This document shows, piece by piece, positions 1 to 64,000 of a stretch of DNA of 64,000 nucleotides (the stretch's first letter is position 1; each line of letters begins with the position of its first letter). Location of the stretch: positions 50,946 through 114,945 of the forward strand of contig CAKOXW010000001.1 in the NCBI GenBank assembly GCA_934130375.1, given 5' to 3'. The notes beneath the pieces are model-generated. The model ran no database searches. It was not told where the DNA came from and saw nothing but the letters and a program-made list of their open reading frames with translations. The position numbers were made by a program, and so were the translations under genes. The stretch is from an uncultured Bacilli bacterium. GTDB lineage: Bacteria > Bacillota_I > Bacilli_A > RF39 > UBA660.

Positions 1-1
1 A

Positions 2-130
2 GCGTCTATGATTGATAGTAAAAATCATCAAATGACAGATGAGTATTTAGAATATGCAAGACAATTAATAATGGGTGAGTTAGTACCTATATTTAAAGAT
101 GGGTTGCCACAACATTTAATATTAAAGTAA
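2..130 (+). CDS. 3' end of an unidentified upstream gene (partial, C-terminal ~43 codons)
   Basis: Open frame running from the window edge to TAA at 128-130 (…GELVPIFKDGLPQHLILK*). No recognisable motif. Confidence 0.25.
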   Translation, partial: ASMIDSKNHQMTDEYLEYARQLIMGELVPIFKDGLPQHLILK

Positions 131-149
131 AATATTATGGGGGTTTTAA

Positions 150-644
150 ATGAATTTAGATGAATATAAGAACTATTTAGTGTCTGTTTATAGGTGGCCT
201 ATTGATAATAGTTCTGATTTAATGGAAAAAAGAAAAATAGAATTAGAGAAAAGATATAGTGATGAGTACTTAGAAAAAATTATTGCTGATACATATGATT
301 TTATAAGTGATGTAGTAATGTCTAGTGATATAGAGTATGGGTATTATAAAGAGAGTATCTCTGATGATACAACAAGGTATATTAATTTAGGGTTGCATGG
401 TGGATGGCCTTCTGATGTATTGTTTGGTGTATCTAATGATAGAATAGTAAGTAATCATTTGTTAAAGCATGTATTTGGTAATAGTTTATTTGCAGAAATT
501 GATGCGGTTGAATATGAAAATGAGTATGAAGATGGTATTTATGGATTTAGTTATGATTATTATTTTTATATGCATGGTTTAACTAATTTAGATGAGGTAA
601 AAAGGAAAATAGGTAATAGAACTATCCATAAAACGAGAAAGTAA
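150..644 (+). CDS. hypothetical protein (164 aa, Tyr/Asp-rich)
   Basis: Intact ORF preceded by GGGGG RBS-like sequence. No recognisable family motif. Confidence 0.45.
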   Translation: MNLDEYKNYLVSVYRWPIDNSSDLMEKRKIELEKRYSDEYLEKIIADTYDFISDVVMSSDIEYGYYKESISDDTTRYINLGLHGGWPSDVLFGVSNDRIVSNHLLKHVFGNSLFAEIDAVEYENEYEDGIYGFSYDYYFYMHGLTNLDEVKRKIGNRTIHKTRK

Positions 645-717
645 GATAGATTAAAAAGTCTATCTTTTTTTTTAAATAAAACTGTTGTATAATATGGTAT
701 ATAGTAACGGAGGTTTT

Positions 718-3498
718 ATGAAAAAAGAAAAAGGTTTTACTTTAGTCGAATTACTTGCAGTAATAGTTATAATAGCGATTATTCTTGCGATTGCAATACC
801 AACAATTAGTAATTATAAAGAGGAAAGAAAAAAGAACTTATTTTTTGCACTTGCAAAAAATATAGTTAGAGAACTTAATTATGAAAATATGGAATCTAAT
901 AGTTCATTATTTAATATCCTTGGTTCAATTGATATGGAAATATCAAAAGAACAAGTAGATTTAGATAAATCCAATGTTTTAATATCAGAAGATGGGGTTG
1001 TTTTAAATCTATTTGGTAAAGGAGCATATGAAGGATTATATTTATGTAATATATCATCATCAACAAAAAGTCCAAATTATGAAGATACAACATGTATAGA
1101 TGGTAGTTATAAATCAGTTGTTACACTTGATGCACAAGGAGGTAGTGTTGAACCTACTACTTTAGAAGTTACAGCTGGAAATGAATATGGTGAACTACCT
1201 ACACCTACTAAAGAAAATAGTGATTTTATTGGTTGGTATTACAATGGAACTAAAATAGAAAGTAATACTAAAGTAACAACCATAGTAAATCACACTATAG
1301 TAGCAAAATGGAAGTATCATGCTAAATTAACAGTATTATTAAATGGTGGTACATTAGATCAAACATTTGAAGAAAGATATTTAGAAGGTACAAGTTTAAC
1401 ACTTGGAACTCCTACAAAAGATGAAAATACATTTGTAGGTTGGAAGATAACAAGTGGAAATGGTATTATAAGCGGGAATAATTTAATATTTGAAGATACA
1501 GATATAATTATTGAAGCACAATTTAGATTTAATAAAATAGAATTAGTTGTTGACTTTGATGGAGGTACTGGTATAAATCCTAGTGGAAATTATGATATAG
1601 GGTCATCTATTCAAATAACACCACCAACAAAACCTGGTTATGATTTTACTGGTTGGGAAGTAATTAGTGGTAATAGTATAATAAGTGGTAATACGATTAC
1701 TATTGGAAATCAAAATACTATTGCAAAAGCGACATATCAATCAAAAACATTTATAGTAACATTAAATGCAAATGGCGGAAGTGTAACTACAGATAGCATG
1801 TCTGTAGCTTACAATAGTACTTATGGTGAATTTCCAACTGCTACAAGATCAGGTTATAATTTTATAGGTTGGTTTACAACTGCAAGCGGTACTGAACAAG
1901 TTCTACCTTCAACAGTAGTAAAAATCAGTTCAAATCAAACATTATATGCGAAATGGGAAGAAAAAATAATAAATACAACTACTCTTTTAAATAGTTATAA
2001 GTGTAAGAATAAATCAGTTGGTGTTGAGGAATATGTAATGACATATACTGGTAATTGTGATGTTACAGAAACTGAAGCAGGTGAGTTTCAAATTAAATTT
2101 TTAACAAGCGGAACTCTTAGAATAAATGGTTCAACAAATGTTGATATCTTCGCTGTTGGTGCAGGAGGTGGAGGTTCTTCTACTACAGGCGGAGGTGGCG
2201 GATACACAGCATATAAACAAAATGTATCAAATATAACTAATCAAGATATTGAAGTAGCAATTGGTACAGGTGGTGCTGTTGGTGCAAATGGTACTGCATC
2301 ATCAGTTGGTGATATTATTAGTGCTGCTGGTGGAAATGCTGGTGGTGCAACAGGTGGCAATGGTGGTAATGGTGGCGGTGGCTACGGTGGTACGAAATCA
2401 GAATGGGCTTGTACAGAAAGATGGGATCAAGCCGGATGTGTTGCTTGGGGTTATGTTTACACATATGGCAATGGTGGTTCTGGTGGTAGTTATGGTAATA
2501 ATGGTTCTGCAGGAACGGTGCAACCTACTGATGGTGGAACTGGTCAAGGAACAACAACTTGTGAGTTTAATGAGGGTAACTTAAGTGGATGTACAAACGG
2601 AGTAAATTATGCTTATTCTGCAGGTGGTTATGGATGTGGAACTAAAGCAAATGGAAGTACAGGAAAAGGAAAAACTGGTGACAATTCAGGACATGGTGGT
2701 AATTGTAATGCGTCTGGTTCTTCAGGAGTTATAGTAATTAGAAGTAGAAATACAAAAAATATAGTTGTTGGTTCAAAAACAATTGGCACATATGATGGAA
2801 AGTTTATTGCTGAAGGTGATGAAAGTAATTGGGTTGTAAGATTTTTAACTGATGGAACCCTTAAGTTTAATGCAAATACTGAAATAGATGTTTTCGCAGT
2901 TGGTGCAGGAGGTGGAGGTTCTTCTACTACAGGAGGTGGTGGCGGTTATACAAAATATGTTGCTGGTGCTACGACTACTGCAAATGCAAAATATTCAGTT
3001 GTTATTGGAAAAGGTGGCGATATAGGTACTTCAGGTGGTGATAGTAGTTTATCTACAATTATTACGGCAAAAGGTGGTGGAGGTGGTTCTACTACTGGTG
3101 GCAATGGTGGTAATGGTGGCGGTGGCTACGGTGGTACGAAATCAGAATGGGCTTGTACAGAAAGATGGGATCAAGCCGGATGTGTTGCTTGGGGTTATGT
3201 TTACACATATGGCAATGGTGGTTCTGGTGGTAGTTATGGTAATAATGGTTCTGCAGGAACCGTGCAACCTACTAATGGTGGAACTGGTCAAGGAACAACA
3301 ACTTGTGAATTCAATGAGGGTAACTTAAGTGGATGTACAAGCGGAGTAAATTATGCTTATTCTACAGGTGGTTATGGATGTGGAACTAAAGCAAATGGAA
3401 GCAATGGTTTAGGTAAGTCAGGTAGTAATTCTGGAAGTGGTGGTTCTTGTCAGTCAACAGGCCAAAGTGGAGTTATAATAATAAGAAATAAACGATAA
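718..3498 (+). CDS. giant prepilin-type N-terminal cleavage/methylation-domain protein: type IV pilin-like N-terminus, four Listeria-Bacteroides (Flg_new) repeats and two tandem Gly/Cys-rich domains
   Basis: GGAGG RBS 5 nt before ATG 718. N-terminus MKKEKG|FTLVELLAVIVIIAI is a class III (prepilin) signal with Glu at +5. Four repeats follow with the pattern …NGG…Y(G/S)xLP…(GY)xFxGW…(A/Y)KW. Then two ~230-aa Gly-rich units each start FLT(S/D)GTL…(D/E)(I/V)FAVGAGGGGSSTTGGGGGYT and contain the Cys motif WACTERWDQAGCVAWGY. Confidence 0.8.
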   Translation: MKKEKGFTLVELLAVIVIIAIILAIAIPTISNYKEERKKNLFFALAKNIVRELNYENMESNSSLFNILGSIDMEISKEQVDLDKSNVLISEDGVVLNLFGKGAYEGLYLCNISSSTKSPNYEDTTCIDGSYKSVVTLDAQGGSVEPTTLEVTAGNEYGELPTPTKENSDFIGWYYNGTKIESNTKVTTIVNHTIVAKWKYHAKLTVLLNGGTLDQTFEERYLEGTSLTLGTPTKDENTFVGWKITSGNGIISGNNLIFEDTDIIIEAQFRFNKIELVVDFDGGTGINPSGNYDIGSSIQITPPTKPGYDFTGWEVISGNSIISGNTITIGNQNTIAKATYQSKTFIVTLNANGGSVTTDSMSVAYNSTYGEFPTATRSGYNFIGWFTTASGTEQVLPSTVVKISSNQTLYAKWEEKIINTTTLLNSYKCKNKSVGVEEYVMTYTGNCDVTETEAGEFQIKFLTSGTLRINGSTNVDIFAVGAGGGGSSTTGGGGGYTAYKQNVSNITNQDIEVAIGTGGAVGANGTASSVGDIISAAGGNAGGATGGNGGNGGGGYGGTKSEWACTERWDQAGCVAWGYVYTYGNGGSGGSYGNNGSAGTVQPTDGGTGQGTTTCEFNEGNLSGCTNGVNYAYSAGGYGCGTKANGSTGKGKTGDNSGHGGNCNASGSSGVIVIRSRNTKNIVVGSKTIGTYDGKFIAEGDESNWVVRFLTDGTLKFNANTEIDVFAVGAGGGGSSTTGGGGGYTKYVAGATTTANAKYSVVIGKGGDIGTSGGDSSLSTIITAKGGGGGSTTGGNGGNGGGGYGGTKSEWACTERWDQAGCVAWGYVYTYGNGGSGGSYGNNGSAGTVQPTNGGTGQGTTTCEFNEGNLSGCTSGVNYAYSTGGYGCGTKANGSNGLGKSGSNSGSGGSCQSTGQSGVIIIRNKR
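2354..2660. repeat. intragenic tandem duplication, copy A (~97% identical to copy B over ~300 nt)
   Basis: Direct comparison with 3097-3403. Long identical runs (ggtggcaatggtggtaatggtggcggtggctacggtggtacgaaatcagaatgggcttgtacagaaagatgggatcaagccggatgtgttgcttgg…) with only a handful of substitutions. Confidence 0.85.
3097..3403. repeat. intragenic tandem duplication, copy B
   Basis: See copy A. The repeat offset is 743 nt. It explains the spurious alternative-frame ORFs 2261-2584 and 3035-3328 in the track. Confidence 0.85.
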
Positions 3499-3652
3499 AA
3501 TTAATTAAAAATATTAAATCATTATTGTGATAAAAATCATTGTAGTTTATGGCTTAAGTGATAAATAGGATGTAATATAAATAAATAAAAGAGTAGGTTC
3601 TTTGTCAAATAGTGTTGGTAAACAATAAATTTGATAAATGAATTGAGATTGT

Positions 3653-3680
3653 AAGGATGATTATTATCATCCTTTTATAA
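3653..3680 (+). terminator. hairpin plus T-rich tail, candidate intrinsic terminator
   Basis: AAGGATGAttattATCATCCTT followed by TTATAAT. Confidence 0.35.
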
Positions 3681-3721
3681 TGCCCTTAATTAAGAAAATG
3701 AGTGCTAATATCCTATAATAC

Positions 3722-4099
3722 ATCTAAATCTCCTAACCTAGAACAAATAAATGATATGCTTAATAAAGCGTTTGATAAGAACGCTGATCTTGATGGATTA
3801 ATATTTCATTCAGATTAAGGCTGGCAATATCAACATCAATCATATCAACAAAGATTAAAAAATAAAGGTATAAAACAAAGTATGTCTAGGGAAGGCAATA
3901 GTATGGATAATGGAATGATGGAAAATTTCTTTGGTTTACTTAAAACAGAAATGTTTTATGATCAAGAAGATAGTTATAAAACATTAGATGATTTAATAAA
4001 AAAATTGATGACTATATTTGTTATTACAATTATGATAGAATTAAAGTTAAATTAAAAGGACTGTCACCCGTAAATTACAGGTTACAATCCTCTAATTAG
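3722..4099 (+). mobile_element. IS3-family transposase (orfB/integrase core) C-terminal fragment, 5'-truncated with an in-frame TAA: pseudogene relic
   Basis: Translation …LDGLIFHSD*GWQYQ…SMSREGNSMDNGMMENFFGLLKTEMFYDQ…YYNYDRIKVKLKGLSPVNYRLQSSN* matches the conserved IS3/IS150-type DDE C-terminal blocks (HSDrGsQY, REGNsmDNgmmEsFFgtLKtE, eRIKvkLkGLSPvqYR). A stop codon replaces the Arg of HSDRG. No upstream half and no inverted repeats are visible. Confidence 0.8.
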
Positions 4100-4229
4100 A
4101 AACTATTAATAAACTGTCCAACTTTTGGGGTTCAGTTCAGATTTACATTCGCCAACACTATTTATTATACAACCGATAAAAGTAATGCGCTTTTATCTTT
4201 TTTTTGATATAATTATAAGAGGTGGTATT

Positions 4230-5981
4230 ATGAGTAAAATTAAAGTGATGGATGAAATACTTGCAAATAAGATCGCAGCAGGGGAAGTAATTGAAAGATG
4301 CGTAAGTATTGTTAAGGAACTTGTAGAAAATAGTATAGATGCTAAAAGTAGTGTAATTAAGATTGAACTTATTGATAGTGGTATTAGTATGATAAAAGTA
4401 GTAGATGATGGTATAGGTATGGATTATGAAGATGCTCATCTTGCTTTTTTAAGACATGCTACTAGTAAGTTATTAAGTGATGATGATTTATTTAATATAA
4501 AATCTCTTGGATTTAGAGGTGAGGCTCTACCTTCTATCGCATCTGTATCTGAAGTATCATTAAAAACATGCCAAAAAGATATTGGTACACACCTTGTTGT
4601 AAAAGGTGGTAAGATAATTACTGATGAATATGCTGATAGTAGAGTTGGAACTGAGATAGAAGTCAAAAAATTATTTTATAATACTCCAGCAAGATTAAAG
4701 CATCTAAGCAGTTTATATACAGAACTTGCTCATATAACTGAATATATTAATAAAATTGCGCTTTCATATCCTGATATATCTTTTACTTTAATAAATGATA
4801 ATAAAGTACTTTTAAAAACTGATGGTAGTGGTAATTTATTAAAAGTAATTAATAGTATTTATGGACTGGACGTAACAAAAAAGATGATACCTATTTCTGC
4901 ATTTGATAATGATTATAAAATAGATGGTTATATTAGTTTACCTGAGATACAAAAAAATAATAGAAATCATATGGTTACTATTGTAAATGGTAGGGTAGTT
5001 AGAAATATAGAAATTAATAGATGTATTCAAGATAGTTATCATACTTATAAACCAGATGATAAATACCCAATAGTTGTTCTAAATATATCAGTAGACACTA
5101 CTTTAACTGATGTTAATATACATCCAACTAAACAAGATATTAAGTTTGGAAAAATAGATGCTTTATTAGAACTTATTAATAAAACTATTAAAAGTGCATT
5201 AGATGAAAAAATACTTATTCCAAAAATTGAAAATAAAGATGAAGAAATTGAAGCATTAAAACCAGTAAGTATGCCTACTAGTTTTGTAGAAGAAAAGGAA
5301 GTAGTTAAAGAAGAAGAAAAAAAGTATGAACAAGTACACTTAGATTTAGAATATATAAAGGAAGCAACTGATGATTATCAAGAAGAAGTAATTACTGAAA
5401 AGGTACCTGTTATGTATCCAGTTGGTTTAGTAAAAGGTACTTATATAATATGTCAAAATGAACTTGGTATGTATATGATTGATCAACATGCTGCTAACGA
5501 AAGAGTTAATTATGAATATTATTATTATGCTCTTTGTAATTTAAAAGATGAAATAGATATGCTAGTACCTATTACTATTGAACTTCCATATAATGAATTT
5601 ATAATAGTAAAAGAAAACCTTGAACTTCTTAAGAATATGCATTTTAATATTGAAGAATTTGGCATTAATACATTCATTGTAAGAAGTCATCCAATATGGT
5701 TACCTAAAGGTTGTGAAGAAATTGCAATAAGAAAGATTATTGAACTTATAATCGCTAAGGAAAAGAATTTTGATATATTAAAATTTAATGATCGTGTTGC
5801 AGCAACAGTCGCATGTAAAGCAAGTATAAAGGCTAATGATAATATTAATCTAGAAGAAATGGAAACACTTGTTAATAAATTAAGAAAGTGTAAAAATCCA
5901 TATACTTGTCCACATGGAAGACCAACAATTATATTTTATTCAAATTATGAATTAGAAAAATTATTTAAGAGGGCGATGTAA
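4230..5981 (+). CDS. mutL: DNA mismatch repair protein MutL
   Basis: AAGAGGTGG RBS before ATG 4230. MSKIKVMDEILANKIAAGEVIERCVSIVKELVENSIDA is the MutL GHKL ATPase N-terminus. The C-terminal dimerisation region carries the …CPHGRP… motif. Confidence 0.9.
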   Translation: MSKIKVMDEILANKIAAGEVIERCVSIVKELVENSIDAKSSVIKIELIDSGISMIKVVDDGIGMDYEDAHLAFLRHATSKLLSDDDLFNIKSLGFRGEALPSIASVSEVSLKTCQKDIGTHLVVKGGKIITDEYADSRVGTEIEVKKLFYNTPARLKHLSSLYTELAHITEYINKIALSYPDISFTLINDNKVLLKTDGSGNLLKVINSIYGLDVTKKMIPISAFDNDYKIDGYISLPEIQKNNRNHMVTIVNGRVVRNIEINRCIQDSYHTYKPDDKYPIVVLNISVDTTLTDVNIHPTKQDIKFGKIDALLELINKTIKSALDEKILIPKIENKDEEIEALKPVSMPTSFVEEKEVVKEEEKKYEQVHLDLEYIKEATDDYQEEVITEKVPVMYPVGLVKGTYIICQNELGMYMIDQHAANERVNYEYYYYALCNLKDEIDMLVPITIELPYNEFIIVKENLELLKNMHFNIEEFGINTFIVRSHPIWLPKGCEEIAIRKIIELIIAKEKNFDILKFNDRVAATVACKASIKANDNINLEEMETLVNKLRKCKNPYTCPHGRPTIIFYSNYELEKLFKRAM

Positions 5982-6841
5982 TGATAGTAGTAATAATTGG
6001 TCCTACTGGTGTAGGAAAAACAAAACTTAGTTTGGAACTTGCAAAGAAATATAATGCAGAAATTATAAATGCTGATGCTATGCAAGTGTATAAAGAGATG
6101 AATATTGGTACTGCTAAGGTAACTGATAAAATGGGTATAACTCATCATTTACTTAGTATTAGAAGTGTAAATGAGCCTTATTCTGTATATGAATACCAAA
6201 AAGATGGAAGAAAATTAATAGAAAGACTAAAAAAAGAAAATAAAAATATAATAATAGTTGGTGGTACTGGGCTTTATATTAAAGCATTGCTTTACGACTA
6301 TAAGTTTAATATAAATGATAAGAACAAGGATTATGATGATTTAAGTAATGAAGAGATATTAAATAAAATTAAAGAATATTGTGATACTGATATTCATGTT
6401 AATAATAGGAAAAGATTAGTAAGGATGTTAAATAAGATAGAAAATAATGATATTGAAGAAGTATCTGGTAATAACTTAATATACGATAATGTTTATTTTA
6501 TTGGACTTACTACAAATAGAGATAATTTATACAAAAGAATAAATGATAGAGTAGATGAAATGGTTGATGAAGGACTTATATCTGAAGTAAAAGATTTATA
6601 TGATAAAAATATAAATACAATACCAATTAATACAGCAATTGGTTATAAGGAATTATATAAATATTTTAATAATGAAATAAGTTTGGAAGATGCTATAGAG
6701 TTAATTAAAAGAAATTCAAGGAGATATGCTAAAAGACAATATACTTGGATTAATAATAAAATGAATGTTGAATGGTTTTATGTAGATTTTAATAATTTCA
6801 ATAATACGATAAAAGAAGTAGAAAAGTATATAACTAATTGA
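5981..6841 (+). CDS. miaA: tRNA dimethylallyltransferase MiaA
   Basis: IVVIIGPTGVGKTKLSLELAKKYNAEIINADAMQVYKEMNIGTAK (P-loop plus MiaA signature). Start overlaps the mutL stop. Confidence 0.9.
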   Translation: MIVVIIGPTGVGKTKLSLELAKKYNAEIINADAMQVYKEMNIGTAKVTDKMGITHHLLSIRSVNEPYSVYEYQKDGRKLIERLKKENKNIIIVGGTGLYIKALLYDYKFNINDKNKDYDDLSNEEILNKIKEYCDTDIHVNNRKRLVRMLNKIENNDIEEVSGNNLIYDNVYFIGLTTNRDNLYKRINDRVDEMVDEGLISEVKDLYDKNINTIPINTAIGYKELYKYFNNEISLEDAIELIKRNSRRYAKRQYTWINNKMNVEWFYVDFNNFNNTIKEVEKYITN

Positions 6842-6888
6842 CAAATTAGTTAAAAAGTATATAATATTTTTGAAAAAGAGGAAATATT

Positions 6889-7317
6889 ATGAAAAAATTT
6901 AATTATGATTTAACTGATGAAGAAGATATTGATAGATTATTTTTTGATACAGCTAAGATATTTGGCATTATATTTGTAATTTTATTAATTTGGAAAGGCT
7001 GTGAATTATTATATTTTGACAAAGTTAATAATTATACTAAGGAACTTGTTTTAGCAGCCGATAAAAAATATGAAAACAGAAAAATACTTGGATTGTCTAC
7101 TGATAATATTACTTGTAGTAATGTTATGGATAAAAAAGTTAAATATAAGAGTTGCAATATAGAGTTTAAGGATGACCATGCTTATCTTGATATGAAAGTA
7201 AATAATTTTATATTTCAATATAGATATAATTGTTATGGTTCTAAAGATGATTTAAAATGTGATAAAATCGATAAAATAAAAGAGAGAATTGAGGCAGAAG
7301 ATCAAAGCCACAAATAA
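6889..7317 (+). CDS. hypothetical membrane-anchored protein (142 aa)
   Basis: Single hydrophobic segment IFGIIFVILLIW. No known motif. Confidence 0.4.
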   Translation: MKKFNYDLTDEEDIDRLFFDTAKIFGIIFVILLIWKGCELLYFDKVNNYTKELVLAADKKYENRKILGLSTDNITCSNVMDKKVKYKSCNIEFKDDHAYLDMKVNNFIFQYRYNCYGSKDDLKCDKIDKIKERIEAEDQSHK

Positions 7318-7328
7318 ACTCTCTTTTT

Positions 7329-8249
7329 TTAATCTATAAAATTATATATTGCTTCATCATATACATGTTTGTTCTTAGGATTTAAGCTATCTATTTTATT
7401 AAATTCCTCCCTAGTCTTTAAGAAGTACTCATGAAGTAACATATCTCTATTTAAATCATTCACTGGGTCATCCCATGTAACATCAAGGCTTAGCCATTTA
7501 TTATTGATATATACTAAATTCCATATATGTGTATCATTTGATATTTTTACATTTTTTATATTTAATCTATCTAAGAATATACTCATAGTATCTGTATAAC
7601 CATTACATGTTGCTTTATTATCAAATAGTACTCCTATTGCGGTAGATGCATTACTATATGGATTATTTTCTGATTCAATATCATATTTAGTAGTATTAAT
7701 TATATAATCATGTATTGCAAGTATATTATCATAATCATTTTTTTCTTTATCTACGATAGTATCAAATATACTATCTATTTTATCATTAATATTTTTTATA
7801 TCATCTCTTTTATAAATTCTATTAATTGATAATGTAACTTTACCATAATTAGTATAAGTAGTTTTTATACTTTTAAAACTATTAAATACATTTACAAAGT
7901 TATTAATTTGAGATAATAGAGTAGAGTCATTATTAATTGCTTCAACATCTTTTAAACATTCTTTATATCCATTATCACAATAAAAAGTAAACTCTTGCAT
8001 ACCAGATGATATTATCGTGTAATATATATTAATAAGTTCATCCTTGTTATTAGCAATGAAGTCATCTGTTAGTTTTACAAAATCTACATCAACTTCTTTT
8101 GTATATTCGTTGTTATTTAGCGTTGTAGGTATTTTATTATAGTAATCTATTACGGTATCTAGTATTTCTTCTTTTTGTAAAAAACCAAGTGCGAATACAA
8201 AAAGGGTAAATACTGATAGCACTGCTACTAAAAATTTAAGAAATTTCAT
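7329..8249 (-). CDS. secreted transglutaminase-like (Cys-His-Asp) superfamily protein
   Basis: N-terminal signal peptide MKFLKFLVAVLSVFTLFVFALG. Core ATCNGYTDTMSIFLDRLNIKNVKISNDTHIWNLVYINNKWLSLDVTWDDP matches the transglutaminase-like C…H…D catalytic pattern. Confidence 0.6.
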   Translation of the reverse strand: MKFLKFLVAVLSVFTLFVFALGFLQKEEILDTVIDYYNKIPTTLNNNEYTKEVDVDFVKLTDDFIANNKDELINIYYTIISSGMQEFTFYCDNGYKECLKDVEAINNDSTLLSQINNFVNVFNSFKSIKTTYTNYGKVTLSINRIYKRDDIKNINDKIDSIFDTIVDKEKNDYDNILAIHDYIINTTKYDIESENNPYSNASTAIGVLFDNKATCNGYTDTMSIFLDRLNIKNVKISNDTHIWNLVYINNKWLSLDVTWDDPVNDLNRDMLLHEYFLKTREEFNKIDSLNPKNKHVYDEAIYNFID

Positions 8250-8309
8250 ATAATCACCATTTCTATTATACTATATAAAATATAAAATTATAAAAAAAGA
8301 AGTAATATT

Positions 8310-8552
8310 TTACTTCGAATTTACTTTTTTCATAAGACGTGATTTTTTTCTTGCTGCAGTATTCTTTTTGATTACACCTTTTTTTGCTGCAGTATCAATC
8401 TTTTTTATAGCGTCATTTACTAAATTAGCATCATCAGTTTTCTTGATTGCCTTTTTAACAGCAGTTCTCATACTTCCTCTTACTGGAATATTTTCTTCTG
8501 CTTGTCTTTTAATAACATTAACACGTTTTTTAGCACTCTTGATATTTGGCAC
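8310..8552 (-). CDS. rpsT: 30S ribosomal protein S20
   Basis: …PNIKSAKKRVNVIKRQAEEN…TAAKKGVIKKNTAARKKSRL. Probable GTG start 6 nt after GGAGGTG. The track's longer ORF to 8612 adds an unlikely N-terminal extension. Confidence 0.85.
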   Translation of the reverse strand: MPNIKSAKKRVNVIKRQAEENIPVRGSMRTAVKKAIKKTDDANLVNDAIKKIDTAAKKGVIKKNTAARKKSRLMKKVNSK

Positions 8553-8696
8553 TTTTTTCACCTCCATATAAAACATAACAATTTTATCAAATAAACTATA
8601 AAAAATCAACAACTTTGTATAAAATTCTTACAAAAACATTGATTAAATATATAAATTTGCTATAATTAAGATATATTTAATGTAGGAAGTGATAAT

Positions 8697-9206
8697 ATGT
8701 ATAATGAATTACCTTATGAATACGCAGGAGAATATACAAATGGATTTTTTGAATTTGTTGCATTATTTTCTTTAGTATTTCTATTGTTATTTTTAGTAAT
8801 ATTAGTTGTATTACTTGTTGCTAATTATAAAATATTTAAAAAAGCAGGAAAAAATGGTTGGGAGTGTCTAATACCGATTTATGCTACAATCGTAAAATTT
8901 GAGTTTTTAAATATTCCACTTTGGTTTTTATTAATATATTTAATACCAGGAGTAGGCATAATACCTCAAGTAATAATGAGTATTAACTTAGCGAAGAAAT
9001 TTGATAAAGATGCTTTCTTTGCACTAGGGCTTATAATTTTACCAGTAGTATTTTATCCAATCTTAGCATTTTCAGATGCTGAATATAATAGCGATGCTAT
9101 AGGATTATTTGAATCAGTTAAAGTATCTGATAAGAGATACTGTACTAATTGTGGTAATGTTGTTACTGGAAAATATTGTTCTAATTGTGGTTCTAAGAGA
9201 GTGTAG
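8697..9206 (+). CDS. membrane protein with C-terminal CxxC…CxxC zinc-ribbon tail
   Basis: Several hydrophobic helices. The C-terminus is YCTNCGNVVTGKYCSNCGSKRV. Confidence 0.5.
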   Translation: MYNELPYEYAGEYTNGFFEFVALFSLVFLLLFLVILVVLLVANYKIFKKAGKNGWECLIPIYATIVKFEFLNIPLWFLLIYLIPGVGIIPQVIMSINLAKKFDKDAFFALGLIILPVVFYPILAFSDAEYNSDAIGLFESVKVSDKRYCTNCGNVVTGKYCSNCGSKRV

Positions 9207-9283
9207 CGCTAATTATTTGGTGCTTTTTTTCTTTTTGGGTTGTAAATGTATTTTTTTTATGATATTATTAATATTGTTGTTTT

Positions 9284-9359
9284 GGCCTGTTGGTGAAGTG
9301 GTTAACACATTGCCCTCTCAAGGCAACATTCATGGGTTCAAGTCCCATACAGGCTACCA
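9284..9359 (+). tRNA. tRNA-Glu (anticodon CUC)
   Basis: Hand-folded 76-nt cloverleaf with acceptor GGCCTGT/ACAGGCT (G1-U72), D stem GTG/CAC, anticodon stem TTGCC/GGCAA, loop CTCTCAA (anticodon CTC), T stem ATGGG/CCCAT with TTCAAGT loop, and encoded CCA. Confidence 0.75.
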
Positions 9360-9531
9360 AATAGTATATAACAAACCCTTATTTTGTGGGCTTGTTTTAT
9401 TTTTGTGCTCCGAGAAATACTCTAAAATTATTTCTAATGAATAAAAATGTGACAACTACAAAAAATTGATTGAAATTATTAATTAAATATGTTAATATTT
9501 ACTAAAGAATTGCAAAGAAGAGGTGATAAGT

Positions 9532-9747
9532 ATGCTTTCAAAAAAGGAAACGATTTTAGAAGATAAGGATTGTGCCAATATGTTGGGTTTGCAAGTTAAT
9601 GAGTATCGTGAAAGTTTAAAAAATATTAAGGCACCTGCAAAAGAGAGTATTGATGAAAAGAATATTCAGTATGATAATAATCTTTTAAAATTTTTAGGTA
9701 TTAAACAATCAGATTTAAAGAAAAGAAACTTCATAGGAGGTAATTAG
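9532..9747 (+). CDS. small protein, candidate antitoxin of a type II TA pair
   Basis: 71 aa, GAAGAGGTG RBS. Its stop overlaps the start of the PemK/MazF-like gene (TAGTG). Confidence 0.35.
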   Translation: MLSKKETILEDKDCANMLGLQVNEYRESLKNIKAPAKESIDEKNIQYDNNLLKFLGIKQSDLKKRNFIGGN

Positions 9748-10166
9748 TGAAGAAAAAGGCAAATATAGGTGAGATTTGGGTAACTATTATACCTAGACTA
9801 TATTTTGATGAAAAGACAAATAATATGAGTGTTTCTATAGAAAAAAGGCCTTGTTTAATTGTGGATGATGGAAGAGGATTTTTAATTGAGGAAAATTCTA
9901 ATTATTCTGGCTTAAAAATAACAACAAGATATTCCAATATAAAATCTGTAAATAGAGTAAAAATAGAAAACTGGAAACAATTGGGTTTGAAAAAGAAATC
10001 CTATGTAAGAATTGAATTGCCACTTAAAATTGAGGACCAACAATTGATTAGTAAAATTGGAACTTTGTCAAGTGAAGAAATTGCATTGTATCTTAAAGAA
10101 TTGGCTTGTTTCTTTAATACAGATGTACTTAATAAACTTTCAAGTAATCAATTAGTCAAACAATAA
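9747..10166 (+). CDS. PemK/MazF-family toxin-like protein
   Basis: N-terminal NIGEIWVTIIP…EKRPCLIVDD resembles the MazF/PemK signatures G(D/E)I(W/Y)…V and RPx(L/V)(V/I)(V/L). 139 aa. Start is translationally coupled to the upstream small ORF. Confidence 0.45.
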   Translation: MKKKANIGEIWVTIIPRLYFDEKTNNMSVSIEKRPCLIVDDGRGFLIEENSNYSGLKITTRYSNIKSVNRVKIENWKQLGLKKKSYVRIELPLKIEDQQLISKIGTLSSEEIALYLKELACFFNTDVLNKLSSNQLVKQ

Positions 10167-10242
10167 GCAGCAAACACGCTGTTTTTTTCTTTGTAAAATT
10201 AATTTTATTATCTAAAATATATGATATAATAAATAATAGGAG

Positions 10243-11877
10243 TTGATATTATTGAAAAAGAATAATTTTATTGATGGTGCGATTATATCTACTTTATGTT
10301 TAATAATATGTAAAATATTAGGTTTAATATATGTTATACCTTTTTATAAAATTATAGGTACACAAGGTGGTGCGTTATATAGTTATGCTTATTCTATATA
10401 TGCAGTATTTTTAAATTTATCTACAGTTGGTATTCCTTCTGCAATTGCTAAGATAATAAGTGAATATGATACATTATCTTATAAATATTTAAAAGAAGAA
10501 GCATATAAGATTGCTAATAAGATGTTAAGTGGTATAGGGTTCTTAAGTTTTTTAATTATGTTTTTTGCGTCCGATACAATTGCTAACTATATAATTGGTG
10601 GTGTAAGTGGTGGTAATAGTGTTGAAGCTGTATCAATTGCAATCAAAACTGTTTCCTTAGCATTACTTATTGTGCCTAAACTTAGTATATTAAAAGGTTA
10701 CTTCCAAGGTAATAGGTATTTAAAAGAGGGAAGTATATCTGCTATTATTGAGCAATTAGTTAGAGTTTTAGTAATAGTTATTGGTAGTTTTGTTACTGTT
10801 AAGGTATTAAAACTTAGTGTTGAGTGTGCAGTATATGTTGCTGTTTTAGGAGCATCTATAGGTGCTTTAGTGTCTTACTTTTATTTAAAGAAAAAAGCAA
10901 AACCTGTATTTATAGAAAACAAGGTTGAGACTATTAGTGAAGATGAGAAAAAGATAAGTAAGAAAGATATAATAATTAAGATTATTGTGTATGCGATACC
11001 ATTTGTAATAATGTCAATGCTTACATCTGCTTATAATGTAGTTGATACTTTTACAGTTGTTAAAACACTTACTAGACTAGGGTATTCTACAAGTGTTGCT
11101 GAAACTACTATTGGTGTTATAAGTACATGGGGTTCTAAACTTAATATGATAGTAGTATCTATTTCTATTGGTATAACATCTAGTCTAATACCTAATGTAG
11201 TTGGTAGTTATACTAAAGGTAATTATAAAGATATAAATGAAAAATTAAATATTACATTTAAAATGCTTTTATATTTAACAATACCTATGGCTTTTGGTAT
11301 GAGTATATTATCAAAACCAATATGGCATGTATTTTATGGAATAGATATTTTAAGTACAGATATTTTTAGAATATATATATTACAAGTAGTAGTATATGGT
11401 TTATTTACAACTATTACAACTATTACACAATCTATGAATCAAACAAAAATTACAATAGGTGCTTTAGTAGGATCTTTCTTACTTAAGTTAATACTAAATG
11501 TTCCAATAATGAATTTATTAAAAGTAATTAATATACCATCCTTTTATGGACCAATAGTAACAGATATGATTTCAGTTGGATTAAGTTTAATTGGTACTTT
11601 GTTAGTACTTAAGAAAAACTTTAAATTTAGTTATAGAGAGATTATATATTTCTTATCTAAAGTTTTGCTAGGACTTATTGCAATGGTAACAACATTGTTG
11701 TTATTAAAAGAAATTTATTTTGATTATTCTACTAAGTTATTATCTATTTTAACAATAGTAATTTATACTTTAGTTGGAGCATTAGTATATTTCTTCGTAA
11801 CTAGTAGATTTAAATTACTACAAAGTATTTTAGGTGATGATTATATTAAAAAAATAAAATCTAAGTTCAGGAGGTAA
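10243..11877 (+). CDS. MOP-superfamily oligosaccharide/polysaccharide flippase (Wzx/MurJ/SpoVB-like)
   Basis: 544 aa, about 14 predicted TM helices. N-terminal KILGLIYVIPFYKIIGTQGGALYSYAYSIY is typical of the polysaccharide-biosynthesis flippase family. Confidence 0.65.
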   Translation: MILLKKNNFIDGAIISTLCLIICKILGLIYVIPFYKIIGTQGGALYSYAYSIYAVFLNLSTVGIPSAIAKIISEYDTLSYKYLKEEAYKIANKMLSGIGFLSFLIMFFASDTIANYIIGGVSGGNSVEAVSIAIKTVSLALLIVPKLSILKGYFQGNRYLKEGSISAIIEQLVRVLVIVIGSFVTVKVLKLSVECAVYVAVLGASIGALVSYFYLKKKAKPVFIENKVETISEDEKKISKKDIIIKIIVYAIPFVIMSMLTSAYNVVDTFTVVKTLTRLGYSTSVAETTIGVISTWGSKLNMIVVSISIGITSSLIPNVVGSYTKGNYKDINEKLNITFKMLLYLTIPMAFGMSILSKPIWHVFYGIDILSTDIFRIYILQVVVYGLFTTITTITQSMNQTKITIGALVGSFLLKLILNVPIMNLLKVINIPSFYGPIVTDMISVGLSLIGTLLVLKKNFKFSYREIIYFLSKVLLGLIAMVTTLLLLKEIYFDYSTKLLSILTIVIYTLVGALVYFFVTSRFKLLQSILGDDYIKKIKSKFRR

Positions 11878-11878
11878 T

Positions 11879-13012
11879 ATGAACGTATTAATAATTCCTT
11901 CTTGGTATCCAGGTAAGAGTGATAGTTTATTGGGTGTTTATCATAAAGATTACGCCAAGGCATTAAGTAAATATGAAAATGTTAATATGCTTTTTATTAA
12001 TAAGTATGGGCTTTCTTATATATTTAAGTACTTGTTTATAAAGAACAAGGTTATAGTTAATGAGAGTGGTTATAAGACTTATATATATAAGATGTTAGAT
12101 TTATCTAAGATAAGTAAGAAATTAGAATTAATTAGATATAGAAAAGTATTAGATAGGGCTTATAAAGATTATATAAAGAGTGAGAATATACCAAATATAA
12201 TACATGCCCAAGTTACATTACCTGCTGGGTATGGATCTAGTTATATTGGTAAAAAATATAATATACCAGTATTAGTTACTGAGCATTCTTCTAATTATTA
12301 TCAATATTTTAATGGTGTTAATAAAGAGTTTGGAGATTATGTAATAAATAATTCTTATTATTCAACAGTAAGTAATTATATGAAAAATGAATTAAATTTA
12401 AGTAAATGTTATGTAATACCTAATATAGTAGATATAAGTGTATTTAATAAGAAAAGATATAAAAGAGGTAATACTTTAAGACTTATTTGTATAGCAGGTT
12501 TTAGAAATGGTAAGAACCTTGATGATATTATTAAAGTAATAGATAATTTAGTTAATAAAAAGAATATGGATGTTCATTTAGATATGGTTGGTGATGGTTA
12601 TTTAATGCCTTATTTAAATGAATTAGTTGATAGTTTGAACCTTAGAAAATATATCAGTTTTAAAGGCTGTATCAAAGATAAAAATGAGATAGCTAAGTTG
12701 CTTGCAAGTAGCGATATATACTTAGTTGCATCTGATATAGAGACTTTTTGTATACCAGGTGTTGAGGCTTTAGCATCAGGTACTCCAGTGGTATCTTCAA
12801 GGTGTAAGGGTACTTCTGAGTATGTTGATAGTAAGTGTGGTGAGTTCTTTAATTGTCATGATATAGATGATTTTAGTAATGCGATTATAAGGGTAAGTAA
12901 GAAGTTAGATAGTTATGATATTAATTATTTAAAGAGTGTTGCTTTTAAATATAGTAGTGATGAGGTATGTAAAAAAGCAATAAAGATATATAAAGAAATT
13001 ATAAAAAAGTAA
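11879..13012 (+). CDS. glycosyltransferase family 4 (GT-B, retaining)
   Basis: …DIYLVASDIETFCIPGVEALASGTPVVSS… matches the GT4 E-x7-E region. Start overlaps the flippase stop. Confidence 0.75.
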   Translation: MNVLIIPSWYPGKSDSLLGVYHKDYAKALSKYENVNMLFINKYGLSYIFKYLFIKNKVIVNESGYKTYIYKMLDLSKISKKLELIRYRKVLDRAYKDYIKSENIPNIIHAQVTLPAGYGSSYIGKKYNIPVLVTEHSSNYYQYFNGVNKEFGDYVINNSYYSTVSNYMKNELNLSKCYVIPNIVDISVFNKKRYKRGNTLRLICIAGFRNGKNLDDIIKVIDNLVNKKNMDVHLDMVGDGYLMPYLNELVDSLNLRKYISFKGCIKDKNEIAKLLASSDIYLVASDIETFCIPGVEALASGTPVVSSRCKGTSEYVDSKCGEFFNCHDIDDFSNAIIRVSKKLDSYDINYLKSVAFKYSSDEVCKKAIKIYKEIIKK

Positions 13013-13032
13013 TTTCTTTTTTATTTTCTTAA

Positions 13033-13056
13033 GTGTAGTCGTGGGCTTAAATGGTA
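13033..13056 (+). repeat. copy 1 of conserved 3'-flank motif (…GTGTAGTCGTGGGCTTAAATGG…)
   Basis: 21 nt after the GT4 stop. Compare with copies at 29941, 38433, 59810 and 62867. Confidence 0.7.
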
Positions 13057-13131
13057 TATATTTTGTAGTATAAACTTATAAAAAAACTCTATCGTTAAAT
13101 AGAGTTAAAATATTTTCATAATAAGAATGTA

Positions 13132-13530
13132 CTATTTACTATTTTTTTTACTTTTATTTTTTATAGTTTTACTTAAATTTAAAATTTTTTGTTTAGCAAT
13201 TTCATTTTGTGCTTTTGCTTCTTGAAATTCACATAATAAAGCCTCAATATCATCAGCATGATGTATGCCAATTTCACGCATTTCTTTTTCTTTTTTTGCA
13301 CTCATTATACCATTTTCAAAATATTCAATCAAATTTTTTGGTAGGTGAATATTTCCATTATAGTAGAAATCTTTATCTGCAGGACAGTATCCAAAATTAT
13401 ATAATTTATAACTTACATGACGATAATCACTATCCCATTTAGCCACATAAACAGTTCCTAATGAGTAACCCATTTTAATTGGCAATCCTTCATTGCAAAA
13501 AAGGATTTCTCTTTTTCCTTCGTATTTCAT
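13132..13530 (-). CDS. hypothetical protein (132 aa, Lys-rich C-terminus)
   Basis: Intact ORF, no recognised motif. Confidence 0.4.
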   Translation of the reverse strand: MKYEGKREILFCNEGLPIKMGYSLGTVYVAKWDSDYRHVSYKLYNFGYCPADKDFYYNGNIHLPKNLIEYFENGIMSAKKEKEMREIGIHHADDIEALLCEFQEAKAQNEIAKQKILNLSKTIKNKSKKNSK

Positions 13531-13678
13531 AACTAAACCTCCTCGTACAATTATTATAGCATGATTTTAAATAAAAGAAAATTTATTCTACTTTTTTAGG
13601 GGAAATTTAAAAGTTTTAGGGAATAAAATAGTAGGAGGTAATTTATGAACAAGTATTTAAAAAGGAAAAATATAATAC

Positions 13679-14209
13679 ATGTCTAGGTATTATAAAAAAA
13701 TATATGAAGAAAAGTATTATATAGATATTACTAAAGAGAAAGTTAAAAATAGAAATATTAATCCAAGAGAACCAAAAGAAGTTTTTGTGTACAAGCAATA
13801 TGATTTATCAAATGCAAAGTTTGATAAGAAGGGCCTTAGTAGTGATGAAAAGAGAAGTGTTGCTAGTCTAATAAAGTTTTTAGGTTGGGAAATAGATATA
13901 GTGCATAGAGTGAATATTCCTGAGGGTGTTAAAACACCTGATATCTATGCCGAAGGTGAGTACTGGGATATAAAAAATTATAAGAAATCCTTGACTTCAA
14001 AAAGTAGATTTAAAAAAATACGGCATTCTATTGAGCCAAATTTAGACCAAGCAAATAATTTTGTAATAGATTTGAATAATAAAGACTGTGATTTAACAAA
14101 TAATGAAGCAATTTTACAAATTAATAAAGTGTTTAAAGATTTTGAAAAAGCACAAAAAATAGTTTTAATTGGAAAAAGTGAACAAATATATTATTTTATA
14201 AAAAAATAA
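13679..14209 (+). CDS. hypothetical protein (176 aa)
   Basis: Intact ORF, no recognised motif. Confidence 0.4.
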   Translation: MSRYYKKIYEEKYYIDITKEKVKNRNINPREPKEVFVYKQYDLSNAKFDKKGLSSDEKRSVASLIKFLGWEIDIVHRVNIPEGVKTPDIYAEGEYWDIKNYKKSLTSKSRFKKIRHSIEPNLDQANNFVIDLNNKDCDLTNNEAILQINKVFKDFEKAQKIVLIGKSEQIYYFIKK

Positions 14210-14265
14210 AGAACTCACATCGGCGACACTCCGCCTCAACAAGTTCTCTAATGATTACATTATAT
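14208..14265 (+). repeat. GC-rich compound hairpin element R1 (AAAGAACTcacaTCGGCGacactcCGCCtcaACAAGTTCT + TAATGATTACATTATAT)
   Basis: Nested inverted repeats AGAACT/AGTTCT and GGCG/CGCC. Immediately follows the stop of the 176-aa ORF. Confidence 0.6.
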
Positions 14266-14353
14266 CAAAAGATTTATAATGTGTCAATCTCGATTTTATA
14301 CTTTAATCAAGACAATAATATTATATGCAACTAATAATAATAAATACTAAAAT

Positions 14354-14410
14354 AAAGAATTTACCTCGGCGACAATCGCCTTGACAAGTTCTTTATTGAT
14401 AACATTATAT
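14354..14410 (+). repeat. GC-rich compound hairpin element R2, ~80% identical to R1
   Basis: AAAGAATTTACCTCGGCGACAATCGCCTTGACAAGTTCTTTATTGATAACATTATAT. The downstream flanks also share ATGTGTCAAT and TATACTTTAAT with the R1 flank, so the whole ~140-nt unit is tandemly duplicated. Confidence 0.6.
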
Positions 14411-14685
14411 TAAATAAGTTATTATATGTCAATAAAAATGACACTGTAAAAAAATGGAAAAAGAAAAAGCATAACTTTCGTTATACTTTAATAGTCCCAC
14501 AAGAGGCCGACCCCCTGAAGAGCGACCTCAAAAAGAATAAAAAGGGGTTGGCTAGTGTGATACTAGCAGCCAAACCAATTTCTCGGTTTGGTACTTGTTA
14601 TAATACTTATAAATGGTATTTTTGTCAATAACTTTTTTTAAAAAAAATAAAAAAATTTGATATAATTGTTATGGGTGGTGATTAT

Positions 14686-16662
14686 ATGTCTGATTTAATT
14701 TATTTAAAGGGTGTTGGCCCTAAAACATTATCGTTATTAAATAAGTTAGAAATAAATGATATTGATGATTTAGTAACTCATTATCCATATAAATATGAAG
14801 TATTAAAAAGAAGTGATGTTTCATCTTTAAATCAAGATGATAAAATAATAATTGACGGAATAGTTGAAAATGTTCCTGTTGTATATAGATTTAAAAGTAT
14901 TGATAAGATGCAGTTTAATATAAATATTGGGAGTAATATCTACAAGGTTATAATATTTAATAGAGGATTTATGAAAACTAATATTAATATTGGTTCACAA
15001 GTAATTGTGATTGGTAAGTTTGATAAGAAGAATAATACCATAGTCGCATCTGAAATTTTACTTAATGAAAATCTAAATAATATTAAAATAATTCCTTTTT
15101 ATAGGACTTGTGATGGGTTAAATAGAAAAACATTAAAAAAAATAATTAATACTGCGCTTACTGACTATAATCCAGTTGATTTTATACCTGATTATATAAC
15201 TTTAAATAATTCGTTTATTGATAAAAAAAGTGCACTTAATAATATTCATAATCCAAGTAATATTGAAATGGTAAAAAAATCACTATTAAGACTTAAGTAT
15301 GAAGAATTATTTATGTTTATGCTTAAGATAAATGCTTTAAGAGAAAAAAATGCTTTATATAAAAAGGGGTACAATAGAAATATCAACAAGGATTTAATTG
15401 ATGAGTTTATAAGTAAATTACCTTTTGCTTTAACAAAAGACCAGTTAAATAGTGTTAATGAAATACTTAATGATTTAAATAGTGATAGTAGAATGAATAG
15501 GTTATTACAAGGTGATGTTGGTAGTGGTAAGACTATTGTTGCTTTGATTGCAATATATGGAATGATTAAAAGTGGGTATCAGTGTGCTTTGATGGCGCCT
15601 ACTGAGATTTTAGCGGAGCAACATTATAATAGCTTTAAGTCTCTTCTTCCCAATGTAAATATTTCATTACTAACTGGGAGTACTATTAAGAAGTCTAAGG
15701 ATGAGATAAATAATGAGTTAGCAAGTGGTAAGATAGAACTTGTAATTGGTACTCATGCTTTAATTGAAGATAATGTAACTTTTTCTAATCTTGGGTTAAT
15801 TGTTACAGATGAACAGCATAGATTTGGTGTTAATCAAAGAAATAATCTTAAGAATAAAGGTTCTATGCCTGATGTACTTTATATGAGTGCAACTCCTATA
15901 CCTAGAACTTATGCTTTAACTATTTATGGTGATATGGATATAAGTACAATTAAGACTATGCCAAAGGGAAGAAAACCTGTTGTTACAATCGTTAAAGATG
16001 AAGATGAAATTAAGGATGTATTATATCTTATTAAAGATAACTTAGATTTAAATCATCAAATATATGTTGTCGCACCTTTAATAGATGGTGAGAATAATGA
16101 TTCAGTTACCAAGTTGTTAAGGCAATATAAATTAGCTTTTAAAAATTATAAAATAGGTATGCTTCATGGAAAACTAAGGCCTAGTGAAAAAGAAGAGGTA
16201 ATGAAGAAGTTTATTAATGGAGAAATAGATATTTTAATATCAACAACTGTAATTGAAGTTGGAGTTGATGTTAAAAATGCAACAATGATAGTTATTCATA
16301 ATGCAAATCTTTTTGGTTTATCAACTCTCCATCAATTAAGAGGTAGGGTAGGAAGAAATTCCTATGATAATTACTGTGTATTAATTGGTAATAAAGATAA
16401 TGAAAGATTAAAGATAATGGAAACAACTTGCGATGGTTTTGAAATTAGTGAAAGCGACTTTAAACTAAGAGGTTCAGGTGATTTGTTTGGAGTTAAGCAA
16501 AGTGGTGATATGAATTTTAAGATTGCCGATATAAAGAAAGATTATAAAATACTAGAAAAAGCAAATTGTGATGCGTTGGAATTTATTAAGAAAGGAAATC
16601 TTGATAAGAATAAAGTTTTAAAGTTAGAACTATCAAGGTGTATGGATTTAAGTGATGTTTAA
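14686..16662 (+). CDS. recG: ATP-dependent DNA helicase RecG
   Basis: GGTGGTGA RBS before ATG 14686. Wedge-domain N-terminus, Walker A LLQGDVGSGKTIVALIAI, DEQHRFGV and helicase motifs QLRGRVGR. Confidence 0.9.
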   Translation: MSDLIYLKGVGPKTLSLLNKLEINDIDDLVTHYPYKYEVLKRSDVSSLNQDDKIIIDGIVENVPVVYRFKSIDKMQFNINIGSNIYKVIIFNRGFMKTNINIGSQVIVIGKFDKKNNTIVASEILLNENLNNIKIIPFYRTCDGLNRKTLKKIINTALTDYNPVDFIPDYITLNNSFIDKKSALNNIHNPSNIEMVKKSLLRLKYEELFMFMLKINALREKNALYKKGYNRNINKDLIDEFISKLPFALTKDQLNSVNEILNDLNSDSRMNRLLQGDVGSGKTIVALIAIYGMIKSGYQCALMAPTEILAEQHYNSFKSLLPNVNISLLTGSTIKKSKDEINNELASGKIELVIGTHALIEDNVTFSNLGLIVTDEQHRFGVNQRNNLKNKGSMPDVLYMSATPIPRTYALTIYGDMDISTIKTMPKGRKPVVTIVKDEDEIKDVLYLIKDNLDLNHQIYVVAPLIDGENNDSVTKLLRQYKLAFKNYKIGMLHGKLRPSEKEEVMKKFINGEIDILISTTVIEVGVDVKNATMIVIHNANLFGLSTLHQLRGRVGRNSYDNYCVLIGNKDNERLKIMETTCDGFEISESDFKLRGSGDLFGVKQSGDMNFKIADIKKDYKILEKANCDALEFIKKGNLDKNKVLKLELSRCMDLSDV

Positions 16663-17443
16663 TAGAATTTATATAGAAATAACTAATATTTGTAATTTAA
16701 AATGTAGTTTTTGTCCAATAACAACAAGGAAGAAAGAATTTATGAGTGTTAGTGATTTTGAAGTAGTATTATCTAAGATTAAAAATTATACTAAACATAT
16801 TTATCTACATGTAAAAGGTGAACCACTTATGCATCCTAACTTAGATGAAATATTAAAATTAGCGTCTACTTATGACTTAAATGTTAATATTACCACTAAT
16901 GCTAGGCTACTTAAAGATAAAATAGATATTTTAAATAATAATAAGATTAGACAAATTAATATTTCACTGCATTCATTTAATAGTGTAAATGAGATTAAAG
17001 AATTACTTCCAAATGTTGATAAGTTAAAGTGTTATGTATCTTTAAGGCTTTGGAATAACAAGGATAATACAGAAATATATAAATTATTAGAAAGTTATTA
17101 TAATAAGAAAATAGATTTAAGTAATAATAGATTTAGTTTAAGTGATAGAGTATTTTTATCTATTGAGAAATTATTTGATTGGCCTGATATTAACAATAAT
17201 ATTATAAGTGAATATGGTACTTGTAAGGGTGGTAAGAAACAACTTGCAATATTAGTAGATGGTACGGTAGTGCCTTGTTGTTTAGATAATGAAGGTATTA
17301 TTAATTTAGGAAATATATTTGAAAGTAGTATCCAAGATATCATTAATACAACAAGGTATAAAGAATTAATTAATGGGTTTAATAATAATAAATTAAATGA
17401 AGAATTATGCAAGAAATGTGGTTATAGAAATAAATTTAATTAG
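16652..17443 (+). CDS. radical SAM protein with short SPASM/twitch-like C-terminal Cys cluster
   Basis: CNLKCSFC (CxxxCxxC) near the N-terminus. C-terminal GTVVPCCLDNEG…CKKCGY. Overlaps the recG stop by 11 nt. Confidence 0.65.
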   Translation: MMFNRIYIEITNICNLKCSFCPITTRKKEFMSVSDFEVVLSKIKNYTKHIYLHVKGEPLMHPNLDEILKLASTYDLNVNITTNARLLKDKIDILNNNKIRQINISLHSFNSVNEIKELLPNVDKLKCYVSLRLWNNKDNTEIYKLLESYYNKKIDLSNNRFSLSDRVFLSIEKLFDWPDINNNIISEYGTCKGGKKQLAILVDGTVVPCCLDNEGIINLGNIFESSIQDIINTTRYKELINGFNNNKLNEELCKKCGYRNKFN

Positions 17444-17452
17444 AGGTGAAGT

Positions 17453-18307
17453 ATGTTTAAGATAACTAAAAGTTATATACCAGGTAAGTTTAAAACTAGT
17501 ATTATATTAATAAGTGATATACATTATACTAATAGAAAAGATATTAAGAAGTTAGATAAATTATATAATGTTTTAAAGAATATGAAATCTAAGTATGTTT
17601 GTATAGCAGGTGATTTAATAGATAGTTATGATATAGAGAAAAAATATATAATTGATTATTTAAAAAAATTATCTAAGATAAAAAAAATAATTATATCTCT
17701 TGGTAATCATGATATAAGATTAAAAGATAAAGAGTATTCAAGTTTTTTTGATAAAGATTTTTGGAATACAATTAAAAAAATAGATAATGTTTATTTACTT
17801 AATAATGAAGGTGTATTAATAGATGATATATACTTCTATGGATTTACTCAAAGTTTTGATTATTATTACAAAAACAAATGTGAATCCCTAGATTTACTTT
17901 TAAATGAAATTGATAATAATAATGTAAATAGAACATATGGTAAGTACAAAGTATTACTTATGCATTCTCCAATATTTATTGATAATAAAATAGTGAGAGA
18001 AAAACTAAGTAGTTATGATTTGATATTATCTGGGCATATGCATAATGGATGTATTCCTCCAATAATTGATGAATTATTTAAGAATGATAGAGGTATTATC
18101 GCACCAAATAAAAAAATATTTCCTAAAAATGCAAGGGGTATAAGCATAGTCGGTAATTATGCGGTTGTATCATCTGGGATAACAAAATTATCTAGAAGTG
18201 CGCCTTTAATTCTAAGGATGTTTAATTTTATATTTCCAATGTCTATACATGAATTAATAATAGGTAGTGATGATGTTTACAAAAATAATATAAAATATTT
18301 AAAATGA
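17453..18307 (+). CDS. calcineurin-like metallophosphoesterase
   Basis: LISDIHY…CIAGDLID…LGNHD…GHMHNG are the metallophosphatase motifs. Confidence 0.7.
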   Translation: MFKITKSYIPGKFKTSIILISDIHYTNRKDIKKLDKLYNVLKNMKSKYVCIAGDLIDSYDIEKKYIIDYLKKLSKIKKIIISLGNHDIRLKDKEYSSFFDKDFWNTIKKIDNVYLLNNEGVLIDDIYFYGFTQSFDYYYKNKCESLDLLLNEIDNNNVNRTYGKYKVLLMHSPIFIDNKIVREKLSSYDLILSGHMHNGCIPPIIDELFKNDRGIIAPNKKIFPKNARGISIVGNYAVVSSGITKLSRSAPLILRMFNFIFPMSIHELIIGSDDVYKNNIKYLK

Positions 18308-18415
18308 TATTGACAAATATTTATAAATAATTTATTATTAGAGTGTACAAATGATAAATTTGTGCACACTCTTACTGTTTTGTGTGAGAGTGTATTCAAC
18401 CAAAACCCCCTGAAA

Positions 18416-18478
18416 GGAGCTCTCCCCCCAGAGAGCCCCGCCTTTTTATTAAAGATACAACTCCATGTATCTTTTTTT
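18416..18478 (+). terminator. two consecutive intrinsic terminators
   Basis: GGAGCTCTCccccAGAGAGCCCCgccTTTTTATT followed by AAAGATACAactccaTGTATCTTTTTTT. Confidence 0.6.
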
Positions 18479-18506
18479 GTAAAAAAATATAAACATATGA
18501 TATAAT
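18477..18506 (+). promoter_or_regulatory. sigmaA-like promoter candidate (TTGTAA-18 nt-TATAAT)
   Basis: Read directly from the sequence. Sits upstream of a degraded ORF region. Confidence 0.25.
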
Positions 18507-18566
18507 ATATTTAATAAATAATATTTTTAAATGAACTTAGAAATAAATAGAAATGGATGTATTAGT

Positions 18567-18975
18567 ATGGAAAATAAGTTTTATTTAACAATAGAGAAAA
18601 ATATATTTGTTGTCAAAAGAAACATATATGGAAAAGCGCTAATTTAGAAGGAATTGATGTAAAATATCCAGAAACACAGGCAATATATGATGGTGGTGTA
18701 GTTAATGGATTAACTATTAATAAAATTATTGCTATTAACAACTTGAAATATGCCTGACAATTTATTTTAGAAAATGATTTTGTTGATTATGATTTTAAAT
18801 TATTATGTTATTTGCTAATAAAAGAATGGTAGATAATGGTTGTGGAATTATAACAATATCACAAGAAAATCAACTAATATTCTTTGAAAAATTAATTAAA
18901 TTTTATGAATCAGGTGATAATATAGACTTAAAACAATGAATTTATGAAACAAGTATTGATGGAATAAATTTATAA
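18567..18975 (+). pseudogene. fragmented remnants of an unidentified gene (short ORF pieces in all three + frames)
   Basis: RBS-led start MENKFYLTIEKNIFVVKRNIYGKALI*, then …KGIDVKYPETQAIYDGGVVNGLTINKIIAINNLKYA*, …ENDFVDYDFKLLCYLLIKEW*, …VVELGIITISQENQLIFFEKLIKFYESGDNIDLKQ*. No frame is intact. Its end (…ETSIDGINL*) is duplicated downstream of the ABC gene. Confidence 0.45.
18949..18975 (+). repeat. 27-bp direct repeat, copy 1 (ACAAGTATTGATGGAATAAATTTATAA)
   Basis: Identical 27-mer at 20794-20820. The two copies bracket the ABC gene plus its RBS. Confidence 0.85.
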
Positions 18976-18992
18976 AAGGAGGAATTTTAAAT

Positions 18993-20789
18993 ATGAAGTT
19001 ATTTAAGGAATTATGGAAAATAATATGTAATTTTATAAAACCTTACAAACTCGATGAGTCAATATTAAAAATGCCTAAAAATGTAAAAAAGATGGGTATA
19101 AAAATTGAAATATTATCTTTGTCATTGACAATATTTTCACTTGTTTTTGCATTTATTCTTAAGGTTACTAATATGATGATAGAACAAAAACTATTTTTAT
19201 TAGGTATTATTTTATATATGCTATATCGTGGTGAAAAAGTATTAAGGGATGCCTTTAATTTATATTCAGATACAGAATATGCTAAATATAATATGATATT
19301 TGAAGATGAATTAGTATTAAAGGGAACTAATATAATTGGTGTTACAAAAGATAGAGTTTTAAAATATGATGAAAATAGTAAAATATATCGCATAATGGAT
19401 AATGAAACTATTTTAAATACCATTAAAAAATATCTAGATAATTTATGGAGGCATCAAATAAAGCATCGATTTGATGTTATAGAAATAATAAGTATTTTAC
19501 TTATGGTTGCTACTGCTATTATCACAAACGATGCGATACCTAATAATATTTATATATCTCTAATTTTAATTTTTGGGTCTTTATCATTTGTAAGTTCAGC
19601 ATATATAAATTTAAATAGAGGTAATTATTATAAGAAAAATAGAGAATTTAATAATGAACAATCAATTATTGTAAATGATTTATTAAGAGTGCCAACTATT
19701 GTAAGTAAGGATTTAGATATGAGAATTGCTAGATTTAAAAAAACAGTAATAGATAGTAATAAAAATATTAAAGATTTTCATAAAAAAATGAACTTTACTA
19801 GAATGATTATGACTATAATTGAAACTTTAAGTCAATATGGAATTATTGTTTTTTATGTAATGAATGTAAAACTAGAAAATTTAACACTAGGAAGTATTGC
19901 ACAGATAACTGCAACATTAGCAATTGTGGAAACTGCTATTGGATATATGAGAAGATTTGTTAATGCTCTAGAAGACAATAACGATCGACTAGTGGCTCTT
20001 GAAAAAGAATCAGCTGATATGAAACTAATTTTAGAAATATATCACAATATAAATCAAAAAGAAGTTAATATAATTGTAGACAGTATCAATATTAAACCAT
20101 TTACTATTAAATATTTAAAAGGATCTAATAATGATATTCCATTCACTCTTAGATCGGATAAAGATATAAATATAAATAAAGGTGAAGTAATAGTGTTATA
20201 TGGACCCTCAGGAAGTGGCAAATCGACATTTATGAATATGCTTACTGAAAGAATTAAATTAGAAAAAAGCACTGATATTCCTACTACATCTAGATTTTTA
20301 ATGTATGATGATAAATTAAAATTTGGTAGTTTAAGTATATATGAAGAAATATTTTGTGATAGTGAAAATCCAGATTTGCTAAAAATGAAAAATATTCTTA
20401 AAAATCTACATTTATGGGAAGAAATAGAAGCTAATTCAAAAAATGTATGGCAATACATGAAAGAAAGAAAATTTGAACACTCATTATCTAATGGTCAAAA
20501 GCAAAGACTTATTTTAGCAAAACTATTATATTTTTTAGATGATAATATAGATGCCCTAATTTTAGATGAATGCACATCTGGATTGGATGATGATGATAAA
20601 AATCATATTGATGCATGTGATGTGCTTGAATATATTGTTAAATATTCAAACAAAGATAAAAAAAGAATAGTAATAATATCTACACATCAAAATATCGATA
20701 AATTCAAAGATAACATTAAAAATGAATATAAAATTAGAAATTTTAAATTTATAAAAGAAGATAATATCAATTATATAAAAGAGTTATAA
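18993..20789 (+). CDS. ABC transporter, fused permease/ATP-binding protein (exporter-type)
   Basis: N-terminal ~330 aa with multiple TM helices. Walker A GPSGSGKST, signature LSNGQKQR, Walker B ALILDECTSGLDD. Confidence 0.75.
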   Translation: MKLFKELWKIICNFIKPYKLDESILKMPKNVKKMGIKIEILSLSLTIFSLVFAFILKVTNMMIEQKLFLLGIILYMLYRGEKVLRDAFNLYSDTEYAKYNMIFEDELVLKGTNIIGVTKDRVLKYDENSKIYRIMDNETILNTIKKYLDNLWRHQIKHRFDVIEIISILLMVATAIITNDAIPNNIYISLILIFGSLSFVSSAYINLNRGNYYKKNREFNNEQSIIVNDLLRVPTIVSKDLDMRIARFKKTVIDSNKNIKDFHKKMNFTRMIMTIIETLSQYGIIVFYVMNVKLENLTLGSIAQITATLAIVETAIGYMRRFVNALEDNNDRLVALEKESADMKLILEIYHNINQKEVNIIVDSINIKPFTIKYLKGSNNDIPFTLRSDKDININKGEVIVLYGPSGSGKSTFMNMLTERIKLEKSTDIPTTSRFLMYDDKLKFGSLSIYEEIFCDSENPDLLKMKNILKNLHLWEEIEANSKNVWQYMKERKFEHSLSNGQKQRLILAKLLYFLDDNIDALILDECTSGLDDDDKNHIDACDVLEYIVKYSNKDKKRIVIISTHQNIDKFKDNIKNEYKIRNFKFIKEDNINYIKEL

Positions 20790-20793
20790 TAAT

Positions 20794-20820
20794 ACAAGTA
20801 TTGATGGAATAAATTTATAA
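20794..20820 (+). repeat. 27-bp direct repeat, copy 2
   Basis: See copy 1. Confidence 0.85.
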
Positions 20821-20836
20821 TTTTAAAGGAGATAAT

Positions 20837-20998
20837 GTGAAAATAACTGAAGGTATAGCAAAGAAAATATTAAATATATTAATATTAATTATGCTTATTT
20901 ATGCATCTTTTGGATGTATAATTATAAAAAATTATTTAATGGCATTTATGTGTATATTTTTATTTATAATATATTTCATAAAAACATTTAAAAAATAG
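20837..20998 (+). CDS. small two-helix membrane peptide (53 aa), not in ORF track
   Basis: AAAGGAG RBS 7 nt before GTG. VKITEGIAKKILNILILIMLIYASFGCIIIKNYLMAFMCIFLFIIYFIKTFKK*. Confidence 0.4.
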   Translation: MKITEGIAKKILNILILIMLIYASFGCIIIKNYLMAFMCIFLFIIYFIKTFKK

Positions 20999-21008
20999 GC
21001 ATATAATT

Positions 21009-21452
21009 ATGTCTTTTTTTGTGCATACTATTAATGGTGATATTATGAAAAAAATGATAATTATTACCTTGTTATTCTTATTTATATTTCTATATTATAT
21101 TAAAGATGAAATTGTTTATTCAAATACATATAACAATAAAGATTATGATACATATAACCTTAAAATAGATAATTGCAGTTTAAGTACTAATAATTTTATA
21201 AGTAAATTAGGATATCTTAATAACAAAGATTTTAGAATTTTAGAGATAGTACCAGAAGTTATTTATGAAAGAAAATATGAGTATTATTCTTCTAATTTAG
21301 AATTTGTATTAGATGATTTTAAAAATAAGTATGTAGATGAAATGATGGATGATAATAAGTATGCGAAAAATATATGTATAAAAGAAATTAAAATTGATAC
21401 TAATAAGGAAGTAATAAATAGTTTATCTAATTATATAGATTTTCATAATTAG
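21009..21452 (+). CDS. hypothetical secreted/membrane-anchored protein
   Basis: Signal-anchor MKKMIIITLLFLFIFLYYI (internal start 21045 is more likely). No motif. Confidence 0.4.
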   Translation: MSFFVHTINGDIMKKMIIITLLFLFIFLYYIKDEIVYSNTYNNKDYDTYNLKIDNCSLSTNNFISKLGYLNNKDFRILEIVPEVIYERKYEYYSSNLEFVLDDFKNKYVDEMMDDNKYAKNICIKEIKIDTNKEVINSLSNYIDFHN

Positions 21453-21497
21453 ACAATATATTTAAAATTAAAATTATATTATTTAATTGGTGATATT

Positions 21498-21950
21498 ATG
21501 AAAAAACTACTTACCTTGTTGTTCTTATCGATGTTTATAAGTATTATTTTGGGAAATTACATTTTTGCAAGTTACAAAAGTAATATGGAGCATATAATAG
21601 CGAGTTCTTCTTATGGAGATGTTTATATGATACTATATGGTAGCTATAACAATAAGTCTAAGGTTGAGAAATTGAAGATAGATAATTATATTTTGAAAAA
21701 AGAAGGCAATTTTTATAGAGTTTATGTTGGTGCGACTAGTAATTTAGATAATGCAGAGAGGATTAAGAATATATATCTAAAACAAGGTGTTAGTGTATAT
21801 ATAAGAAACGAGGCTAGTTACGACATTGATTTTGTTGATTATTTACAAAGTGTTGATAATTATACTGATAAAACAGATGAAGATATTTTAGAAATACAAA
21901 AGAATATAGTTAAGAAGTACAAGGATAAGTTTGAAAGTGGGGTTGAATAA
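21498..21950 (+). CDS. SPOR-domain membrane protein
   Basis: N-terminal TM. EGNFYRVYVGATSNLDNAERIKNIYLKQGVSVYIR matches the SPOR peptidoglycan-binding repeat. Confidence 0.6.
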   Translation: MKKLLTLLFLSMFISIILGNYIFASYKSNMEHIIASSSYGDVYMILYGSYNNKSKVEKLKIDNYILKKEGNFYRVYVGATSNLDNAERIKNIYLKQGVSVYIRNEASYDIDFVDYLQSVDNYTDKTDEDILEIQKNIVKKYKDKFESGVE

Positions 21951-21989
21951 ATAATAAATATTTGATATTATTTATTTGGAGGTATTGGT

Positions 21990-22631
21990 ATGATAAATCG
22001 TAAAGATATAATTGAAATAAGAGATTATTTGGCTAAGAATTTAGCGGATTATGATGGCATATTTAGTTTGTATGAATTAGGTATTGATAGTGAGTTAATT
22101 GATGAAATATTATTTAGAAAAAAAGAAGTAGCTGGTAGATTGATTTATAAAACCTTTGCATTACCAAAAGAAATTAACGCTAAAATAGATTTTAGACACA
22201 TTAATCTTTGGGAACTAGATGCAAAAGGTGTTGATTTTAGTGAATATAATAATATTTTAATATGTCCACAGACTGTACGTTTTCGTGATTTAACATTTTG
22301 CAAATTTAAAGGTGTTACATTTGGGGGAAAATTTGATAATGTTTCAATATATGGATCCGATTTTACAGGTTCTTATGGTGCAGTTATAAATCCTCAAAAA
22401 ATACTCGATAAGGACTTGAGAAAAGCAAGGTTATGTGATGTAGAAATAACTGGTTCTTTTGACCATGCTAAATTAGATGGTACTTCTTTTAAAGGTAGTA
22501 GGGGTGCTTCAATTGATTTAGATTTATGTAAATATAATAAAGATACAGATTTTACTGATGCTCATGTATTTAATGGAGAAAAAACTAAAGATGAGTTATT
22601 TGCTAAAATTAAATCTAAGTTAAAAAAATAA
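21990..22631 (+). CDS. pentapeptide-repeat protein
   Basis: Consecutive A(D/N)LxX-type pentads (…VDFSEYNNILICPQTVRFRDLTFCKFKGVTFGGKFDNVSIYGSDFTGS…). Confidence 0.5.
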   Translation: MINRKDIIEIRDYLAKNLADYDGIFSLYELGIDSELIDEILFRKKEVAGRLIYKTFALPKEINAKIDFRHINLWELDAKGVDFSEYNNILICPQTVRFRDLTFCKFKGVTFGGKFDNVSIYGSDFTGSYGAVINPQKILDKDLRKARLCDVEITGSFDHAKLDGTSFKGSRGASIDLDLCKYNKDTDFTDAHVFNGEKTKDELFAKIKSKLKK

Positions 22632-22738
22632 ATGATTTTGATTTTTTATCAAAATTTTTTTAATTTTTTAAGATACATACTTGCAATAAAAATTTATATG
22701 TGATAATATAACACGTAAAATAGAATTTGGGAGGTAGA

Positions 22739-23182
22739 ATGAGAGAATTTAAACATTTAGGAGCATATGGAATTATTATTGAGAAAGGAAATATATTACT
22801 TATCAAAAAGTTTGGTGGCCCATACGATGGTAAGTTGGATTTACCTGGTGGCACAATTGAATTTGGTGAAAGACCTAAAGATACTTTAAAAAGAGAATTG
22901 TTAGAAGAGGTTGGTATCGCTGCCGTTAAAATTGAGTTACAAGATGTTGATGCGGTTGCATTTGATTGGAACAATAATGGTGAGGAGTTTGTAGTGCATC
23001 ATATTGGGATATTTTATAATGTTTTAGATTATAAAAATGAGATACAAAGCATTGTTGAAGTAACAGAAATTAATGACGATTCGATGGGTGCGGAATTTTA
23101 TGAAATAGATAAATTGCGAAAAAAGGATTTATCAAATATTGCAATATTAGAATTGGAAAAGTTAGGTTATAATCTTAAGTGA
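22739..23182 (+). CDS. NUDIX hydrolase
   Basis: GGGAGG RBS. Nudix box GGTIEFGERPKDTLKRELLEEVGI. Confidence 0.85.
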   Translation: MREFKHLGAYGIIIEKGNILLIKKFGGPYDGKLDLPGGTIEFGERPKDTLKRELLEEVGIAAVKIELQDVDAVAFDWNNNGEEFVVHHIGIFYNVLDYKNEIQSIVEVTEINDDSMGAEFYEIDKLRKKDLSNIAILELEKLGYNLK

Positions 23183-23399
23183 TTAAATGTTTTGTAATTA
23201 GAATTTAGTTAATAGATAAAAGGTATTTGAAATTTGAATACCTTTTTGCATACAAGAAAGCATACAAGAAGAAAAAATATAGTGAATAGTTATTTTTTAT
23301 TGTGTCAAAGTCCAATTTGATTTTGGCATTTTTTTCTTTTTTTACCTTGTTTTATTTGGTAATTTTATATTTTGTGGTATACTTGTATTGGTGAATTAT

Positions 23400-25916
23400 A
23401 TGGAAGATGTTGTTAAAAAAATATATGAATATTCCTTAGAAGAGATTATGGGGGATAGATTTGGAAGGTATTCTAAGTACATTATTCAAGATAGAGCAAT
23501 ACCTGATGTTAGAGATGGATTAAAGCCTGTTCAAAGAAGAATACTTTATTCTATGTATAAAGAAAAGAATACTAGTGATAAGCCTTATAGAAAGAGTGCG
23601 AGAAGTGTTGGAGATATAATGGGTAAATTCCATCCACATGGTGATTCTTCTATTTATGATGCGATGGTAAGACTTTCTCAGTGGTGGAAGAATAATACAC
23701 CATTTATTGATATGCATGGTAACAATGGTTCAATTGATGGTGATAGTCCTGCCGCAATGCGTTATACTGAAGCAAGATTGTCTAAAATTGCTAATGAAAT
23801 GCTTAGAGATATAGATAAGGACACAGTTGTTTTCGCACCTAACTATGATGATTCGCTTCTTGAGCCAACTATATTACCAGCAAGGTTTCCAAACTTACTA
23901 GTAAATGGTTCAACAGGTATATCAGCTGGGTACGCAACTAATATACCTCCTCATAATTTATCTGAGGTAATTGATGCGACAATTTTTAGAATTGATAACC
24001 CAAATTGTAGGTTAGATACGATTATGAACATAATAAAGGGTCCTGACTTTCCAACTGGGGGAATAATAGAAGGTATCGATGGTATAAAAAGTGCTTATTC
24101 TACTGGTAAGGGGAAGTTAATTATAAAGTCTAAGGTAAGAGTTGAGAATAGTAAGGGTAAAAATCAAATAATAATTGATGAAATACCTTTTGAAGTAAAT
24201 AAGGCAATGCTTGTTAAGTCTATTGATGAAATTAGAGTTGATAAGAAGATAGATGGTATAAGTGAGGTTAGAGATGAATCTGATAGGGAAGGTATTAGAA
24301 TAGTTATTGATACTAAAAAGGAAGCTAATACTGATTTAATCCTTGCGTATCTTTATAAAAATACTGATTTACAAATATCATATGGAATTAATATGATTGG
24401 TATTGTTAATAGAAGACCTAAACTTTTAACCATTTTAGATGCGATTGATGCTTATATTGCGCACAAAAGAGAAGTTACTATAAAGAAAAATCAATTTGAT
24501 TTGGACCATGCTCTTGCAAGAATGCACATTGTAGAAGGCTTAATGAAGGCGATAAGTATATTAGATGAAGTTATTAAAACAATACGTGAAAGTAAAAATA
24601 GGGCTGATAGTGAGGCTAACTTAGTTAAAAAATATGACTTTACTGAAAAACAAGCAAAGGCTATTGTTGAACTTCAATTGTATAGACTTTCAAATACAGA
24701 TATAACTCTATTAGAAGAAGAAATGAAGAACCTAGAAATTATAATCGCAACTCTAAGGAGTATACTTGGAAGTGATGAAAAATTAAATGGATTTATGAAA
24801 GATGAATTAAGAAAAATTAAGAAAGAATATGGTTGTGATAGAAAGACTTTAATTAAAGAAGAAGTTGAAGAGATTAATATTGATCCTGCTAGTTTGATAC
24901 CAAGGGAAGATGTAGTGGTTGTAGTTACTAAAAATGGATATGTTAAAAGAGTATCTAATAGAAGTTATTCATCTTCTGATGGTCAAACTCTATTAAAAGA
25001 AGGAGATTATGTAATTGGTTTATATAATATAAATACAATTAATACTATATTGCTATTTACTAATTTAGGTAATTACTTATATGTTCCGGTTAATGATATT
25101 CCAGATACTAAGTGGAAAGATTTGGGCAAACATATAAGCAATATAATTCCAATTAAAGAAGGTGAAGAGGTAGTATCTTCTATGCCAGTTTATGATTTTG
25201 ATAAAGAAATATATATTACTACATTTACTAAAAATGGTATGGTAAAAAGGTCTTTATTAAAAGATTATAAATTATCAAGATATTCTAAACCTGTTTGTAA
25301 TATCAAATTAAAAGATGATGATATAGTTGTAGATGTTTCTTATGATAATTATTCATATGCTCTAGTTACAACTAATACAGGATATAGTCTTATGTTTAAT
25401 GCATCTGAGATACCAGTTACTCAAGTTAAATCTGGTGGTGTTAAGTCAATTAAATTAAAAGATGACTTTGTCGTATCTGGTTGCATGCTTGATGATAATT
25501 ACGAATATGTACTTGTTGTAACTAATAAAGGTACAATGAAGAGACTAAAATTAACTGATATAGAAATATCTAATAGAGCAAAAAGAGGGCAAATAATTTT
25601 AAGAGAAGTTAAGACTAACCCTCATAGAATTGTAAAAGTATTAAAGTTAACAGGTAAAGAAGATGTGCTTATTAAGAATAACAATGATATTGATATTGTA
25701 AAATCAACAAGTATTCCAATAATGGATAGATATTCAACTGGTTCATCAGTTGCTAAGTCAATAATGGATGCTTATATTGATACTAAGATAGAAGATGAAA
25801 GTATATACGAAATAAAAGAAAAGAAAGTTGAGCATGTAAAAAAAGAAGATATATCTCTTAGTGATATAGATAAAAAAATATTGACAATTGATGATATGTT
25901 AAAAGAAATGAAGTAA
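23400..25916 (+). CDS. parC: DNA topoisomerase IV subunit A
   Basis: EEIMGDRFGRYSKYIIQDRAIPDVRDGLKPVQRRILYSM and GKFHPHGDSSIYDAMVRLSQWWK are ParC-type (the GyrA QRDR reads GDSAVYD…). No gyrB/parE lies adjacent. Confidence 0.8.
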   Translation: MEDVVKKIYEYSLEEIMGDRFGRYSKYIIQDRAIPDVRDGLKPVQRRILYSMYKEKNTSDKPYRKSARSVGDIMGKFHPHGDSSIYDAMVRLSQWWKNNTPFIDMHGNNGSIDGDSPAAMRYTEARLSKIANEMLRDIDKDTVVFAPNYDDSLLEPTILPARFPNLLVNGSTGISAGYATNIPPHNLSEVIDATIFRIDNPNCRLDTIMNIIKGPDFPTGGIIEGIDGIKSAYSTGKGKLIIKSKVRVENSKGKNQIIIDEIPFEVNKAMLVKSIDEIRVDKKIDGISEVRDESDREGIRIVIDTKKEANTDLILAYLYKNTDLQISYGINMIGIVNRRPKLLTILDAIDAYIAHKREVTIKKNQFDLDHALARMHIVEGLMKAISILDEVIKTIRESKNRADSEANLVKKYDFTEKQAKAIVELQLYRLSNTDITLLEEEMKNLEIIIATLRSILGSDEKLNGFMKDELRKIKKEYGCDRKTLIKEEVEEINIDPASLIPREDVVVVVTKNGYVKRVSNRSYSSSDGQTLLKEGDYVIGLYNINTINTILLFTNLGNYLYVPVNDIPDTKWKDLGKHISNIIPIKEGEEVVSSMPVYDFDKEIYITTFTKNGMVKRSLLKDYKLSRYSKPVCNIKLKDDDIVVDVSYDNYSYALVTTNTGYSLMFNASEIPVTQVKSGGVKSIKLKDDFVVSGCMLDDNYEYVLVVTNKGTMKRLKLTDIEISNRAKRGQIILREVKTNPHRIVKVLKLTGKEDVLIKNNNDIDIVKSTSIPIMDRYSTGSSVAKSIMDAYIDTKIEDESIYEIKEKKVEHVKKEDISLSDIDKKILTIDDMLKEMK

Positions 25917-25944
25917 AAAAATAGTATTTTATTCATATAATGAA

Positions 25945-26286
25945 ATGGGTGATTATATGGATAAAAAAGAAGAATTTAAGTTATTTGTAAGAAAATACCC
26001 ATCTTTTGCAACTTATGTTAAAAATAAATCAACAACATGGCAAGATTTGTATGAACTTTGGGATATGTATGGTGATGATGATAATGTATTTAAGATGTAT
26101 AAAACGACTACTAATGATGATTTAAGTTCTGTAGTTACTAGTATTAAAAATTTGAATATGGATACAGTTAAGAAGAATTTAAATAATATTGAAAAAGGTA
26201 TAAAATTATTACAAGATTTTGTTAAGAAAGATGATGTCGTACCTACTTATGAACCAAGGCCTATATTTAAAAGGTTTGAAGATTAA
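25945..26286 (+). CDS. YlbD-like protein
   Basis: FKLFVRKYPSFATYVKNKSTTWQDLYELWDMYGDDD resembles the Bacillus YlbD family. Its position upstream of rsmD fits the ylb synteny. Confidence 0.45.
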   Translation: MGDYMDKKEEFKLFVRKYPSFATYVKNKSTTWQDLYELWDMYGDDDNVFKMYKTTTNDDLSSVVTSIKNLNMDTVKKNLNNIEKGIKLLQDFVKKDDVVPTYEPRPIFKRFED

Positions 26287-26507
26287 TGGATTTTATTACA
26301 CAAAAGAGAATATTTGAAAATCCAATGCTCCATAGGTTCTTAAGAGAAAACTCATATTGGTATAAAATACTTAATAGAGACCCAGATAAAATTAATGATA
26401 TGATTAAAGATATGAAAGATAAATATAAATTAAATACAAGTGATAAAATAGAAAGATTTGGTGAGAAATTAACTTTTGTAGAATCAATACTTGATGTGCT
26501 TAAGTGA
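26286..26507 (+). CDS. YlbE-like protein
   Basis: ENPMLHRFLRENSYWYKILNRDPDKINDM pattern. Coupled start. Confidence 0.4.
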   Translation: MDFITQKRIFENPMLHRFLRENSYWYKILNRDPDKINDMIKDMKDKYKLNTSDKIERFGEKLTFVESILDVLK

Positions 26508-26743
26508 TAATTATGGATAAAATATTAGATTTAGAAGAAGAATTAATTGATTTATTTAATAAGCAAGATTTTACTTGTAAATTAAGAGATCTAAGAAAAA
26601 TTATTAAAGAAAATAATTTGACTGATACAAACAATGATATTGTACGAAATTATATAAGATGCGCTAATGAATTAGATTTGTATATATATTATTTTAATCA
26701 AAAAATAAATAAATTAATTGATAATAGAGAGTGTGGATTATGA
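26504..26743 (+). CDS. hypothetical protein (79 aa)
   Basis: Overlapping start and stop with neighbours. No motif. Confidence 0.35.
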   Translation: MIIMDKILDLEEELIDLFNKQDFTCKLRDLRKIIKENNLTDTNNDIVRNYIRCANELDLYIYYFNQKINKLIDNRECGL

Positions 26744-27285
26744 GAGTAATTAGTGGTAAACATAAAAGATGTGAACTTATTGGGTACAATATAGATGGAG
26801 TTAGACCTACTATGGACAAGGTACGTGAATCCATTTTTGCAATGATAAATCCATATTTAGATGGCTCTATTTGTCTTGACTTATTTTCAGGGACTGGTGC
26901 TATGGGTATAGAGGCTTTATCTGAAAATGCAAGGTATTGTTATTTTGTAGATTGTAATAAATATGCTATAGAAGTAACTAATAAGAATATTGATAAGGTG
27001 TGCGAAAATAGTAAGTCTAAGGTTATGTGTATGGATTATTTAAAATCTTTACAATATTTTAGTAAACTTGGTATTAAATATGATATTATATTTATTGATC
27101 CTCCATATGGTAAAATAAAGATAAAAGATGTTATTGATAATATATTAAAATATGACATATTAAATGATAATGGTATATTAGTATGTGAATATGAGGATGA
27201 AGATTTAAGTGATGACTATATGGGTTTATCTTTAATAAAAGATAGGCGTTATGGTAGAGTGTTTATAAAAATATATAAAAAGTAG
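26740..27285 (+). CDS. rsmD: 16S rRNA (guanine966-N2)-methyltransferase RsmD
   Basis: MRVISGKHKRCEL…VRPTMDKVRESIFAM…DLFSGTGAMGIEALS…FIDPPY. Confidence 0.85.
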   Translation: MRVISGKHKRCELIGYNIDGVRPTMDKVRESIFAMINPYLDGSICLDLFSGTGAMGIEALSENARYCYFVDCNKYAIEVTNKNIDKVCENSKSKVMCMDYLKSLQYFSKLGIKYDIIFIDPPYGKIKIKDVIDNILKYDILNDNGILVCEYEDEDLSDDYMGLSLIKDRRYGRVFIKIYKK

Positions 27286-27294
27286 GTGATGAGC

Positions 27295-28353
27295 ATGAGA
27301 GTAATCATTTCAGCAGGAGGTACTGGAGGACATATTTATCCAGCATTATCAATTTGTGATGCATTAAAAAAATTAGATCCATTTGTTGAAATATTATATA
27401 TTGGTACAACTGATAGGATGGAAGGAGATATAGTTCCTAGGCATAGAATTAATTTCTATGGTATTAAAGCAAGGGGACTTGATAGAAAGTTTTCTCTTAA
27501 GAATATTAAATCATTATATTATTTAGTGTCTTCTTATATAGAAACAAGGAGTGTTATTAAGAAATTTATGCCTGATATAGTAATTGGTGTTGGAGGATAT
27601 GTTACCGCACCAGTTATTATGGCTGCGCATTCTATGAAAGTTAAGACTTTAATTCATGAACAAAATAGTGTTTTAGGGCTTACTAATAGGTTTTTATCTA
27701 AGTATGTAGATTGTGTATGTACTTCTTTTAAAGATACTGTAGTAGATGCGAAAAAAGTAATTTATACAGGCAATCCATGTAGTGAGTATGTAAAGTATAA
27801 TTTTAGTAAAAGGGAACTAGATCTTACTCCTTCTAAAAAACTAGTACTTATTGTAATGGGTTCACTTGGTTCACAAACAGTTGCTAATCACTTAAAAAAT
27901 ATATTACCTAAATTTAATGATAAGGACTATGAAGTTTTAGTGGTGTCAGGTAACAATTATTATGAATATTTTAAGGATTTGCAGTATAAGGATGTCAAGG
28001 TAGTGCCTTTTATTGATAATATAAAGAAAATATTTGATAAAGTTGATATAATGGTTACAAGAGCAGGAGCAACAACTATTAGTGAGATAATATCTTATAA
28101 AGTACCTTCTATATTGGTGCCTTCTCCTTATGTAACTGATAATCATCAATTTAAAAATGCTGATACTTTAGTTAAGAATAATGCAGGTTTATTATTAGAA
28201 GAAGATAATTTAGAAAGTAGTTTAGTTAGTACTATAGATAGTTTAATAGTCGATAGTGAAAAAATATTAAGTATAAAAAATAACTTAAAGAAAATGCAAA
28301 TTAAAAATAGTAGTTTATCTATTGCTAAGATAATAAATGAGATGGTGAAATAA
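27295..28353 (+). CDS. murG: undecaprenyldiphospho-muramoylpentapeptide beta-N-acetylglucosaminyltransferase MurG
   Basis: MRVIISAGGTGGHIYPALSI and a C-terminal GT28 domain. Confidence 0.9.
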   Translation: MRVIISAGGTGGHIYPALSICDALKKLDPFVEILYIGTTDRMEGDIVPRHRINFYGIKARGLDRKFSLKNIKSLYYLVSSYIETRSVIKKFMPDIVIGVGGYVTAPVIMAAHSMKVKTLIHEQNSVLGLTNRFLSKYVDCVCTSFKDTVVDAKKVIYTGNPCSEYVKYNFSKRELDLTPSKKLVLIVMGSLGSQTVANHLKNILPKFNDKDYEVLVVSGNNYYEYFKDLQYKDVKVVPFIDNIKKIFDKVDIMVTRAGATTISEIISYKVPSILVPSPYVTDNHQFKNADTLVKNNAGLLLEEDNLESSLVSTIDSLIVDSEKILSIKNNLKKMQIKNSSLSIAKIINEMVK

Positions 28354-29255
28354 TGAATATAGTAAAGTCTATTGAAAAATTAAAAATTGGTAAGGTAGAG
28401 AAAAATGTCTCTTTGAAGAAATATACAACTTATAGAGCAGGTGGTACCGCTAAGGTTATTGTTAGTCCTAAGAGTATAGATAAGTTACTTGAGTTATTAA
28501 AGTTATTAAAAGATAATAATGTAGAGTATAAGATTTTAGGAAATGGTTCTAATCTAATATTTAATGATTGTGTTTATGAGCCAGTATTAATTAAGTTAAA
28601 TGATATTAATCATTGTGATATTAACAACAATGTTATTACTGTTGGAGCAGGATATAGTTTAATATCTCTTGCTATGAAAGTATCTAGATTAGGGCTTACT
28701 GGTATGGAATTCGCAACAGGTATACCTGGTACGGTAGGTGGAGCGGTTTATATGAATGCTGGTGCTTATAAATCTGATATGGGGTACATTGTAACTGAGG
28801 TTAAAGCAATAAATGAAAATTTGGAGATAGTTACTCTTTATAATAAAGATTTAAAATTTAAATATAGAAGTTCATTTTTTCAAACTCATAAAAATTATAT
28901 ATGTATTGAAGCAACTATTAAATTAAAATATGGTAGTAAGAAATTAATAAAAGAGGTAATAGAAGATAGAAGACAAAAAAGAATTTCTACTCAACCTCTT
29001 GAATATCCTTCAGCTGGTTCTGTATTTAGAAATCCAGAAAATGATTATGCTTGGAGGCTTATAAATGTATGTGGCTTAAAAGGATATAAAATCGGTGGTG
29101 CAATGGTTAGTGAGAAACATGCTAACTTCATAATAAATGTTGGAAATGCTAAAGGAGAAGATATTAGAAATTTAATATTGTATGTAAAAGATACAGTAAA
29201 AAAAGAAACAGGGGTAGATTTAAAAGTTGAGCAAGAATTTGTAAATTGGGAGTAA
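28353..29255 (+). CDS. murB: UDP-N-acetylenolpyruvoylglucosamine reductase MurB
   Basis: KKYTTYRAGGTAKV…FAD-binding…RNPENDYAWRLI. Confidence 0.9.
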   Translation: MNIVKSIEKLKIGKVEKNVSLKKYTTYRAGGTAKVIVSPKSIDKLLELLKLLKDNNVEYKILGNGSNLIFNDCVYEPVLIKLNDINHCDINNNVITVGAGYSLISLAMKVSRLGLTGMEFATGIPGTVGGAVYMNAGAYKSDMGYIVTEVKAINENLEIVTLYNKDLKFKYRSSFFQTHKNYICIEATIKLKYGSKKLIKEVIEDRRQKRISTQPLEYPSAGSVFRNPENDYAWRLINVCGLKGYKIGGAMVSEKHANFIINVGNAKGEDIRNLILYVKDTVKKETGVDLKVEQEFVNWE

Positions 29256-29258
29256 TAT

Positions 29259-29924
29259 ATGGAAGAAGAAAAGGTGGTTAAAAAATTTAGTTTTGTTAAG
29301 TTATTGCTAGTATTATTAATAATGTACGTAATTGGTTATTTTGGTTATAAAGTAGCAATATCAAGGATAACTAATATATATATTAAAAATAATAATATAC
29401 TTACTGATCAAGAAGTAATAGATGCATCTGGACTTAGAAATTATCCTAGTTTTATATTAACAACTAATTATTCAATTAAGAATAAGTTATTAAAAAATAA
29501 TTTAGTAAAAAAAGTTAAAGTAAAAAAGGGTTTATGGGGAAAAGTATATATAGATATTGAGGAATATAAACCATTATTTATATATGAAGATAAAGTAATA
29601 TTAGATAATAAAAATGAAGTAGACCTTGATATATCACTTCCAATACTTGTTAATAAAGTAGATGATGAAATTTTAGATAAATTAATAAGTAAATATGAAA
29701 GTGTTAATGATGAAATAAAGTTAATGATTTCTGAAATTAGATATGACCCAAATGATATAGATAAAGAAAGATTTTTATTTACTATGAGTGATGGTAATTA
29801 TGTATATATTACTTTATATAAATTAAGTTCAATAGATGAGTATTTGAAGATTACATCTACACTAAAGGATAAAAAAGGTATACTATATTTAGATAGTGGT
29901 AATTATTTTGAAGTATTTAAATAA
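29259..29924 (+). CDS. divIB: cell division protein DivIB/FtsQ (POTRA domain)
   Basis: N-terminal TM followed by IKNNNILTDQEVIDASGL (POTRA). Sits directly after murB. Confidence 0.75.
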   Translation: MEEEKVVKKFSFVKLLLVLLIMYVIGYFGYKVAISRITNIYIKNNNILTDQEVIDASGLRNYPSFILTTNYSIKNKLLKNNLVKKVKVKKGLWGKVYIDIEEYKPLFIYEDKVILDNKNEVDLDISLPILVNKVDDEILDKLISKYESVNDEIKLMISEIRYDPNDIDKERFLFTMSDGNYVYITLYKLSSIDEYLKITSTLKDKKGILYLDSGNYFEVFK

Positions 29925-29940
29925 CAAGCAATTGTTATTT

Positions 29941-29965
29941 TTTTATGTATTCGTGGGCTTTGATA
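29941..29965 (+). repeat. copy 2 of conserved 3'-flank motif (TTTTATGTATTCGTGGGCTTTGATA)
   Basis: 17 nt after the divIB stop. A hairpin plus T-run terminator follows at ~30008-30036. Confidence 0.7.
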
Positions 29966-30097
29966 GTATGCAGTTTGAGTAAATTGTGTAAATATATAAA
30001 ACAAATTGATTTAAGTTGTTGCTTAAATCTTTTTTAATATTTATATTTTCTTAAAAATATTTTTGTGATATACTATTTATAGAATAGGTGGTGTCGC

Positions 30098-31657
30098 ATG
30101 AAAAGAGTGCTTAAATATCTAGTTTTAACTTTAGTTTTTGTTGCAGGTAATGTGTATGCATCTCCTGCAAATGATATGTTTATTGATGATAATTTGTATA
30201 AGTGTGTAGTTGATAATTATAATAGTGAGAAGGGTACTAGTTATAAGTATACTGATGTTATTTATCAAGCAGATTTAAATAGTTTAACTAAGTTAGATTG
30301 TTCTAAGTATTCAGGTTCAATTGATAATTTGACTGGTCTTAATAAATTAATTGGTCTTACTAGTCTTAATTTGAGTGGTAATACTTTTATAGGTGGAAGT
30401 CTTACTTTAAATAAAAGTACTGCTAATTTAAAGAGTAATTTAAATTTACCAAGTCAAATTAAACTAAGTAATGTAACTTATACTATGTCTACTCCAAATA
30501 TTGTTAGTATTAAAAATGGCGTTGTAACACCTTTAAATATAGGTTCAACAAAAGTTACGATGATTGCAAATACGAATGGTGGCTCAATTAAAGAAGAGTA
30601 TTTGGTAACAGTTTCTAGTTTAAATAGAAGTAATAACAATAAGCTAGCATCTCTTTATTTATCACAAGGTGAATTTAAATTTGATAGTGATACTTTATCT
30701 TATTCGACTATAGTTGATAATAGTATAAATAAGGTAACCGTTACCGCTAAGGTGCTTGATCCTAAGGCTAAATTTGTTACTAATTATGGACCTAGAGAAG
30801 TTACTTTAAATGAAGGAAATAATAATATTGAAATTAAAGTAATGGCTGAAAATGGGGATGTTAAAACTTATACAATATTAGTAATGAGAAGTAATGGTAA
30901 TGATACTAATAACAGATTAATTAATATTGAATTATCTACTGGTAATATTAATTTTTCACCTGATGTATATATTTATTCTTTTACAGTTGCATCAAATGTT
31001 GATGAGTTGATTGTAAAGGGTGTTGCGGAATCTCCTTTATCTAAAGTAGAGGTAAGTGATACTAAGTTAAGAGTTGGTGAAAATAAGATAACTATTACAG
31101 TTACTTCTGAATCTCATGATAAAAAAGAATATCAATTAATTGTTACAAGAGAAGATTACGATTCACTTGATAATTATTTAAGTGCTTTAAATATAGAAGG
31201 TTATCAGATAAATTTTAATAGAAATACATTTAGTTATAATTTAAAAATAAATAATGAGAAAACTCTTAAGATTTCGCCTGTTGTTGAGAAGAATGATGCA
31301 ACTTATACAATAACAGGTAATACTAATTTAAAGAATAATTCAGTTATTAAGATTTATGTAAGTGACAAGGAAGGTAGTACTAGAACGTACGTGCTTAATA
31401 TCTCTAAGGATGAACCGAAGTTATCTATAGATTATAGATTAGTAATAGTATTTAGTGAATTCTTAATAATATTTATTCTTGTAATTATACTTATAAGTAA
31501 GAATAATAAAAATAGACCCAAGAGGGTTAGAAAAGTAAGACCTGTTAATATGCCTAAGAAGGCTAAGGTTAAGGTAACTAATAATGTATGTAAGAATTGT
31601 GGTACTGTAAATGATATTGGTAGTACTAAGTGTTATATATGTGGTAATAATTTGTAA
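30098..31657 (+). CDS. surface protein with LRR segment, Big_2-like domain and three cadherin-like beta-sandwich repeats; C-terminal TM anchor and cytoplasmic zinc-ribbon tail
   Basis: Signal peptide. LTGLNKLIGLTSLNLSGN (LRR). Three repeats of …NNxLxxLxLSxGxxxFxxDxxxYxxxV…VxAxxxDxxAxV…GxNxIxIxVxAExGDxKTYxIxVxR. TM LVIVFSEFLIIFILVIILI. Ends CKNCGTVNDIGSTKCYICGNNL. Confidence 0.6.
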   Translation: MKRVLKYLVLTLVFVAGNVYASPANDMFIDDNLYKCVVDNYNSEKGTSYKYTDVIYQADLNSLTKLDCSKYSGSIDNLTGLNKLIGLTSLNLSGNTFIGGSLTLNKSTANLKSNLNLPSQIKLSNVTYTMSTPNIVSIKNGVVTPLNIGSTKVTMIANTNGGSIKEEYLVTVSSLNRSNNNKLASLYLSQGEFKFDSDTLSYSTIVDNSINKVTVTAKVLDPKAKFVTNYGPREVTLNEGNNNIEIKVMAENGDVKTYTILVMRSNGNDTNNRLINIELSTGNINFSPDVYIYSFTVASNVDELIVKGVAESPLSKVEVSDTKLRVGENKITITVTSESHDKKEYQLIVTREDYDSLDNYLSALNIEGYQINFNRNTFSYNLKINNEKTLKISPVVEKNDATYTITGNTNLKNNSVIKIYVSDKEGSTRTYVLNISKDEPKLSIDYRLVIVFSEFLIIFILVIILISKNNKNRPKRVRKVRPVNMPKKAKVKVTNNVCKNCGTVNDIGSTKCYICGNNL

Positions 31658-31713
31658 ATTATTGTTGAAATTTGTAAATAGTTTATTATATAATTAAAAT
31701 GATAGGAGGATAT

Positions 31714-32172
31714 ATGAAAAAGTATTTAATGATTGTTGCACTATTCTTATGCTTATTTACTTTTACAGCATGTGAGAAAGTAAGTGAAGAAGGAAATTAT
31801 AAGGAAGGTACTTATTTAGGAACTGTTACTGATAATTATGGTGGTAGTAATGCTACTGCTATGGCTGTTGTATATGTTGATGCTAATGGTTTAATTAAGT
31901 CAGTATATTTAGATACAGTTTATTCTAAAAATGATGTATTAACTACTAAGAAAACATTAGGTAAAGATTATAATATGATAGTAGCATCAGAAGCAAAGAA
32001 AGAATGGTATGAACAAGTTAATTTAATTGAGGCTAAGGTAATTGAAAACCAAGGTACTGATTTTATAAAATTAGATGATAATGGTAAAACTGATGCAATT
32101 GCTGGTGTTACTATGAAAGTTAATGCTTTAGTAGAAGCGTTAAATAGTGCTTTAAATCAAGCAAAGAAATAG
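31714..32172 (+). CDS. lipoprotein, possible FMN-binding-like domain
   Basis: Lipobox LFTFTAC. …DAIAGVTMKVNALVEALN resembles the FMN_bind SGAT(I/V)T(S) region. Weak. Confidence 0.4.
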   Translation: MKKYLMIVALFLCLFTFTACEKVSEEGNYKEGTYLGTVTDNYGGSNATAMAVVYVDANGLIKSVYLDTVYSKNDVLTTKKTLGKDYNMIVASEAKKEWYEQVNLIEAKVIENQGTDFIKLDDNGKTDAIAGVTMKVNALVEALNSALNQAKK

Positions 32173-32258
32173 TGGTTAAAGAGTACAAAAGTACTCTTTT
32201 TTCTATAAATATATTTTAATATTAATAATAATTTGATATAATAAAATAGGTGGTAATA

Positions 32259-34469
32259 ATGGCAAAGAAGAAAAAAAGACAAGTAGAAGAAACTGAAACT
32301 AAACATGGATTAGAGCTTGCAGGATTATTATGGATTCTTATTTCTGTAATTGGTTTTGGTGGTGAAGATTTATTCGGACCGGTTGGTAAAATTATATCTA
32401 ATTTTGCTATATTTTTAAATGGTTCATTGTTTATCGTACCACTTATTATGGTGTTTGTTTTTGGTGGATATGAACTTATAAAAAATAAAAAGATTGTGCC
32501 ATTTACAACAAGGTATATTGGGTTTTATTTAGTATTAATAGGTGCTTTAGTGTTATGTCATATAACATATGTAACTGGTAATAATGGTAATATTGCTAAT
32601 ACTTTATCAGCAACAGTATCTGAGTTATTAAATATATTTACTAATAATTTAGATCCTAATGGTGGAGGTATTATTGGTGCTTTATTTTCATTATTATTTG
32701 TAAAAGCATTTTCAGTAAAAGGTGCTTATGTAGTTGCTGGATTTATAATAGTAGTTGGTTTAATACTAATGTTTAATATATCACTTGTTAAGTTGTTTAA
32801 AAATATAGTTAATAATATTAAGACTTTCTCACTTAAAAAAGATTTTAAGAAAGAAGGAATTACTGTTAATGTTGATGAAGAAGGAGATAGTGAGGACTTA
32901 ACTACTAAGAAAATTATTAGTAGTTTAGATGAACTTGATAATAACAAGGTTGAGGAAGAGGTAGTTGAGGAAGAGAAACCTATTGAAGAGAGTGTTGTAA
33001 TTAATTATGAAGGATGTGAAACGCATAATTATATTCTTCCTGATTTTAGAACTTTATTGAAAAAAGTACCTAAGGGTCAAACTGAGAATAAGAGTGTTAT
33101 TAAAGATAATGTTGTTAAACTTGAGAAAGTTTTATCTGATTTTGATATAGTCGGTAAGGTAGTACAAATAAATGTTGGCCCTTCTATTACTCAGTATGAA
33201 CTTGAATTAAGAAGTGGTACGAAAGTTAATAAAGTATTAAGTATTCAAAGAGAAATTGCTTTAATGCTTGCTGCTAAGGATGTTAGAATAGAAGCACCAA
33301 TTCCTGGTAAGAGTACAATTGGTATTGAAATACCTAATAAGTCTTCTGTTGGTGTATCTTTAAGAGAAGTTATGGAAGATATTCCTAAGAGTTTAGATAA
33401 TAGTAAGCTAGCGGTTGCGTTAGGTAAGAATATAATGGGTAAAACTATGTTTATGGAAATTAATAAAACTCCTCATTTACTTGTTGCAGGTGCGACTGGT
33501 AGTGGTAAATCAGTTTGTATTAATTCTATAATCGCAACAATATTGTTAAGAGCAAAACCAGATGAAGTAAAACTAGTATTAGTAGACCCTAAAAAGGTTG
33601 AAATGAGTATGTATAATGGTGTTCCACATTTACTTATGCCTGTAGTTACTGATCCAAAGAAAGCTTCAGTAGCGCTTATAAAAATGGTATCTGAAATGGA
33701 AAGAAGATATAATTTATTTGAAGAAACTAAGACTAAAAATATAGGCGATTATAATAAGTTTGTAACTGAGAGAAAAGTTAATATGAATGGTACTTTAGAA
33801 AAATTACCATATATAGTAATAATAATAGATGAACTTGCAGATTTAATGCTTGTTGCTGCTAAAGAGGTTGAGGATTCTATTTTAAGAATTACACAAATGG
33901 CAAGGGCAGCAGGTATTCATTTGATAGTGGCAACGCAAAGACCATCAACTGATGTAATTACAGGTGTTGTTAAAGCAAATATACCATCTCGTATTTCTTT
34001 TGCAGTATCTTCATCAATTGATTCAAGGACAATACTTGATATGACTGGTGCAGAGAAATTACTCGGTAAAGGTGATATGTTATTCTTACCAATGGGTGAA
34101 AATACTCCTGTTAGAATTCAAGGTGCATTTGTGTCCGATGAAGAAATACTTAAGATAGTTGATTACACAGTTTCGCAACAAAAAGCACAATTTGATAATA
34201 GATTTTCAGTTGAAACAAGTGCGACAAAGATGCATGATGATGATAATGAAGAAGAGGAATATGAAGATCCACTTTATAAAGATATAGTTGAATTTGTTGT
34301 AAAAACAGGTAAAGCATCCGCATCATTACTACAAAGAAAATATAAATTAGGTTATAATCGTGCGGCAAGAATTATTGATTTATTAGAAGAAAGAGGTATT
34401 GTCGGACCTCAAAATGGTTCTAAGCCAAGAGAAGTACTTGTTAAATTAGAAGGAAGTGATAATGAATGA
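32259..34469 (+). CDS. ftsK: DNA translocase FtsK/SpoIIIE
   Basis: N-terminal TM helices. Motor domain VAGATGSGKSVCINSIIATIL…IIIDELADLM. C-terminal gamma winged-helix SASLLQRKYKLGYNRAARIIDLLEERGIV. Confidence 0.9.
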   Translation: MAKKKKRQVEETETKHGLELAGLLWILISVIGFGGEDLFGPVGKIISNFAIFLNGSLFIVPLIMVFVFGGYELIKNKKIVPFTTRYIGFYLVLIGALVLCHITYVTGNNGNIANTLSATVSELLNIFTNNLDPNGGGIIGALFSLLFVKAFSVKGAYVVAGFIIVVGLILMFNISLVKLFKNIVNNIKTFSLKKDFKKEGITVNVDEEGDSEDLTTKKIISSLDELDNNKVEEEVVEEEKPIEESVVINYEGCETHNYILPDFRTLLKKVPKGQTENKSVIKDNVVKLEKVLSDFDIVGKVVQINVGPSITQYELELRSGTKVNKVLSIQREIALMLAAKDVRIEAPIPGKSTIGIEIPNKSSVGVSLREVMEDIPKSLDNSKLAVALGKNIMGKTMFMEINKTPHLLVAGATGSGKSVCINSIIATILLRAKPDEVKLVLVDPKKVEMSMYNGVPHLLMPVVTDPKKASVALIKMVSEMERRYNLFEETKTKNIGDYNKFVTERKVNMNGTLEKLPYIVIIIDELADLMLVAAKEVEDSILRITQMARAAGIHLIVATQRPSTDVITGVVKANIPSRISFAVSSSIDSRTILDMTGAEKLLGKGDMLFLPMGENTPVRIQGAFVSDEEILKIVDYTVSQQKAQFDNRFSVETSATKMHDDDNEEEEYEDPLYKDIVEFVVKTGKASASLLQRKYKLGYNRAARIIDLLEERGIVGPQNGSKPREVLVKLEGSDNE

Positions 34470-35275
34470 GAGGGGAAAATTATTTCTTAGTATTAGTAAC
34501 AAAAGATGATAATTTATTTAAGGTTCACAAAGAACCACTATCATTACTAGATATAGATAGAAGAACAGTTTTATATAGTGGTAAAAAAGAATTAGTTGAA
34601 ACAATTCTTTCTAAAAATAAAACATTAAAACCAAGTGATGTTAAAGAAGTAAAAATTTATAGAAAACCTAATCTTAAGAAAGAAGAATATAAAGAAGAAA
34701 AAGGACCTCTTTATGTAAAAGATAAAAATGTTATTCCTCCACTACCATCTAATGTAGTATTTGAAAGAGGTAAACTTGTAATTATTTCATCTAATGGTTC
34801 AAGAAGAGATTTAACTCAAGAAGAAAAGAAAAAATATTTAACTGGAAATAATGTTGATTATGAAGATTCTTTTCACTCTAAGTTAGAATTAATGTGCTTA
34901 AATAAGGCTTTTGTGCTTTATTACATAAAAAAATATGCATATGTTAAGGGTCTTATGCCCCTAGTTCAATCTATTAAAGCAGCAATTGATAATGATGTAG
35001 ATTATATGGAGAGTTTTGAACCATTCTTAGAAAAGATGATAAGTACTTATAAAGGAAGAAGAGATGCTTATTTTTCAGTTAAGAATTTTCAAACAAGATA
35101 TAATAGAGCAAAAAAAGAATCAACTGATTATGTATATAAACCTACTAGTGAAGAATTAAAAGAAGATGAACTAACTTATCTAATAAATAATGAAAGAGAA
35201 CTTTTAGATATAGAAGATTTTAGTCATAATAAAGATTTAGATATATTTGATGGTGGTTATGGAAAATCTAAATAA
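34466..35275 (+). CDS. hypothetical protein (269 aa)
   Basis: Start overlaps the ftsK stop. No motif. Confidence 0.4.
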   Translation: MRGENYFLVLVTKDDNLFKVHKEPLSLLDIDRRTVLYSGKKELVETILSKNKTLKPSDVKEVKIYRKPNLKKEEYKEEKGPLYVKDKNVIPPLPSNVVFERGKLVIISSNGSRRDLTQEEKKKYLTGNNVDYEDSFHSKLELMCLNKAFVLYYIKKYAYVKGLMPLVQSIKAAIDNDVDYMESFEPFLEKMISTYKGRRDAYFSVKNFQTRYNRAKKESTDYVYKPTSEELKEDELTYLINNERELLDIEDFSHNKDLDIFDGGYGKSK

Positions 35276-36149
35276 GTTTATTAGATATTTAAAAACTGAG
35301 AGAAATTATAGTGACTATACTATACATAATTATGAATTAGATATAACTGATTATCTAATTTTTTCTAAGGAAAATAGTATTGATATATATAATGTTAACT
35401 ACAATGATGTTAAGAAGTACTTACTTAGTTTATATAATAAGAAGTACAAGGTATCAAGTATAGATAGACATATTAGTTCTTTAAGAGCATTTTATTCTTA
35501 TTTATATGATAATAATTTAGTTGGTAGAAATATGTTTAAGTATATATCTTTGCCTAAGAAAGAGAAATTACTTCCTAAGTATGTTAATACTAGTGATTTA
35601 GATATTATATTTAATTCTATTGAATTAGATACTCCAATTGGTATTAGAAATAGACTTATATTTGAATTATTATATGCAACTGGTATGAGAGTTAGTGAGT
35701 TATGTAATATATGCTTAAGTGATATTAATATTAGTGAAAGAACAATAAGGATTATTGGTAAAGGTAATAAAGAGAGAATTGTTATATTTAATCATACTTG
35801 TAGTGATATATTGTCTTTGTATTTAGAAGAGGCAAGGTGTTTACTTTTAAATGGAAAAAGTAGTAATTATTTACTTGTTGGTAAGAATAAAACTAGTCAT
35901 TTAAGTGTTAGAAGTGTTGAATTAATTATTGATAAAGTAATATTAAATGCTGGTATTAATAAAAATATTACTCCTCATACAATAAGGCATACTTTTGCAA
36001 CTCATCTTTTAAATGAGGGATGTGATATATTAGTTGTTAAAGAATTACTTGGGCATTCTTCATTAGATACTACTGGAATATATACACATGTTTCAAATGA
36101 AAGATTAAGGGGAGTTTATTTAAATAGCCATCCGAGGGCTAAAAAATAG
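35259..36149 (+). CDS. tyrosine recombinase XerC/XerD family
   Basis: SAM-like N-terminal domain. C-terminal …HTIRHTFATHLLNEGCDILVVKELLGHSSLDTTGIYTHV (R…HxxR…Y catalytic signature). Confidence 0.8.
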   Translation: MENLNKFIRYLKTERNYSDYTIHNYELDITDYLIFSKENSIDIYNVNYNDVKKYLLSLYNKKYKVSSIDRHISSLRAFYSYLYDNNLVGRNMFKYISLPKKEKLLPKYVNTSDLDIIFNSIELDTPIGIRNRLIFELLYATGMRVSELCNICLSDINISERTIRIIGKGNKERIVIFNHTCSDILSLYLEEARCLLLNGKSSNYLLVGKNKTSHLSVRSVELIIDKVILNAGINKNITPHTIRHTFATHLLNEGCDILVVKELLGHSSLDTTGIYTHVSNERLRGVYLNSHPRAKK

Positions 36150-36253
36150 ATTTATTGAAAGACAAGTTTAATGCTTGTTTTTTTAATAATTATTCATAAA
36201 CTATTGCAATCTTATAAATTATGAGTATAATAGCGTTCTATAGGAGGTTATGT

Positions 36254-36760
36254 ATGGAAAATGTAGTAAGAGAAGTAAATAATGAATTATTTGAATTTGT
36301 TGCTAAGTATGTTTATGAAACATATCAGTATTTAGTATCAATGGAAGAAGTATTAGAGTATGTTAGATTAGTAATGGTTGAGTTAGCAGAAAAGAAGATT
36401 ACTGTTATAGAACAAGGTGAAGTTATCGATATGGTATCTAAGTTAATAATAAATGATACTAAGAAATTAGCGTCTGATACTGAGTTTGAACCTAGTAAAA
36501 AGAAAATTAATAATAATGTTGTTTCTGATGATAGATATGCTTTAGTATTTAAAAGTGCTTATAGTAATCTTAATGAAGATGAACAAATGATTATTAATAA
36601 TGTAATGTTAAATGGTATTTTAAATGAAGATGAAAAAAATGAATATTTAAGTGCTGTTATGAAATTAGTAAGTATTATATTAGAAGATGATGCATATGTA
36701 GCAAATATTGTTTTATATAAAATGCTAAATAATGGTTATTGTAAAGGAAGAAGCAAGTAG
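36254..36760 (+). CDS. hypothetical protein
   Basis: AGGAGG RBS before ATG 36254. No motif. Confidence 0.4.
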   Translation: MENVVREVNNELFEFVAKYVYETYQYLVSMEEVLEYVRLVMVELAEKKITVIEQGEVIDMVSKLIINDTKKLASDTEFEPSKKKINNNVVSDDRYALVFKSAYSNLNEDEQMIINNVMLNGILNEDEKNEYLSAVMKLVSIILEDDAYVANIVLYKMLNNGYCKGRSK

Positions 36761-36833
36761 TTTCTTTTTTTTCTATAAAAATTGACTAATATTTTAAATC
36801 ATAGTATTATATAATTAGTTTAGAAGGTGTTAT

Positions 36834-37229
36834 ATGAAAAGAAATGGTTTTACATTAGTTGAATTACTTGCAGTAATAGTTATACTTTCCTTGATACTCA
36901 CAATCGCATATCCTAAGGTATCAAGTTTGATTGAAAATGAAAAGCAAAGAACATTTAAATTATCAGTTAATTCGCTTATAAATGGCGCTAAAAATGTATG
37001 TGCTAATTACCAAAGTGAATTAAATGCTAGTGAGAAAACATATACATATATAGATAATAAATTTAAATGTGATACCGAGATTTTAGAAATGAGTAATCCT
37101 GGGAAGTTTATATCTCCTTCTACAATTTCATACAACAAGGATTGTGAAGTTAGTTTATCAGTAGAGAATGAAGAATATAAAGCCACAAAAGATTATAGTG
37201 ATAGTGATATAACTATTGTTAGAAAATAA
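36834..37229 (+). CDS. small prepilin-type (ComGC/GspG-like) pilin/pseudopilin
   Basis: MKRNG|FTLVELLAVIVILSLILTIAYP class III signal with Glu+5. 131 aa. Confidence 0.8.
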   Translation: MKRNGFTLVELLAVIVILSLILTIAYPKVSSLIENEKQRTFKLSVNSLINGAKNVCANYQSELNASEKTYTYIDNKFKCDTEILEMSNPGKFISPSTISYNKDCEVSLSVENEEYKATKDYSDSDITIVRK

Positions 37230-37238
37230 GGGGGATTT

Positions 37239-37901
37239 ATGGAAATATTAGAGAAATTAAATGTTAAGGCTAAGGATGAGAGTTTATTTTTAAGTGCTTT
37301 TACTCATAGTTCTTATTGTAATGAGCATAAGAATTGTGAAAATTATGAGAGATTAGAATTCTTAGGTGATAAAGTGCTTGATTTTATAGTAAGTGATTAT
37401 TTATATAGAAATAGACATTTATTTGAAGGTGAAATGACTAAAATAAGGGCTGCTCATGTATGTGAAGAAGCATTATCTACTTATTCTTTAGAGTGTAAAT
37501 TTAATGAATATTTAAGATTAGGTCATGGTGAAGAATTATCAAATGGTAGAAATAATAAATCAATACTTGGAGATGTATTTGAAGCATTTATTGGTGCTTT
37601 ATATATAGACCAAGGCTTAGATATTGCTAAGAAATTTATATATGATACAGTAATTAAATCTATAAATAGTAATGAGAATTTATTTAATGATTATAAATCA
37701 CAATTACAAGAATTAGTTCAAACAGATAGAAAGAGTTTAGAGTATATAGTAACTAGAGAAGATGGACCTGCTCATGATAAAGAATTTGAAGTTAATGTAG
37801 TAGTTGGTAATTTAGTATATGGAACTGGTATTGGGAAAACTAAAAAAGAAGCTGAACAAAATGCTGCTAAAGATGCACTTAGGAAGAAAGCGGATGTATA
37901 A
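37239..37901 (+). CDS. rnc: ribonuclease III
   Basis: AFTHSSY…ERLEFLGDKVLDF (RNase III signature) plus a C-terminal dsRBD. Confidence 0.9.
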   Translation: MEILEKLNVKAKDESLFLSAFTHSSYCNEHKNCENYERLEFLGDKVLDFIVSDYLYRNRHLFEGEMTKIRAAHVCEEALSTYSLECKFNEYLRLGHGEELSNGRNNKSILGDVFEAFIGALYIDQGLDIAKKFIYDTVIKSINSNENLFNDYKSQLQELVQTDRKSLEYIVTREDGPAHDKEFEVNVVVGNLVYGTGIGKTKKEAEQNAAKDALRKKADV

Positions 37902-38421
37902 GTATATAAAAAGATTATTAGATATAATTATTTCATTAATATTAATAATTATATTATCTCCTATATTACTTATTATGTTAATAATTACTAAAATAGAGTT
38001 TTCTGGCAATCCAATATATTCTCAATATAGAATAGGTAAGAATGAGAAACCATTTAAAATATATAAATTTAAAACAATGGATGATAATACTAAGAAAACA
38101 ACTAAAGTAAGTAGAGTAATAAGAACTATAGGATTAGATGAGTTATTACAATTATTCAATGTATTAAATGGTACTATGTCTATAGTTGGTCCAAGGCCAT
38201 TTATTGTTGGTGATTCTTTACCTTCTATGTATAATAAAAAAAGGCATAGTGTAAGACCTGGTATAACAGGACTTGCGCAAGTAAATGGTAGAATAACACT
38301 TACTCATAAAGAAAAATTAAAATATGATGATATATATGTAAATAATGTAAGTTTTATAATGGATTTAAAAATAGTTTTAAAAACTATAAAATATGTATTT
38401 AAAGTAATAATTGGAAAATAA
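37894..38421 (+). CDS. small monotopic phosphoglycosyl transferase (bacterial sugar transferase, PglC/WbaP C-terminal-domain type)
   Basis: MYKYIKRLLDIIISLILIIILSPILL…KPFKIYKFKTM…DELLQLFNVLNGTMSIVGPRPF. ATG overlaps the rnc stop (ATGTATAA). Confidence 0.75.
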   Translation: MYKYIKRLLDIIISLILIIILSPILLIMLIITKIEFSGNPIYSQYRIGKNEKPFKIYKFKTMDDNTKKTTKVSRVIRTIGLDELLQLFNVLNGTMSIVGPRPFIVGDSLPSMYNKKRHSVRPGITGLAQVNGRITLTHKEKLKYDDIYVNNVSFIMDLKIVLKTIKYVFKVIIGK

Positions 38422-38432
38422 TTATTACTTTT

Positions 38433-38456
38433 TTTATGTATTCTTGTGCTTAAGAA
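38433..38456 (+). repeat. copy 3 (degenerate) of conserved 3'-flank motif (TTTATGTATTCTTGTGCTTAAGAA)
   Basis: 12 nt after the phosphoglycosyl transferase stop. Confidence 0.55.
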
Positions 38457-38544
38457 AGTTTATATAATATATTTATAAATTTATATGTTAAAGAATATGC
38501 AATTTTATGATATACTTTATATATAGTAGAAAGGGTGAAATTAT

Positions 38545-39804
38545 ATGAAGAAGAAAAAAGGGTTTACATTAATAGAGTTACTTGCAGTAATAGTAATACT
38601 AGCAGTAATACTAGTTATTGCAGTACCAAGAATTAGTGATGTAATAAAAAATTCTAAAAAAGCATCGTTTGAAGCAAGTGCAAAAACAATAATATCACAA
38701 GCAGAGAAAAAGAAAATGGAGCAAGAAGTACTAGGTAATACTAATCCAATAAATTGTAGCGATATTGCTAATATTAATAATGATGATTATGAAAGTTGTG
38801 AAATAAATTTTGATGCAAATGGTAATGCTAAGATTACACTTATAGGAAAAGGAAAATTTGAAGGATTAAAAATAGTTGATGCAACAAAAGATAATTTAAG
38901 TGCAGTTGAATCAAAACTACCTGAATATGGTATAGCAACTGACTATATAAGTAACTTATATTCTTATGATGCTGAATCTAATGGACTTAAAAAAGATAAT
39001 ACTGTTGATGCTAATATAAGATATTATGGAGAGAATCCTAATAACTATGTATCCTTTAATAATGAATTATGGAGAATAATAGGTGTATTTGGTAATAATG
39101 TAAAATTAGTAAGAGGAAGATTAGGTAGTTTATCATGGGATACATCAGATTCTACTATAAATAATGGATTTGGAGTAAATGAATGGAGTGGTGCTGATTT
39201 AAAAGAGTACTTAAATACAATGTATTATGGTGGTACAAGTGTTACATGTTATAATGATGCGAATAACACAACTACAACATGTCCAACCGTATCATTAAAT
39301 GAAAATGCAAAAAGTATGATAGATAATCATACATGGGCAACTGGTGCAATAGAAGTTGAAAAAATGACAGATACAATTGCATTTTATAATGCAGAAAGAG
39401 GGACGCAAACAGGTAAAATATGTACAAGTGGAGATTATTGCAATGATACAGTTACAAGAACTACATTATGGATTGGATATATTGCTCTTCCTTATGTAAC
39501 AGACTGGGCATATGCAAGTGGTGAAGCAGAATGTGAAACTAATCTAGCAAAAGAAGATAGTTCAGGTAAGAATTTATGTAAAAGCAATAATTGGATGCCT
39601 AGTAATAGTTATTCATGGTATCTTTCACCAATTGCTAACACTAGTGGTGCTGTTGGTGCTTGGGATGTCGGCGATATAGGATTAGCTAATAGTGAAGGTG
39701 TTTTTGTATCTCGTCGCTTTTCTCCAGCTTTGTATCTAAAAAGTGGTGCAAAAATAATGAGTGGTACTGGTACTAGTAGTGATCCATATAAATTAGAAAT
39801 ATAA
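38545..39804 (+). CDS. prepilin-type N-terminal domain protein with ~380-aa C-terminal globular/adhesin-like region
   Basis: MKKKKG|FTLIELLAVIVILAVILVIAVP class III signal with Glu+5. The C-terminal part is Asn/Thr/Ser- and Cys-rich. Confidence 0.8.
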   Translation: MKKKKGFTLIELLAVIVILAVILVIAVPRISDVIKNSKKASFEASAKTIISQAEKKKMEQEVLGNTNPINCSDIANINNDDYESCEINFDANGNAKITLIGKGKFEGLKIVDATKDNLSAVESKLPEYGIATDYISNLYSYDAESNGLKKDNTVDANIRYYGENPNNYVSFNNELWRIIGVFGNNVKLVRGRLGSLSWDTSDSTINNGFGVNEWSGADLKEYLNTMYYGGTSVTCYNDANNTTTTCPTVSLNENAKSMIDNHTWATGAIEVEKMTDTIAFYNAERGTQTGKICTSGDYCNDTVTRTTLWIGYIALPYVTDWAYASGEAECETNLAKEDSSGKNLCKSNNWMPSNSYSWYLSPIANTSGAVGAWDVGDIGLANSEGVFVSRRFSPALYLKSGAKIMSGTGTSSDPYKLEI

Positions 39805-39899
39805 AATAAGAGATTACAAATTTTAATATTTGTAATTTTTTGTTATATCTTTTGTTTTTTTGACTTTTATAGTATAATTTTAATGTTAGAAGGTGACTT

Positions 39900-42839
39900 A
39901 TGTATTTAAAGGAAATTAAGATTAATGGTTTTAAGTCTTTTGCGGATAAAATTAATATTGAGTTAGGTAAGGGTATTACAGGGGTAGTCGGACCTAACGG
40001 AAGTGGCAAAAGTAACATAGTTGATGCGGTTAGATGGGTTTTAGGTGAGCAATCAGTTAAGTCTCTTCGTGGTGATGGTACGATGAGTGATGTAATATTT
40101 TCAGGTAGTAAGTCAAGAAATCCTATGTCAAATGCGTCTGTTACCCTTGTCTTTGATAATTCTGACCATAGTTTAAAATTAGATTATGATTTGGTGTCAA
40201 TTAAAAGAACTATTTATAGAAGTGGTGAAAATGAGTATTTTATTAATAATGAAAGAACTAGGTTGAAAGATATTCTTGAGTTATTAATGGATAGTGGTTC
40301 TGGTAAAGAGTCTTTTTCAATAATATCACAAGGTGATATTGCTAATATATTAAGTAATAAACCAGTTGATAGAAGAGTAATATTTGAAAGTGCGGCGGGA
40401 GTTTTAAAGTATAAAAAAAGAAAAGAAGAAGCAGTTAAGAAATTAGAAAAAACACATGATAATATTGATAGAATTGATGATATTATATCTGAACTTGAAA
40501 AACAAGTTACACCTTTAAAAGAACAAAGTGAAAAAGCAGTTATTTATAAAAACACTAAAAAAGAATTAGAAGATATTGAAATTTCTTTAATTGTGCATGA
40601 TTTAGATACTTTTAATGAAGAAAATAGTAATTCTAAATTAAGAATTGATGAATTAAATAAAGAGATAATATCTTTATCAACTGATAATTCTAAATGTGAT
40701 GCGGAAGTTTCTAGTAAGAAATTAGAATTATCTAATTTAAATGATAAACTGCATAAAAATCAAAATCTTTTACTTGAAATTACTAAGGAAGTAGAAAAGT
40801 TAAATGGTGAGAAAAATATAATATCTGAAAGAAAAAAATACGAAAGTGAAGATATAAAACTTCATTCTAATATAACTTTACTTAAGGAAGAAGAAGCAAA
40901 GTATACTAGTAGTAAGTTCCTTCTTAACGATGAGATTGATAGTATTAAGAATACTTTAAGTGAGAAGGCTAAGGAAAGTAGTAATTTAGAGAATATATTG
41001 AGTAATTTAGAGATTGATAAAAATAAGTTATATTCTAGTTATAATAGTAAGATGAAAGTTGTTAATGACAATGAGTATAGGATAGATGTATTAAATAGGA
41101 CTTTAAATAATAATGATAATTATTCGTATGCGATTAAGAGTGTACTTAATAATACAAGGTTATCTGGTATTTGTGATACGATTGGTAATATTATTAAAGC
41201 TAAGGATGGGTATGAAAATGCGATTGATACTGCAATCGGTTATAGTACTTCATATGTAGTTTGTGAAGATGAAATATCAGCGAAAAATGCGATTGAGTAT
41301 TTAAAGTTTAATAAACTTGGTAGAGTGACTTTTTTTCCATTAAATATAATTGAGGGTAAGTATATAGATAGTAGTATATACTCTAAGGTTGAGAATTGTA
41401 ATGGATTTATTAATATCGCATCTAATTTAGTTAGTTATAATGATAAATATAAAAATATTATATTAAATTGTCTTGGTAATATTATTGTTGTTGACAATAT
41501 TGATAATGCTAATAATATTGCTAGAATGATTAATTATAGGTATAGAATAGTTACATTGGATGGCGAAATAATACATGTTGGTGGTAGTTTAACAGGTGGT
41601 ATGCAGAAGAAAAGTACTAGTATTATTTTAGATAAGATGGAACTTGATAAACTTGTTATGGAGAATACTAAATTAAAGAGTTACTTAAGTGATATACAAA
41701 ATGATATTAATAATAACAAGGATGTAATTGATAGAAATACTATTAAGTTAGATACTATAAAAAGAAGTATTATTTATAATACTGAGATATTAAATGTTAA
41801 GTCTAAGGAGTTAGATGAATTAAATGAAAAATTAGATAGTGTTAAAAATAATATTAGTAGTATATCTAATATTATAGGTGGTTCTTTTAGTAGTGAAGAA
41901 GAGAGTATTATTAATAAATATTATGCTTCTGTTGGTAAGAAAGAATTGGTAGTAAGTGAGATTAATAAATTAAGTGAAAGTATTAAAGTATTAAGTGATG
42001 AGATTAATATTTTAGAGCATGATTATAAAGTCTCAAATAGTGAATATAATAAGAAATCTAATGAATTAAAAGAGCTTGAAATAAAAGTTGGTAAGATAGA
42101 TGTTAAACTAGATAATTTATTAAATGCTTTAACTGAGTATAATTTAACTTATGAGAAAGCAAAGAAGAATTATATACTTGTTATGGAAAGTGATATTGCA
42201 AGGTCTAAAGTATCTGAATACAAGAAAATTATTAATGATTTGGGTATTGTTAATTTAGGTGCGATAGAAGAATATGAAAGAGTTAAAACTAGATATGAAT
42301 TTTTAAATAATCAGAAAAATGATTTATTTAAAGCAGAGAATACTTTACTTGAAATTATAAAAGAAATGGATAGTGTAATGGAAGTAGAGTTTAATGAAAC
42401 ATTTAAACTTATTAAAGATGAATTTAAGTTAGTATTTAGAGATTTATTTAATGGTGGTGATGCTGATTTAAGACTTACTAATCCAGATAATATATTAGAA
42501 ACAGGTATTGATATTGTTGCACTTCCTCCTGGTAAGAAGTTAACTTCAATTTCATTATTATCAGGTGGTGAGAAAGCCTTGACTGCAATTGCGCTTCTTT
42601 TTGCAATTTTAAAAGTTAAGCCAGTACCATTTTGTATACTAGATGAAGTTGAGGCGCCACTTGATGAAGCTAATGTTGATATATTTGGTAAATTTGTATC
42701 TAAAATGTCAGAAAATACACAGTTTATTATAATTACACATAAGAAAAAAACTATGGAATACGCTAATGTATTGTATGGAATTACAATGCAAGAATCTGGT
42801 GTTTCTAAGTTGGTAAGTGTAAGGTTGGAGGAATTATGA
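39900..42839 (+). CDS. smc: chromosome partition protein Smc
   Basis: N-terminal Walker A GPNGSGKSNIVDAVRWVLGEQS, long coiled coils, a hinge region, C-terminal LSGGEKALTAIALLFAI…ILDEVEAPLD. Confidence 0.9.
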   Translation: MYLKEIKINGFKSFADKINIELGKGITGVVGPNGSGKSNIVDAVRWVLGEQSVKSLRGDGTMSDVIFSGSKSRNPMSNASVTLVFDNSDHSLKLDYDLVSIKRTIYRSGENEYFINNERTRLKDILELLMDSGSGKESFSIISQGDIANILSNKPVDRRVIFESAAGVLKYKKRKEEAVKKLEKTHDNIDRIDDIISELEKQVTPLKEQSEKAVIYKNTKKELEDIEISLIVHDLDTFNEENSNSKLRIDELNKEIISLSTDNSKCDAEVSSKKLELSNLNDKLHKNQNLLLEITKEVEKLNGEKNIISERKKYESEDIKLHSNITLLKEEEAKYTSSKFLLNDEIDSIKNTLSEKAKESSNLENILSNLEIDKNKLYSSYNSKMKVVNDNEYRIDVLNRTLNNNDNYSYAIKSVLNNTRLSGICDTIGNIIKAKDGYENAIDTAIGYSTSYVVCEDEISAKNAIEYLKFNKLGRVTFFPLNIIEGKYIDSSIYSKVENCNGFINIASNLVSYNDKYKNIILNCLGNIIVVDNIDNANNIARMINYRYRIVTLDGEIIHVGGSLTGGMQKKSTSIILDKMELDKLVMENTKLKSYLSDIQNDINNNKDVIDRNTIKLDTIKRSIIYNTEILNVKSKELDELNEKLDSVKNNISSISNIIGGSFSSEEESIINKYYASVGKKELVVSEINKLSESIKVLSDEINILEHDYKVSNSEYNKKSNELKELEIKVGKIDVKLDNLLNALTEYNLTYEKAKKNYILVMESDIARSKVSEYKKIINDLGIVNLGAIEEYERVKTRYEFLNNQKNDLFKAENTLLEIIKEMDSVMEVEFNETFKLIKDEFKLVFRDLFNGGDADLRLTNPDNILETGIDIVALPPGKKLTSISLLSGGEKALTAIALLFAILKVKPVPFCILDEVEAPLDEANVDIFGKFVSKMSENTQFIIITHKKKTMEYANVLYGITMQESGVSKLVSVRLEEL

Positions 42840-43684
42840 GAATAGCAGATAATTGGGTTGATTATGAACTTATTAAGATGGATAATGGTATGAAAAAAGA
42901 AAGATGGGGTGAATATGTTTTAGTAAGACCAGACCCTCAAATTATATGGAACAATAACATTGATTTTGGTAAATATGATGCTTTATATAGAAGAAGTAAT
43001 AAAGGTGGAGGTTCTTGGGAATACAAGACTAAATTAAAAGATAATTGGCAAATTAAATATAAAGATTTAACATTTAATATTAAACCAATGGGATTTAAAC
43101 ATACTGGTTTATTTCCAGAACAAGCAGTTAACTGGGATTATATGATTGATAAAATCAAAAATTCTGGTAGAGAAATAAAAGTACTTAATTTATTCGCATA
43201 TACAGGTGGTGCGACTGTCGCATGCCTTTATGCAGGCGCATCAGTTTGTCATGTTGATTCTTCAAGAGGTATGGTAGAGTGGGCCAAAGAAAATGTAAAC
43301 TCATCAAATCTTTCTGATAGACATGTAAGATATATAGTAGATGATGTTATAAAATTTGTTCAAAGAGAAATTAGAAGAGGCAATAAATATGATGCGATAA
43401 TAATGGATCCACCTAGTTATGGAAGAGGTGCTAATGGTGAAGTTTGGTCTTTTGAAGATAACTTATATGATTTAGTAAAACTATGTACACAAGTTCTTTC
43501 TGATAATCCATTATTTTTCTTAATTAATTCTTATACAACTGGAATATCATCAACTGTCCTTGAAAATATATTGAAGATGACTATTAAACATAAAGGCACA
43601 TTTAGTTGTGGTGAAATTGGCTTAAAATCTAAAGATAATATAATATTACCTTGTGGTATATATGGAAGATATGAAAATGATTAA
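42836..43684 (+). CDS. class I SAM-dependent methyltransferase (RlmI/YwbD-like catalytic domain, no PUA)
   Basis: LFAYTGGATVACLYAGASVCHVDSS…IIMDPPSYGRG. Confidence 0.6.
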   Translation: MRIADNWVDYELIKMDNGMKKERWGEYVLVRPDPQIIWNNNIDFGKYDALYRRSNKGGGSWEYKTKLKDNWQIKYKDLTFNIKPMGFKHTGLFPEQAVNWDYMIDKIKNSGREIKVLNLFAYTGGATVACLYAGASVCHVDSSRGMVEWAKENVNSSNLSDRHVRYIVDDVIKFVQREIRRGNKYDAIIMDPPSYGRGANGEVWSFEDNLYDLVKLCTQVLSDNPLFFLINSYTTGISSTVLENILKMTIKHKGTFSCGEIGLKSKDNIILPCGIYGRYEND

Positions 43685-44315
43685 TGTACTTTATGAAGAT
43701 AATCATATAATAGTTGTAGTAAAAGAGTGTAATGTCCCAGTATGTGAAGATGCATCAAAAGATAAAGATTTACTAACTATGATTAAAGAGTATTTAAAAG
43801 AAAAATATAATAAACCAGGTAATGTTTATTTGGGATTAGTTCATAGATTAGATAGACCAGTTGGTGGTGTTATGGTTTTTGCAAAAACTTCTAAGGCAGC
43901 ATCTCGTTTATCAGAACAAATTAGAACTAGTAGTATAGAAAAACATTATGTTGCACTTACTCATAATAAAGCAAAAGATAGTGATACTTTAGTTGATTAT
44001 TTAGAAAAAGATTGTAAAACTAATACTTCTTTTGTTAGTAAAAATGGTAAAAAATCTGTACTTGAATATAAACTTATAAATTATAAAAATAATATGTCCC
44101 TTGTTGATATTAGTTTAAAAACAGGTAGACATCATCAAATAAGAGTTCAATTATCACATGCTGGGTTGCCAATTTATGGTGACCAAAGGTATGGCATTGA
44201 TAAAGAAGGTATACAAATTCACTTATGGTGCTACAAGTTAAAATTTAAGCACCCTACTAAGGATGAGGTATTAGAATTTACATATTATCCAAAGTGGTAT
44301 AATGAGTATAAATAG
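43671..44315 (+). CDS. RluA-family pseudouridine synthase
   Basis: LGLVHRLDRPVGGVMVFAKTSKAASRL (HRLD…TSG motif). Confidence 0.75.
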   Translation: MKMINVLYEDNHIIVVVKECNVPVCEDASKDKDLLTMIKEYLKEKYNKPGNVYLGLVHRLDRPVGGVMVFAKTSKAASRLSEQIRTSSIEKHYVALTHNKAKDSDTLVDYLEKDCKTNTSFVSKNGKKSVLEYKLINYKNNMSLVDISLKTGRHHQIRVQLSHAGLPIYGDQRYGIDKEGIQIHLWCYKLKFKHPTKDEVLEFTYYPKWYNEYK

Positions 44316-44397
44316 CACTACTTAAGTAGTGCCTTTTTGTTGAATTAATATTATAATTATGATATACTTACTTTAGTATAATAATAGGAGTGATGAT

Positions 44398-46677
44398 ATG
44401 AAAGAAGCATTTTGGGGACTACTTATAATTATCTTAGGAATATTTGGCATAGTATGTATAAATTTATTTCAGAATGTTACTGTAGATAATGATAAAGTGT
44501 ATTATGTTTTAAAAGAATCGACTGAAGCATCTGCCCATGATTCAATTGATTTAAGTTACTATAGACTAGGTGGCTCACTAAGAATAGTTGAAGATAAGTT
44601 TGTTGAGAATCTTGCAAGAAGATTTTCACAAAGTATTACTGCTGGTAGATATACAATATCAGTACAAAATATAAATGAGCTACCACCACTTATGTCAGTA
44701 AAAATAAGAAGTGGAGTATCATCAATAAAGGGAGATGAATTTAACTTAACAAATAGAGTTGATGCGATAATTGAAACTAAATATAAGTTAAGTGAAGTTC
44801 TTGATTTCTTAGGAATTACTGAAGAAGAATGGAATGACATAAACAATAAGAATAAAGATACAATCAAAAATGGAGTATGTGGAGTAACATTTATAAATGA
44901 TGGAGATTTAGATTGTATTACAGGAGATTTAAGATTTGATGGGCTTGGTGATACCGATTTAAAAAATGCAGTATGTATGGGTCAACAAAAATCAAATGTA
45001 GAAGCAACTGCTAAGTATAGTGTTTGTGAGTGTGGAAAATGGGTTTCAAAAGAAGAAACACTAGTTGCTAATCCGGTACTTGTTAACAATGATGGAAATA
45101 GAGAATATGTTTATACATATAGATTTGTAAAAACTGGTGAAATAAGAAATATTGATGAAACAATAATAAAAAGAGTTAGAGCAGATGTATGTACAACGGG
45201 TGTAGAAGTATGGGTTCCAAAAGATTTAAGAGAAAAGGAACCAAGTAGCGATAATTCTAAGTATGTAAAGTGTGATCCGGCAACAGGTATAAGAATACCT
45301 GAAGATGTTGAGATAGTACTTCATCCAAATTATATACCATTAAATGCAACAAATAGAGAAATAAAATGGACAGCTGGTAATGCAAGTTTGTTATCATTTG
45401 GAAGTTTTAGTGTTACACAGCCAACAAAATTAACTGGTTTTTCAAGAGCATTAATAAAAGGTAAATTAAGTGGTACAGAGGAAGAACAAACAACAATGAC
45501 TGCAACAACTACATTAGACCAAAGTGCAGTATGTCCAATAAGAGTATGGGATGGTAATGTTGATAGTGTAAGTTGTGAAAATATAAATACTAAGGTAGGT
45601 TATACGACAGCATTTAAAGGTTCATACGAGCCATATAATGCAACTAAAACCAAATTAAAATGGTCAATTGATGATACATCACTTGTTGAACTAGATGAAT
45701 TAACAGGTAAAGCAAAAGCTTTAAAAGTTGGAACTGCAACAATAACAGTTACTGCTGAAAATGGTAAAACAGCAACATGTACATTAAAAGTAGATAAATA
45801 TCAAGAACCTAGATCAGATGGTGGATATTCAGGAGCCGGAGGTGGAGGTGGTGCTGGTATATGGATTGTAACAGATAAAGATGGAAATAGAACAACATAT
45901 AGCAATATGTATAATGCTATAAAGGCTGCAGGTACTAAGGTTGGAGAAGTTTCTATATCGGTTTCGAATGGATCTGGAGAATATGAATGGGCAAAAGGTG
46001 TGACCGAATCTCATTTAAAAAGTGCATCAACTGAACTTGTTAAGACGGCGGGTGGAACAATATCAATAAAAAGCGATGATAAAAATGGTATAATATTTAA
46101 AATAAAGGATGAAAATGGCAGATTACTTGAAACAAATCAAAATCCACCACCACCACCATATCAAGAACCTTGTTACTGTTGTGGTGGATGCGGAGGTGGT
46201 TATGTGCCTGGTTCTCCAGAACAAGGTGCTGCTGCAAATAATAGTATAGTTGCATGTTTTGAAAAAGGTACTGAAGTATTGACTAATAATGGTTATAAAG
46301 ATATAAGTAAATTAAAAGTTGGGGAAAAGGTTTTATCATATAATGAAAATACAAAGAAAAACGAATATGCTAAAATCATTAAAGTATATAAACACGAAAA
46401 AGTAAGTGATACATTATTCTCCTTAACAATAAATGGAACTATTGTCAAAGCATCAAGTGAACATCCATTTTACATAAAGACAGTAAATGGAATTACTCAA
46501 ATTAAAGCAGAAAATTTAAAAATTGGTGATATAGTAATAACTTCTTTTGGAAATTATTATCCGATAACTTTCATTTCTTCTATGAATATAGTTGAAGATT
46601 TATATAATATTGAAGTTGAAAATAATCACAATTATTATGTTACTAGAGAAAATGTTCTAGTACATAATAAACCATAG
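44398..46677 (+). CDS. N-terminally membrane-anchored Big_2 surface protein ending in a mini-intein-like Hint/BIL (bacterial intein-like, type A) domain
   Basis: TM LLIIILGIFGIVCINLF. Two Big_2-like Ig domains. Gly-rich SGAGGGGGAGIW and PPPPPYQEPCYCCGGCGGG. The final ~140 aa contain intein blocks A (A|CFEKGTEVLT), B (SSEHPF), F (LYNIEVENNHNYYV) and G (ENVLVHN), followed only by KP*. Confidence 0.75.
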   Translation: MKEAFWGLLIIILGIFGIVCINLFQNVTVDNDKVYYVLKESTEASAHDSIDLSYYRLGGSLRIVEDKFVENLARRFSQSITAGRYTISVQNINELPPLMSVKIRSGVSSIKGDEFNLTNRVDAIIETKYKLSEVLDFLGITEEEWNDINNKNKDTIKNGVCGVTFINDGDLDCITGDLRFDGLGDTDLKNAVCMGQQKSNVEATAKYSVCECGKWVSKEETLVANPVLVNNDGNREYVYTYRFVKTGEIRNIDETIIKRVRADVCTTGVEVWVPKDLREKEPSSDNSKYVKCDPATGIRIPEDVEIVLHPNYIPLNATNREIKWTAGNASLLSFGSFSVTQPTKLTGFSRALIKGKLSGTEEEQTTMTATTTLDQSAVCPIRVWDGNVDSVSCENINTKVGYTTAFKGSYEPYNATKTKLKWSIDDTSLVELDELTGKAKALKVGTATITVTAENGKTATCTLKVDKYQEPRSDGGYSGAGGGGGAGIWIVTDKDGNRTTYSNMYNAIKAAGTKVGEVSISVSNGSGEYEWAKGVTESHLKSASTELVKTAGGTISIKSDDKNGIIFKIKDENGRLLETNQNPPPPPYQEPCYCCGGCGGGYVPGSPEQGAAANNSIVACFEKGTEVLTNNGYKDISKLKVGEKVLSYNENTKKNEYAKIIKVYKHEKVSDTLFSLTINGTIVKASSEHPFYIKTVNGITQIKAENLKIGDIVITSFGNYYPITFISSMNIVEDLYNIEVENNHNYYVTRENVLVHNKP

Positions 46678-46688
46678 GAGGAATAACT

Positions 46689-47624
46689 GTGAAAAATAAG
46701 AATATTTTAATATTTAGTATAGTTTTATTAATAATAGTATTACTAGTTACATTATATTCTGTTTATAGAAAGAAAACCGAGAAAAGTGATAGCTATGGTT
46801 ATCTTCACAATCTTGGCGAAAAAGTTACTATCGATACAAATATAAATTATATGGATGAATACAAAGAGAATATTATTGATAATGAATTAAAAGAAGTAGA
46901 CTATGAATTGTTTTTTGATGATACTACTATATATGGTAAGGTTTTTATAAATGAAAGTTATGAGCTATATATAACTAATGGTTTTACTAAAGAAAATTAT
47001 AAAATAAATAACGTTAAATTTAAAACTTTATATAAAAGTCTTGTGTCATATGCAAAATCCTTAATTGTTTATGCAATATCACAAGATGGTGATTTGTACA
47101 AAATAGTGCTCAATGAAAATAATATAGAACATGTTAAATATTATAAAATTGAAACAGCTAGTAAAGTTTTGAAATTTACTAATCTACAAATTTATAGTCA
47201 TGCATGTACTGAACCATCTTTGGTAGTTTTATGCGAAGATAATAAAATGTATGATGTTAAAAGTGGACTTCTTTATTCAACAACTTATAAGAAATTTTTT
47301 GATAAATATTTGATTTTTGATGATAAGTCATTAACTGATTCAAAAGGAAGAAAAATTATTAATTTCTTAAATGAACAAGTAAAGATAAGAGGCTTTATAG
47401 AAACAAATAATGATGAATTTGAGAAAAGTGATAAAGTATTGTTCTTTACTACAACTGATGAATTACTTTACTTATATGATGAAAATAATACGTATATATA
47501 TGTTAGAGCAGTAAAGTCAGTTGAAAATGTTGATGTTTTCAAAGCCAAAATGGATTTTTATAAAGGTAAATCGTGGGAATTTGAAGGTCATTATACATAT
47601 TACGTAAATAGTGAGTGGAATTAA
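46689..47624 (+). CDS. hypothetical N-terminally membrane-anchored protein (311 aa)
   Basis: GGAGG RBS. TM ILIFSIVLLIIVLLVTLYSVY. No motif. Confidence 0.45.
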   Translation: MKNKNILIFSIVLLIIVLLVTLYSVYRKKTEKSDSYGYLHNLGEKVTIDTNINYMDEYKENIIDNELKEVDYELFFDDTTIYGKVFINESYELYITNGFTKENYKINNVKFKTLYKSLVSYAKSLIVYAISQDGDLYKIVLNENNIEHVKYYKIETASKVLKFTNLQIYSHACTEPSLVVLCEDNKMYDVKSGLLYSTTYKKFFDKYLIFDDKSLTDSKGRKIINFLNEQVKIRGFIETNNDEFEKSDKVLFFTTTDELLYLYDENNTYIYVRAVKSVENVDVFKAKMDFYKGKSWEFEGHYTYYVNSEWN

Positions 47625-48174
47625 TAATAAAAAGGTGAAGTTGACTAACTTTACCTTTTTATTTGGCAAAATAGCAAAAAAAGTATATGGAGAAAATTCG
47701 TATACTCATTCTAAGGTTGAACTTGAAGCAAAATTAAAAAGTCTTGATATTAAGTATCCTGAAGAAACTATTACTATGAATTGTGTTGGTACTTTAGTAG
47801 CAAGAGACAAGGATGGGAATTATAAGATTATTCAAACTCTTGAATATATAGATGATGATGCAAATGTAATGCGTATTTATGATATATTAGAAGAATTGTT
47901 ATGTGGAATTAATATTGATGATATTGATTTTAGTCAAAATGATTTAGGCAAATATTATAAAATGGATTCAAGTTTATTTACTCCAAAATGTGAATATTTA
48001 GAAGAAAATCCAATATATGAGTACGGAAGTGCGCCATATGCTGTATTATTTATACAAGAACATTTTGATGATATAATTGCAAAATATGCTGAAGCTGGCA
48101 AAGTATATAGTTATCAAGTAACTGATCAATATAAATATTTATATACTTACGATGTATACTATGATGACATTTAA
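47611..48174 (+). CDS. hypothetical acidic cytoplasmic protein (start uncertain)
   Basis: Overlaps the upstream stop. Possible alternative GTG/TTG starts at 47635/47641. Confidence 0.4.
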   Translation: MSGINNKKVKLTNFTFLFGKIAKKVYGENSYTHSKVELEAKLKSLDIKYPEETITMNCVGTLVARDKDGNYKIIQTLEYIDDDANVMRIYDILEELLCGINIDDIDFSQNDLGKYYKMDSSLFTPKCEYLEENPIYEYGSAPYAVLFIQEHFDDIIAKYAEAGKVYSYQVTDQYKYLYTYDVYYDDI

Positions 48175-48358
48175 CATAGTGTTGAAAAAATTGCAATGAA
48201 TTATGTAAAAAATATTCCTGTAGAATTTCAAGTATCATAAGTGAATTGAAAATGCTTACTAATGATAAGATTTTAATAAAAAAATAATGTAAAAGATAGT
48301 AAACTTAATTGAGTACTATCTTTTCTTTTGCTATAATATTATAGTTGAAAGGAGAATT

Positions 48359-59046: not shown

Positions 59047-59805
59047 ATGAAAATAAACAAATTTAAAAAAGTTGGTACTAATAAATATAAGATTTATTTT
59101 GATAATGAAATTCTTACTGTATATGAAGATGTAATATTAAAATATAATTTATTATATAAAAAGGATATTGATAATGATTTATTGCATGAAATAAATAAAG
59201 ATAATTTTAAAGCATCTATTTATGATACTGCAGTAAAATATATAAGTATAAGAATGAGGTCTGTAAAGGAATTAAGGGAATATTTAACTAAGAAAAAGTT
59301 TGAATGTAAGAATATTGATGAGGTAATAGATAGACTACTTCATGAAAATATATTAAATGATAGTAATTTTGCTAGATGTTATGTAAATGATAAGTTATTA
59401 CTCACTAATAATGGGCCTGATAAGATTAAAAGTGATTTAATGAAATTGGGTATTAGTGATGATATTATTTCAAATGTGATAGCTAATATTGATAATGATA
59501 TTGTTAATGAAAAGTTAGAGAAAATAATAAAAAAAGAGATAAAGAATAATACTAAATTGCCTCTTAATAAGATGAAGAATAAGATAATAAATAGATGTAT
59601 AAATGCTGGATATAAGTATGATAGTATTATAGAAGTATTAAATAGTAATACATTAAGGTCTAAATCTAATATTGAAGATGAATATAATAAGTTATATTCT
59701 AAGTATAGACTTAAGTATGAAGATTATAAATTAAAACAATTTTTAAGAGGTAAGTTGTATCAAAAAGGGTATAGTATAGAAGAGATAAATAGTATTATTG
59801 ATTAA
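59047..59805 (+). CDS. recX: recombination regulator RecX
   Basis: Three-helix repeats. …YISIRMRSVKELREYLTKKKF…IDEVIDRLLHENILNDSNFARCYV… is typical RecX. Confidence 0.65.
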   Translation: MKINKFKKVGTNKYKIYFDNEILTVYEDVILKYNLLYKKDIDNDLLHEINKDNFKASIYDTAVKYISIRMRSVKELREYLTKKKFECKNIDEVIDRLLHENILNDSNFARCYVNDKLLLTNNGPDKIKSDLMKLGISDDIISNVIANIDNDIVNEKLEKIIKKEIKNNTKLPLNKMKNKIINRCINAGYKYDSIIEVLNSNTLRSKSNIEDEYNKLYSKYRLKYEDYKLKQFLRGKLYQKGYSIEEINSIID

Positions 59806-59809
59806 CTTA

Positions 59810-59845
59810 TTTTATGTGTAGTCGTGGGCTTAAGTAGTTTATATT
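59810..59845 (+). repeat. copy 4 of conserved 3'-flank motif (TTTTATGTGTAGTCGTGGGCTTAAGTAGTTTATATT)
   Basis: Begins 5 nt after the recX stop. Hairpin terminator TAGTTTACAtgTGTAAACTA+T7 at 59858-59884. Confidence 0.75.
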
Positions 59846-60165
59846 TAGGTAATGAATAGTTTACATGTGTAAACTATTTTTTTGTACAAGTATTATTAAT
59901 GTTTAAAAATGGAAAAGACCATTTGGTCTTATTTTGTTGCTATAGTTTTATGTGATGATGTTTACTGCAGTATTTTTTGAATAATTGTGTAGTATTTGTA
60001 TGGTTTTTAATGATATTTTGATATAATACTTATTATTTTTTAAAAATTAGAAAATATTATTGCAGTATTTATTTTAGTTGCTGCAGTATTTATTATAGTT
60101 TTTTGTAGTATTTAAATTGTTTTTTCATACAAATAAATGAGCATGAAAAAAAAGACCATTTGGCC

Positions 60166-61143
60166 TTATTTTTTTGTTGATGATGCTTTTTGTTCATTCA
60201 TATAATGATCATATTTTATTTTTAATTCAGCATCGTAAATTTTTAAATCATTTTTTTCTCTTAACCATTCCATAGCATAAACATAAATATTATCAGTATT
60301 GCTTATTTTTTCACTTACTAAAGTGTCTTTAATACTATCTTTTACTTCGTCGAATGCAGGTTTTTCTTTTTGGTCTGTTTTTAATATTATGTGATATCCA
60401 AATTGTGTTTTAACAGGTTCTTTTGTATATTCTCCAACTTTTAACTTAACAGCAGCATCTTCAAATTCAGTTACTGTTTTGCCTCTATTGAAGTAACCAA
60501 TATTACCACCATCAGATGCAGATGAATCTGAAGAATTTTCTTTTGCTAACTCTTCGAAACTAGCACCTTCATCTAATTTTTTAATTAATTCTTTTGCTTT
60601 TTCTAATGCTTTAGCCTCAGCTTCTTTCTTTTCATCACTAGTTGCATTGCTACTAGCGTCAGACTTAATAAGAATATGACTTACTTTCATATCACCAATT
60701 GATTTTTCTTCATAATATTTTTCAATATCTTTATCAGTAATTAGAGTAGCAGCATAATCTTTCGCAGCATTTTCTCTTTTGAACGCAACTTCAATATAAT
60801 CTCTTAATTCTTTTTCAGAAGAAACTCCATAATATTGACTAATTGCACTATTGAAATCTGAACCAAATTGATTTTTTAAAGATACGATAGTACTATCAAT
60901 CTTAGTTTTCATATCTTTATCAGTTTCATATACCTTATTTAATAATTGATCATCAATTGAATTAATTAAAGCATATGTTCCATAACTTGTTTTTAATTTG
61001 TTATAGAATTCATCAACTGTCATATTTAGTCCATCCATTTCAAACAATAACTCAGAGCCATCATTTAATTTTGGTATTTTACCACAACCTGTTAATGATA
61101 ATATAACAAGTGATACACATAATATTTTTTTAATTGCTTTCAT
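60166..61143 (-). CDS. prsA: foldase lipoprotein PrsA (parvulin-type PPIase)
   Basis: Lipobox LSLTGCGK. Parvulin domain MKVSHILIKSD…GGNIGYFNRGKTVTEFEDAA…FGYHIILKTD. Confidence 0.8.
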   Translation of the reverse strand: MKAIKKILCVSLVILSLTGCGKIPKLNDGSELLFEMDGLNMTVDEFYNKLKTSYGTYALINSIDDQLLNKVYETDKDMKTKIDSTIVSLKNQFGSDFNSAISQYYGVSSEKELRDYIEVAFKRENAAKDYAATLITDKDIEKYYEEKSIGDMKVSHILIKSDASSNATSDEKKEAEAKALEKAKELIKKLDEGASFEELAKENSSDSSASDGGNIGYFNRGKTVTEFEDAAVKLKVGEYTKEPVKTQFGYHIILKTDQKEKPAFDEVKDSIKDTLVSEKISNTDNIYVYAMEWLREKNDLKIYDAELKIKYDHYMNEQKASSTKK

Positions 61144-61272
61144 CTAAAATCCTCCTTGCATAATAATTATAATAAAAAAACAATAAAAAAACAATAATTT
61201 AGTTATAAGTAATCACACTATTTATGCATTTGCCATAAAATAATGTGAATAGATGAAAAGGAGGAATCGATT

Positions 61273-61356
61273 ATGGGACACGGATATATTAATGGTTCAG
61301 CCATAGTATTAGTATTATTCATAATATTAGTAATCGTAATAGGTGCCTACATTTAA
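61273..61356 (+). CDS. tiny TM protein, YjcZ/tiny_TM_bacill-like (27 aa), not in ORF track
   Basis: AAAAGGAGG RBS. MGHGYINGSAIVLVLFIILVIVIGAYI*. Confidence 0.5.
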   Translation: MGHGYINGSAIVLVLFIILVIVIGAYI

Positions 61357-61376
61357 ATAAAAAAGGAGGTGTAATT

Positions 61377-61490
61377 ATGGCTTGCAATACAACATGCCAA
61401 AACTCTTGTGGTGGAGGCAATACAGGATTTTTAATTGTTATAGTTTTATATATTTTACTTGCTATAATACTAGGATCAGTTATATGCTAA
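61377..61490 (+). CDS. tiny TM protein, YjcZ-like paralogue (37 aa), not in ORF track
   Basis: AAAAGGAGGTG RBS. MACNTTCQNSCGGGNTGFLIVIVLYILLAIILGSVIC*. Confidence 0.5.
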   Translation: MACNTTCQNSCGGGNTGFLIVIVLYILLAIILGSVIC

Positions 61491-62134
61491 GAAAGATTGA
61501 GAAATCAATCTTTTTATCTAAACCAATAATAGGTATAGTAACTAGATTAGAAAATAATATGCATAAAATAAATAAATCTCTAATTGATAATATTACTAAG
61601 TGCGGTGGTTTATGCTTAGGAATTATTAATGAAGAAAGATATAGTTATGAATTTTTAGATAGAGATAAATTAATTATTGATAATATATTAAAAATATGTG
61701 ATGGTTTTGTGATACCAGGTGGTAGTACTGAGAGTTATTTAGATAAATATATTATAGAGTATGCAACTAAAAATAATATTCCAATACTTGGTATTTGTCT
61801 TGGTATGCAGGAAATGTCTTCTTTTCTTGATTTAGAAGAAGTTTCTAATCATAATAAAAGTAATAGATATGTGCATAAAGTAAATATTGATAAGAATTCT
61901 TTATTATATAAAATATTTAAAAAAGATATTTATGTTAATAGTAGGCATAACTATAAGATAAAGAATTTAAATGGTTATAAAGTTGTTGGTAGGTGCCAAG
62001 ATGTTATCGAAGCAATAGAGAAGGATGATAATACTTTTAATGTTGGTGTACAGTGGCATCCAGAAGATATTGATAATGAAGAATTATTTGATTATTTTAT
62101 TAATAGTACAATAATTGACAAAATTTTTAAATAA
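61484..62134 (+). CDS. class I glutamine amidotransferase-like / peptidase C26 (gamma-glutamyl hydrolase family)
   Basis: …ILGICLGMQEM…HNYKIK…VQWHPE. The track's start at 61382 gives an implausible Cys/Tyr-rich extension that overlaps the tiny ORF. ATG 61484 is more likely. Confidence 0.65.
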   Translation: MLRKIEKSIFLSKPIIGIVTRLENNMHKINKSLIDNITKCGGLCLGIINEERYSYEFLDRDKLIIDNILKICDGFVIPGGSTESYLDKYIIEYATKNNIPILGICLGMQEMSSFLDLEEVSNHNKSNRYVHKVNIDKNSLLYKIFKKDIYVNSRHNYKIKNLNGYKVVGRCQDVIEAIEKDDNTFNVGVQWHPEDIDNEELFDYFINSTIIDKIFK

Positions 62135-62166
62135 TATATAATATACTAAAAAAAGAGGTGAGAGAG

Positions 62167-62856
62167 ATGAGTTTTAATTTATATAATGGAGTTTATAATT
62201 TTACTACTAGTTGTAGTGATGGCTCTTTAAGTAAGAAAGAATTACTTGGTTTATTAAAGTGTGAAAAAGAATATTTAGAAATGAAATATGGTATTGATAC
62301 TAGAAAAATGATTATTCCTAATCAAGATTTAAATAATGAAGGTATTTTACTTGATATTACTAATTTAGCAGAAGAAGCTTTATTTGATGATAGTATTAAT
62401 TTACTTGATTATAATATTCCATGTGATGCGGTTATGATAAGTAGGTTTGCACCAAGTATCGCACTTGCGTATCCAACAAGTGATAATCCAGTTATAACTA
62501 TTGAATCTGATTATGCAATCGCACTTGCAAGTATGAATATTGATAAATTGAATGATAATTTACTTGAAGATATTGTAAAGAAATTTTTAAGAGTATGTAA
62601 TTTATCTAATGATAAAATTAAAATTCATGTTGGACCTTGTGCTTCTTATGAAAGTATTAATATAAAAGATATGATTAGTGGTAGTTTAGATAGAATTGGT
62701 ATTAATAATGTTAAATATGACAATAGAGATACAGTTACTAATGATGATTTGTTTTCAGAAATTGGTAATAAGAAAGGTAATCATTTAACTGGTATATATT
62801 ATAAACCTGATGAGAAAACTTTGAAACTACTTCGTCATCACTCAAAATGGTATTAA
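62167..62856 (+). CDS. YfiH/PgeF-like (DUF152, purine-nucleoside phosphorylase/laccase-domain) protein
   Basis: AGAGGTG RBS. NIPCDAVMISRFAPSIALAY and KIHVGPCASYESI resemble the YfiH …ADCxP… and …IGPCI…YEV blocks. Weak. Confidence 0.4.
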   Translation: MSFNLYNGVYNFTTSCSDGSLSKKELLGLLKCEKEYLEMKYGIDTRKMIIPNQDLNNEGILLDITNLAEEALFDDSINLLDYNIPCDAVMISRFAPSIALAYPTSDNPVITIESDYAIALASMNIDKLNDNLLEDIVKKFLRVCNLSNDKIKIHVGPCASYESINIKDMISGSLDRIGINNVKYDNRDTVTNDDLFSEIGNKKGNHLTGIYYKPDEKTLKLLRHHSKWY

Positions 62857-62866
62857 TTTTATGTGA

Positions 62867-62900
62867 ATTCGTGGGCTTAAGTAATTTATATTGCAATAAT
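62867..62900 (+). repeat. copy 5 of conserved 3'-flank motif (TTTTATGTGAATTCGTGGGCTTAAGTAATTTATATT)
   Basis: Begins 11 nt after the stop. Hairpin terminator AAAGACTTTACatatGTAGTAAAGTCTTT at ~62904-62933. Confidence 0.75.
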
Positions 62901-62994
62901 TAAAGACTTTACATATGTAGTAAAGTCTTTATATTATATATAAAAATTAGTTGATTTTCACCAGAAATTATCATATTTTGATAAAAAGTGGTGA

Positions 62995-63058
62995 AAATAT
63001 GACAAATTTAGAAAATATAAATCGTATCAAAATAAAGACTTAGGTCTTTTTTCTTTTC
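62995..63058 (+). repeat. duplicated 3'-end relic plus terminator of the M23-like gene
   Basis: atgacaaatttagaaaatataaatcgtatcaaaATAAAGACTTAGGTCTTTTTTCTTTT parallels …ttagaagatatattaaaaaatataaataagttatccgatATAAAGACTTAGGTCTTTTTTCTTTT at 52120-52188. Confidence 0.6.
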
Positions 63059-63128
63059 TAATTAGTTTTCTTAAAACCTTGAAATGCATATAATAATAGT
63101 GATAAAATATAAAGTAGTGGGTGATTAG

Positions 63129-63860
63129 ATGAATATTAAAGATGTGTTTGTAAATTATATACAGTATGGCAATAAGAATGGCAAGGATGTTGTTTTATTG
63201 CATGGATGGGGACAGAATATTGAAATGATGAACCCAATTGGTAAGGGGTTAGAAAGTGATTATCATATTACAGTAATAGACTTACCTGGTTTTGGTTCTA
63301 GTTCCGAACCAACATATGCTTATACAATTTACGATTATTATGAAATAGTTAGTGAATTATTAACTAAGTTAAATATTGATAATCCAGTTATGATAGGGCA
63401 TTCCTTTGGTGGAAGGGTTGCAATTGTGTATGCGGCTAAGAAAAAAGTTTCAAAGCTTGTATTACTAAGTGCTCCTTTTAGAAGAAGTACTAAGAGAAAT
63501 ACGTTTAAGGTTAGGGTGCTTAAATTTTTAAAGAAAGTGCCTGTTGTTAAGGAATTAGAAAGTTTTATGAAAACTAAGATTGGTTCTTCTGATTATAGAA
63601 ATGCATCACCTATGATGAGAAATATACTTGTAAATGTAGTTAATGAAGATTTAACTGGTTATTTAAAACAAATAAATGTTCCTACTTTGTTGATATGGGG
63701 AGATTTAGATACAGCAGTACCTATTGAAGATGCTAAGTATGCAGAGAGTATTATGAAAGATGCTGGTTTAGTTGTATATGAGGGTTGTACTCATTATGCT
63801 TACTTAGAAAGAATTAATCAGACAATTAGTGTTTTAAGAAGTTTTTTAGGAGGTAAATAA
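63129..63860 (+). CDS. alpha/beta-fold hydrolase (esterase/lipase-like)
   Basis: VVLLHGWGQN…GHSFGGRVA (nucleophile elbow G-H-S-F-G)…GDLD…H. Confidence 0.7.
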   Translation: MNIKDVFVNYIQYGNKNGKDVVLLHGWGQNIEMMNPIGKGLESDYHITVIDLPGFGSSSEPTYAYTIYDYYEIVSELLTKLNIDNPVMIGHSFGGRVAIVYAAKKKVSKLVLLSAPFRRSTKRNTFKVRVLKFLKKVPVVKELESFMKTKIGSSDYRNASPMMRNILVNVVNEDLTGYLKQINVPTLLIWGDLDTAVPIEDAKYAESIMKDAGLVVYEGCTHYAYLERINQTISVLRSFLGGK

Positions 63861-64000
63861 TGGTTTATATATGCGTAATAATATGGCTTATGTATATGTA
63901 TTATAGATTAAAAAAATCATTGCATATGCTTCAACAAAACTTATATGATGATGATTATAGATATTTTAAATGGACTATAAAAAATTTTAGTAAGATAATG
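63860..64000 (+). CDS. 5' part of a small hydrophobic ORF running off the window
   Basis: ATG overlaps the upstream stop. MVYICVIIWLMYMYYRL…. Confidence 0.2.
   Translation, partial: MVYICVIIWLMYMYYRLKKSLHMLQQNLYDDDYRYFKWTIKNFSKIM

Follow-up and report, generated by a model that had tools for sequence, protein, structure and literature searches.

A candidate modular type IV pilin with Flg_new repeats and tandem Gly_rich_2 modules in an uncultured gut Bacilli bacterium

Introduction

According to Raynaud et al. (2021; PMC8179133), modular pilins are those in which an N-terminal IPR012902 module is joined by at least one further domain with no specific tie to type IV pilus biology. Well-described members are PilB and PilC of Streptococcus sanguinis, which carry a vWA module and a lectin module, respectively (PMC8179133; PMC9934059). 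The 2021 dataset also includes nine proteins with the architecture IPR012902-IPR013378-IPR013378, two with IPR012902-PF12810, and one with IPR012902 and three copies of PF12810 (PMC8179133).

Glycine-rich domains have been described in phage fibres as well. The authors of the study on cyanophage Pam3 ascribed receptor recognition to the TNF-like/polyglycine-rich domain pair of the tail fibre gp24 (PMC9608196). In gp38, a polyglycine-rich domain with conserved glycine motifs and hypervariable receptor-binding loops is located at the fibre tip (PMC9608196; PMC13243192).

Here, we describe a pilin-like gene found in a 64-kb stretch of DNA (hereafter, the window) from an uncultured Bacilli bacterium. 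Its lineage is prevalent in the gut, uncultured and low in GC, and is publicly labelled Tenericutes, Mycoplasmatota or Bacilli. The protein agrees with the definition of a modular pilin, as it combines N_methyl with four Flg_new and two Gly_rich_2 domains. The preliminary description of this DNA read it as a large tip pilin or a pilin-anchored adhesin, which fits this class (PMC8179133). Modular pilins with Listeria-Bacteroides repeats or PF12810 modules had already been catalogued in 2021, and the protein does not represent a new class. On the other hand, PF21722 is absent from that dataset (PMC8179133), and the combination of four Flg_new and two PF21722 domains was not found there.

Results

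The open reading frame spans 685..3498 on the plus strand, and its likely start is the ATG at 718, which gives a product of 926 aa.

718..3498, plus strand: coding sequence of the 926-aa modular pilin-like protein, stop codon included (ORF list)
688..712, plus strand: likely expression signals, TATAAT at 688-693 and a GGAGG Shine-Dalgarno sequence at 708-712 (consensus matches only)
718..798, plus strand: class III (prepilin) signal (PF07963 and TIGR02532 above cut-off; conserved in relatives)
718..1113, plus strand: pilin head module, residues 1 to ~132, holding the Cys110-Cys126 pair

A stem-loop with a T-run lies just 3' of the upstream ORF, ahead of the TATAAT. The identical 926-aa protein was present on 10 public contigs, the longest being 607 kb. 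According to the profile matches given below, its domain order is N_methyl, four Flg_new and two Gly_rich_2.

The leader MKKEKG (718-735) is predicted to be cleaved after Gly6, and is followed by FTLVELLAVIVIIAIILAIAI with Glu at +5. PF07963 (N_methyl) matched residues 1-27 (E 3e-8; 33.4 bits against a cut-off of 21.2), and the NCBIfam model TIGR02532 (IV_pilin_GFxxxE) scored 27.6 bits against a cut-off of 16.3. The preliminary description had called this N-terminus a textbook prepilin peptidase substrate with Glu+5, and had proposed conservation of Gly-1 and Glu+5 among homologues as a check; both points were borne out. F7 (+1), T8 (+2), L9 (+3), and E11 (+5) were invariant in 17 full-length relatives with differing heads, and G6 (-1) was conserved in at least 90% of them. 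The same invariance, again with G-1 at 90% or higher, was observed in 19 heads of several types. Furthermore, the motif G↓FTLxE (arrow, cleavage) was carried in register by at least 48 of the 262 collected Gly_rich_2 proteins, divergent as these are. No Ala-X-Ala type cleavage site was seen after the hydrophobic stretch when the 926-aa sequence was read directly. Judging from these matches, the N-terminus is a real class III signal. The best PDB matches of the predicted head model were pilins.

Downstream of the head, PF09479 (Flg_new) was detected as four tandem stretches (E 1.9e-34; 118 bits against a cut-off of 27), in agreement with the four Listeria-Bacteroides repeats that had been noted after the pilin N-terminus. 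TIGR02543 scored 58.7 bits against a cut-off of 20.95, and PF18998 also matched. The four domains presumably form a stalk.

1114..1962, plus strand: four Listeria-Bacteroides (Flg_new / InlB B-repeat) domains, residues ~133-415 (PF09479, PF18998, TIGR02543)
1978..2751, plus strand: Gly_rich_2 module 1, residues 421-678, including the N-terminal Cys429-Cys447 pair and the WACTERWDQAGCVAWGY hairpin insertion
2752..3495, plus strand: Gly_rich_2 module 2, residues 679-926, ending in GVIIIRNKR (best PF21722 stretch, 716-923)

PF21722 (Gly_rich_2) matched two stretches (E 2.1e-10; 41.5 bits against a gathering threshold of 24.3). The two modules are a tandem duplication with a period of 744 nt: nucleotides 2314-2613 and 3058-3357 are 93% identical, whereas the 5' parts of the modules share merely 76%. 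The core motifs of the family (W.IKFLTSG, D.F.VGGGG, GGGGGYT, GGNGG.GGGG, G.GQG.TT.EF, NTGGGG, and GGSGIVIIRN) were present, and the window modules retained all of the 14 invariant Gly/Thr columns and ~45 nearly invariant columns of the family alignment. The two glycine-rich domains of the preliminary description stand, as two tandem PF21722 modules, and each contains one copy of both motifs it had quoted. What it had taken for a Cys-bearing core is, however, an insertion that practically none of the 70 other aligned family members has. It had also regarded the module as one that could not be named, and had held that a match of the Gly-rich region to a known family would speak against its reading. 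The region does match such a family, PF21722, and structures of its relatives have been solved in phage tail fibres and ALK; the novelty of the protein is lowered by this.

The 16 cysteines of the protein all fall into local pairs, an arrangement suited to extracellular exposure. The median number of cysteines per module was 4 in cellular modules, which form a Cys-rich subgroup, compared with 1 in short phage-like proteins. Most relatives bear a precomputed PF21722 tag, and tandem modules are common among the 48 collected pilin-headed Gly_rich_2 proteins. PF12810 (Gly_rich, ALK type) gave no match to the window protein even at E <= 1, and occurs in the relatives P0019 and P0020. Neither an LPXTG motif nor a C-terminal membrane-spanning segment was present in the 926-aa protein, leaving the N-terminus as the only anchor. 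A sortase-anchored (LPXTG) surface protein was thus ruled out; the C-terminus ...SGVIIIRNKR is the conserved end of the module. A PHROGs search with the module returned no match, and a literature search for PF21722 or Gly_rich_2, covering ~8 million papers, found no mention.

The model of the Gly-rich module showed 3D similarity to solved members of the TNF-like plus polyglycine-rich fold, namely phage tail fibres and ALK. This link is one of fold comparison only: when the PDB was searched by sequence (HMMER), the module and a 72-sequence profile each gave only spurious low-complexity matches, none of them to ALK chains. Among predicted viral structures, 150 matched the module at E <= 1e-3, some of which are named tail, baseplate or tail-fibre proteins. 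Stand-alone homologues were located in a siphophage, two genes downstream of TMP-Dit-Tal, and in a phi29-like structural block. Their position within phage modules (L007 and L008) sets them apart from the window gene. A scan of viral contigs with the module profile confirmed at least four loci.

The 3' part of the gene differed between strains.

1714..4174, plus strand: strain-variable cassette (blastn against the sister strain L002)
~3713..4100, plus strand: degenerate 3' remnant of an IS3-family transposase with an rve domain (translations; public gene call rve_2, weak)

By blastn, positions 1-1713 of the window were 97.7% identical and positions 4175-8000 were 99.2% identical to the sister strain, with no match between them; the sister strain has an unrelated 934-nt segment in place of 1714-4174. 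The cassette takes in the last part of Flg_new repeat 3, repeat 4, the two Gly-rich modules, and the IS3 relic. This relic is interrupted by a frameshift and by an in-frame stop (HSD*GWQY), and had been correctly placed directly downstream of the gene. The locus is syntenic in other strains. No close source of the cassette was found by blastn against all fetched loci. At a trigger-factor/Lon locus, heads and Gly modules are likewise swapped between strains with 96% identical flanks. Such exchange between near-identical strains is as expected for a variable surface adhesin.

Assembly genes were searched for by a Pfam survey of most ORFs together with public gene calls, the rest being inspected by eye, and by scanning all six frames for motifs of ATPases and prepilin peptidases. 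No T2SSE ATPase, Peptidase_A24 or T2SSF-like ORF was found in the 64 kb, the 9.3 kb upstream and the 10 kb downstream (~84 kb in total). The preliminary description had reported no PilB/PilC/PilD/ComG ATPase or platform gene in the 64 kb, and the Pfam survey and six-frame scan agree with it. The orphan position of the gene, without assembly genes within ~84 kb, counts against a filament model. No phage genes were found within the same ~84 kb; the gene is surrounded by housekeeping genes, among them pfk, mutL, and miaA. Two more prepilin-type genes, absent from the preliminary description, showed that the gene is not the lone pilin-like gene in the window.

36834..37229: further prepilin-type gene, 131 aa
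38545..39804: further prepilin-type gene, 419 aa

These genes and those in related genomes are likewise orphans among housekeeping genes. For comparison, ~18 loci of related low-GC 'Bacilli' were drawn from at least 80 matches to the generic pilin pattern [KE][KN]GFTL[VI]EL in genome contigs; among the matches listed, none of these loci had a T2SSE-type ATPase motif within 10 kb of the pilin-like genes. Many pilin-headed proteins of the lineage reach a great size (300-1400 aa); at one of the loci, L017, five tandem paralogues of ~685 aa each are encoded.

Discussion

We consider it probable, if not by a large measure, that the product of the gene is a surface adhesin of the type IV pilin family with a modular build. 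In the proposed model, the class III signal would lead to membrane insertion of the 926-aa protein, and a prepilin peptidase encoded elsewhere would cut after Gly6 and methylate Phe7. The mature protein of ~920 aa would be held in the membrane by the hydrophobic alpha-1N helix with Glu+5, and would be loaded from there by the machinery of a type IV filament, either of the Com type or a type IV pilus. Considering the bulk of the subunit, the filament tip is the most likely position. Insertion, processing, and filament loading are deduced from the sequence and established pilin biology, while the stalk, the binding modules, and their specificity are deduced from predicted structure, comparison with relatives, and inference. 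The four-Flg_new stalk would be borne on the small pilin head and would display two tandem modules whose fold is TNF-like plus polyglycine-rich. In phages, this fold serves host receptor recognition at the far end of the tail fibre. By analogy with phage fibres and ALK, ligands would be bound via the distal loops of the Gly_rich_2 modules. Specificity may reside in the variable, disulfide-stapled loops, such as the aromatic hairpin WACTERWDQAGCVAWGY, and swapping of the variable end of the gene between strains as a cassette would alter binding or recognition of the cell. The filament would have to take up a subunit of ~100 kDa, a point against the adhesin-on-filament reading.

A possible, though in our view rather doubtful, alternative is that the pilin-like helix serves as a cleavable membrane anchor only and is never polymerised into a filament, so that the Flg_new stalk would push phage-fibre-type binding modules through the cell wall. 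The four-domain stalk alone would, we infer, span a Gram-positive wall, and the frequent large size of the lineage's pilin-headed proteins, including the five tandem paralogues, would suit this arrangement. The same applies to the orphan position of the window gene, the other prepilin genes of the window, and those of related genomes; however, scattered pilin genes are common in filament-building bacteria. The alternative also leaves unexplained the invariance of Glu+5 and Phe+1 among divergent heads, as a simple anchor could do without these residues. In pilins, Glu+5 matters for filament assembly, and a mere membrane anchor makes no use of it. Moreover, a globular pilin head is predicted to be kept between the helix and the stalk.

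Two other readings were rejected. That the protein is no pilin at all, its N-terminus being a Sec signal peptide or signal anchor of the usual kind that resembles a prepilin by chance, draws on the 64 of 262 Gly_rich_2 proteins in which the same downstream architecture follows a Sec-like hydrophobic N-terminus. It is highly improbable for the window protein, considering that prepilin models of both Pfam and NCBIfam exceed their cut-offs, that the prepilin motif is in register across 48 divergent proteins, and that an Ala-X-Ala type cleavage site beyond the hydrophobic stretch is lacking. The Gly-rich module shares its fold with phage tail fibre or tail brush domains, the closest short homologues of the module are phage-encoded, and an IS relic adjoins the gene, all of which would be compatible with a prophage tail fibre remnant captured in the chromosome. 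We regard this origin as extremely improbable: the ~84 kb contains housekeeping rather than phage genes, the locus is syntenic in other strains, a pilin head and Flg_new stalk occupy the place of a fibre shaft, and cellular modules are richer in Cys than the short phage-like proteins.

Returning to the modular adhesin, the finding brings together, in a common but uncultured human gut bacterium, three subjects usually studied separately: type IV pilins, the ALK glycine-rich fold, and the receptor-binding glycine-rich domain found on phage tail fibres. PF21722 thereby gains a concrete, testable candidate function. Since the modular pilin class and the fold have already been described, the gain is incremental rather than conceptual. 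If the Gly_rich_2 modules bind like the phage versions, pilin-headed proteins would be strain-specific adhesins whose specificity is changeable by cassette swap, bearing on colonisation, bacterial contacts, and the exchange of binding modules between phage and host. A broader proposal, speculative and unlikely as we see it, is that the lineage uses the class III signal as a general display route for a large, strain-variable surface repertoire with an attachment or decoy role, with scattered genes, modules shared with phages and no pilus operon. If it is true, phage-fibre-type modules would attach the cell to other microbes, in the manner of a phage recognising its host, or would act as decoys.

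Among known systems, S. sanguinis PilB and PilC resemble the window protein in that each joins its class III signal and small pilin module to a bulky, predicted ligand-binding domain that is not pilus-specific. The window protein differs from them in its cargo of four Flg_new and two PF21722 domains and in its uncultured lineage; compared with the modular pilins of Raynaud et al. 2021, its gene lies outside any pil or com operon. If the helix were only an anchor, the protein would be likened to archaeal class III signal-peptide surface proteins. In cyanophage Pam3, the tail fibre gp24 (PDB 7YPX; PMC9608196) belongs to the virion, is trimeric, has a helical shaft at its N-terminus, and depends on the chaperone gp25, whereas the window protein is cellular, and its two tandem modules carry disulfide-stapled insertions lacking in phage-type members. 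The tail wing brush gp33 and tail spike gp29 of mycobacteriophage Bxb1 (PDB 9D93) are parts of a phage tail tip. The ALK/LTK glycine-rich domain (PDB 7LRZ, 7NX3, 7LS0, and 7LIR; PF12810) is part of the ectodomain of a receptor tyrosine kinase of metazoans; the window protein is not matched by PF12810, and HMMER gives no sequence-level match to ALK chains. The T-even gp38 adhesins, as in Salmonella phage S16 (PDB 6F45), follow the same design logic as the window modules.

Domain organization of the pilin-headed protein

The pilin-like protein of the preliminary description was confirmed by the ORF listing, in which it was enclosed by ORF 685..3498 (+), and by Pfam and NCBIfam matches. The N_methyl match covers residues 1-27 (E 3e-8), Flg_new is matched by four stretches (E 1.9e-34) and Gly_rich_2 (PF21722) by two (E 2.1e-10); each exceeds the curated Pfam cut-off, and the NCBIfam prepilin domain model TIGR02532 also passed its cut-off. 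From the sequence, the ATG at 718 is the credible start: the two motifs listed here precede it, and a stem-loop with a T-run closes the upstream gene.

Features of the pilin-headed gene
688-693, + strand: TATAAT, upstream of the ATG, read from the sequence
6 nt 5' of the ATG, + strand: GGAGG, read from the sequence
718..3498, + strand: coding sequence, 926 aa from the ATG at 718
1714-4174: strain-variable cassette, from the end of repeat 3 through repeat 4 and the two Gly-rich modules, the IS3 relic included

The two Gly-rich modules (glycine content 26-28%) are a tandem duplication with a 744-nt period; identity between them is 93% across the central 300 nt but only 76% in the 5' parts. All 16 cysteines of the protein occur in local pairs. 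The IS3 relic downstream proved real: what remains is the C-terminal part of an rve-domain transposase, disrupted by a frameshift and an in-frame stop.

Conservation of the prepilin signal

Among close relatives (644-689 aa), head identity to the window protein is 59-99%; more distant ones carry unrelated heads with the same prepilin motif. In a full-length alignment of 17 proteins, F7, T8, L9 and E11 were invariant and G6 was conserved at 90% or more, being Ala in one protein. Since Gly-1 and Glu+5 are conserved, the pilin reading of the N-terminus stands. An ordinary Sec anchor is unlikely here. Among the 262 collected proteins bearing the Gly-rich module, Sec-like or membrane-anchor N-termini were found in 64, the prepilin motif in register in 48, and short stand-alone proteins numbered 103.

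The Gly-rich module and its phage homologues

The preliminary description took the Gly/Cys-rich module for a family without a name, but it is Pfam PF21722, and its fold has been solved in phages and in the metazoan receptor ALK. Searched exhaustively, a set of 1.84 billion representative proteins gave 304 clusters matching the module at E <= 1e-3. Two tandem copies occurred in 32 proteins of the collected set, three copies in three and six in one; in those domain hits that were inspected, the last module extends to the C-terminus, ending ...GGSGIVIIRNxR.

When the module was compared with predicted viral structures by Foldseek, 150 matches were obtained at E <= 1e-3, mostly named 'Glycine-rich domain-containing protein', with tail, baseplate or tail-fibre proteins among the others. 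The contexts of stand-alone homologues agreed with these matches: one lies in a siphophage contig, two genes past TMP-Dit-Tal and before a PG_binding_1 cell-wall-binding gene, and a second in a phi29-like structural block. The likeness of the domain in the phage tail protein Pam3 gp24 to S16 gp38 and ALK was remarked in the Pam3 study (PMC9608196), and Pam3, Bxb1 gp33/gp29, S16 gp38 and ALK have been classed together as glycine-rich bundles of polyproline-II-type helices (2026; PMC13243192). HMMER alone gave no link from the module to the Pam3, Bxb1, S16 or ALK chains.

The segment WACTERWDQAGCVAWGY, previously regarded as the Cys-bearing core of each domain, is not the core of the family but a 24-residue insertion at module residues 139-162; of the 70 other aligned members, essentially none has it or the NLSGCT loop. 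The insertion is predicted to fold into an aromatic-rich beta-hairpin stapled by a disulfide. Relatives bear differing Cys-rich insertions at roughly the same position, and the median number of cysteines per module was 4 in pilin-headed and other long cellular proteins versus 1 in short phage-like ones. We read these insertions as variable, stabilised surface loops, which would be obvious candidates for ligand contact.

Strain-level cassette exchange

The corresponding slot between the 164-aa ORF and mutL is filled, in a sister strain (L002), by the 644-aa orthologue P0001. Window positions 1-1713 and 4175-8000 are 97.7% and 99.2% identical to this locus, respectively, but 1714-4174 has no counterpart there; an unrelated 934-nt segment, coding for one different Gly-rich module, replaces it. 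At the trigger factor/lon locus of two strains (L004 and L005), the flanks are 96% identical, while the pilin heads and Gly-rich modules encoded between them are both non-homologous; the two genes have in common only the signal-peptide start and an Flg_new stretch (83% identical). Two small pilins are encoded immediately upstream of lon in a more distant relative. In the relatives P0019 and P0020, the same head and stalk are followed by PF12810 (ALK-type Gly_rich) in place of PF21722. Such a mosaic pattern is expected of exposed, selected surface proteins.

Genomic setting

The window belongs to a 216-kb contig from a Hadza gut metagenome, and the identical window protein was found on ten contigs, the longest 607 kb. 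Hundreds of gut-metagenome proteins were 97-99% identical to the window PolA in a protein search, and the host is therefore a common, uncultured, low-GC gut species. The DNA has 26-27% G+C and nearly all genes lie on the + strand. GC skew was positive in every interval except 60001-62000, where it was close to zero, which together with the near-uniform strand indicates a single replichore with genes strongly co-oriented with replication.

The phage homologues raise the reading of the gene as a prophage remnant, which is unlikely; its neighbours are housekeeping genes (pfk, mutL, miaA, recG, parC/gyrA, murG, murB, ftsQ, ftsK, xerC, rnc, smc, ppdK and polA). The phosphofructokinase locus adjoins window position 1 on the upstream side. 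The sister strain has one ORF of 407 aa here (L002 8190..9413), whereas the gene falls into two ORFs, of 191 and 176 aa, in the window's contig (L001 8200..9413), which points to a pseudogene or else to an assembly error.

The earlier observation that pilus-assembly genes are absent from the 64 kb held, and extended to the flanks: no T2SSE ATPase, Peptidase_A24 or T2SSF platform-like ORF was detected in the window or about 10 kb on either side, using Pfam on most ORFs, reading of the others by eye and six-frame motif scans.

Other prepilin-type and surface genes

Two further prepilin-type genes, overlooked in the preliminary description, flank rnc and a sugar transferase among housekeeping genes.

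Additional prepilin-type genes
36834..37229, + strand: 131 aa (MKRNGFTLVELL...), passes PF07963 and TIGR02532
38545..39804, + strand: 419 aa (MKKKKGFTLIELL...), passes PF07963 and TIGR02532

The head of the 419-aa protein is similar to those of P0027-type Gly_rich_2 pilins, and its large C-terminal region had no Pfam match. In other low-GC 'Bacilli' loci, pilin-headed ORFs of 300-1400 aa adjoin ftsK, parC, smc and rnc as in the window, and a Hadza 'uncultured Bacilli' MAG (CAKPHH010000006.1; L017 3451..14200) has five tandem pilin-headed paralogues of 679-691 aa.

The 519-aa product of 30098..31657 (+) is probably another surface protein, with a signal peptide, an LRR-like region, three Cadherin-like beta-sandwich domains, a C-terminal membrane-spanning segment and a zinc ribbon. 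The 759-aa product of 44398..46677 (+) contains DUF5411, Big_2 and a pretoxin HINT domain (residues 627-757) that reaches the very C-terminus, so that no toxin tip follows; with the next two unannotated ORFs (46689..47624 and 47611..48174), it may represent a truncated or split polymorphic-toxin locus. PT-HINT also occurs in several pilin-headed relatives (P0041, P0042). A 176-aa ORF at 13679..14209 (+), isolated between an unknown ORF and recG, matches CdiA_C, the C-terminal domain of contact-dependent inhibition toxins (E 9.6e-10).

Proposed model and comparison with known systems

Here, we lean towards a model in which the window protein is a modular type IV pilin acting as a filament-presented adhesin. 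Its processing would fall to a prepilin peptidase encoded elsewhere and its retention in the membrane to the alpha-1N helix; a type IV filament machine would then display it, probably at the tip, the four Flg_new domains serving as a stalk and the two phage-fibre-type modules forming the binding end. What the analysis shows is which domains are present, that the motif is conserved, which folds are predicted, that homologues sit in phage contexts, that strains vary and that no machinery lies nearby; cleavage, methylation, filament incorporation and ligand binding are inferred. Possible, though on the doubtful side, is that the same protein serves as a surface adhesin anchored by its pilin-like part and never polymerised. 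Three facts favour such anchoring: pilin-like genes in this lineage lie as orphans amid housekeeping genes, many of the proteins are very large, and five tandem paralogues of about 685 aa occur at one related locus. Beyond the filament-presented adhesin that we prefer, it is conceivable but improbable that class III signals serve this lineage as a general means of displaying a large and variable set of surface proteins, built in part from phage binding modules and perhaps used for attaching to other microbes.

Modular pilins have been defined as a class and counted at more than 1,200 proteins with 264 architectures, and Dataset S1 of that study lists IPR012902 with two Listeria/Bacteroides repeats in 9 proteins and with one or three PF12810 glycine-rich domains in 3 proteins (Raynaud et al. 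2021, PMC8179133). With this class described and the module fold solved in phages and ALK, the window protein belongs to a kind already known. What it adds are the explicit tie of PF21722 on cellular pilins to phage receptor-binding fibres, the Cys-rich insertions peculiar to cellular modules, and cassette swapping in a prevalent gut species.

Follow-up and report, generated by a model that had tools for sequence, protein, structure and literature searches.

A short repeat placed in one orientation directly behind genes of an uncultured Bacilli bacterium (RF39)

The head repeat and the gene ends that carry it

The stretch of DNA analysed here, referred to as the window, comprises 64,000 nt of an uncultured Bacilli bacterium (RF39; UBA660; assembly GCA_934130375.1, contig CAKOXW010000001.1, positions 50,946-114,945). 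It holds five copies (c1 to c5) of a sequence of 31-37 nt, termed the head, which consists of a T-run followed by TRTGTAKTCGTGGGCTTAARTRRTTTATAT and possesses a GC-rich centre; both the places and the common + strand given for them by the initial annotation were confirmed. A sixth copy (c6) resides 2.6 kb beyond the window end (window-equivalent 66655) behind ddl, and two further ones were identified on other gut-metagenome contigs, behind tyrS (L004) and behind an ABC exporter (L005). Three sites (13039, 59822 and 62869) carry the exact core TCGTGGGCTTAA, and those at 29951 and 38442 differ from it at two positions each. With six copies in 83.7 kb of contiguous sequence the head density is about 1 per 14 kb. 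Approximately one fifth of the gene or operon ends carry a head, always in the same direction and within the first few dozen bases past the gene.

The first copy, c1 (13026..13063, +; core TCGTGGGCTTAA at 13039-13050; 34.7 bits), lies behind a GT4 glycosyltransferase gene (stop at 13012), with a convergent gene next to it. A terminator hairpin of native type (12990..13021, +; dG -7.9; -22 to +9 of the stop) overlaps the GT4 stop and its T-run enters the head, while the hairpin following c1 (13086..13105, +; ACTCTAT..ATAGAGT), which lies between an A-run and a T-rich tail, probably serves as bidirectional terminator of the convergent gene pair. Copy c2 (29938..29975, +; core TCGTGGGCTTTG; 29.1 bits) follows a DivIB/FtsQ-type gene (stop at 29924), whose stop is overlapped by a hairpin and T-run (29918..29941, +; dG -5.9; -6 to +17) adjoining the head, and a second terminator hairpin (30007..30030, +; dG -8.6) is found after it; beyond this hairpin the spacer also contains the next gene's own extended -10 promoter. 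Copy c3 (38429..38466, +; 21.0 bits), which is of the variant type TTCTTGTGCTTAAGAAAGT, is located behind a Bac_transf sugar-transferase gene (stop at 38421), and here a 13-bp hairpin with T7 (38400..38432, +; dG -9.9; -21 to +11) overlaps the stop and adjoins the head. No hairpin precedes the consensus-like copy c4 (59809..59846, +; 38.7 bits), which begins 4 nt past the recX stop (59805) and is followed by a hairpin with T7 (59854..59886, +; dG -9.6). The native bidirectional recX/prsA terminator (59913..59939) comes thereafter and recurs at 60150-60176, the two being separated by 210 nt of AT-rich, repetitive sequence. Copy c5 (62856..62893, +; 37.7 bits), likewise without a preceding hairpin, begins at the last stop-codon base of a gene encoding a 232-aa protein (62158-62856), and the 12-bp hairpin after it (62901..62931, +; dG -12.2) is the first terminator-like structure behind that gene. 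As the gene gave no Pfam match, the label "YfiH-like" formerly attached to it lacks support. Two of the head spacers show local rearrangements: at c4 the terminator is duplicated, and at c5 a gene 3' end has been copied along with a terminator.

The position of the head relative to the terminators differs between sites. At c1, c2, c3 and c6 a hairpin and U-run of the native-terminator class overlaps the stop codon and ends exactly at the head start, the 5' T-run of the head being the tail of the native upstream terminator at four sites. At c4, c5 and the L004 and L005 copies, no hairpin is found upstream, and the head occupies the space between the stop codon and the first terminator. Most sites possess a separate hairpin 10-40 nt after the head. 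The earlier description of the copies as lying upstream of their terminators hence applies to c4 and c5, which precede the first terminator, but not to c1, c2, c3 and c6, which directly follow one of native class; nor is each copy followed by a canonical terminator, as had been stated, since no convincing one was found after c3. The upstream genes (GT4, DivIB, sugar transferase, RecX, 232-aa protein, Ddl, TyrS, ABC exporter) have no function common to all eight. Three head copies face a convergent neighbour, and both sizeable convergent junctions on the contig bear a head, as does tyrS/rpsD on L004.

Chance does not account for this pattern. Exact 12-mers of the core were observed three times on the + strand as compared to 1e-3 expected from base composition, and exact 10-mers four times as compared to 7e-3; a 34-nt pattern allowing up to three mismatches gave two matches versus none in 100 shuffles, and in an nhmmer profile search the head members scored 21-39.5 bits, whereas the next best match reached 3.3 bits. 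All eight copies share the strand of the gene they follow, and their cores start 13-30 nt past its stop codon. For 6/6 contig copies the core begins 13-27 nt past the last stop-codon base, a placement with P ~3e-5 given a + strand copy in such a spacer. Coding DNA holds none of the eight, though it makes up 91% of the sequence, and judging from GC skew all are carried on the leading strand. The profile search revealed neither a minus-strand copy nor an inverted pair, and no core k-mers were found outside heads. For the six copies whose detection did not depend on the core, mismatches amount to 4/60 in the core versus 26/126 in the flanks (P=0.018). Between spacers only the 31-37 nt head is common, the tails after it showing no significant similarity among copies, which speaks against one longer dispersed repeat or an IS terminus as the source. 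The head thus constitutes a discrete repeat family whose members keep a strict position and orientation with respect to the end of the preceding gene, and the earlier claim of oriented, positionally constrained and non-random copies stands.

Distribution among relatives and turnover

The motif was searched for in related species, as the initial annotation had suggested: 77 related species (1.2 Mb) gave no match, the same was found for relatives with ~75% MurF identity, ~78% FtsK identity or 84% RecX identity (species A), and the core pattern had no match in 185,579 reference genomes. Among all relatives examined, one sister species (species B) is the sole carrier, having a diverged variant copy at its recX end. 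The variant head type (TTCTT..CTTAAGAAAG) was found at c3 and at this species-B site only (1.6 Mb). The recX end is hence polymorphic: species A lacks a head there, the window species has one and species B bears the variant copy. In species A, the shared bidirectional recX/prsA terminator follows recX immediately, whereas the window has ~103 extra nt there (59806-59908), starting with the head and including the hairpin after c4; the junctions of this single empty/filled pair show no clear target-site duplication. At the ddl end relatives share the terminator stem but have no head, the site being filled in the window species only.

Similarity of the heads within the genome exceeds that between species at the same site: the paralogues c4 and c5 are 89% identical, whereas c4 and the species-B recX-end copy share 70%, as compared to 76% identity at the third-codon positions of recX. 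Some copies are decaying: c6 has undergone two changes in its core, and strains sharing 98.9% identity differ from each other at two more positions of this head, one of which belongs to the core.

Proposed origin by copying and possible roles at gene ends

An identity over 31-37 nt at no fewer than eight unrelated loci cannot be explained by convergence and hence requires copying. The explanation preferred here is that the motif represents the conserved head of a short interspersed repeat that is young, restricted to its lineage and confined to one orientation in the termination zones behind genes; drawing on eight copies and one clean empty site, we hold the chances of this being right to be about even. 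The family would spread by copy-and-paste and not by point mutation, landing in a T-rich termination zone either directly past a stop codon or past a terminator overlapping it. A trans-acting protein encoded elsewhere in the genome (transposase, recombinase or nuclease-like) is envisaged to recognise the 10-mer TCGTGGGCTT and to copy or homogenise the element; the GC-rich core probably represents a site for protein recognition. The polarity of the element would derive from its polar target, the T-run at the transcript end, and copies would persist behind genes because the upstream coding sequence and the downstream promoter are left undisturbed there. Any effect on the host, such as extra spacer or a terminator after the head, would be secondary.

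Several observations argue against this explanation. Terminal inverted repeats, a convincing target-site duplication and a minus-strand copy are missing, and the 84 kb examined contain no transposase, reverse transcriptase or HUH nuclease gene, but only a 50-aa rve_2 transposase fragment (at ~3.9 kb in the window) and a Xer-type integrase, which relatives also possess at the same locus. Moreover, the 31-37-nt unit is shorter than typical MITEs and, unlike REPs, non-palindromic. That c4 is consensus-like though the site is occupied in species B as well calls for two separate insertions at one site, for gene conversion or for selection, the last of which would favour a functional reading.

Among known systems, the REP/BIME elements of proteobacteria, which are mobilised by RAYT/TnpA-REP enzymes, resemble the head in being short (20-40 nt), extragenic, lineage-specific and mostly located behind genes or at convergent junctions, with a conserved recognition core that outweighs the remainder. 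The tetranucleotide GTAG, which precedes REP stems, is also contained in the head. REPs are, however, imperfect palindromes that usually occur as inverted pairs in hundreds of copies, whereas the head has no stem and is never inverted, and no RAYT (Y1/HUH) gene was found in the 84 kb examined. MIRUs (mycobacterial interspersed repetitive units) run in the same direction as their flanking genes, just as the head is co-oriented with its upstream gene at 8/8 loci, and gene-boundary placement is common to both. They were described as short, apparently mobile repeats that insert at gene boundaries with minimal harm to the neighbouring gene (PMC12548453). MIRUs are found at start codons inside operons, with a small ORF translationally coupled to the next gene, whereas the head lies past stops or terminators, frequently where an operon ends or two genes converge, and has no consistent ORF or frame relative to the upstream gene (inspection of the reading frames placed c4 at -1, c5 at +1 and c1 in frame) and no Shine-Dalgarno sequence in its copies.

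While much has been described about short interspersed repeats of proteobacteria, mycobacteria and a small number of cultured Firmicutes, there is hardly any documentation for the uncultured small-genome gut Bacilli, which are known almost solely from metagenomes. The present family is unusual in being non-palindromic, strictly polar and confined to the first ~40 nt behind genes, which points to a targeting mechanism reading transcript ends or to a factor acting there. It can serve as a precise species or strain marker for the lineage, as a flag for rearrangement-prone spacers able to break assemblies and as a tractable test case for repeats homing to termination zones.

A function as cis-acting 3'-UTR RNA tag, which the initial annotation had put forward, is possible but doubtful. 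The head would be single-stranded at the mRNA end and bound by an RNA-binding protein, a small RNA or an RNase, setting mRNA stability or 3'-end processing for ~20% of operons, with copies duplicated and kept by selection. The strict sense orientation 13-30 nt past the stop, the position ahead of the first terminator at four copies (c4, c5, L004, L005), the conservation of the core above the flanks and the consensus-like state of c4 despite an occupied species-B site are in line with this idea. RNAalifold predicted no conserved pairs for the eight heads, the core is not consistently paired in single-sequence folds, the head itself contains no intrinsic terminator (stem-loop and T-run), and the Rfam 15 covariance models had no match at any copy (entire window, scanned at the gathering thresholds and at E<=5); an unstructured head would be accessible as RNA, while the lack of conserved structure also counts against an RNA element. 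At c1, c2, c3 and c6, most transcripts would omit the head, given the native-class terminator just ahead of it. In addition, sister species show no conservation of the head at their orthologous recX site, c6 decays between strains, the host genes have no common function and no sequence complementary to the head was found within 84 kb. With four of eight copies past a native terminator, no structure and an unconserved recX site, this role is weakened, as is DNA uptake among the roles put forward initially, none of which is demonstrated.

It is likewise a tentative idea that the head is a species-specific "gene-end tag", whereby a dedicated factor would recognise TCGTGGGCTT in DNA or nascent RNA, single-stranded or duplex, and enforce termination or 3'-end fate. 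If true, it would mark about one fifth of the transcript ends, including essentially all convergent junctions, of a genome with intrinsically weak AU-rich terminators, and a tag that spread by copying and co-evolved with its factor would account for the canonical and variant "dialects" found among sister species. Should a functional reading be correct, 3'-end control would here have gained a sequence-specific layer of recent invention.

Rather unlikely is a polar protein site acting at the DNA level at transcript ends, either as roadblock or as GC-rich downstream duplex that strengthens weak terminators or insulates convergent genes, or, with less likelihood, as replication-fork or chromosome-organisation site. 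The genome has a GC content of 27% and its terminators are AU-rich and weak, the GC-rich core is conspicuous amid AT-rich DNA and follows the U-run by ~10-20 bp at four sites, and during intrinsic termination the downstream DNA is located inside the terminating RNA polymerase. The heads at both sizeable convergent junctions and at tyrS/rpsD, as well as the leading-strand location of all copies, would also fit. At four copies there is, however, no upstream hairpin to assist, generic GC-richness would suffice without a conserved sequence of 31-37 nt, relatives with equally weak terminators miss the head, and six sites in 54 kb, each at a stop codon, are unlike known fork traps.

Element ends, promoters and DNA uptake

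It is improbable that the heads are solo ends or other remnants (an IS or MITE terminus) of a longer mobile element that deletions have otherwise removed. Many IS ends begin with TG, as does the head, and the rve_2 transposase fragment and the duplications in head-bearing spacers would be in agreement. Eight independent deletions, all in one orientation and halting at the same base by a stop or terminator, would yet be needed, the inverted partner is absent from the spacers, and plasmid records, phage records and viral contigs gave no head match beyond chance. The MITE-like repeats bcr1 (Bacillus cereus group), RUP/BOX (pneumococcus) and Correia (Neisseria), some of which supply terminators or promoters, are comparably dispersed, lineage-specific, non-coding and tolerated in transcribed spacers near gene 3' ends, and the presence/absence polymorphism between close relatives known from MITEs and IS was observed at the recX and ddl ends. 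These repeats are, however, ~100-200 nt long, with terminal inverted repeats, target-site duplications and stable folds, in contrast to the 31-37 conserved nt of the head, which has neither inverted repeats nor a fold.

It is very improbable that the head acts as a promoter, or that a family of tiny RNAs has its 5' end here and is terminated in each case by the hairpin behind the head. A -10-like TTTATAT/TATATT is found at a fixed place in six of eight heads and most sites have a hairpin 10-40 nt later, but the box is lost in c2 and c6, TATAT-like strings are meaningless at 27% GC, a -35 or extended -10 is absent from the head and sigma-70 consensus scans for -35 and -10 hexamers spaced by 16-18 nt gave no match within c1, c4 or c5. 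The transcript would also be barely more than a terminator hairpin, and the tails are unconserved.

A putative DNA-uptake sequence for natural transformation is the least credible option. As in the DUS of Neisseria and the USS of Pasteurellaceae, a conserved GC-rich core with AT-rich flanks lies near terminators, but uptake sequences are found in both orientations and also inside genes, from which the head is entirely absent. They comprise 9-11 nt, generally occur at least 1,000 times per genome (~1 per kb) and, where complementary copies lie close together, often make up the stem of a terminator (PMC1852404). The head, at ~1 per 14 kb, is ~100-fold less dense, has one orientation without inverted pairs making a terminator stem, leaves its core k-mers in heads only and is species-restricted instead of common to sister species. 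With most defining features (density, occurrence in coding DNA, orientation, competence genes) failing, the uptake role proposed earlier finds no support. Of the abundant pilin and pseudopilin genes cited in its favour, the window shows only four proteins with a prepilin-type N-terminus, and it has no pilus-assembly or competence genes.

Sequence and placement of the head

The repeated element was described as a head of 31-37 nt, composed of a T-run and a GC-rich part, with a core, the GC-rich 10- to 12-mer, inside it. The initial annotation had reported five copies, all on the + strand, which was borne out by a search of the window with the core TCGTGGGCTTAA, in which the - strand gave no match and the + strand gave exact matches at 13039, 59822 and 62869 and matches with two mismatches each at 29951 and 38442. 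The ungapped consensus of these five sites is a T-run followed by TRTGTAKTCGTGGGCTTAARTRRTTTATAT. Base composition, shuffling and profile scores likewise confirmed the claim that the copies did not arise by chance. Within the window, which has a GC content of 26.7%, three exact 12-mers were observed on the + strand as against 1e-3 predicted from base composition, and four exact 10-mers as against 7e-3, while a 34-nt pattern with at most three mismatches matched twice as against 0 times in 100 shuffles. An nhmmer profile, built from the copies and run on 83.7 kb of the 216-kb source contig from a Hadza human-gut metagenome (the window and about 10 kb on each side), scored members at 21.0-39.5 bits and everything else at no more than 3.3 bits, and identified a sixth, degenerate copy, c6 (TCGAGGGATT), after ddl and 2.6 kb past the window end; no inverted copy was found anywhere in the sequence searched with this profile. 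For the contig copies not selected by the core, mismatches amount to 4/60 within the 10-mer versus 26/126 in the flanks (P=0.018), a higher conservation of the GC-rich 10-mer which, as a feature of sequence, fits a putative recognition site for a trans-acting protein. As core k-mers such as CGTGGGC are confined to heads, a short skewed word like Chi was rejected.

Beyond the contig, a pattern of the core and the 3' part of the head identified two new loci in metagenomes, L004 and L005, with 0 matches in 185,579 reference genomes and 0 in viral contigs. The L004 head lies after tyrS and faces the convergent rpsD, and that of L005 lies after an ABC exporter gene on the minus strand, as do its genes. 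The genes ending at a head encode a GT4 glycosyltransferase, DivIB/FtsQ, a Bac_transf sugar transferase, RecX, a 232-aa protein, Ddl, TyrS and an ABC exporter, and no function is common to these eight. The gene of the 232-aa protein (62158-62856, +) had been named YfiH-like, a name not upheld by the Pfam search, which gave no match at E<=0.01; it is missing in a relative (L099), between the GATase and hydrolase genes.

The head is co-oriented with its upstream gene in 8/8 known copies, and its position is constant within the first ~40 nt behind the gene end. Measured from crude gene calls, the core starts 13-27 nt past the last stop-codon base in all six contig copies, 13 nt past it in L004 and 30 nt past it in L005, and this tight distance suggests that the head is linked to the gene end. 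Of the 32 spacers behind + strand genes with a length of 45 nt or more, 6 contain a head, both sizeable convergent junctions among them, and the probability of their placement is ~3e-5, given a copy in such a spacer on the + strand. Since the window has nearly all its genes on the + strand and a strongly positive GC skew along its whole length, the orientation of genes cannot be told apart from that of replication here. A weak look-alike of the head, located behind the tRNA at 9384, probably represents no more than the stem of a terminator.

Terminators and related genomes

Most terminators of this genome escape the standard terminator scan, which demands three G-C pairs; by a relaxed scan, native terminators at motif-free gene ends were found to lie across the stop codon or immediately behind it. 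The hairpins of these terminators (dG -5 to -14) begin between -24 and +39 and end between +8 and +61, a single one extending past +38. The hairpins preceding the copies after the GT4 gene, divIB, the sugar transferase gene and ddl (c1, c2, c3 and c6) belong to this native class (dG -5.9 to -9.9, with ends between +9 and +17), the T-run that opens each head being the U-run of its hairpin; in CAG:1193 the ddl hairpin is conserved and a head is absent. The copies behind recX (c4) and the 232-aa gene (c5) have no hairpin before the head and their first hairpin after it, and the same was found by reading for L4 and L5. The earlier statement that the copies lie upstream of terminators is therefore correct for half of them (c4, c5, L4 and L5) but not for c1, c2, c3 and c6, which follow a terminator. 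Nothing beyond the 31-37-nt head is common to the spacers. A single conserved module of head and hairpin was considered, as TTTAC..GTAAA stems occur in c4, c5 and L5, but was rejected, the pairwise similarity of the sequences after the head not being significant.

The nearest reference genomes belong to uncultured Bacilli of gut and rumen, the group of Clostridium sp. CAG:1193, Mycoplasma sp. CAG:877, Candidatus Coprovivens and Scybalousia, with a Ddl identity of 84% at best. The head profile gave 0 matches in 77 related species (1.2 Mb in total), in relatives at ~75% MurF identity, in relatives at 78-79% FtsK identity and in a sister species, A (84% RecX identity). In species A, the recX stop codon is directly followed by the bidirectional recX/prsA terminator, and the window possesses at this gene end ~103 extra nt (59806-59908), consisting of the head, 11 nt, a hairpin, T7 and 25 nt. 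A second sister, species B (84% RecX identity), carries a diverged head at the recX end, TTTTATGTGTATTCTTAGGTCTTAAGAAAGT, which is 70% identical to c4 as compared to 76% for the recX third-codon positions, while the paralogues c4 and c5 are 89% identical. In 1.6 Mb the pattern TTCTT.{2,5}CTTAAGAAAG has two occurrences only, the window copy c3, earlier called degenerate, and the recX-end copy of species B, which suggests a second type of head and not random decay. A comparison of two strains with 98.9% identity showed no change in c4 and c5, but two further differing head positions in c6, a copy that is already degenerate.

Two of the spacers that carry a head are also rearranged. The recX/prsA terminator is duplicated in the window, its second copy lying 237 nt further on (59913-59939 and 60150-60176; 27 nt, 93% identical), and between the two copies lie ~210 nt of AT-rich DNA that is itself repetitive, with direct repeats of 47 and 19 nt; species A has one terminator copy and a 20-nt spacer. 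The spacer behind c5 (63011-63057) copies the last codons and the terminator of the gene 51303-52172 (52141-52186), 11 kb away, the last 26 nt being 100% identical, and reads as a 14-codon relic ORF after GGTG, which resembles a Shine-Dalgarno sequence; in sister species, conservation of the terminator at 52161-52186 is seen as well, in front of polA. A related species (locus L025) has its own dispersed hairpin repeat, unrelated in sequence to the head, in three copies (15541-15593, 18521-18573 and 19586-19621; ..aaactcggacttttatagttcgagttt..), and short species-specific spacer repeats may be common in the clade.

Origin of the head

The head was reasoned, with about an even chance of being right, to represent a family of young interspersed repeats and not a regulatory site of long standing. 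Copying alone can explain why 31-37 nt are identical at eight unrelated loci, and a young age is indicated by the confinement to one species with a variant in one sister, by the clean empty site in another sister (one empty/filled pair for eight copies), by a within-genome similarity exceeding that across species at the same site, and by the decay of some copies together with the lack of a function common to the host genes. The strict polarity and the T-rich position at transcript ends suggest that a polar feature of termination zones would be targeted, with a trans-acting protein, for which the 84 kb examined gave no candidate, possibly recognising the GC-rich 10-mer, and survival only where both the coding sequence and the next promoter are spared probably contributes to the placement. 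Nearest in kind are REP/BIME elements, MIRUs and MITE-like intergenic repeats, which are likewise dispersed, lineage-specific and prefer gene boundaries; in contrast to their defining structures, the head is without palindrome, inverted termini, target duplication or coupled ORF, and was thus classed outside every named family, though of a related kind.

That the head is an RNA tag of 3'-UTRs was considered possible, yet rather doubtful: sense orientation, accessibility and the consensus-like c4 would be accounted for, but four copies lie beyond a native terminator and orthologous conservation is lacking. No Rfam match was obtained at the gathering threshold or at E<=5, RNAalifold predicted 0 base pairs for the alignment of the eight heads, in agreement with the earlier remark that a copy is not itself a hairpin, and single-sequence folds placed the core in no consistent structure. 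A polar DNA-level site which aids termination or insulates convergent genes is unlikely; it matches the position ~10-20 bp past U-runs and the convergent junctions, but leaves unexplained both the copies without an upstream hairpin and the need for a specific 31-37-mer. Relics of a longer IS or MITE are improbable, as the defining features of such elements are absent; BLAST against plasmid and phage records and the viral-contig scan gave chance matches only. A promoter or tiny-RNA start, whose defining features are absent too, is very improbable, and no sigma-70-type promoter was matched within c1, c4 or c5. The DNA uptake sequence proposed by the initial annotation is hardly credible: known uptake sequences of 9-11 nt generally number at least 1,000 per genome, and their closely spaced complementary copies are frequently terminator stems (PMC1852404), while the head has a ~100-fold lower density, no intragenic copy, one orientation only and no inverted pairs.

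Further candidates were rejected. The frame TGT AKT CGT GGG CTT AAR TAR is codon-like in its variants (CGT/CGA, AAG/AAA, TAG/TAA), but a coding or recoding function was ruled out by an inconsistent frame relative to the upstream ORF, upstream stop codons that are all TAA, the lack of a Shine-Dalgarno sequence and a shifted frame in type-B copies. The core resembles TCATGGGTTCAA of the window tRNA-Glu with 3 mismatches; as a tRNA/tmRNA T-arm relic or integrase att site, however, it lacks the 3' stem half and the invariant positions of the T-loop. Group IIC introns insert after terminators, but the head is without their GUGYG start and nothing intron-like lies behind it. TTATGT is similar to an XerD arm, but partner arm and central region of a Xer/dif-like site are missing. 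A ComX cin-box on the opposite strand (CACGAATA) is present in 3 copies only and its transcription would be antisense. For ECF, sigma-54 and SigB-type promoters and for MraZ GTGGG repeats, the heads show neither a consistent spacing nor a second element. No mention of the 12-mer was found in the searchable literature.

Genomic setting and further features

The window is core chromosome, its genes encoding MutL, RecG, a type II topoisomerase A subunit, MurG, MurB, FtsK, RNase III, SMC, PPDK and PolA. A Xer-type integrase is also encoded, which relatives have at the same locus. No transposase, reverse transcriptase or HUH nuclease was found in the window apart from a 50-aa rve_2 fragment. Genes of conflict systems or mobile elements are located at 13679-14209, 44398-46677, 9747-10166 and ~3903-4055, their products being a protein with a CdiA_C-like toxin domain, a DUF5411/Big_2/PT-HINT polymorphic toxin, a PemK/MazF-like toxin and the rve_2 integrase fragment.

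Four window proteins have a prepilin-type N-terminus, and no competence or pilus-assembly genes (ATPase, platform, prepilin peptidase) were found in the window. The N-terminal methylation motif was identified in the products of 685-3498, 36834-37229 and 38545-39804 (+), which have a 38-nt coding repeat near their 5' ends in common; the large proteins also possess Listeria-Bacteroides repeat, glycine-rich or cadherin-like domains. A 53-nt direct repeat of 60% GC (2149-2201 and 2893-2945, +; 94% identical) resides in the glycine-rich part of the 937-aa prepilin-type gene.

A tRNA-Ser (GCT) was predicted by ARAGORN at 51124-51214 (+); it is absent from the Rfam gathering scan and gave only a weak 'tmRNA' match (19.6 bits) in a permissive one. 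The stretch 18340-18478 (+), within a 685-nt spacer, is unusually GC-rich and hairpin-rich, e.g. ggagctctccccccagagagcccc, followed by a terminator and without Rfam match even at E<=5, and may be a small RNA or leader not yet described. An exact 27-nt direct repeat (ACAAGTATTGATGGAATAAATTTATAA, 18949-18975 and 20794-20820) flanks a 598-aa ABC-ATPase gene (18993-20789), and the 400 nt upstream of this gene (18560-18975) read like a gene broken by in-frame TAG/TGA stops, so that the ABC-ATPase gene may have come to lie at the end of a pseudogene by insertion or by duplication.

What the first reader, a model, noticed from the sequence alone, without database searches (positions are those of the whole stretch)
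14208..14670. Tandem GC-rich compound hairpin elements and a GC-rich structured tract between a hypothetical gene and recG
Two ~57-nt elements (14208-14265 and 14354-14410, ~80% identical) each contain nested inverted repeats (AGAACT…AGTTCT enclosing GGCG…CGCC) followed by TAATGAT(T/A)ACATTATAT. Their downstream flanks also share ATGTGTCAAT and TATACTTTAAT, so a ~140-nt unit is tandemly duplicated. The tract continues into a strikingly GC-rich segment for this genome (CCCACAAGAGGCCGACCCCCTGAAGAGCGACCTC…GGGGTTGGCTAGTGTGATACTAGCAGCCAAACC…CGGTTTGG) with further potential helices. None of this codes for protein and no T-run follows the hairpins, so they are not simple terminators. This looks like small RNA gene(s), a REP/BOX-like repeat family, or a cis-regulatory structure.
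Basis: seen in the sequence. Interest (0 to 1): 0.5.

Follow-up and report, generated by a model that had tools for sequence, protein, structure and literature searches.

The report
Small RNA genes guarding a toxin
The two "compound hairpins" are tiny opposite-strand RNA genes that always accompany a tRNA-cutting toxin gene, in gut bacteria and in Streptococcus prophages, where a protein antidote would normally sit, and the GC-rich tract beside them is a separate, lineage-conserved small RNA gene.

Summary
The sequence features are real, but they only make sense on the minus strand. The region 14198-14628 holds three compact transcription units. Each has a near-consensus sigma-70 promoter, a hairpin and a U-run.

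The same arrangement recurs in every evaluable relative, roughly 55 loci. It is a convergent promoter, a 17-24 bp hairpin, and a U-tract lying over the last codons. Relatives include MuF/minor-head-protein toxins of gut phages and prophages of Streptococcus pyogenes and S. pneumoniae.

Hairpin sequence varies while the structure is kept. There are compensatory changes, and G·U pairs sit almost only on the RNA strand. The window and the gut-phage locus read (L012) have no immunity ORF. Nothing matches Rfam, and I found no prior description.

Best reading: an RNA antitoxin or immunity partner of a polymorphic tRNase toxin. Antisense action (type I / lambda OOP-like) is slightly favoured over direct protein inhibition.

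Unit C (14456-14628), the GC-rich tract, is unrelated to the toxin. It is a small RNA gene conserved divergently from recG in about 36 related gut Bacilli genomes.

The parts
13645..13686 (+). 13-codon leader ORF (MNKYLKRKNIIHV*) with a strong SD (AGGAGG). Its stop lies 5 nt after the toxin ATG. The toxin ORF has no SD of its own, so translational coupling is likely.
   Evidence: Read directly from the sequence. No + strand promoter of 9/12 or better was found in 13530-13679. The coupling itself is inferred.
13679..14209 (+). Standalone toxin-like gene of 176 aa. It is a PD-(D/E)xK nuclease of the CdiA-CT(II) Bp1026b tRNase family (Pfam CdiA_C, PF18451).
14259..14287 (-). Promoter of sRNA-B: TTGACA, 17 nt, TATAAT, with a TG extended -10.
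   Evidence: 12/12 match. The equivalent promoter is conserved in relatives.
14198..14253 (-). Predicted sRNA-B ('alpha' type), about 55 nt. Hairpin 14207-14250, U-run 14198-14206. The 3' arm and U-run overlap the toxin stop codon (14207-14209) and its last Lys codons.
   Evidence: Fold -17.6 kcal/mol, z -3.44. CM R1 scores 79 bits. Covariation in A6.
14404..14432 (-). Promoter of sRNA-A: TTGACA, 17 nt, TATAAT.
   Evidence: 12/12 match.
14342..14398 (-). Predicted sRNA-A ('beta' type), a tandem second copy not adjacent to any ORF. Hairpin 14351-14397, then a U-rich tail.
   Evidence: Fold -15.7 kcal/mol, z -4.11. CM R1 scores 78 bits. Strains swap alpha and beta types between positions A and B.
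14600..14628 (-). Promoter of sRNA-C: TTGACA, 17 nt, TATTAT. It lies back to back with the recG promoter.
   Evidence: 11/12 match. Conserved in relatives.
14456..14594 (-). sRNA-C, the 'GC-rich tract'. P1 14570-14591; P2 14551-14567; invariant single strand CAACCCCUUUUUAUUCUUUUU 14530-14550; P3 14503-14529 with conserved loop UCAGGGGG; genus-specific extra terminator 14466-14489 plus a U-run.
   Evidence: z -4.85. Homologues next to recG in 36 relatives. P1 has 4 covarying pairs. P3 has 31 distinct stems in 32 sequences. The downstream gene is convergent in all but one of the loci that have a flanking ORF, and in the window itself, where sRNA-A follows on the same strand. No Rfam match.
14637..14688 (+). 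recG promoter (TTTAAA, 18 nt, TG-TATAAT), SD GGTGGTGA and the probable start ATG at 14686. This is a boundary of the finding, not part of the elements.
   Evidence: gene callers start recG at the equivalent of 14686.

Best explanation
Elements B and A are two tandem copies of a very small RNA gene on the minus strand. Each is a consensus promoter followed directly by one long hairpin and a U-run, giving an RNA of about 55 nt. They converge on the upstream gene, and B overlaps its 3' end. That gene encodes a standalone CdiA-CT(Bp1026b)-type PD-(D/E)xK tRNase toxin domain. Toxin domain and hairpin RNA form one mobile two-part cassette. In the loci read in full, the RNA occupies the place where such toxins normally carry a protein immunity gene, so it is the cassette's antitoxin or immunity partner.

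Most likely mechanism (inferred, not shown): the abundant RNA is fully complementary to the toxin mRNA from its last codons into its 3' UTR. It pairs with that mRNA, so the message is cleaved or destabilised, probably through RNase III, and little toxin is made. This is how convergent type I antitoxins of Firmicutes (RatA, SR4, RNAII of par) and lambda OOP RNA work. The weak toxin promoter and the start codon coupled to a leader ORF keep toxin output low. Copy A is a spare of the alternative allelic type.

The GC-rich tract is not part of this cassette. It is a separate housekeeping-type small RNA gene (sRNA-C, about 100-140 nt), conserved divergently from recG across a lineage of uncultured low-GC gut Bacilli. 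Its invariant pyrimidine-rich single strand suggests a base-pairing regulator.
For: Shown:
- Three minus-strand units have 12/12, 12/12 and 11/12 promoters, hairpins with z of -3.4 to -4.9, and U-runs. A strict scan for such compact units finds only B on either strand of the 64 kb. A relaxed scan adds A and three weak 10/12 hits elsewhere.
- Linkage holds down to 26-45% protein identity and across different contexts. These are RadC-toxin-PNP, 9 viral contigs, and 37 of 39 metagenome loci, where the other two are cut off by contig ends. It also holds in chromosomal loci L139 and L141 and in S. pyogenes prophage 315.6, S. pneumoniae phage IPP24 and Bajarodcaudo virus 4.
- All these loci show a promoter at 17-nt spacing, a 17-24 bp hairpin, and a U-tract lying on the codons that end the toxin domain (KRK in most). 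These are the last codons of the ORF everywhere except L139 and L141, where the ORF reads on through the hairpin.
- Structure is conserved while sequence is not. Representative hairpins have z of -3.7 to -8 in 11 of 12 cases, with L022 weaker at -1.85. The window subfamily is 94% paired with 4 compensatory pairs. The phage subfamily is 97% paired, 8 of 19 pairs are compensatory, 0 of 500 shuffles reach this, and slid controls give 29-52%.
- Selection acts on the minus-strand RNA. There are 57 G·U pairs on the sRNA strand against 5 on the complement, and 19 of 20 hairpins are more stable on the sRNA strand.
- No immunity ORF lies in the window gap or in the one gut-phage gap read (L012).
- For sRNA-C.

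Inferred: that transcription occurs, that the protein is toxic, and that the RNA pairs with the mRNA.
Against: - There is no expression or toxicity data.
- The RNAs are poorly designed for antisense action. Their apical loops are only 3-6 nt, too short for stable kissing complexes. The stems are long and nearly perfect. The window subfamily has almost no single-stranded 5' tail.
- The RNAs show no complementarity to the toxin translation-initiation region above background.
- The toxin is a 176-aa enzyme, and in phages it is a domain of a structural protein. Classical type I toxins are small membrane peptides.
- Antisense action could not protect a cell against toxin delivered as protein, which is what immunity to a polymorphic toxin has to do.
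- The length of the overlap depends on toxin mRNA reading through the hairpin. On the + strand the hairpin is only sometimes followed by a U-run.
- Streptococcus prophages also carry small ORFs downstream, and these could be protein immunity genes.
Confidence: 0.45

Rival explanations
1. Same cassette, different mechanism. The hairpin RNA binds the tRNase domain directly, as a pseudo-substrate or helix mimic, and blocks it at the protein level. This would be a type III-like RNA antitoxin, in effect an RNA immunity factor for a polymorphic toxin. Copy A would then be an 'orphan immunity' against the other toxin allele circulating in the population.
For: - The toxin family is an RNA-binding tRNase.
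- The RNA is a minimal, very stable hairpin with tiny loops and, in the window subfamily, almost no tail. That design is poor for antisense action.
- Structure is selected on the RNA strand.
- In the window and the gut-phage locus L012 the RNA sits exactly where MuF and CdiA toxins carry immunity genes, and no ORF is there (PMC5576092).
- The hairpin varies with the toxin variant, while the promoter and 5' tail stay conserved.
- Two of the three strain arrangements seen carry both alpha and beta RNA types, whichever toxin allele they have; L005 carries two beta-type copies.
Against: - All known type III antitoxins are same-strand tandem repeats upstream of a ToxN-fold toxin and are processed by it. 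None of that applies here.
- The invariable overlap with the toxin 3' end is what a cis-antisense RNA looks like.
- No sequence motif is shared by all hairpin families, so there is no obvious common protein-recognition element.
- No binding data exist.
Confidence: 0.3
2. The units have no antitoxin role. They are strong terminator or insulator modules whose adjacent promoter serves another purpose. That purpose could be transcriptional interference with read-through out of the toxin gene, or in phages a lysogeny-expressed RNA that regulates late genes.
For: - The hairpin plus U-run is a bona fide intrinsic-terminator design.
- In phages the unit lies inside the late operon between the MuF and scaffold genes.
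- The promoter, spacer and palindromic 5' tail are more conserved than the hairpin, which suggests an operator or regulatory site.
Against: - The unit travels with the toxin domain, not with the phage backbone. It is present next to standalone toxin genes in four unrelated chromosomal contexts.
- It was seen only at PF18451 genes. Only this family was searched for, so it was not looked for next to short MuF genes or other toxin domains.
- A terminator alone needs no 12/12 promoter 10 nt upstream of it.
Confidence: 0.12
3. The elements are a dispersed REP/BOX-like repeat family, recombination sites (attC-like), or a cis-regulatory leader or riboswitch of recG.
For: They are imperfect palindromes duplicated in tandem in an intergenic region upstream of recG.
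Against: - There are only two copies in 64 kb.
- The strand asymmetry of G·U pairs points to RNA-level selection rather than DNA-level selection.
- recG has its own promoter and a leader of about 15 nt.
- All three RNAs run away from recG.
- No Rfam riboswitch or leader matches.
- The R-box motifs of attC sites are not matched (my reading of the sequence).
Confidence: 0.03

Closest known systems
Convergent (3'-overlapping) type I toxin-antitoxin systems of Firmicutes and their prophages: txpA/RatA, bsrG/SR4, yonT/SR6, fst/RNAII of par(pAD1)
   Same: A small, strongly expressed RNA is transcribed convergently to the toxin gene. It overlaps the 3' end or shares the terminator. The toxin is weakly expressed and translationally restrained. 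These systems are frequent on prophages. (Own knowledge; PMC5848175, PMC6563280.)
   Different: Those toxins are hydrophobic peptides of 30-60 aa, whereas this one is a 176-aa nuclease or a domain of a capsid protein. Those antitoxins are 65-220 nt with single-stranded regions and loops of 6-7 nt. Here the RNA is little more than one perfect hairpin. There is no second interaction site at the toxin ribosome-binding site.
Phage lambda OOP RNA (77-nt antisense RNA overlapping the 3' end of cII)
   Same: It is a phage-borne, constitutive, tiny RNA made of a promoter plus a terminator hairpin. It converges on the 3' end of one gene and overlaps it. Its action depends on RNase III. (Own knowledge.)
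   Different: Its target is a regulator, not a toxin. It does not travel as a cassette with its target between genomes. Its overlap with the coding region is much longer (about 55 nt).
Type I systems with enzyme toxins: RalR/RalA (DNase, rac prophage) and SymE/SymR
   Same: They are precedents for an RNA antitoxin controlling a nuclease toxin (RalR/RalA is cited in PMC5576092).
   Different: The toxin folds are different. RalA and SymR overlap the coding or 5' region, and RalA needs Hfq. Neither system is linked to polymorphic toxins.
Type III toxin-antitoxin systems (ToxIN, CptIN, TenpIN)
   Same: An RNA neutralises an endoribonuclease toxin. The cassette is mobile and linked to phages.
   Different: The antitoxin is an array of 34-36-nt repeats upstream on the same strand and is cut by the toxin. 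The toxin has the ToxN/AbiQ fold. Neither feature is present here.
CdiA-CT(II) Bp1026b/CdiI, SitA3/SitI3 and MuF polymorphic toxins carrying the cd13442/PF18451 domain
   Same: The toxin domain is the same. The phage relatives are MuF/minor-head-protein fusions, as described by Jamet et al. 2017 (PMC5576092). The variable C-terminal cassette begins at a conserved motif (YxDITxE).
   Different: Known members are neutralised by a protein immunity gene immediately downstream. Here that position holds an RNA gene on the opposite strand, and the window and the gut-phage locus read (L012) have no ORF there.
C-rich base-pairing sRNAs of Firmicutes (RoxS/RsaE); comparison for sRNA-C only
   Same: It is about 100 nt, has its own promoter and terminator, and carries an invariant unpaired CCCC-U-rich stretch that could pair with Shine-Dalgarno regions. 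(Own knowledge.)
   Different: There is no Rfam RsaE match even at E of 10 or below. The helix arrangement is different. The distribution is restricted to one uncultured lineage and is syntenic with recG. No targets have been identified.

Membership tests
Type I toxin-antitoxin system | The antitoxin is an RNA encoded on the opposite strand and overlapping the toxin transcript | tested here: met
   The predicted minus-strand unit has its hairpin and U-run overlapping the toxin stop and last codons. The same holds in about 55 relatives. This rests on in-silico promoter and terminator prediction only.
Type I toxin-antitoxin system | The RNA pairs with the toxin mRNA and blocks its translation or triggers its decay | not testable with these tools
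   Complementarity is automatic for a cis-encoded RNA. No extra pairing to the translation-initiation region was found.
Type I toxin-antitoxin system | The toxin is a small hydrophobic peptide (typical, with exceptions SymE and RalR) | tested here: not met
   The toxin is a 176-aa soluble PD-(D/E)xK nuclease.
Type III toxin-antitoxin system (ToxIN-like) | The antitoxin is a tandem array of short repeats upstream of the toxin on the same strand, separated from it by a terminator | tested here: not met
   The RNA genes are downstream and convergent, and each has its own promoter.
Type III toxin-antitoxin system (ToxIN-like) | The toxin is a ToxN/AbiQ-fold endoribonuclease that processes the antitoxin | tested here: not met
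   The fold is PD-(D/E)xK, and the closest structure is 4g6v_A.
Type III toxin-antitoxin system (ToxIN-like) | The RNA binds and inhibits the toxin protein | not testable with these tools
   This needs EMSA or in vitro nuclease assays.
CdiA_C (PF18451) / Bp1026b-type tRNase toxin domain | Sequence match above the Pfam gathering score | tested here: met
   39 bits against a cut-off of 26.6, E 9.6e-10.
CdiA_C (PF18451) / Bp1026b-type tRNase toxin domain | Same fold, with the PD-(D/E)xK catalytic core retained | tested here: met
CdiA_C (PF18451) / Bp1026b-type tRNase toxin domain | tRNA cleavage activity and toxicity | not testable with these tools
   Inferred from family membership only.
Polymorphic toxin system (MuF family) | An N-terminal MuF / minor head protein domain carries a variable C-terminal toxin | tested here: not met
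   The window gene is standalone. The feature is met in phage relatives (PHROG 581 minor head protein; PF06152 and PF04233).
Polymorphic toxin system (MuF family) | A protein immunity gene lies immediately downstream of the toxin | tested here: not met
   There is no credible ORF in 14209-14686 or in the one gut-phage gap read, L012. The slot is occupied by the RNA gene.
REP/BOX-like dispersed repeats | Many dispersed copies in intergenic regions | tested here: not met
   Two tandem copies only in 64 kb. The whole genome was not available.
Any Rfam family (release 15) | Covariance-model match at the gathering score | tested here: not met
   Nothing in the window except a tRNA. Only noise appears at E of 10 or below in 14100-14750. 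Nothing in 13 related loci.

The most novel reading that the evidence does not exclude
The hairpin RNA is a true RNA immunity factor. It binds the Bp1026b-type tRNase domain and neutralises it at the protein level. A whole branch of polymorphic toxins would then be protected by a cognate, co-varying small RNA instead of an immunity protein. That branch includes MuF capsid-borne toxins of Firmicute phages, among them S. pyogenes and S. pneumoniae prophages, and their standalone chromosomal derivatives. Strains would stock 'orphan' RNAs against rival alleles. This would be a new architecture of RNA-protein toxin-antitoxin pair, neither type I nor type III as currently defined.
Probability: 0.3. 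Interest if true: 0.85.

Novelty: new variant of a known kind. Interest (0 to 1): 0.7.

Why it matters
To my knowledge, immunity to polymorphic toxins (CDI, Rhs, MuF, LXG and others) has always been ascribed to proteins. RNA antitoxins are known almost only for small membrane peptides (type I) or ToxN-like RNases (type III).

A conserved, structurally covarying small RNA locked to the 3' end of a tRNase toxin domain would add a new toxin class to RNA-mediated antitoxicity, whichever mechanism holds. It is found from uncultured gut Bacilli to prophages of major streptococcal pathogens. It would also explain MuF toxins that lack an immunity ORF.

The idea is directly testable in cultivable hosts, for example S. 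pyogenes MGAS315 prophage 315.6 and S. pneumoniae phage IPP24. The cassettes are compact, at about 0.6 kb, which makes them attractive as tools.

Separately, sRNA-C is a strongly conserved and apparently unannotated small RNA of a poorly known gut lineage.

Tried and rejected
- Rfam: the gathering-score scan of the window, an E of 10 or below scan of 14100-14750, and a scan of 13 related loci gave no family. The tracrRNA and STnc300 hits at E 6-9 are noise.
- Dispersed-repeat idea: rejected.
- Hidden small immunity ORF: none found.
- The 132-aa ORF at 13132-13530(-) as a protein antitoxin: rejected. It has no Pfam, PADLOC or PHROG match. It is absent next to every other PF18451 gene, and from strains L020 and L145 that keep the toxin and both RNAs.
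- An Fst/RNAII-like second pairing site at the toxin ribosome-binding site: no signal above background in 9 loci.
- The toxin alignment against genome contigs found no relative. That scan named the lineage and revealed that sRNA-C is conserved.
- sRNA-C as SRP RNA, 6S RNA or RsaE: no Rfam support. A 9-nt resemblance to 4.5S RNA on the + strand is not conserved in relatives.
- sRNA-C as a riboswitch or leader: rejected, because the next gene downstream is convergent in all but one of the relatives that have a flanking ORF.
- Target prediction for sRNA-C in the window: uninformative.
- attC-like recombination site: the motif does not fit (my reading of the sequence).
Full report
**Observation**

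The window is 26.7% G+C. The finding lies between ORF 13679-14209 (+) and recG.

The two repeated elements, their nested inverted repeats, the shared flank motifs and the 145-146-nt tandem spacing are all present. The GC-rich tract is there too and folds far better than shuffled sequence (z -4.85). No credible ORF lies in 14209-14686.

**Re-reading on the minus strand**

A promoter and terminator scan places three of the best sigma-70 matches in the region on the minus strand.
- TTGACA-17-TATAAT at 14287-14259, 12/12, with a TG extension.
- TTGACA-17-TATAAT at 14432-14404, 12/12.
- TTGACA-17-TATTAT at 14628-14600, 11/12.

Each is followed on that strand by a hairpin and a U-run.

The missing T-runs are A-runs in front of the hairpins on the + strand.

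The region therefore holds three compact minus-strand transcription units.
- sRNA-B (about 14253-14198).
- sRNA-A (about 14398-14342).
- sRNA-C (about 14594-14456).

A strict scan of both strands of the whole window for promoter-hairpin-U-run units of this kind returns only B. A relaxed scan adds A and three weak 10/12 hits elsewhere.

**The neighbouring gene**

ORF 13679-14209 matches Pfam CdiA_C, PF18451. According to the table in PMC9990079 this is the family of the Burkholderia pseudomallei 1026b CdiA-CT(II) tRNase and of SitA3.

The ORF has no Shine-Dalgarno sequence of its own. A 13-codon leader ORF with a strong SD ends 5 nt after its ATG. No + strand promoter of 9/12 or better precedes it.

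The B hairpin (14207-14250) and its U-run (14198-14206) overlap the stop codon and the last Lys codons of this gene.

**Linkage of the RNA to the toxin domain**

- Identical or near-identical loci occur in human-gut metagenomes.
- Homologues at 45% identity sit in a different context, RadC-toxin-PNP. They carry the same minus-strand TTGACA-17-TATAAT promoter, an AAAGAACUUGU...AGUUCUUU outer stem, a different inner stem, and a U-run.
- At 26-38% identity the domain is the C-terminal part, about 165 aa, of 533-556-aa minor-head/MuF proteins of phages. It also occurs as standalone genes in other chromosomal contexts.
- Annotated genomes carry it too: S. pyogenes prophage 315.6, S. pneumoniae phage IPP24, other Streptococcus phages and a rodent-gut phage.

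In every locus where the sequence downstream of the domain is available I find the same design. It is a convergent promoter, almost always with a 17-nt spacer and scoring 10-12 of 12. A tail of 3-20 nt follows, then a 17-24 bp hairpin, then a U-tract lying on the codons that end the toxin domain (KRK in most), which are the last codons of the ORF except in L139 and L141, where the ORF reads on through the hairpin. Only two metagenome loci could not be judged, because the contig ends.

In the window and in the one gut-phage gap read in full (L012), no ORF lies between the toxin and the next real gene. This is where toxins of this class normally carry their immunity gene (PMC5576092).

**Structure, not sequence, is conserved**

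At least eleven unrelated hairpin sequences occupy this position. Eleven of twelve representatives have z-scores from -3.7 to -8, and one (L022) is weaker at -1.85.

| Subfamily | Cells paired | Pairs with compensatory change | Shuffles reaching observed | Slid controls |
|---|---|---|---|---|
| Window-type | 94% | 4 of 17 | 0-3 of 500 | about 41-54% |
| Phage-type | 97% | 8 of 19 | 0 of 500 | 29-52% |

G·U pairs lie almost only on the minus-strand RNA: 57 against 5 on the complement. Nineteen of 20 hairpins are more stable on the minus strand, by about 6 kcal/mol on average. The helix is therefore selected as an RNA of the minus strand, not as DNA or as part of the toxin mRNA.

A covariance model of the window subfamily scores the two window copies at 79 and 78 bits and nothing else above 21 bits. 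It finds the homologous positions in relatives. These elements are therefore not REP/BOX-like repeats. No Rfam family matches.

**The tandem duplication**

The two copies are of two types.
- Alpha: inner stem GGCGG-AGUG-UCGCC.
- Beta: inner stem GGCGA-UUG-UCGCC.

| Strain(s) | Toxin | Copy next to the toxin (position B) | Second copy (position A) |
|---|---|---|---|
| Window | variant 1 | alpha | beta |
| L006, L020, L145 | variant 2 (75-82% identity) | beta' | alpha' |
| L005 | variant 2 | beta' | beta |

In L145, an NCBI MAG, the toxin carries a nonsense codon while both RNA genes are intact.

In phage-type cassettes the promoter, its spacer and a palindromic 5' tail are much more conserved than the hairpin or the toxin.

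**Mechanism**

What is shown:
- A conserved, RNA-level-selected hairpin gene is physically locked to the 3' end of a tRNase-type toxin domain.
- In the loci read in full, it occupies the place of the immunity gene.

What is inferred:
- That the hairpin RNA is the antitoxin.

I slightly favour cis-antisense action, like type I systems or lambda OOP RNA. Convergent 3' overlap, a strong RNA promoter against a weak toxin promoter, and prophage association are the hallmarks of Firmicute type I systems (own knowledge).

Several points speak against it.
- The loops are very short (3-6 nt).
- The stems are near-perfect.
- The window subfamily has almost no 5' tail.
- There is no pairing to the toxin ribosome-binding site.
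- Antisense RNA cannot protect against a toxin delivered as protein.

The main rival, at about 0.3, is direct inhibition of the RNase by the hairpin. That would be a type III-like RNA immunity factor. The design of that experiment is given under the next steps.

My confidence that the RNAs are the functional partner of the toxin cassette is about 0.8. My confidence in the antisense mechanism is about 0.45.

**The GC-rich tract (sRNA-C)**

sRNA-C is unrelated to the cassette. In genus-level relatives that lack the toxin, the same promoter and RNA lie directly upstream of recG on the opposite strand. These relatives have RecG at 67-73% identity. They are labelled as uncultured Bacilli or Mollicutes, or as Clostridium sp. 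CAG:1193. That they are RF39-like is my inference.

nhmmer finds sRNA-C in 36 of the roughly 40 closest RecG loci.

Its anatomy is as follows.
- P1 covaries at 4 pairs.
- P2 (GCUAGU/ACUAGC) is invariant.
- The 20-nt single strand CAACCCCUUUUUAUUCUUUU is invariant.
- P3 has 31 different stems in 32 sequences and a conserved UCAGGGGG loop. In most relatives P3 doubles as the terminator.

The next gene downstream is convergent in all but one of the relatives that have a flanking ORF; in the window the next unit downstream is sRNA-A on the same strand. sRNA-C is therefore a free-standing RNA gene, not a leader. Its function is unknown. A base-pairing regulator that uses the pyrimidine-rich strand is my guess, and a target scan in the window was uninformative.

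The toxin cassette was inserted between the glycosyltransferase gene and sRNA-C.

**Comparison with what is known**

MuF toxins carrying this domain (cd13442) are described (PMC5576092). I found no mention of an RNA partner for them, or for any polymorphic toxin, in the searchable literature. That search does not cover subscription journals.

The cassette fails defining features of both type I (small peptide toxin) and type III (same-strand repeats, ToxN fold). I rate it a new variant of RNA-controlled toxin-antitoxin systems.

**Limits**

Everything here is in silico. Transcription, toxicity and rescue are untested. Only 64 kb of the genome was available. The Streptococcus prophages also carry small downstream ORFs that might encode protein immunity.

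Noticed in passing
window 13132-13530 (-): A 132-aa ORF with no Pfam, PADLOC or PHROG match lies divergent from the toxin gene. It is present only in part of the window's own lineage. It is absent from strains L020 and L145, which keep the toxin and both RNAs. It looks like a second insertion between the glycosyltransferase gene and the toxin cassette.
   Followed up: partly
window 13645-13686 (+): A short leader ORF with a strong SD overlaps the toxin start codon (ACATGTCTAG). The toxin ORF lacks its own SD, which suggests translational coupling and tight control.
   Followed up: no
window 9747-10166 (+), plus the small ORF just upstream (L001 1854-2488): A 139-aa ORF has a weak PemK_toxin hit and is preceded by a 71-aa ORF. 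This is a probable classical type II toxin-antitoxin pair a few kb upstream. It is replaced by another gene in strain L003.
   Followed up: no
L145 3001-3531 (NCBI MAG GCA_028727025.1): The toxin allele has a premature stop (W115*) while both sRNA genes keep perfect promoters and hairpins. The truncated protein cluster (P0004) has 15 member sequences and was read on three contigs.
   Followed up: partly
L012 3510-3590 and equivalent positions in L023, L039, L139, L141, L144: The sRNA promoter, its 17-nt spacer and the 5' tail are nearly identical between cassettes whose hairpins and toxins differ. The tail contains a perfect 16-nt palindrome, TTAATAATATTATTAA. This could be an operator or a recombination boundary.
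   Followed up: partly
L011/L014 about 3590-3750 (between the sRNA promoter and the scaffold gene); similar in most other phage loci, but not in L012/L035: A second conserved structured segment in the gut-phage loci includes a bidirectional terminator-like hairpin (TAGACTTTCAAATGAAAGCCTA, flanked by A- and T-runs). It is lacking in L012 and L035, which appear to have a deletion there.
   Followed up: no
L142 about 2008-2124 (S. pyogenes prophage 315.6): Just beyond the sRNA promoter lies a strongly SD-preceded ORF for a small hydrophobic peptide (MFIWQMVLVALGVLVLILIVG...). It is annotated with a longer 5' extension (SpyM3_1432) that would overlap the RNA gene.
   Followed up: no
window 4045-4103 (-): This is the best non-self hit of the hairpin covariance model (20.7 bits). 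It is a hairpin followed by UUUU in the gap between two + strand genes, and is probably an ordinary terminator.
   Followed up: partly
window 9284-9356 (+): The only Rfam gathering-score hit in the window is a tRNA gene (65.8 bits).
   Followed up: no
L059-L098 record titles: Several contigs carry the lineage-specific sRNA-C and a RecG at 52-57% identity, yet they are labelled Muribaculaceae, Ignavibacteriales or Actinomycetes MAGs. These are probably binning or labelling errors.
   Followed up: no

Follow-up and report, generated by a model that had tools for sequence, protein, structure and literature searches.

A phosphoglycosyl transferase resident in the rnc–smc cluster of an uncultured gut Bacillota bacterium, with two probably unrelated prepilin-type insertions

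The locus described here belongs to an uncultured low-GC human-gut bacterium of a Bacillota clade and was analyzed within a DNA stretch of 64 kb, which is referred to as the window. It probably represents an ancestral cluster of rnc, a small phosphoglycosyl transferase (PGT) gene and smc, into which two unrelated genes from the genome's large and scattered prepilin-headed set were inserted, the larger of the two (419 aa) being a static copy. The main yield of the locus is this very large prepilin-headed family with an enlarged C-type-lectin domain, which is found in abundant, uncultured human-gut bacteria and some copies of which are targets of diversity-generating retroelements (DGRs). All genes named in an earlier note on this DNA proved to be real and to lie where they had been placed, as judged from ORF reading and profile matches.

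The rnc–PGT–smc cluster and its variable slot

On the plus strand, the gene of a 131-aa prepilin-type protein that consists of a pilin module only (36834..37229) is followed by rnc (RNase III, 37239..37901, 220 aa; TIGR02191 253 bits at a cut-off of 166, Pfam Ribonucleas_3_3 and dsrm), the gene of a small PglC-type monotopic PGT of 175 aa (37894..38421), the 419-aa gene (38545..39804) and smc (39900..42839, 979 aa; SMC_N 244.9 bits, SMC_hinge 96 bits). The 131-aa gene stands upstream of rnc as the earlier note had it, whereas the spacing of 10 nt given there needs correction, its stop codon and the start codon of rnc being separated by 9 nt. The PGT gene indeed starts inside the rnc stop, with an overlap of 8 nt (ATGTATAA); the ATG at 37894 was chosen on the basis of the end-to-end match to PF02397, the longest open reading frame beginning at 37819. 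A promoter-like site (TTGACT, 17 nt, TATTAT) was detected by a consensus scan 5' of the 131-aa gene on the same strand (36782..36810, 10 of 12 matches) and would head a putative operon of the 131-aa gene, rnc and the PGT gene; such sites are not commoner here than in shuffled AT-rich DNA, which makes it a weak candidate. The 52 nt 5' of the 131-aa gene are 87% conserved in the sister loci L118 and L119.

That the rnc–smc neighbourhood has been invaded, as previously suggested, is corroborated by its relatives. In L112 and L113 the order is rnc–PGT–smc with a gap of only 73–79 nt, and in L113 smc is followed by a methyltransferase gene and rluA, the window's own genes downstream of smc. No pilin gene was found beside rnc, PGT or smc in these two loci, whose PGTs are 62–68% identical to that of the window and show the same start/stop overlap. 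The rnc–PGT junction is overlapping or abutting in L009, L111, L112, L113, L118 and L119, and in L013 the order is PGT–rnc–smc. Since the cluster occurs in relatives that lack pilin genes, the PGT gene is evidently an old resident of the operon that still overlaps the rnc stop. Comparison of these loci thus identifies the PGT as an apparent housekeeping member of the rnc–smc operon into which the pilin genes were inserted later, PGT and pilin genes being, on the same comparison, independent arrivals.

The gap between the PGT gene and the smc promoter differs in content by lineage: it holds nothing, DUF5411-HINT, an LRR protein or the 419-aa gene. Its downstream border is formed by a block of the smc promoter (-10 region) and ribosome-binding site (TTTATAGTATAATTTTAATGTTAGAAGGTG, 39865..39895, plus strand), which is conserved in L112 and L113 and follows there directly after the PGT terminator; over the 31 nt directly 5' of smc the window is 94–97% identical to both. 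DUF5411-HINT and two genes occupy the slot in L111, and a convergent prepilin-LRR gene lies in that of L009. The sister lineage L119, whose PGT is 91% identical to that of the window, carries the gene of a 596-aa LRR protein with a degenerate head, in which the GFTLIE motif is lost and the hydrophobic helix is kept. The 419-aa gene was encountered in this slot in the window's own species only. The 5' flank of this gene (38474..38544, plus strand, promoter/RBS region) travels with the gene family, as shown by its 75–77% identity with the DNA 5' of family copies in L043, L047 and L051, and the gene is followed by a terminator-like hairpin and U-run (39805..39844, plus strand; 17-bp stem, -14.2 kcal/mol, z = -6.1), which none of 200 shuffles matched in folding. 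With a family-type 5' region and a strong terminator of its own, the 419-aa gene forms a self-contained single-gene unit.

The order 131-aa gene–rnc–PGT is kept in the sister lineage (L118/L119), and no 131-aa gene is present upstream of rnc in L009, L111, L112 and L113. In this clade of low-GC gut Bacillota the translation of a small PglC-type PGT gene is coupled to that of rnc, and smc comes next. Of the two insertions, that of the 131-aa gene in front of rnc is the older and is shared with the sister lineage; the 419-aa gene would have entered the PGT–smc slot in the window species.

The phosphoglycosyl transferase and pilin glycosylation

The PGT covers positions 1–179 of 179 of PF02397 (E 4e-54) and was aligned over its full length with the Campylobacter PglC structures 8e37 and 8g1n (E 1e-42). 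In comparison with 8e37 the LDEL motif with the Asp-Glu dyad and the GPRP motif are conserved, and LSP is found at residues 22–24. Consequently, the hallmarks of a small monotopic PGT are all present, namely a full-length Bac_transf domain, Asp-Glu, the PRP motif and Ser-Pro in the N-terminal re-entrant helix. Campylobacter PglC belongs to the same size class and shares these features, whereas in the window enzyme the loop after KFKTM is about 10 residues shorter. We take this loop to be the site of the specificity motif in diNAcBac-specific enzymes; the missing residues therefore suggest a substrate that probably differs from that of Campylobacter PglC. Unlike the latter, the window enzyme is encoded in an rnc–smc operon with no pgl or other glycan cluster around it. 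Orthologues in other relatives follow gyrB, trmK-like, rlmI-like or ispH genes, and one lies within an ordinary sugar-biosynthesis cluster. The PGT would prime a sugar on undecaprenyl phosphate that goes into a glycopolymer of the cell envelope in general and not to pilins specifically.

The earlier note had likened the pairing of PGT and pilin genes to known O-glycosylation systems. In a module of this kind the lipid-linked sugar made by the PGT would be flipped, and an O-oligosaccharyltransferase with its gene at some other locus would put it on the two pilins. An intact PglC-type enzyme whose gene is flanked by prepilin genes on both sides and probably shares a transcript with the 131-aa gene is in line with this reading. 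The same applies to the Wzx/SpoVB-like flippase and GT4 pair at 10243-13012, which had been offered as a source of further steps: the MOP-family flippase-like gene (PF01943) and, directly after it, the glycosyltransferase gene are both there, but the GT4 is generic, the best NCBIfam match of the flippase-like gene (SpoVB, 131 bits) is far below the 372-bit cut-off, and the pair lies 25 kb away. Furthermore, of about 10 contexts in the clade, four (window, L119 with its degenerate head, L009 and L016) have a prepilin-type gene, on one strand or the other, as the next one after the PGT gene. From a prepilin gene density of about 5–8% fewer would be expected by chance (rough p about 0.01–0.03, the cases being non-independent), which leaves room for a functional link between PGT and pilins; we attribute this excess to an operon-end insertion slot. 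Against the module stand the rnc–PGT–smc clusters of L112 and L113 with no adjoining pilin gene, the non-pilin cargo in L111 and the varied neighbours of the PGT orthologues. In addition, about 90 other loci hold 97 copies of the 419-aa family, and no PGT, rnc or smc gene lies within about 6 kb of any of these; ORF reading and Pfam searches of the 64-kb window returned no large polytopic Wzy_C-like oligosaccharyltransferase of the PglL/PilO type. We therefore consider the module quite improbable and do not retain it. For a Gram-positive pilin glycosylation system the locus gives no evidence, a deflationary result for this locus.

The prepilin-headed proteins and their retroelement-linked relatives

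Both proteins score above the cut-offs of PF07963 and TIGR02532 and thereby qualify as carriers of a class III signal peptide. In the 131-aa protein (PF07963 33.7 bits, cut-off 21.2) the leader MKRNG is followed by FTLVELLAVIVIL. The label 'ComGC-like' that it had been given is not upheld, the ComGC equivalog score being 22.9 bits at a cut-off of 75; assignments as ComGD (34.5 bits, NCBIfam cut-off 70) and GspG (27.9 bits, NCBIfam cut-off 88.85) were likewise rejected, and the ComGC and GspG matches cover the N-terminal helix only. With scores this far below the cut-offs, the protein is not assignable as an orthologue of any of the three. The gene before smc is, as had been described, a 419-aa prepilin-headed gene with a Cys-rich C-terminal part. 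Its product starts with the leader MKKKKG, followed by FTLIELLAVIVIL, and is divided into a type IV pilin module (residues 1–125, 38545..38919, plus strand; PF07963 34.2 bits, mature F7 and E11) and a remainder (38920..39804, plus strand). The AlphaFold2 model, with a helix at 9–63, strands at 82–113 and a pLDDT of about 80, predicts a pilin fold for the former, and for the protein the C-type-lectin (CLec) fold of DGR variable proteins is predicted. [quoted passage not shown]

Protein searches returned at least 6567 homologues, and the lectin module alone, when clustered at 50% identity, yields over 3,000 groups. Two family copies per locus occur among housekeeping genes in L006, L031 and L032, and by sequence the family is very large, multi-copy and scattered among housekeeping genes. 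Membership in DUF6273 (PF19789) was rejected, as the window protein has no Pfam match to it; weak matches are given by 22 of 45 close and 9 of 80 diverse homologues (best E 1e-7), which indicates a distant relationship below membership. A pilin head is present in only 19 of 80 diverse CTLD-module proteins. Prepilin heads were found fused to unrelated passengers (CTLD, LRR, Flg_new/glycine-rich, Gp10_C), and a six-frame motif scan with Pfam/NCBIfam matches revealed a third prepilin-headed surface protein in the window (~718..3498, plus strand, 926 aa), which carries Flg_new (Listeria-Bacteroides) repeats and two Gly_rich_2 domains. Prepilin heads are thus general in this genome and not special to the rnc locus; they are a general anchor for its surface proteins.

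In several relatives the family is linked to DGRs. Avd and reverse transcriptase genes adjoin homologues in L008, L046, L073 and L109, lying downstream in L008, and the cassette order is variable-region (VR) gene, small ORF, template repeat (TR), ORF, Avd, reverse transcriptase. The VR/TR mismatches fall at template adenines in 19/19 cases in L008, 16/18 in L109 and 18/21 in L073, with a similar picture in L046; L038 and L057 hold remnants, the last 34 aa of a reverse transcriptase. Wherever the contig includes the 5' end of a DGR-linked copy, that copy is prepilin-headed. The mismatch pattern identifies the last ~35–40 residues of the predicted lectin fold as a genuine DGR variable region in some relatives. 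Aligned with the VR of these homologues is the segment of residues 356–393 in the window protein (39610..39723, plus strand), which among 45 family members has a column entropy of 1.89 bits versus 0.76 for the rest of the CTLD.

The window copy itself shows no such diversification. Within the 64-kb window neither a template repeat for 39610-39723, or any repeat of the 3' end of the gene, nor a reverse transcriptase or Avd was found. The 419-aa protein is identical in 41 contigs of the window lineage from different samples. Hence the segment is hypervariable at the family level but not, in the window lineage, between individuals or populations. At the DNA level the gene is a mosaic: the part for the pilin module has 92% identity with the P0003 gene at another locus (ezrA-rnj), nt 1–360 matching this gene at 86–96% per 90-nt window, and nt 541–1260 match the gene for P0005 at 89–100% per window (94.5% over an 817-nt alignment). 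With neither template repeat nor reverse transcriptase nearby, with one protein sequence in 41 contigs and with two paralogues making up the mosaic, we regard the window copy as static; it would have been shuffled by recombination from two paralogues.

Two further explanations have to be weighed against this picture. The 419-aa protein could be an active target in trans of a retroelement elsewhere in the genome, with one template repeat serving several paralogues. DGRs that serve several targets have been described in other bacteria, the family itself has many copies and counts genuine DGR targets among its close members, and the direct scan for DGR components of this genome covered the 64-kb window. 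The uniformity across the 41 contigs argues against such activity, as does the VR-equivalent segment, which is unchanged in P0002, P0005 and P0006, alleles or paralogues with different pilin modules. Moreover, TTA and GAA codons stand at template AAY positions, where adenine mutagenesis cannot yield them, and the segment departs from all template repeats recovered from relatives at many positions other than adenines and is devoid of their GC-rich 3' end. A weak further argument is that, of the best 120 reverse-transcriptase homologues, not one is on a contig as long as the window's longest contig (607,280 bp). We consider diversification in trans highly improbable and keep to a static copy. 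The other explanation concerns display: the prepilin-like N-termini might be mere signals or anchors of ordinary membrane surface proteins, cleaved or uncleaved, with no polymerisation. The earlier note had stated that the window holds no assembly ATPase and that the pilins depend on machinery encoded elsewhere, and both statements agree with our reading of all ORFs and with tblastn, in which a consensus ATPase core served as the query; these gave no ATPase of type IV pili or type II secretion and no assembly genes in the window. PilB/PilC/PilD/ComGA-type machinery, which was to be looked for elsewhere, did not turn up either: the window and ~1.1 Mb of related loci yielded one Tad/CpaF-like ATPase, in L098, and otherwise neither a prepilin peptidase nor an assembly ATPase or platform protein. 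What speaks for filament display is consequently the strictly conserved G|FTLxE head. The variety of passengers, the small share of lectin modules with a pilin head and the sister-lineage slot protein that kept the helix and lost GFTLIE likewise favour simple anchoring. On the other hand, F7, T8, L9 and E11 (F+1, T+2, L+3 and E+5) are invariant in 45 aligned homologues, although a plain transmembrane anchor would have no need of these residues; Gly or Ala precedes F+1 in every homologue read, and a complete alpha-beta pilin fold is predicted for the pilin module. Bimodular pilins that do polymerise occur in Streptococcus sanguinis. On balance, anchoring alone appears rather unlikely to us. A prepilin peptidase whose gene lies outside the window would cut both proteins behind the Gly of the leader, and they would be displayed on, or anchored via, a type IV filament or pseudopilus, where the lectin-like domain would act as a ligand-binding adhesin.

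A modular pilin repertoire in comparison with known systems

Tentatively, modular type IV pilins may form a genome-wide repertoire in these uncultured gut Bacillota, with lectin tips that are diversified by module shuffling and by DGR mutagenesis of the C-terminal strands, a reading we offer as possible and somewhat short of an even chance. Pilin and lectin modules would be exchanged between scattered paralogues, the window gene being such a mosaic; static copies could be expressed alleles or recombination donors, and operon-end slots such as that between PGT and smc would be landing sites. If displayed on type IV filaments, the proteins would be candidates for hypervariable adhesins with an influence on binding to the host or to glycans, with relevance for taxa typical of non-industrialised guts. 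The proteins would also offer a context for functional tests of an orphan lectin-like domain, namely the N-terminal one of the Thomasclavelia ramosa IgA peptidase (IgAse, PDB 9qa6). This domain is only 16% identical to the 419-aa protein and provides no hint on its ligand; it precedes the metallopeptidase in a protein that has both a signal peptide and a sortase anchor, and IgA is cleaved without it (PMC12237041).

With the Bacillus subtilis operon rnc-smc-ftsY the window shares rnc and smc in one cluster and in the same orientation. In contrast to B. subtilis, the clade has a PGT gene fixed between the two and ftsY is not adjacent, and the window species has a pilin gene before rnc and a modular pilin gene before smc. 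The pilin O-glycosylation systems of Neisseria (Pgl) and Pseudomonas/Acinetobacter (PilO/TfpO, PglL) have in common with the locus a PGT gene adjoining pilin genes; they differ from the window, which has neither an oligosaccharyltransferase nor adjacent sugar-modifying genes and whose PGT–pilin adjacency is not conserved in L112 and L113. PilB and PilC of S. sanguinis likewise combine a class III signal peptide, a small pilin module and a C-terminal ligand-binding module, which is lectin-like in PilC. In the window family this module is instead a C-type-lectin-like domain of enlarged size. Its many genes form single-gene units amid housekeeping genes outside any pil locus, no assembly genes were found, and the products are putative pilus components. 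Type IV pilins in general have been reviewed (PMC4471445).

A 'GspG-type pilin' domain is listed among rare VR-holding domains in one survey (PMC11661182), and in the literature searched we found no paper that combines diversity-generating retroelements with prepilin-type proteins. The CLec-fold DGR proteins TvpA of Treponema denticola (2y3c) and Mtd of a Bordetella phage differ from the window family in the N-terminal anchor, which here is a type IV prepilin head, and the same head distinguishes the family from the Bacteroides type V pilus-tip/DUF1566 proteins (4eps; bioRxiv 10.1101/2024.11.15.621889). Unlike all of these, the window copy is invariant and has no DGR. If the repertoire reading is true, the family would be to type IV pili of Gram-positive bacteria what the DGR-diversified tips are to the type V pili of Bacteroides.

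Gene order between rnc and smc

The window has a G+C content of ~26%, and its + strand holds nearly all genes. The segment 36834-42839 (+) starts with the gene of a 131-aa prepilin-type protein (MKRNG/FTLVELLAVIVIL; PF07963, 33.7 bits, cut-off 21.2), followed after 9 bases by rnc (TIGR02191, 253 bits), by the gene of a small PglC-type phosphoglycosyl transferase (PGT, 175 aa, PF02397), whose ATG at 37894 overlaps the rnc stop codon (ATGTATAA), and, after a gap of 123 nt, by the gene of a 419-aa prepilin-headed protein (38545-39804; MKKKKG/FTLIELLAVIVIL); smc, another 95 nt downstream, closes the segment. ORF and Pfam/NCBIfam checks confirmed these genes as they had been described in an earlier note, with the gap between the 131-aa gene and rnc corrected to 9 nt. 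The ComGC-like label given there to the 131-aa pilin had to be dropped, and ComGD was rejected as well, every equivalog score lying far under its cut-off. The ORF listing of the PGT shows a start upstream of ATG 37894, which is not the real one. Over its whole length the PGT aligned with Campylobacter PglC structures (E 1e-42), retaining both Asp-Glu dyad and GPRP motif. As promoter-consensus matches were no more frequent in the window than in shuffled sequence, gene spacing and hairpins are the basis for the operon structure. An Rfam scan of the window returned one tRNA as its sole match.

In order to compare gene orders, PGT orthologues were sampled along falling identity to the window PGT; a scan of genome contigs with the PGT recovered nothing from the window species itself, and the nearest named genome was Clostridium sp. 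CAG:1193 (72% identity). Two related loci show rnc-PGT-smc (L112, PGT 68% identical) and rnc-PGT-smc-methyltransferase-rluA (L113, 62%), the latter with the same genes 3' of smc as the window. Both retain the 8-nt rnc/PGT overlap, carry a small hairpin with a T-run 3' of the PGT, leave just 73-79 nt between PGT and smc and have no pilin gene beside rnc, PGT or smc. The invasion of the rnc-smc linkage proposed in the earlier note is therefore real. The 31 nt immediately 5' of smc, comprising a -10 box and the RBS, are 94-97% identical among the window, L112 and L113. In L013 (47%) a PGT fusion protein is encoded immediately 5' of rnc-smc. The CAG:1193-like loci L111 and L009 (71-72%) retain rnc-PGT with varying downstream content, namely a DUF5411-Big_2-HINT gene plus two further genes between PGT and smc in L111 and a convergent prepilin-LRR gene after the PGT in L009. 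Finally, L118 and L119 (91%) show leuS, the 131-aa pilin gene, rnc, PGT, the gene of a 596-aa LRR protein whose pilin-like head is degenerate, and smc. The 419-aa gene was seen in this position only in the window species.

Taken together, these gene orders and the conserved 31 nt show that rnc-PGT-smc is the ancestral order in the clade, that the 131-aa pilin gene joined the operon head in the ancestor which the window species shares with its sister, and that the gap from the PGT terminator to the smc promoter serves as a slot for variable surface-protein cargo. The 5' flank of the 419-aa gene is 75-77% like the flanks of other copies of its family, and its 3' end carries a hairpin of 17 bp followed by a U-run (-14.2 kcal/mol, z = -6.1). 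Judging by this family-type flank and the terminal hairpin of its own, the gene looks like a self-contained unit.

The sister-lineage cargo (L119, 5741-7531) is a BspA-type LRR protein, whose N-terminus keeps a pilin-like hydrophobic helix (LIAVIVVLSTILIIAVPKISNSINNNKKA) and has lost the G/FTLIE cleavage motif; in L118 the corresponding gene is broken into ORFs of 99 and 449 aa. The window itself encodes a 759-aa DUF5411-Big_2-pretoxin-HINT protein (44398-46677, +), which terminates with its HINT domain and has no toxin domain after it; two unannotated genes follow (46689-47624 and 47611-48174). A homologous DUF5411-HINT gene and two unannotated genes fill the PGT-smc slot of L111 (5592-10451), indicating that the DUF5411-HINT gene also moves between sites.

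Further features were noted elsewhere in the window. A CdiA_C toxin-like domain (PF18451, E 1e-9) makes up part of a free-standing protein of 176 aa encoded at 13679-14209 (+); next to it lies a divergently oriented 132-aa ORF (13132-13530, -), which could be its immunity partner. A conserved intergenic element of ~48 nt (core GTAGTCGTGGGCTTAA) lies just past stop codons at 13026-13073, 59809-59856 and 62856-62903 (+), its three copies comparing with a chance expectation of 0.02, and has no Rfam match. The gene at 7329-8249 (-) encodes a protein that combines a transglutaminase core with a hydrophobic N-terminus resembling a signal peptide. It is related to the 'MAG6410 family' lipoproteins of Mycoplasma through a match (NF045980, E 6e-17) that falls far short of the family cut-off.

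A dispersed family of two-module pilins

The 419-aa protein belongs to a family of at least 6,567 proteins at E ≤ 1e-3; the best 120 of these matches share 60-100% identity and measure 415-450 aa. Multiple copies of the family are dispersed among housekeeping genes. Two copies each were found in L006/L007 (MerR…lgt) and in L032 (whiA…parA), two more surround rpsD-ezrA-rnj in L031, and a metagenome scan added 78 loci holding family members. At loci other than that of the window, 97 copies were counted, and not one of them adjoins rnc, a PGT or smc. Near family copies in related loci, prepilin-headed genes with other passengers (LRR_5, Gp10_C) were observed. Proteins identical to those of the window occur on 41-79 contigs of up to 607 kb from Hadza, Nepali and other human-gut metagenomes, and the related loci hold sporulation genes (SpoIIGA, sigma factors that are likely sigma-E/G, CotE and SpoVS). 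The source is an uncultured Bacillota bacterium of low G+C content. A phage origin of the family was rejected, with just three weak matches among 2.9 million viral contigs. A third prepilin-headed protein of the window (718-3498, +; 926 aa) combines Listeria-Bacteroides (Flg_new) repeats with two Gly_rich_2 domains, and within its gene lies a tandem duplication of 744 nt, with 93% identity between 2314-2613 and 3058-3357.

When the full-length 419-aa protein was modeled by AlphaFold2 with 45 close homologues, only the pilin module was confident (helix 9-63 and a small sheet, pLDDT ~80), the C-terminal domain being unusable (pLDDT < 50). Residues 126-419 were searched against 1.84 billion cluster representatives (E ≤ 1e-3), which unveiled 3,113 matching clusters in proteins of diverse architectures; merely 19 of 80 sampled proteins carried a pilin head. 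With a diverse alignment of 103 sequences, AlphaFold2 modeled the C-terminal 294 residues with a pLDDT of 97.3 and a pTM of 0.94. Family profiles matched solved structures only at pilin N-terminal helices, and membership of the C-terminal module in DUF6273 was rejected because its Pfam matches are weak. According to the two models, the 419-aa protein is a bimodular type IV pilin, whose passenger is an enlarged C-type-lectin-fold (CLec) domain.

Retroelement-linked relatives and a static copy

The 419-aa protein belongs to a CLec family targeted by diversity-generating retroelements (DGRs). In the related locus L008, the region 3' of the gene of P0022, a homologue with 63% identity, comprises in this order a small ORF, an intergenic repeat, an ORF, a gene of the DGR accessory family (Avd) and a reverse transcriptase gene. 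The intergenic copy and the 3' end of the P0022 gene form a 104-nt repeat whose 19 mismatches all sit at adenines of the intergenic copy; this is the signature of a template repeat (TR) and a variable region (VR). The cassette recurs, whole or cut off by the contig end, 3' of family members in L109, L073 and L046, where 16 of 18, 18 of 21 and 15 of 27 mismatches, respectively, are at TR adenines. Every DGR-linked copy whose 5' end lies on the contig has the prepilin head. Furthermore, the VR-equivalent residues 356-393 have a mean column entropy of 1.89 bits, compared with 0.76 elsewhere in the C-terminal domain (45 homologues), and hold 16 of the 25 most variable positions in that alignment. 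In L038 (7550-7651) and L057 (6271-6372) the last 34 reverse-transcriptase codons stand alone (97% identical), ~280 nt 3' of a family gene; these remnants look like deletion scars of a cassette lost from a former target.

In L008 (9371-11738), as in L109, L046 and L073, the TR is flanked by two conserved small accessory ORFs (102 and 117 aa), followed by Avd and the reverse transcriptase. The reverse-transcriptase ORF of L008 has 273 aa, with an 80-aa ORF downstream of it; since homologues have ~350-365 aa, the gene may be split or truncated.

The evidence speaks against diversification of the window copy. The 64-kb window contains neither a TR-like counterpart to the 3' end of this gene nor a reverse transcriptase or Avd gene. 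The exact protein occurs on 41 contigs from different people, and its VR-equivalent segment (39610-39723) is unchanged in the homologues P0002, P0005 and P0006 despite quite different pilin modules and other loci, so that the copy is, at the level of sequence, invariant. Compared with every recovered TR, the segment shows many non-adenine differences and is missing the GC-rich 3' end; at the 'AAY positions' of the TR it carries the codons TTA and GAA, which are unreachable by adenine mutagenesis. Over nucleotides 1-360 of the gene, successive 90-nt stretches share 86-96% identity with the P0003 gene (ezrA-rnj locus) and 47-69% with the P0005 gene (whiA-parA locus), whereas over nucleotides 541-1260 the values are 89-100% with the P0005 gene and 53-93% with that of P0003; with the P0005 gene the identity is 94.5% over an 817-nt alignment. 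The gene is thus a mosaic of P0003-type and P0005-type genes. An exchange of modules among paralogues, and not retro-mutagenesis, is the most probable origin of the window copy.

Glycosylation, pilus machinery and known systems

The earlier note had read the PGT and its pilin neighbors as a possible pilin O-glycosylation module. The PGT is indeed intact and flanked by pilin genes, and in four of about ten contexts (window, L119, L009, L016) the next gene after it is of the prepilin type on either strand, compared with a rough expectation of 5-8% from gene density. However, its partners in L112, L113 and L013 are rnc and smc and not pilins, the PGT-smc slot of L111 holds non-pilin cargo, and a PGT stands near 0 of 97 family copies elsewhere. 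Orthologous PGTs were found 3' of gyrB, trmK-like, rlmI-like or ispH genes and once in an ordinary sugar-nucleotide cluster, and the window contains no oligosaccharyltransferase. The module is consequently unsupported, and we regard a functional tie between the PGT and the neighboring pilins as quite improbable. The repeated adjacency to prepilin genes would rather be a by-product of the operon-end insertion slot, and we read the PGT as an enzyme that may initiate a general envelope glycopolymer, its product presumably being an undecaprenyl-phosphate sugar.

The flippase and GT4 genes at 10243-13012, suggested as further steps of the pilin pathway, are present as a SpoVB/MurJ/Wzx-like MOP protein and a generic GT4; located 25 kb away with no specific link, they were rejected for this role. 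In related low-GC MAGs (L010, L014, L015, L016/L114, L017) small PGT orthologues are lone genes behind housekeeping genes, and among these orthologues that of the deep-sea Mycoplasmatota strain zrk6 is the sole one in a classical sugar-biosynthesis cluster. Such a scattered single-gene setting is unusual for a glycan pathway.

The window and 1.1 Mb of related loci were searched by tblastn for pilus ATPase and peptidase genes, with approximate consensus cores as queries. As noted before, no pilus ATPase is encoded within the window, nor did a peptidase match there, and the related loci gave a single match, to a Tad/CpaF-like ATPase in L098. It is the only filament-type ATPase found in these loci and of the Tad type, not type IVa or Com. 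L098 contains a CpaB-like gene and this CpaF/TadA-like ATPase gene at 4507-6467, ~3.5 kb from a family member. Because F+1, T+2, L+3 and E+5 are strictly conserved among the aligned homologues and the residue before F+1 is Gly or Ala in every one read, a prepilin peptidase encoded elsewhere would be expected to cleave after the leader Gly. The prepilin-headed proteins may then be displayed on, or anchored via, a type IV filament, with the CLec domain of the 419-aa protein binding a putative ligand.

The window locus is an ordinary static example of the 419-aa family, and the interest lies in the family-level connection of DGRs with modular pilins, not in the rnc-smc locus. A literature search yielded no paper joining 'diversity-generating retroelements' and 'prepilin', and pilins go unmentioned in the main text of Roux et al. 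2021. All components are of known kinds: type IV pilins, modular pilins, CLec-fold DGR targets and PglC-type PGTs. In the model of the 419-aa protein the VR-equivalent segment forms C-terminal beta-strands (fragment residues 232-273), and in CLec-fold DGR targets the VR likewise lies on C-terminal strands. A survey (PMC11661182) lists a GspG-type pilin domain among the rare VR-holding domains, and the known pilus-related DGR targets are Bacteroides type V pilus tips (bioRxiv 10.1101/2024.11.15.621889). Relative to the literature searched, the new element is that, throughout a large and scattered set of paralogues in gut Bacillota, a prepilin head is joined to an enlarged CLec domain that DGRs can diversify.
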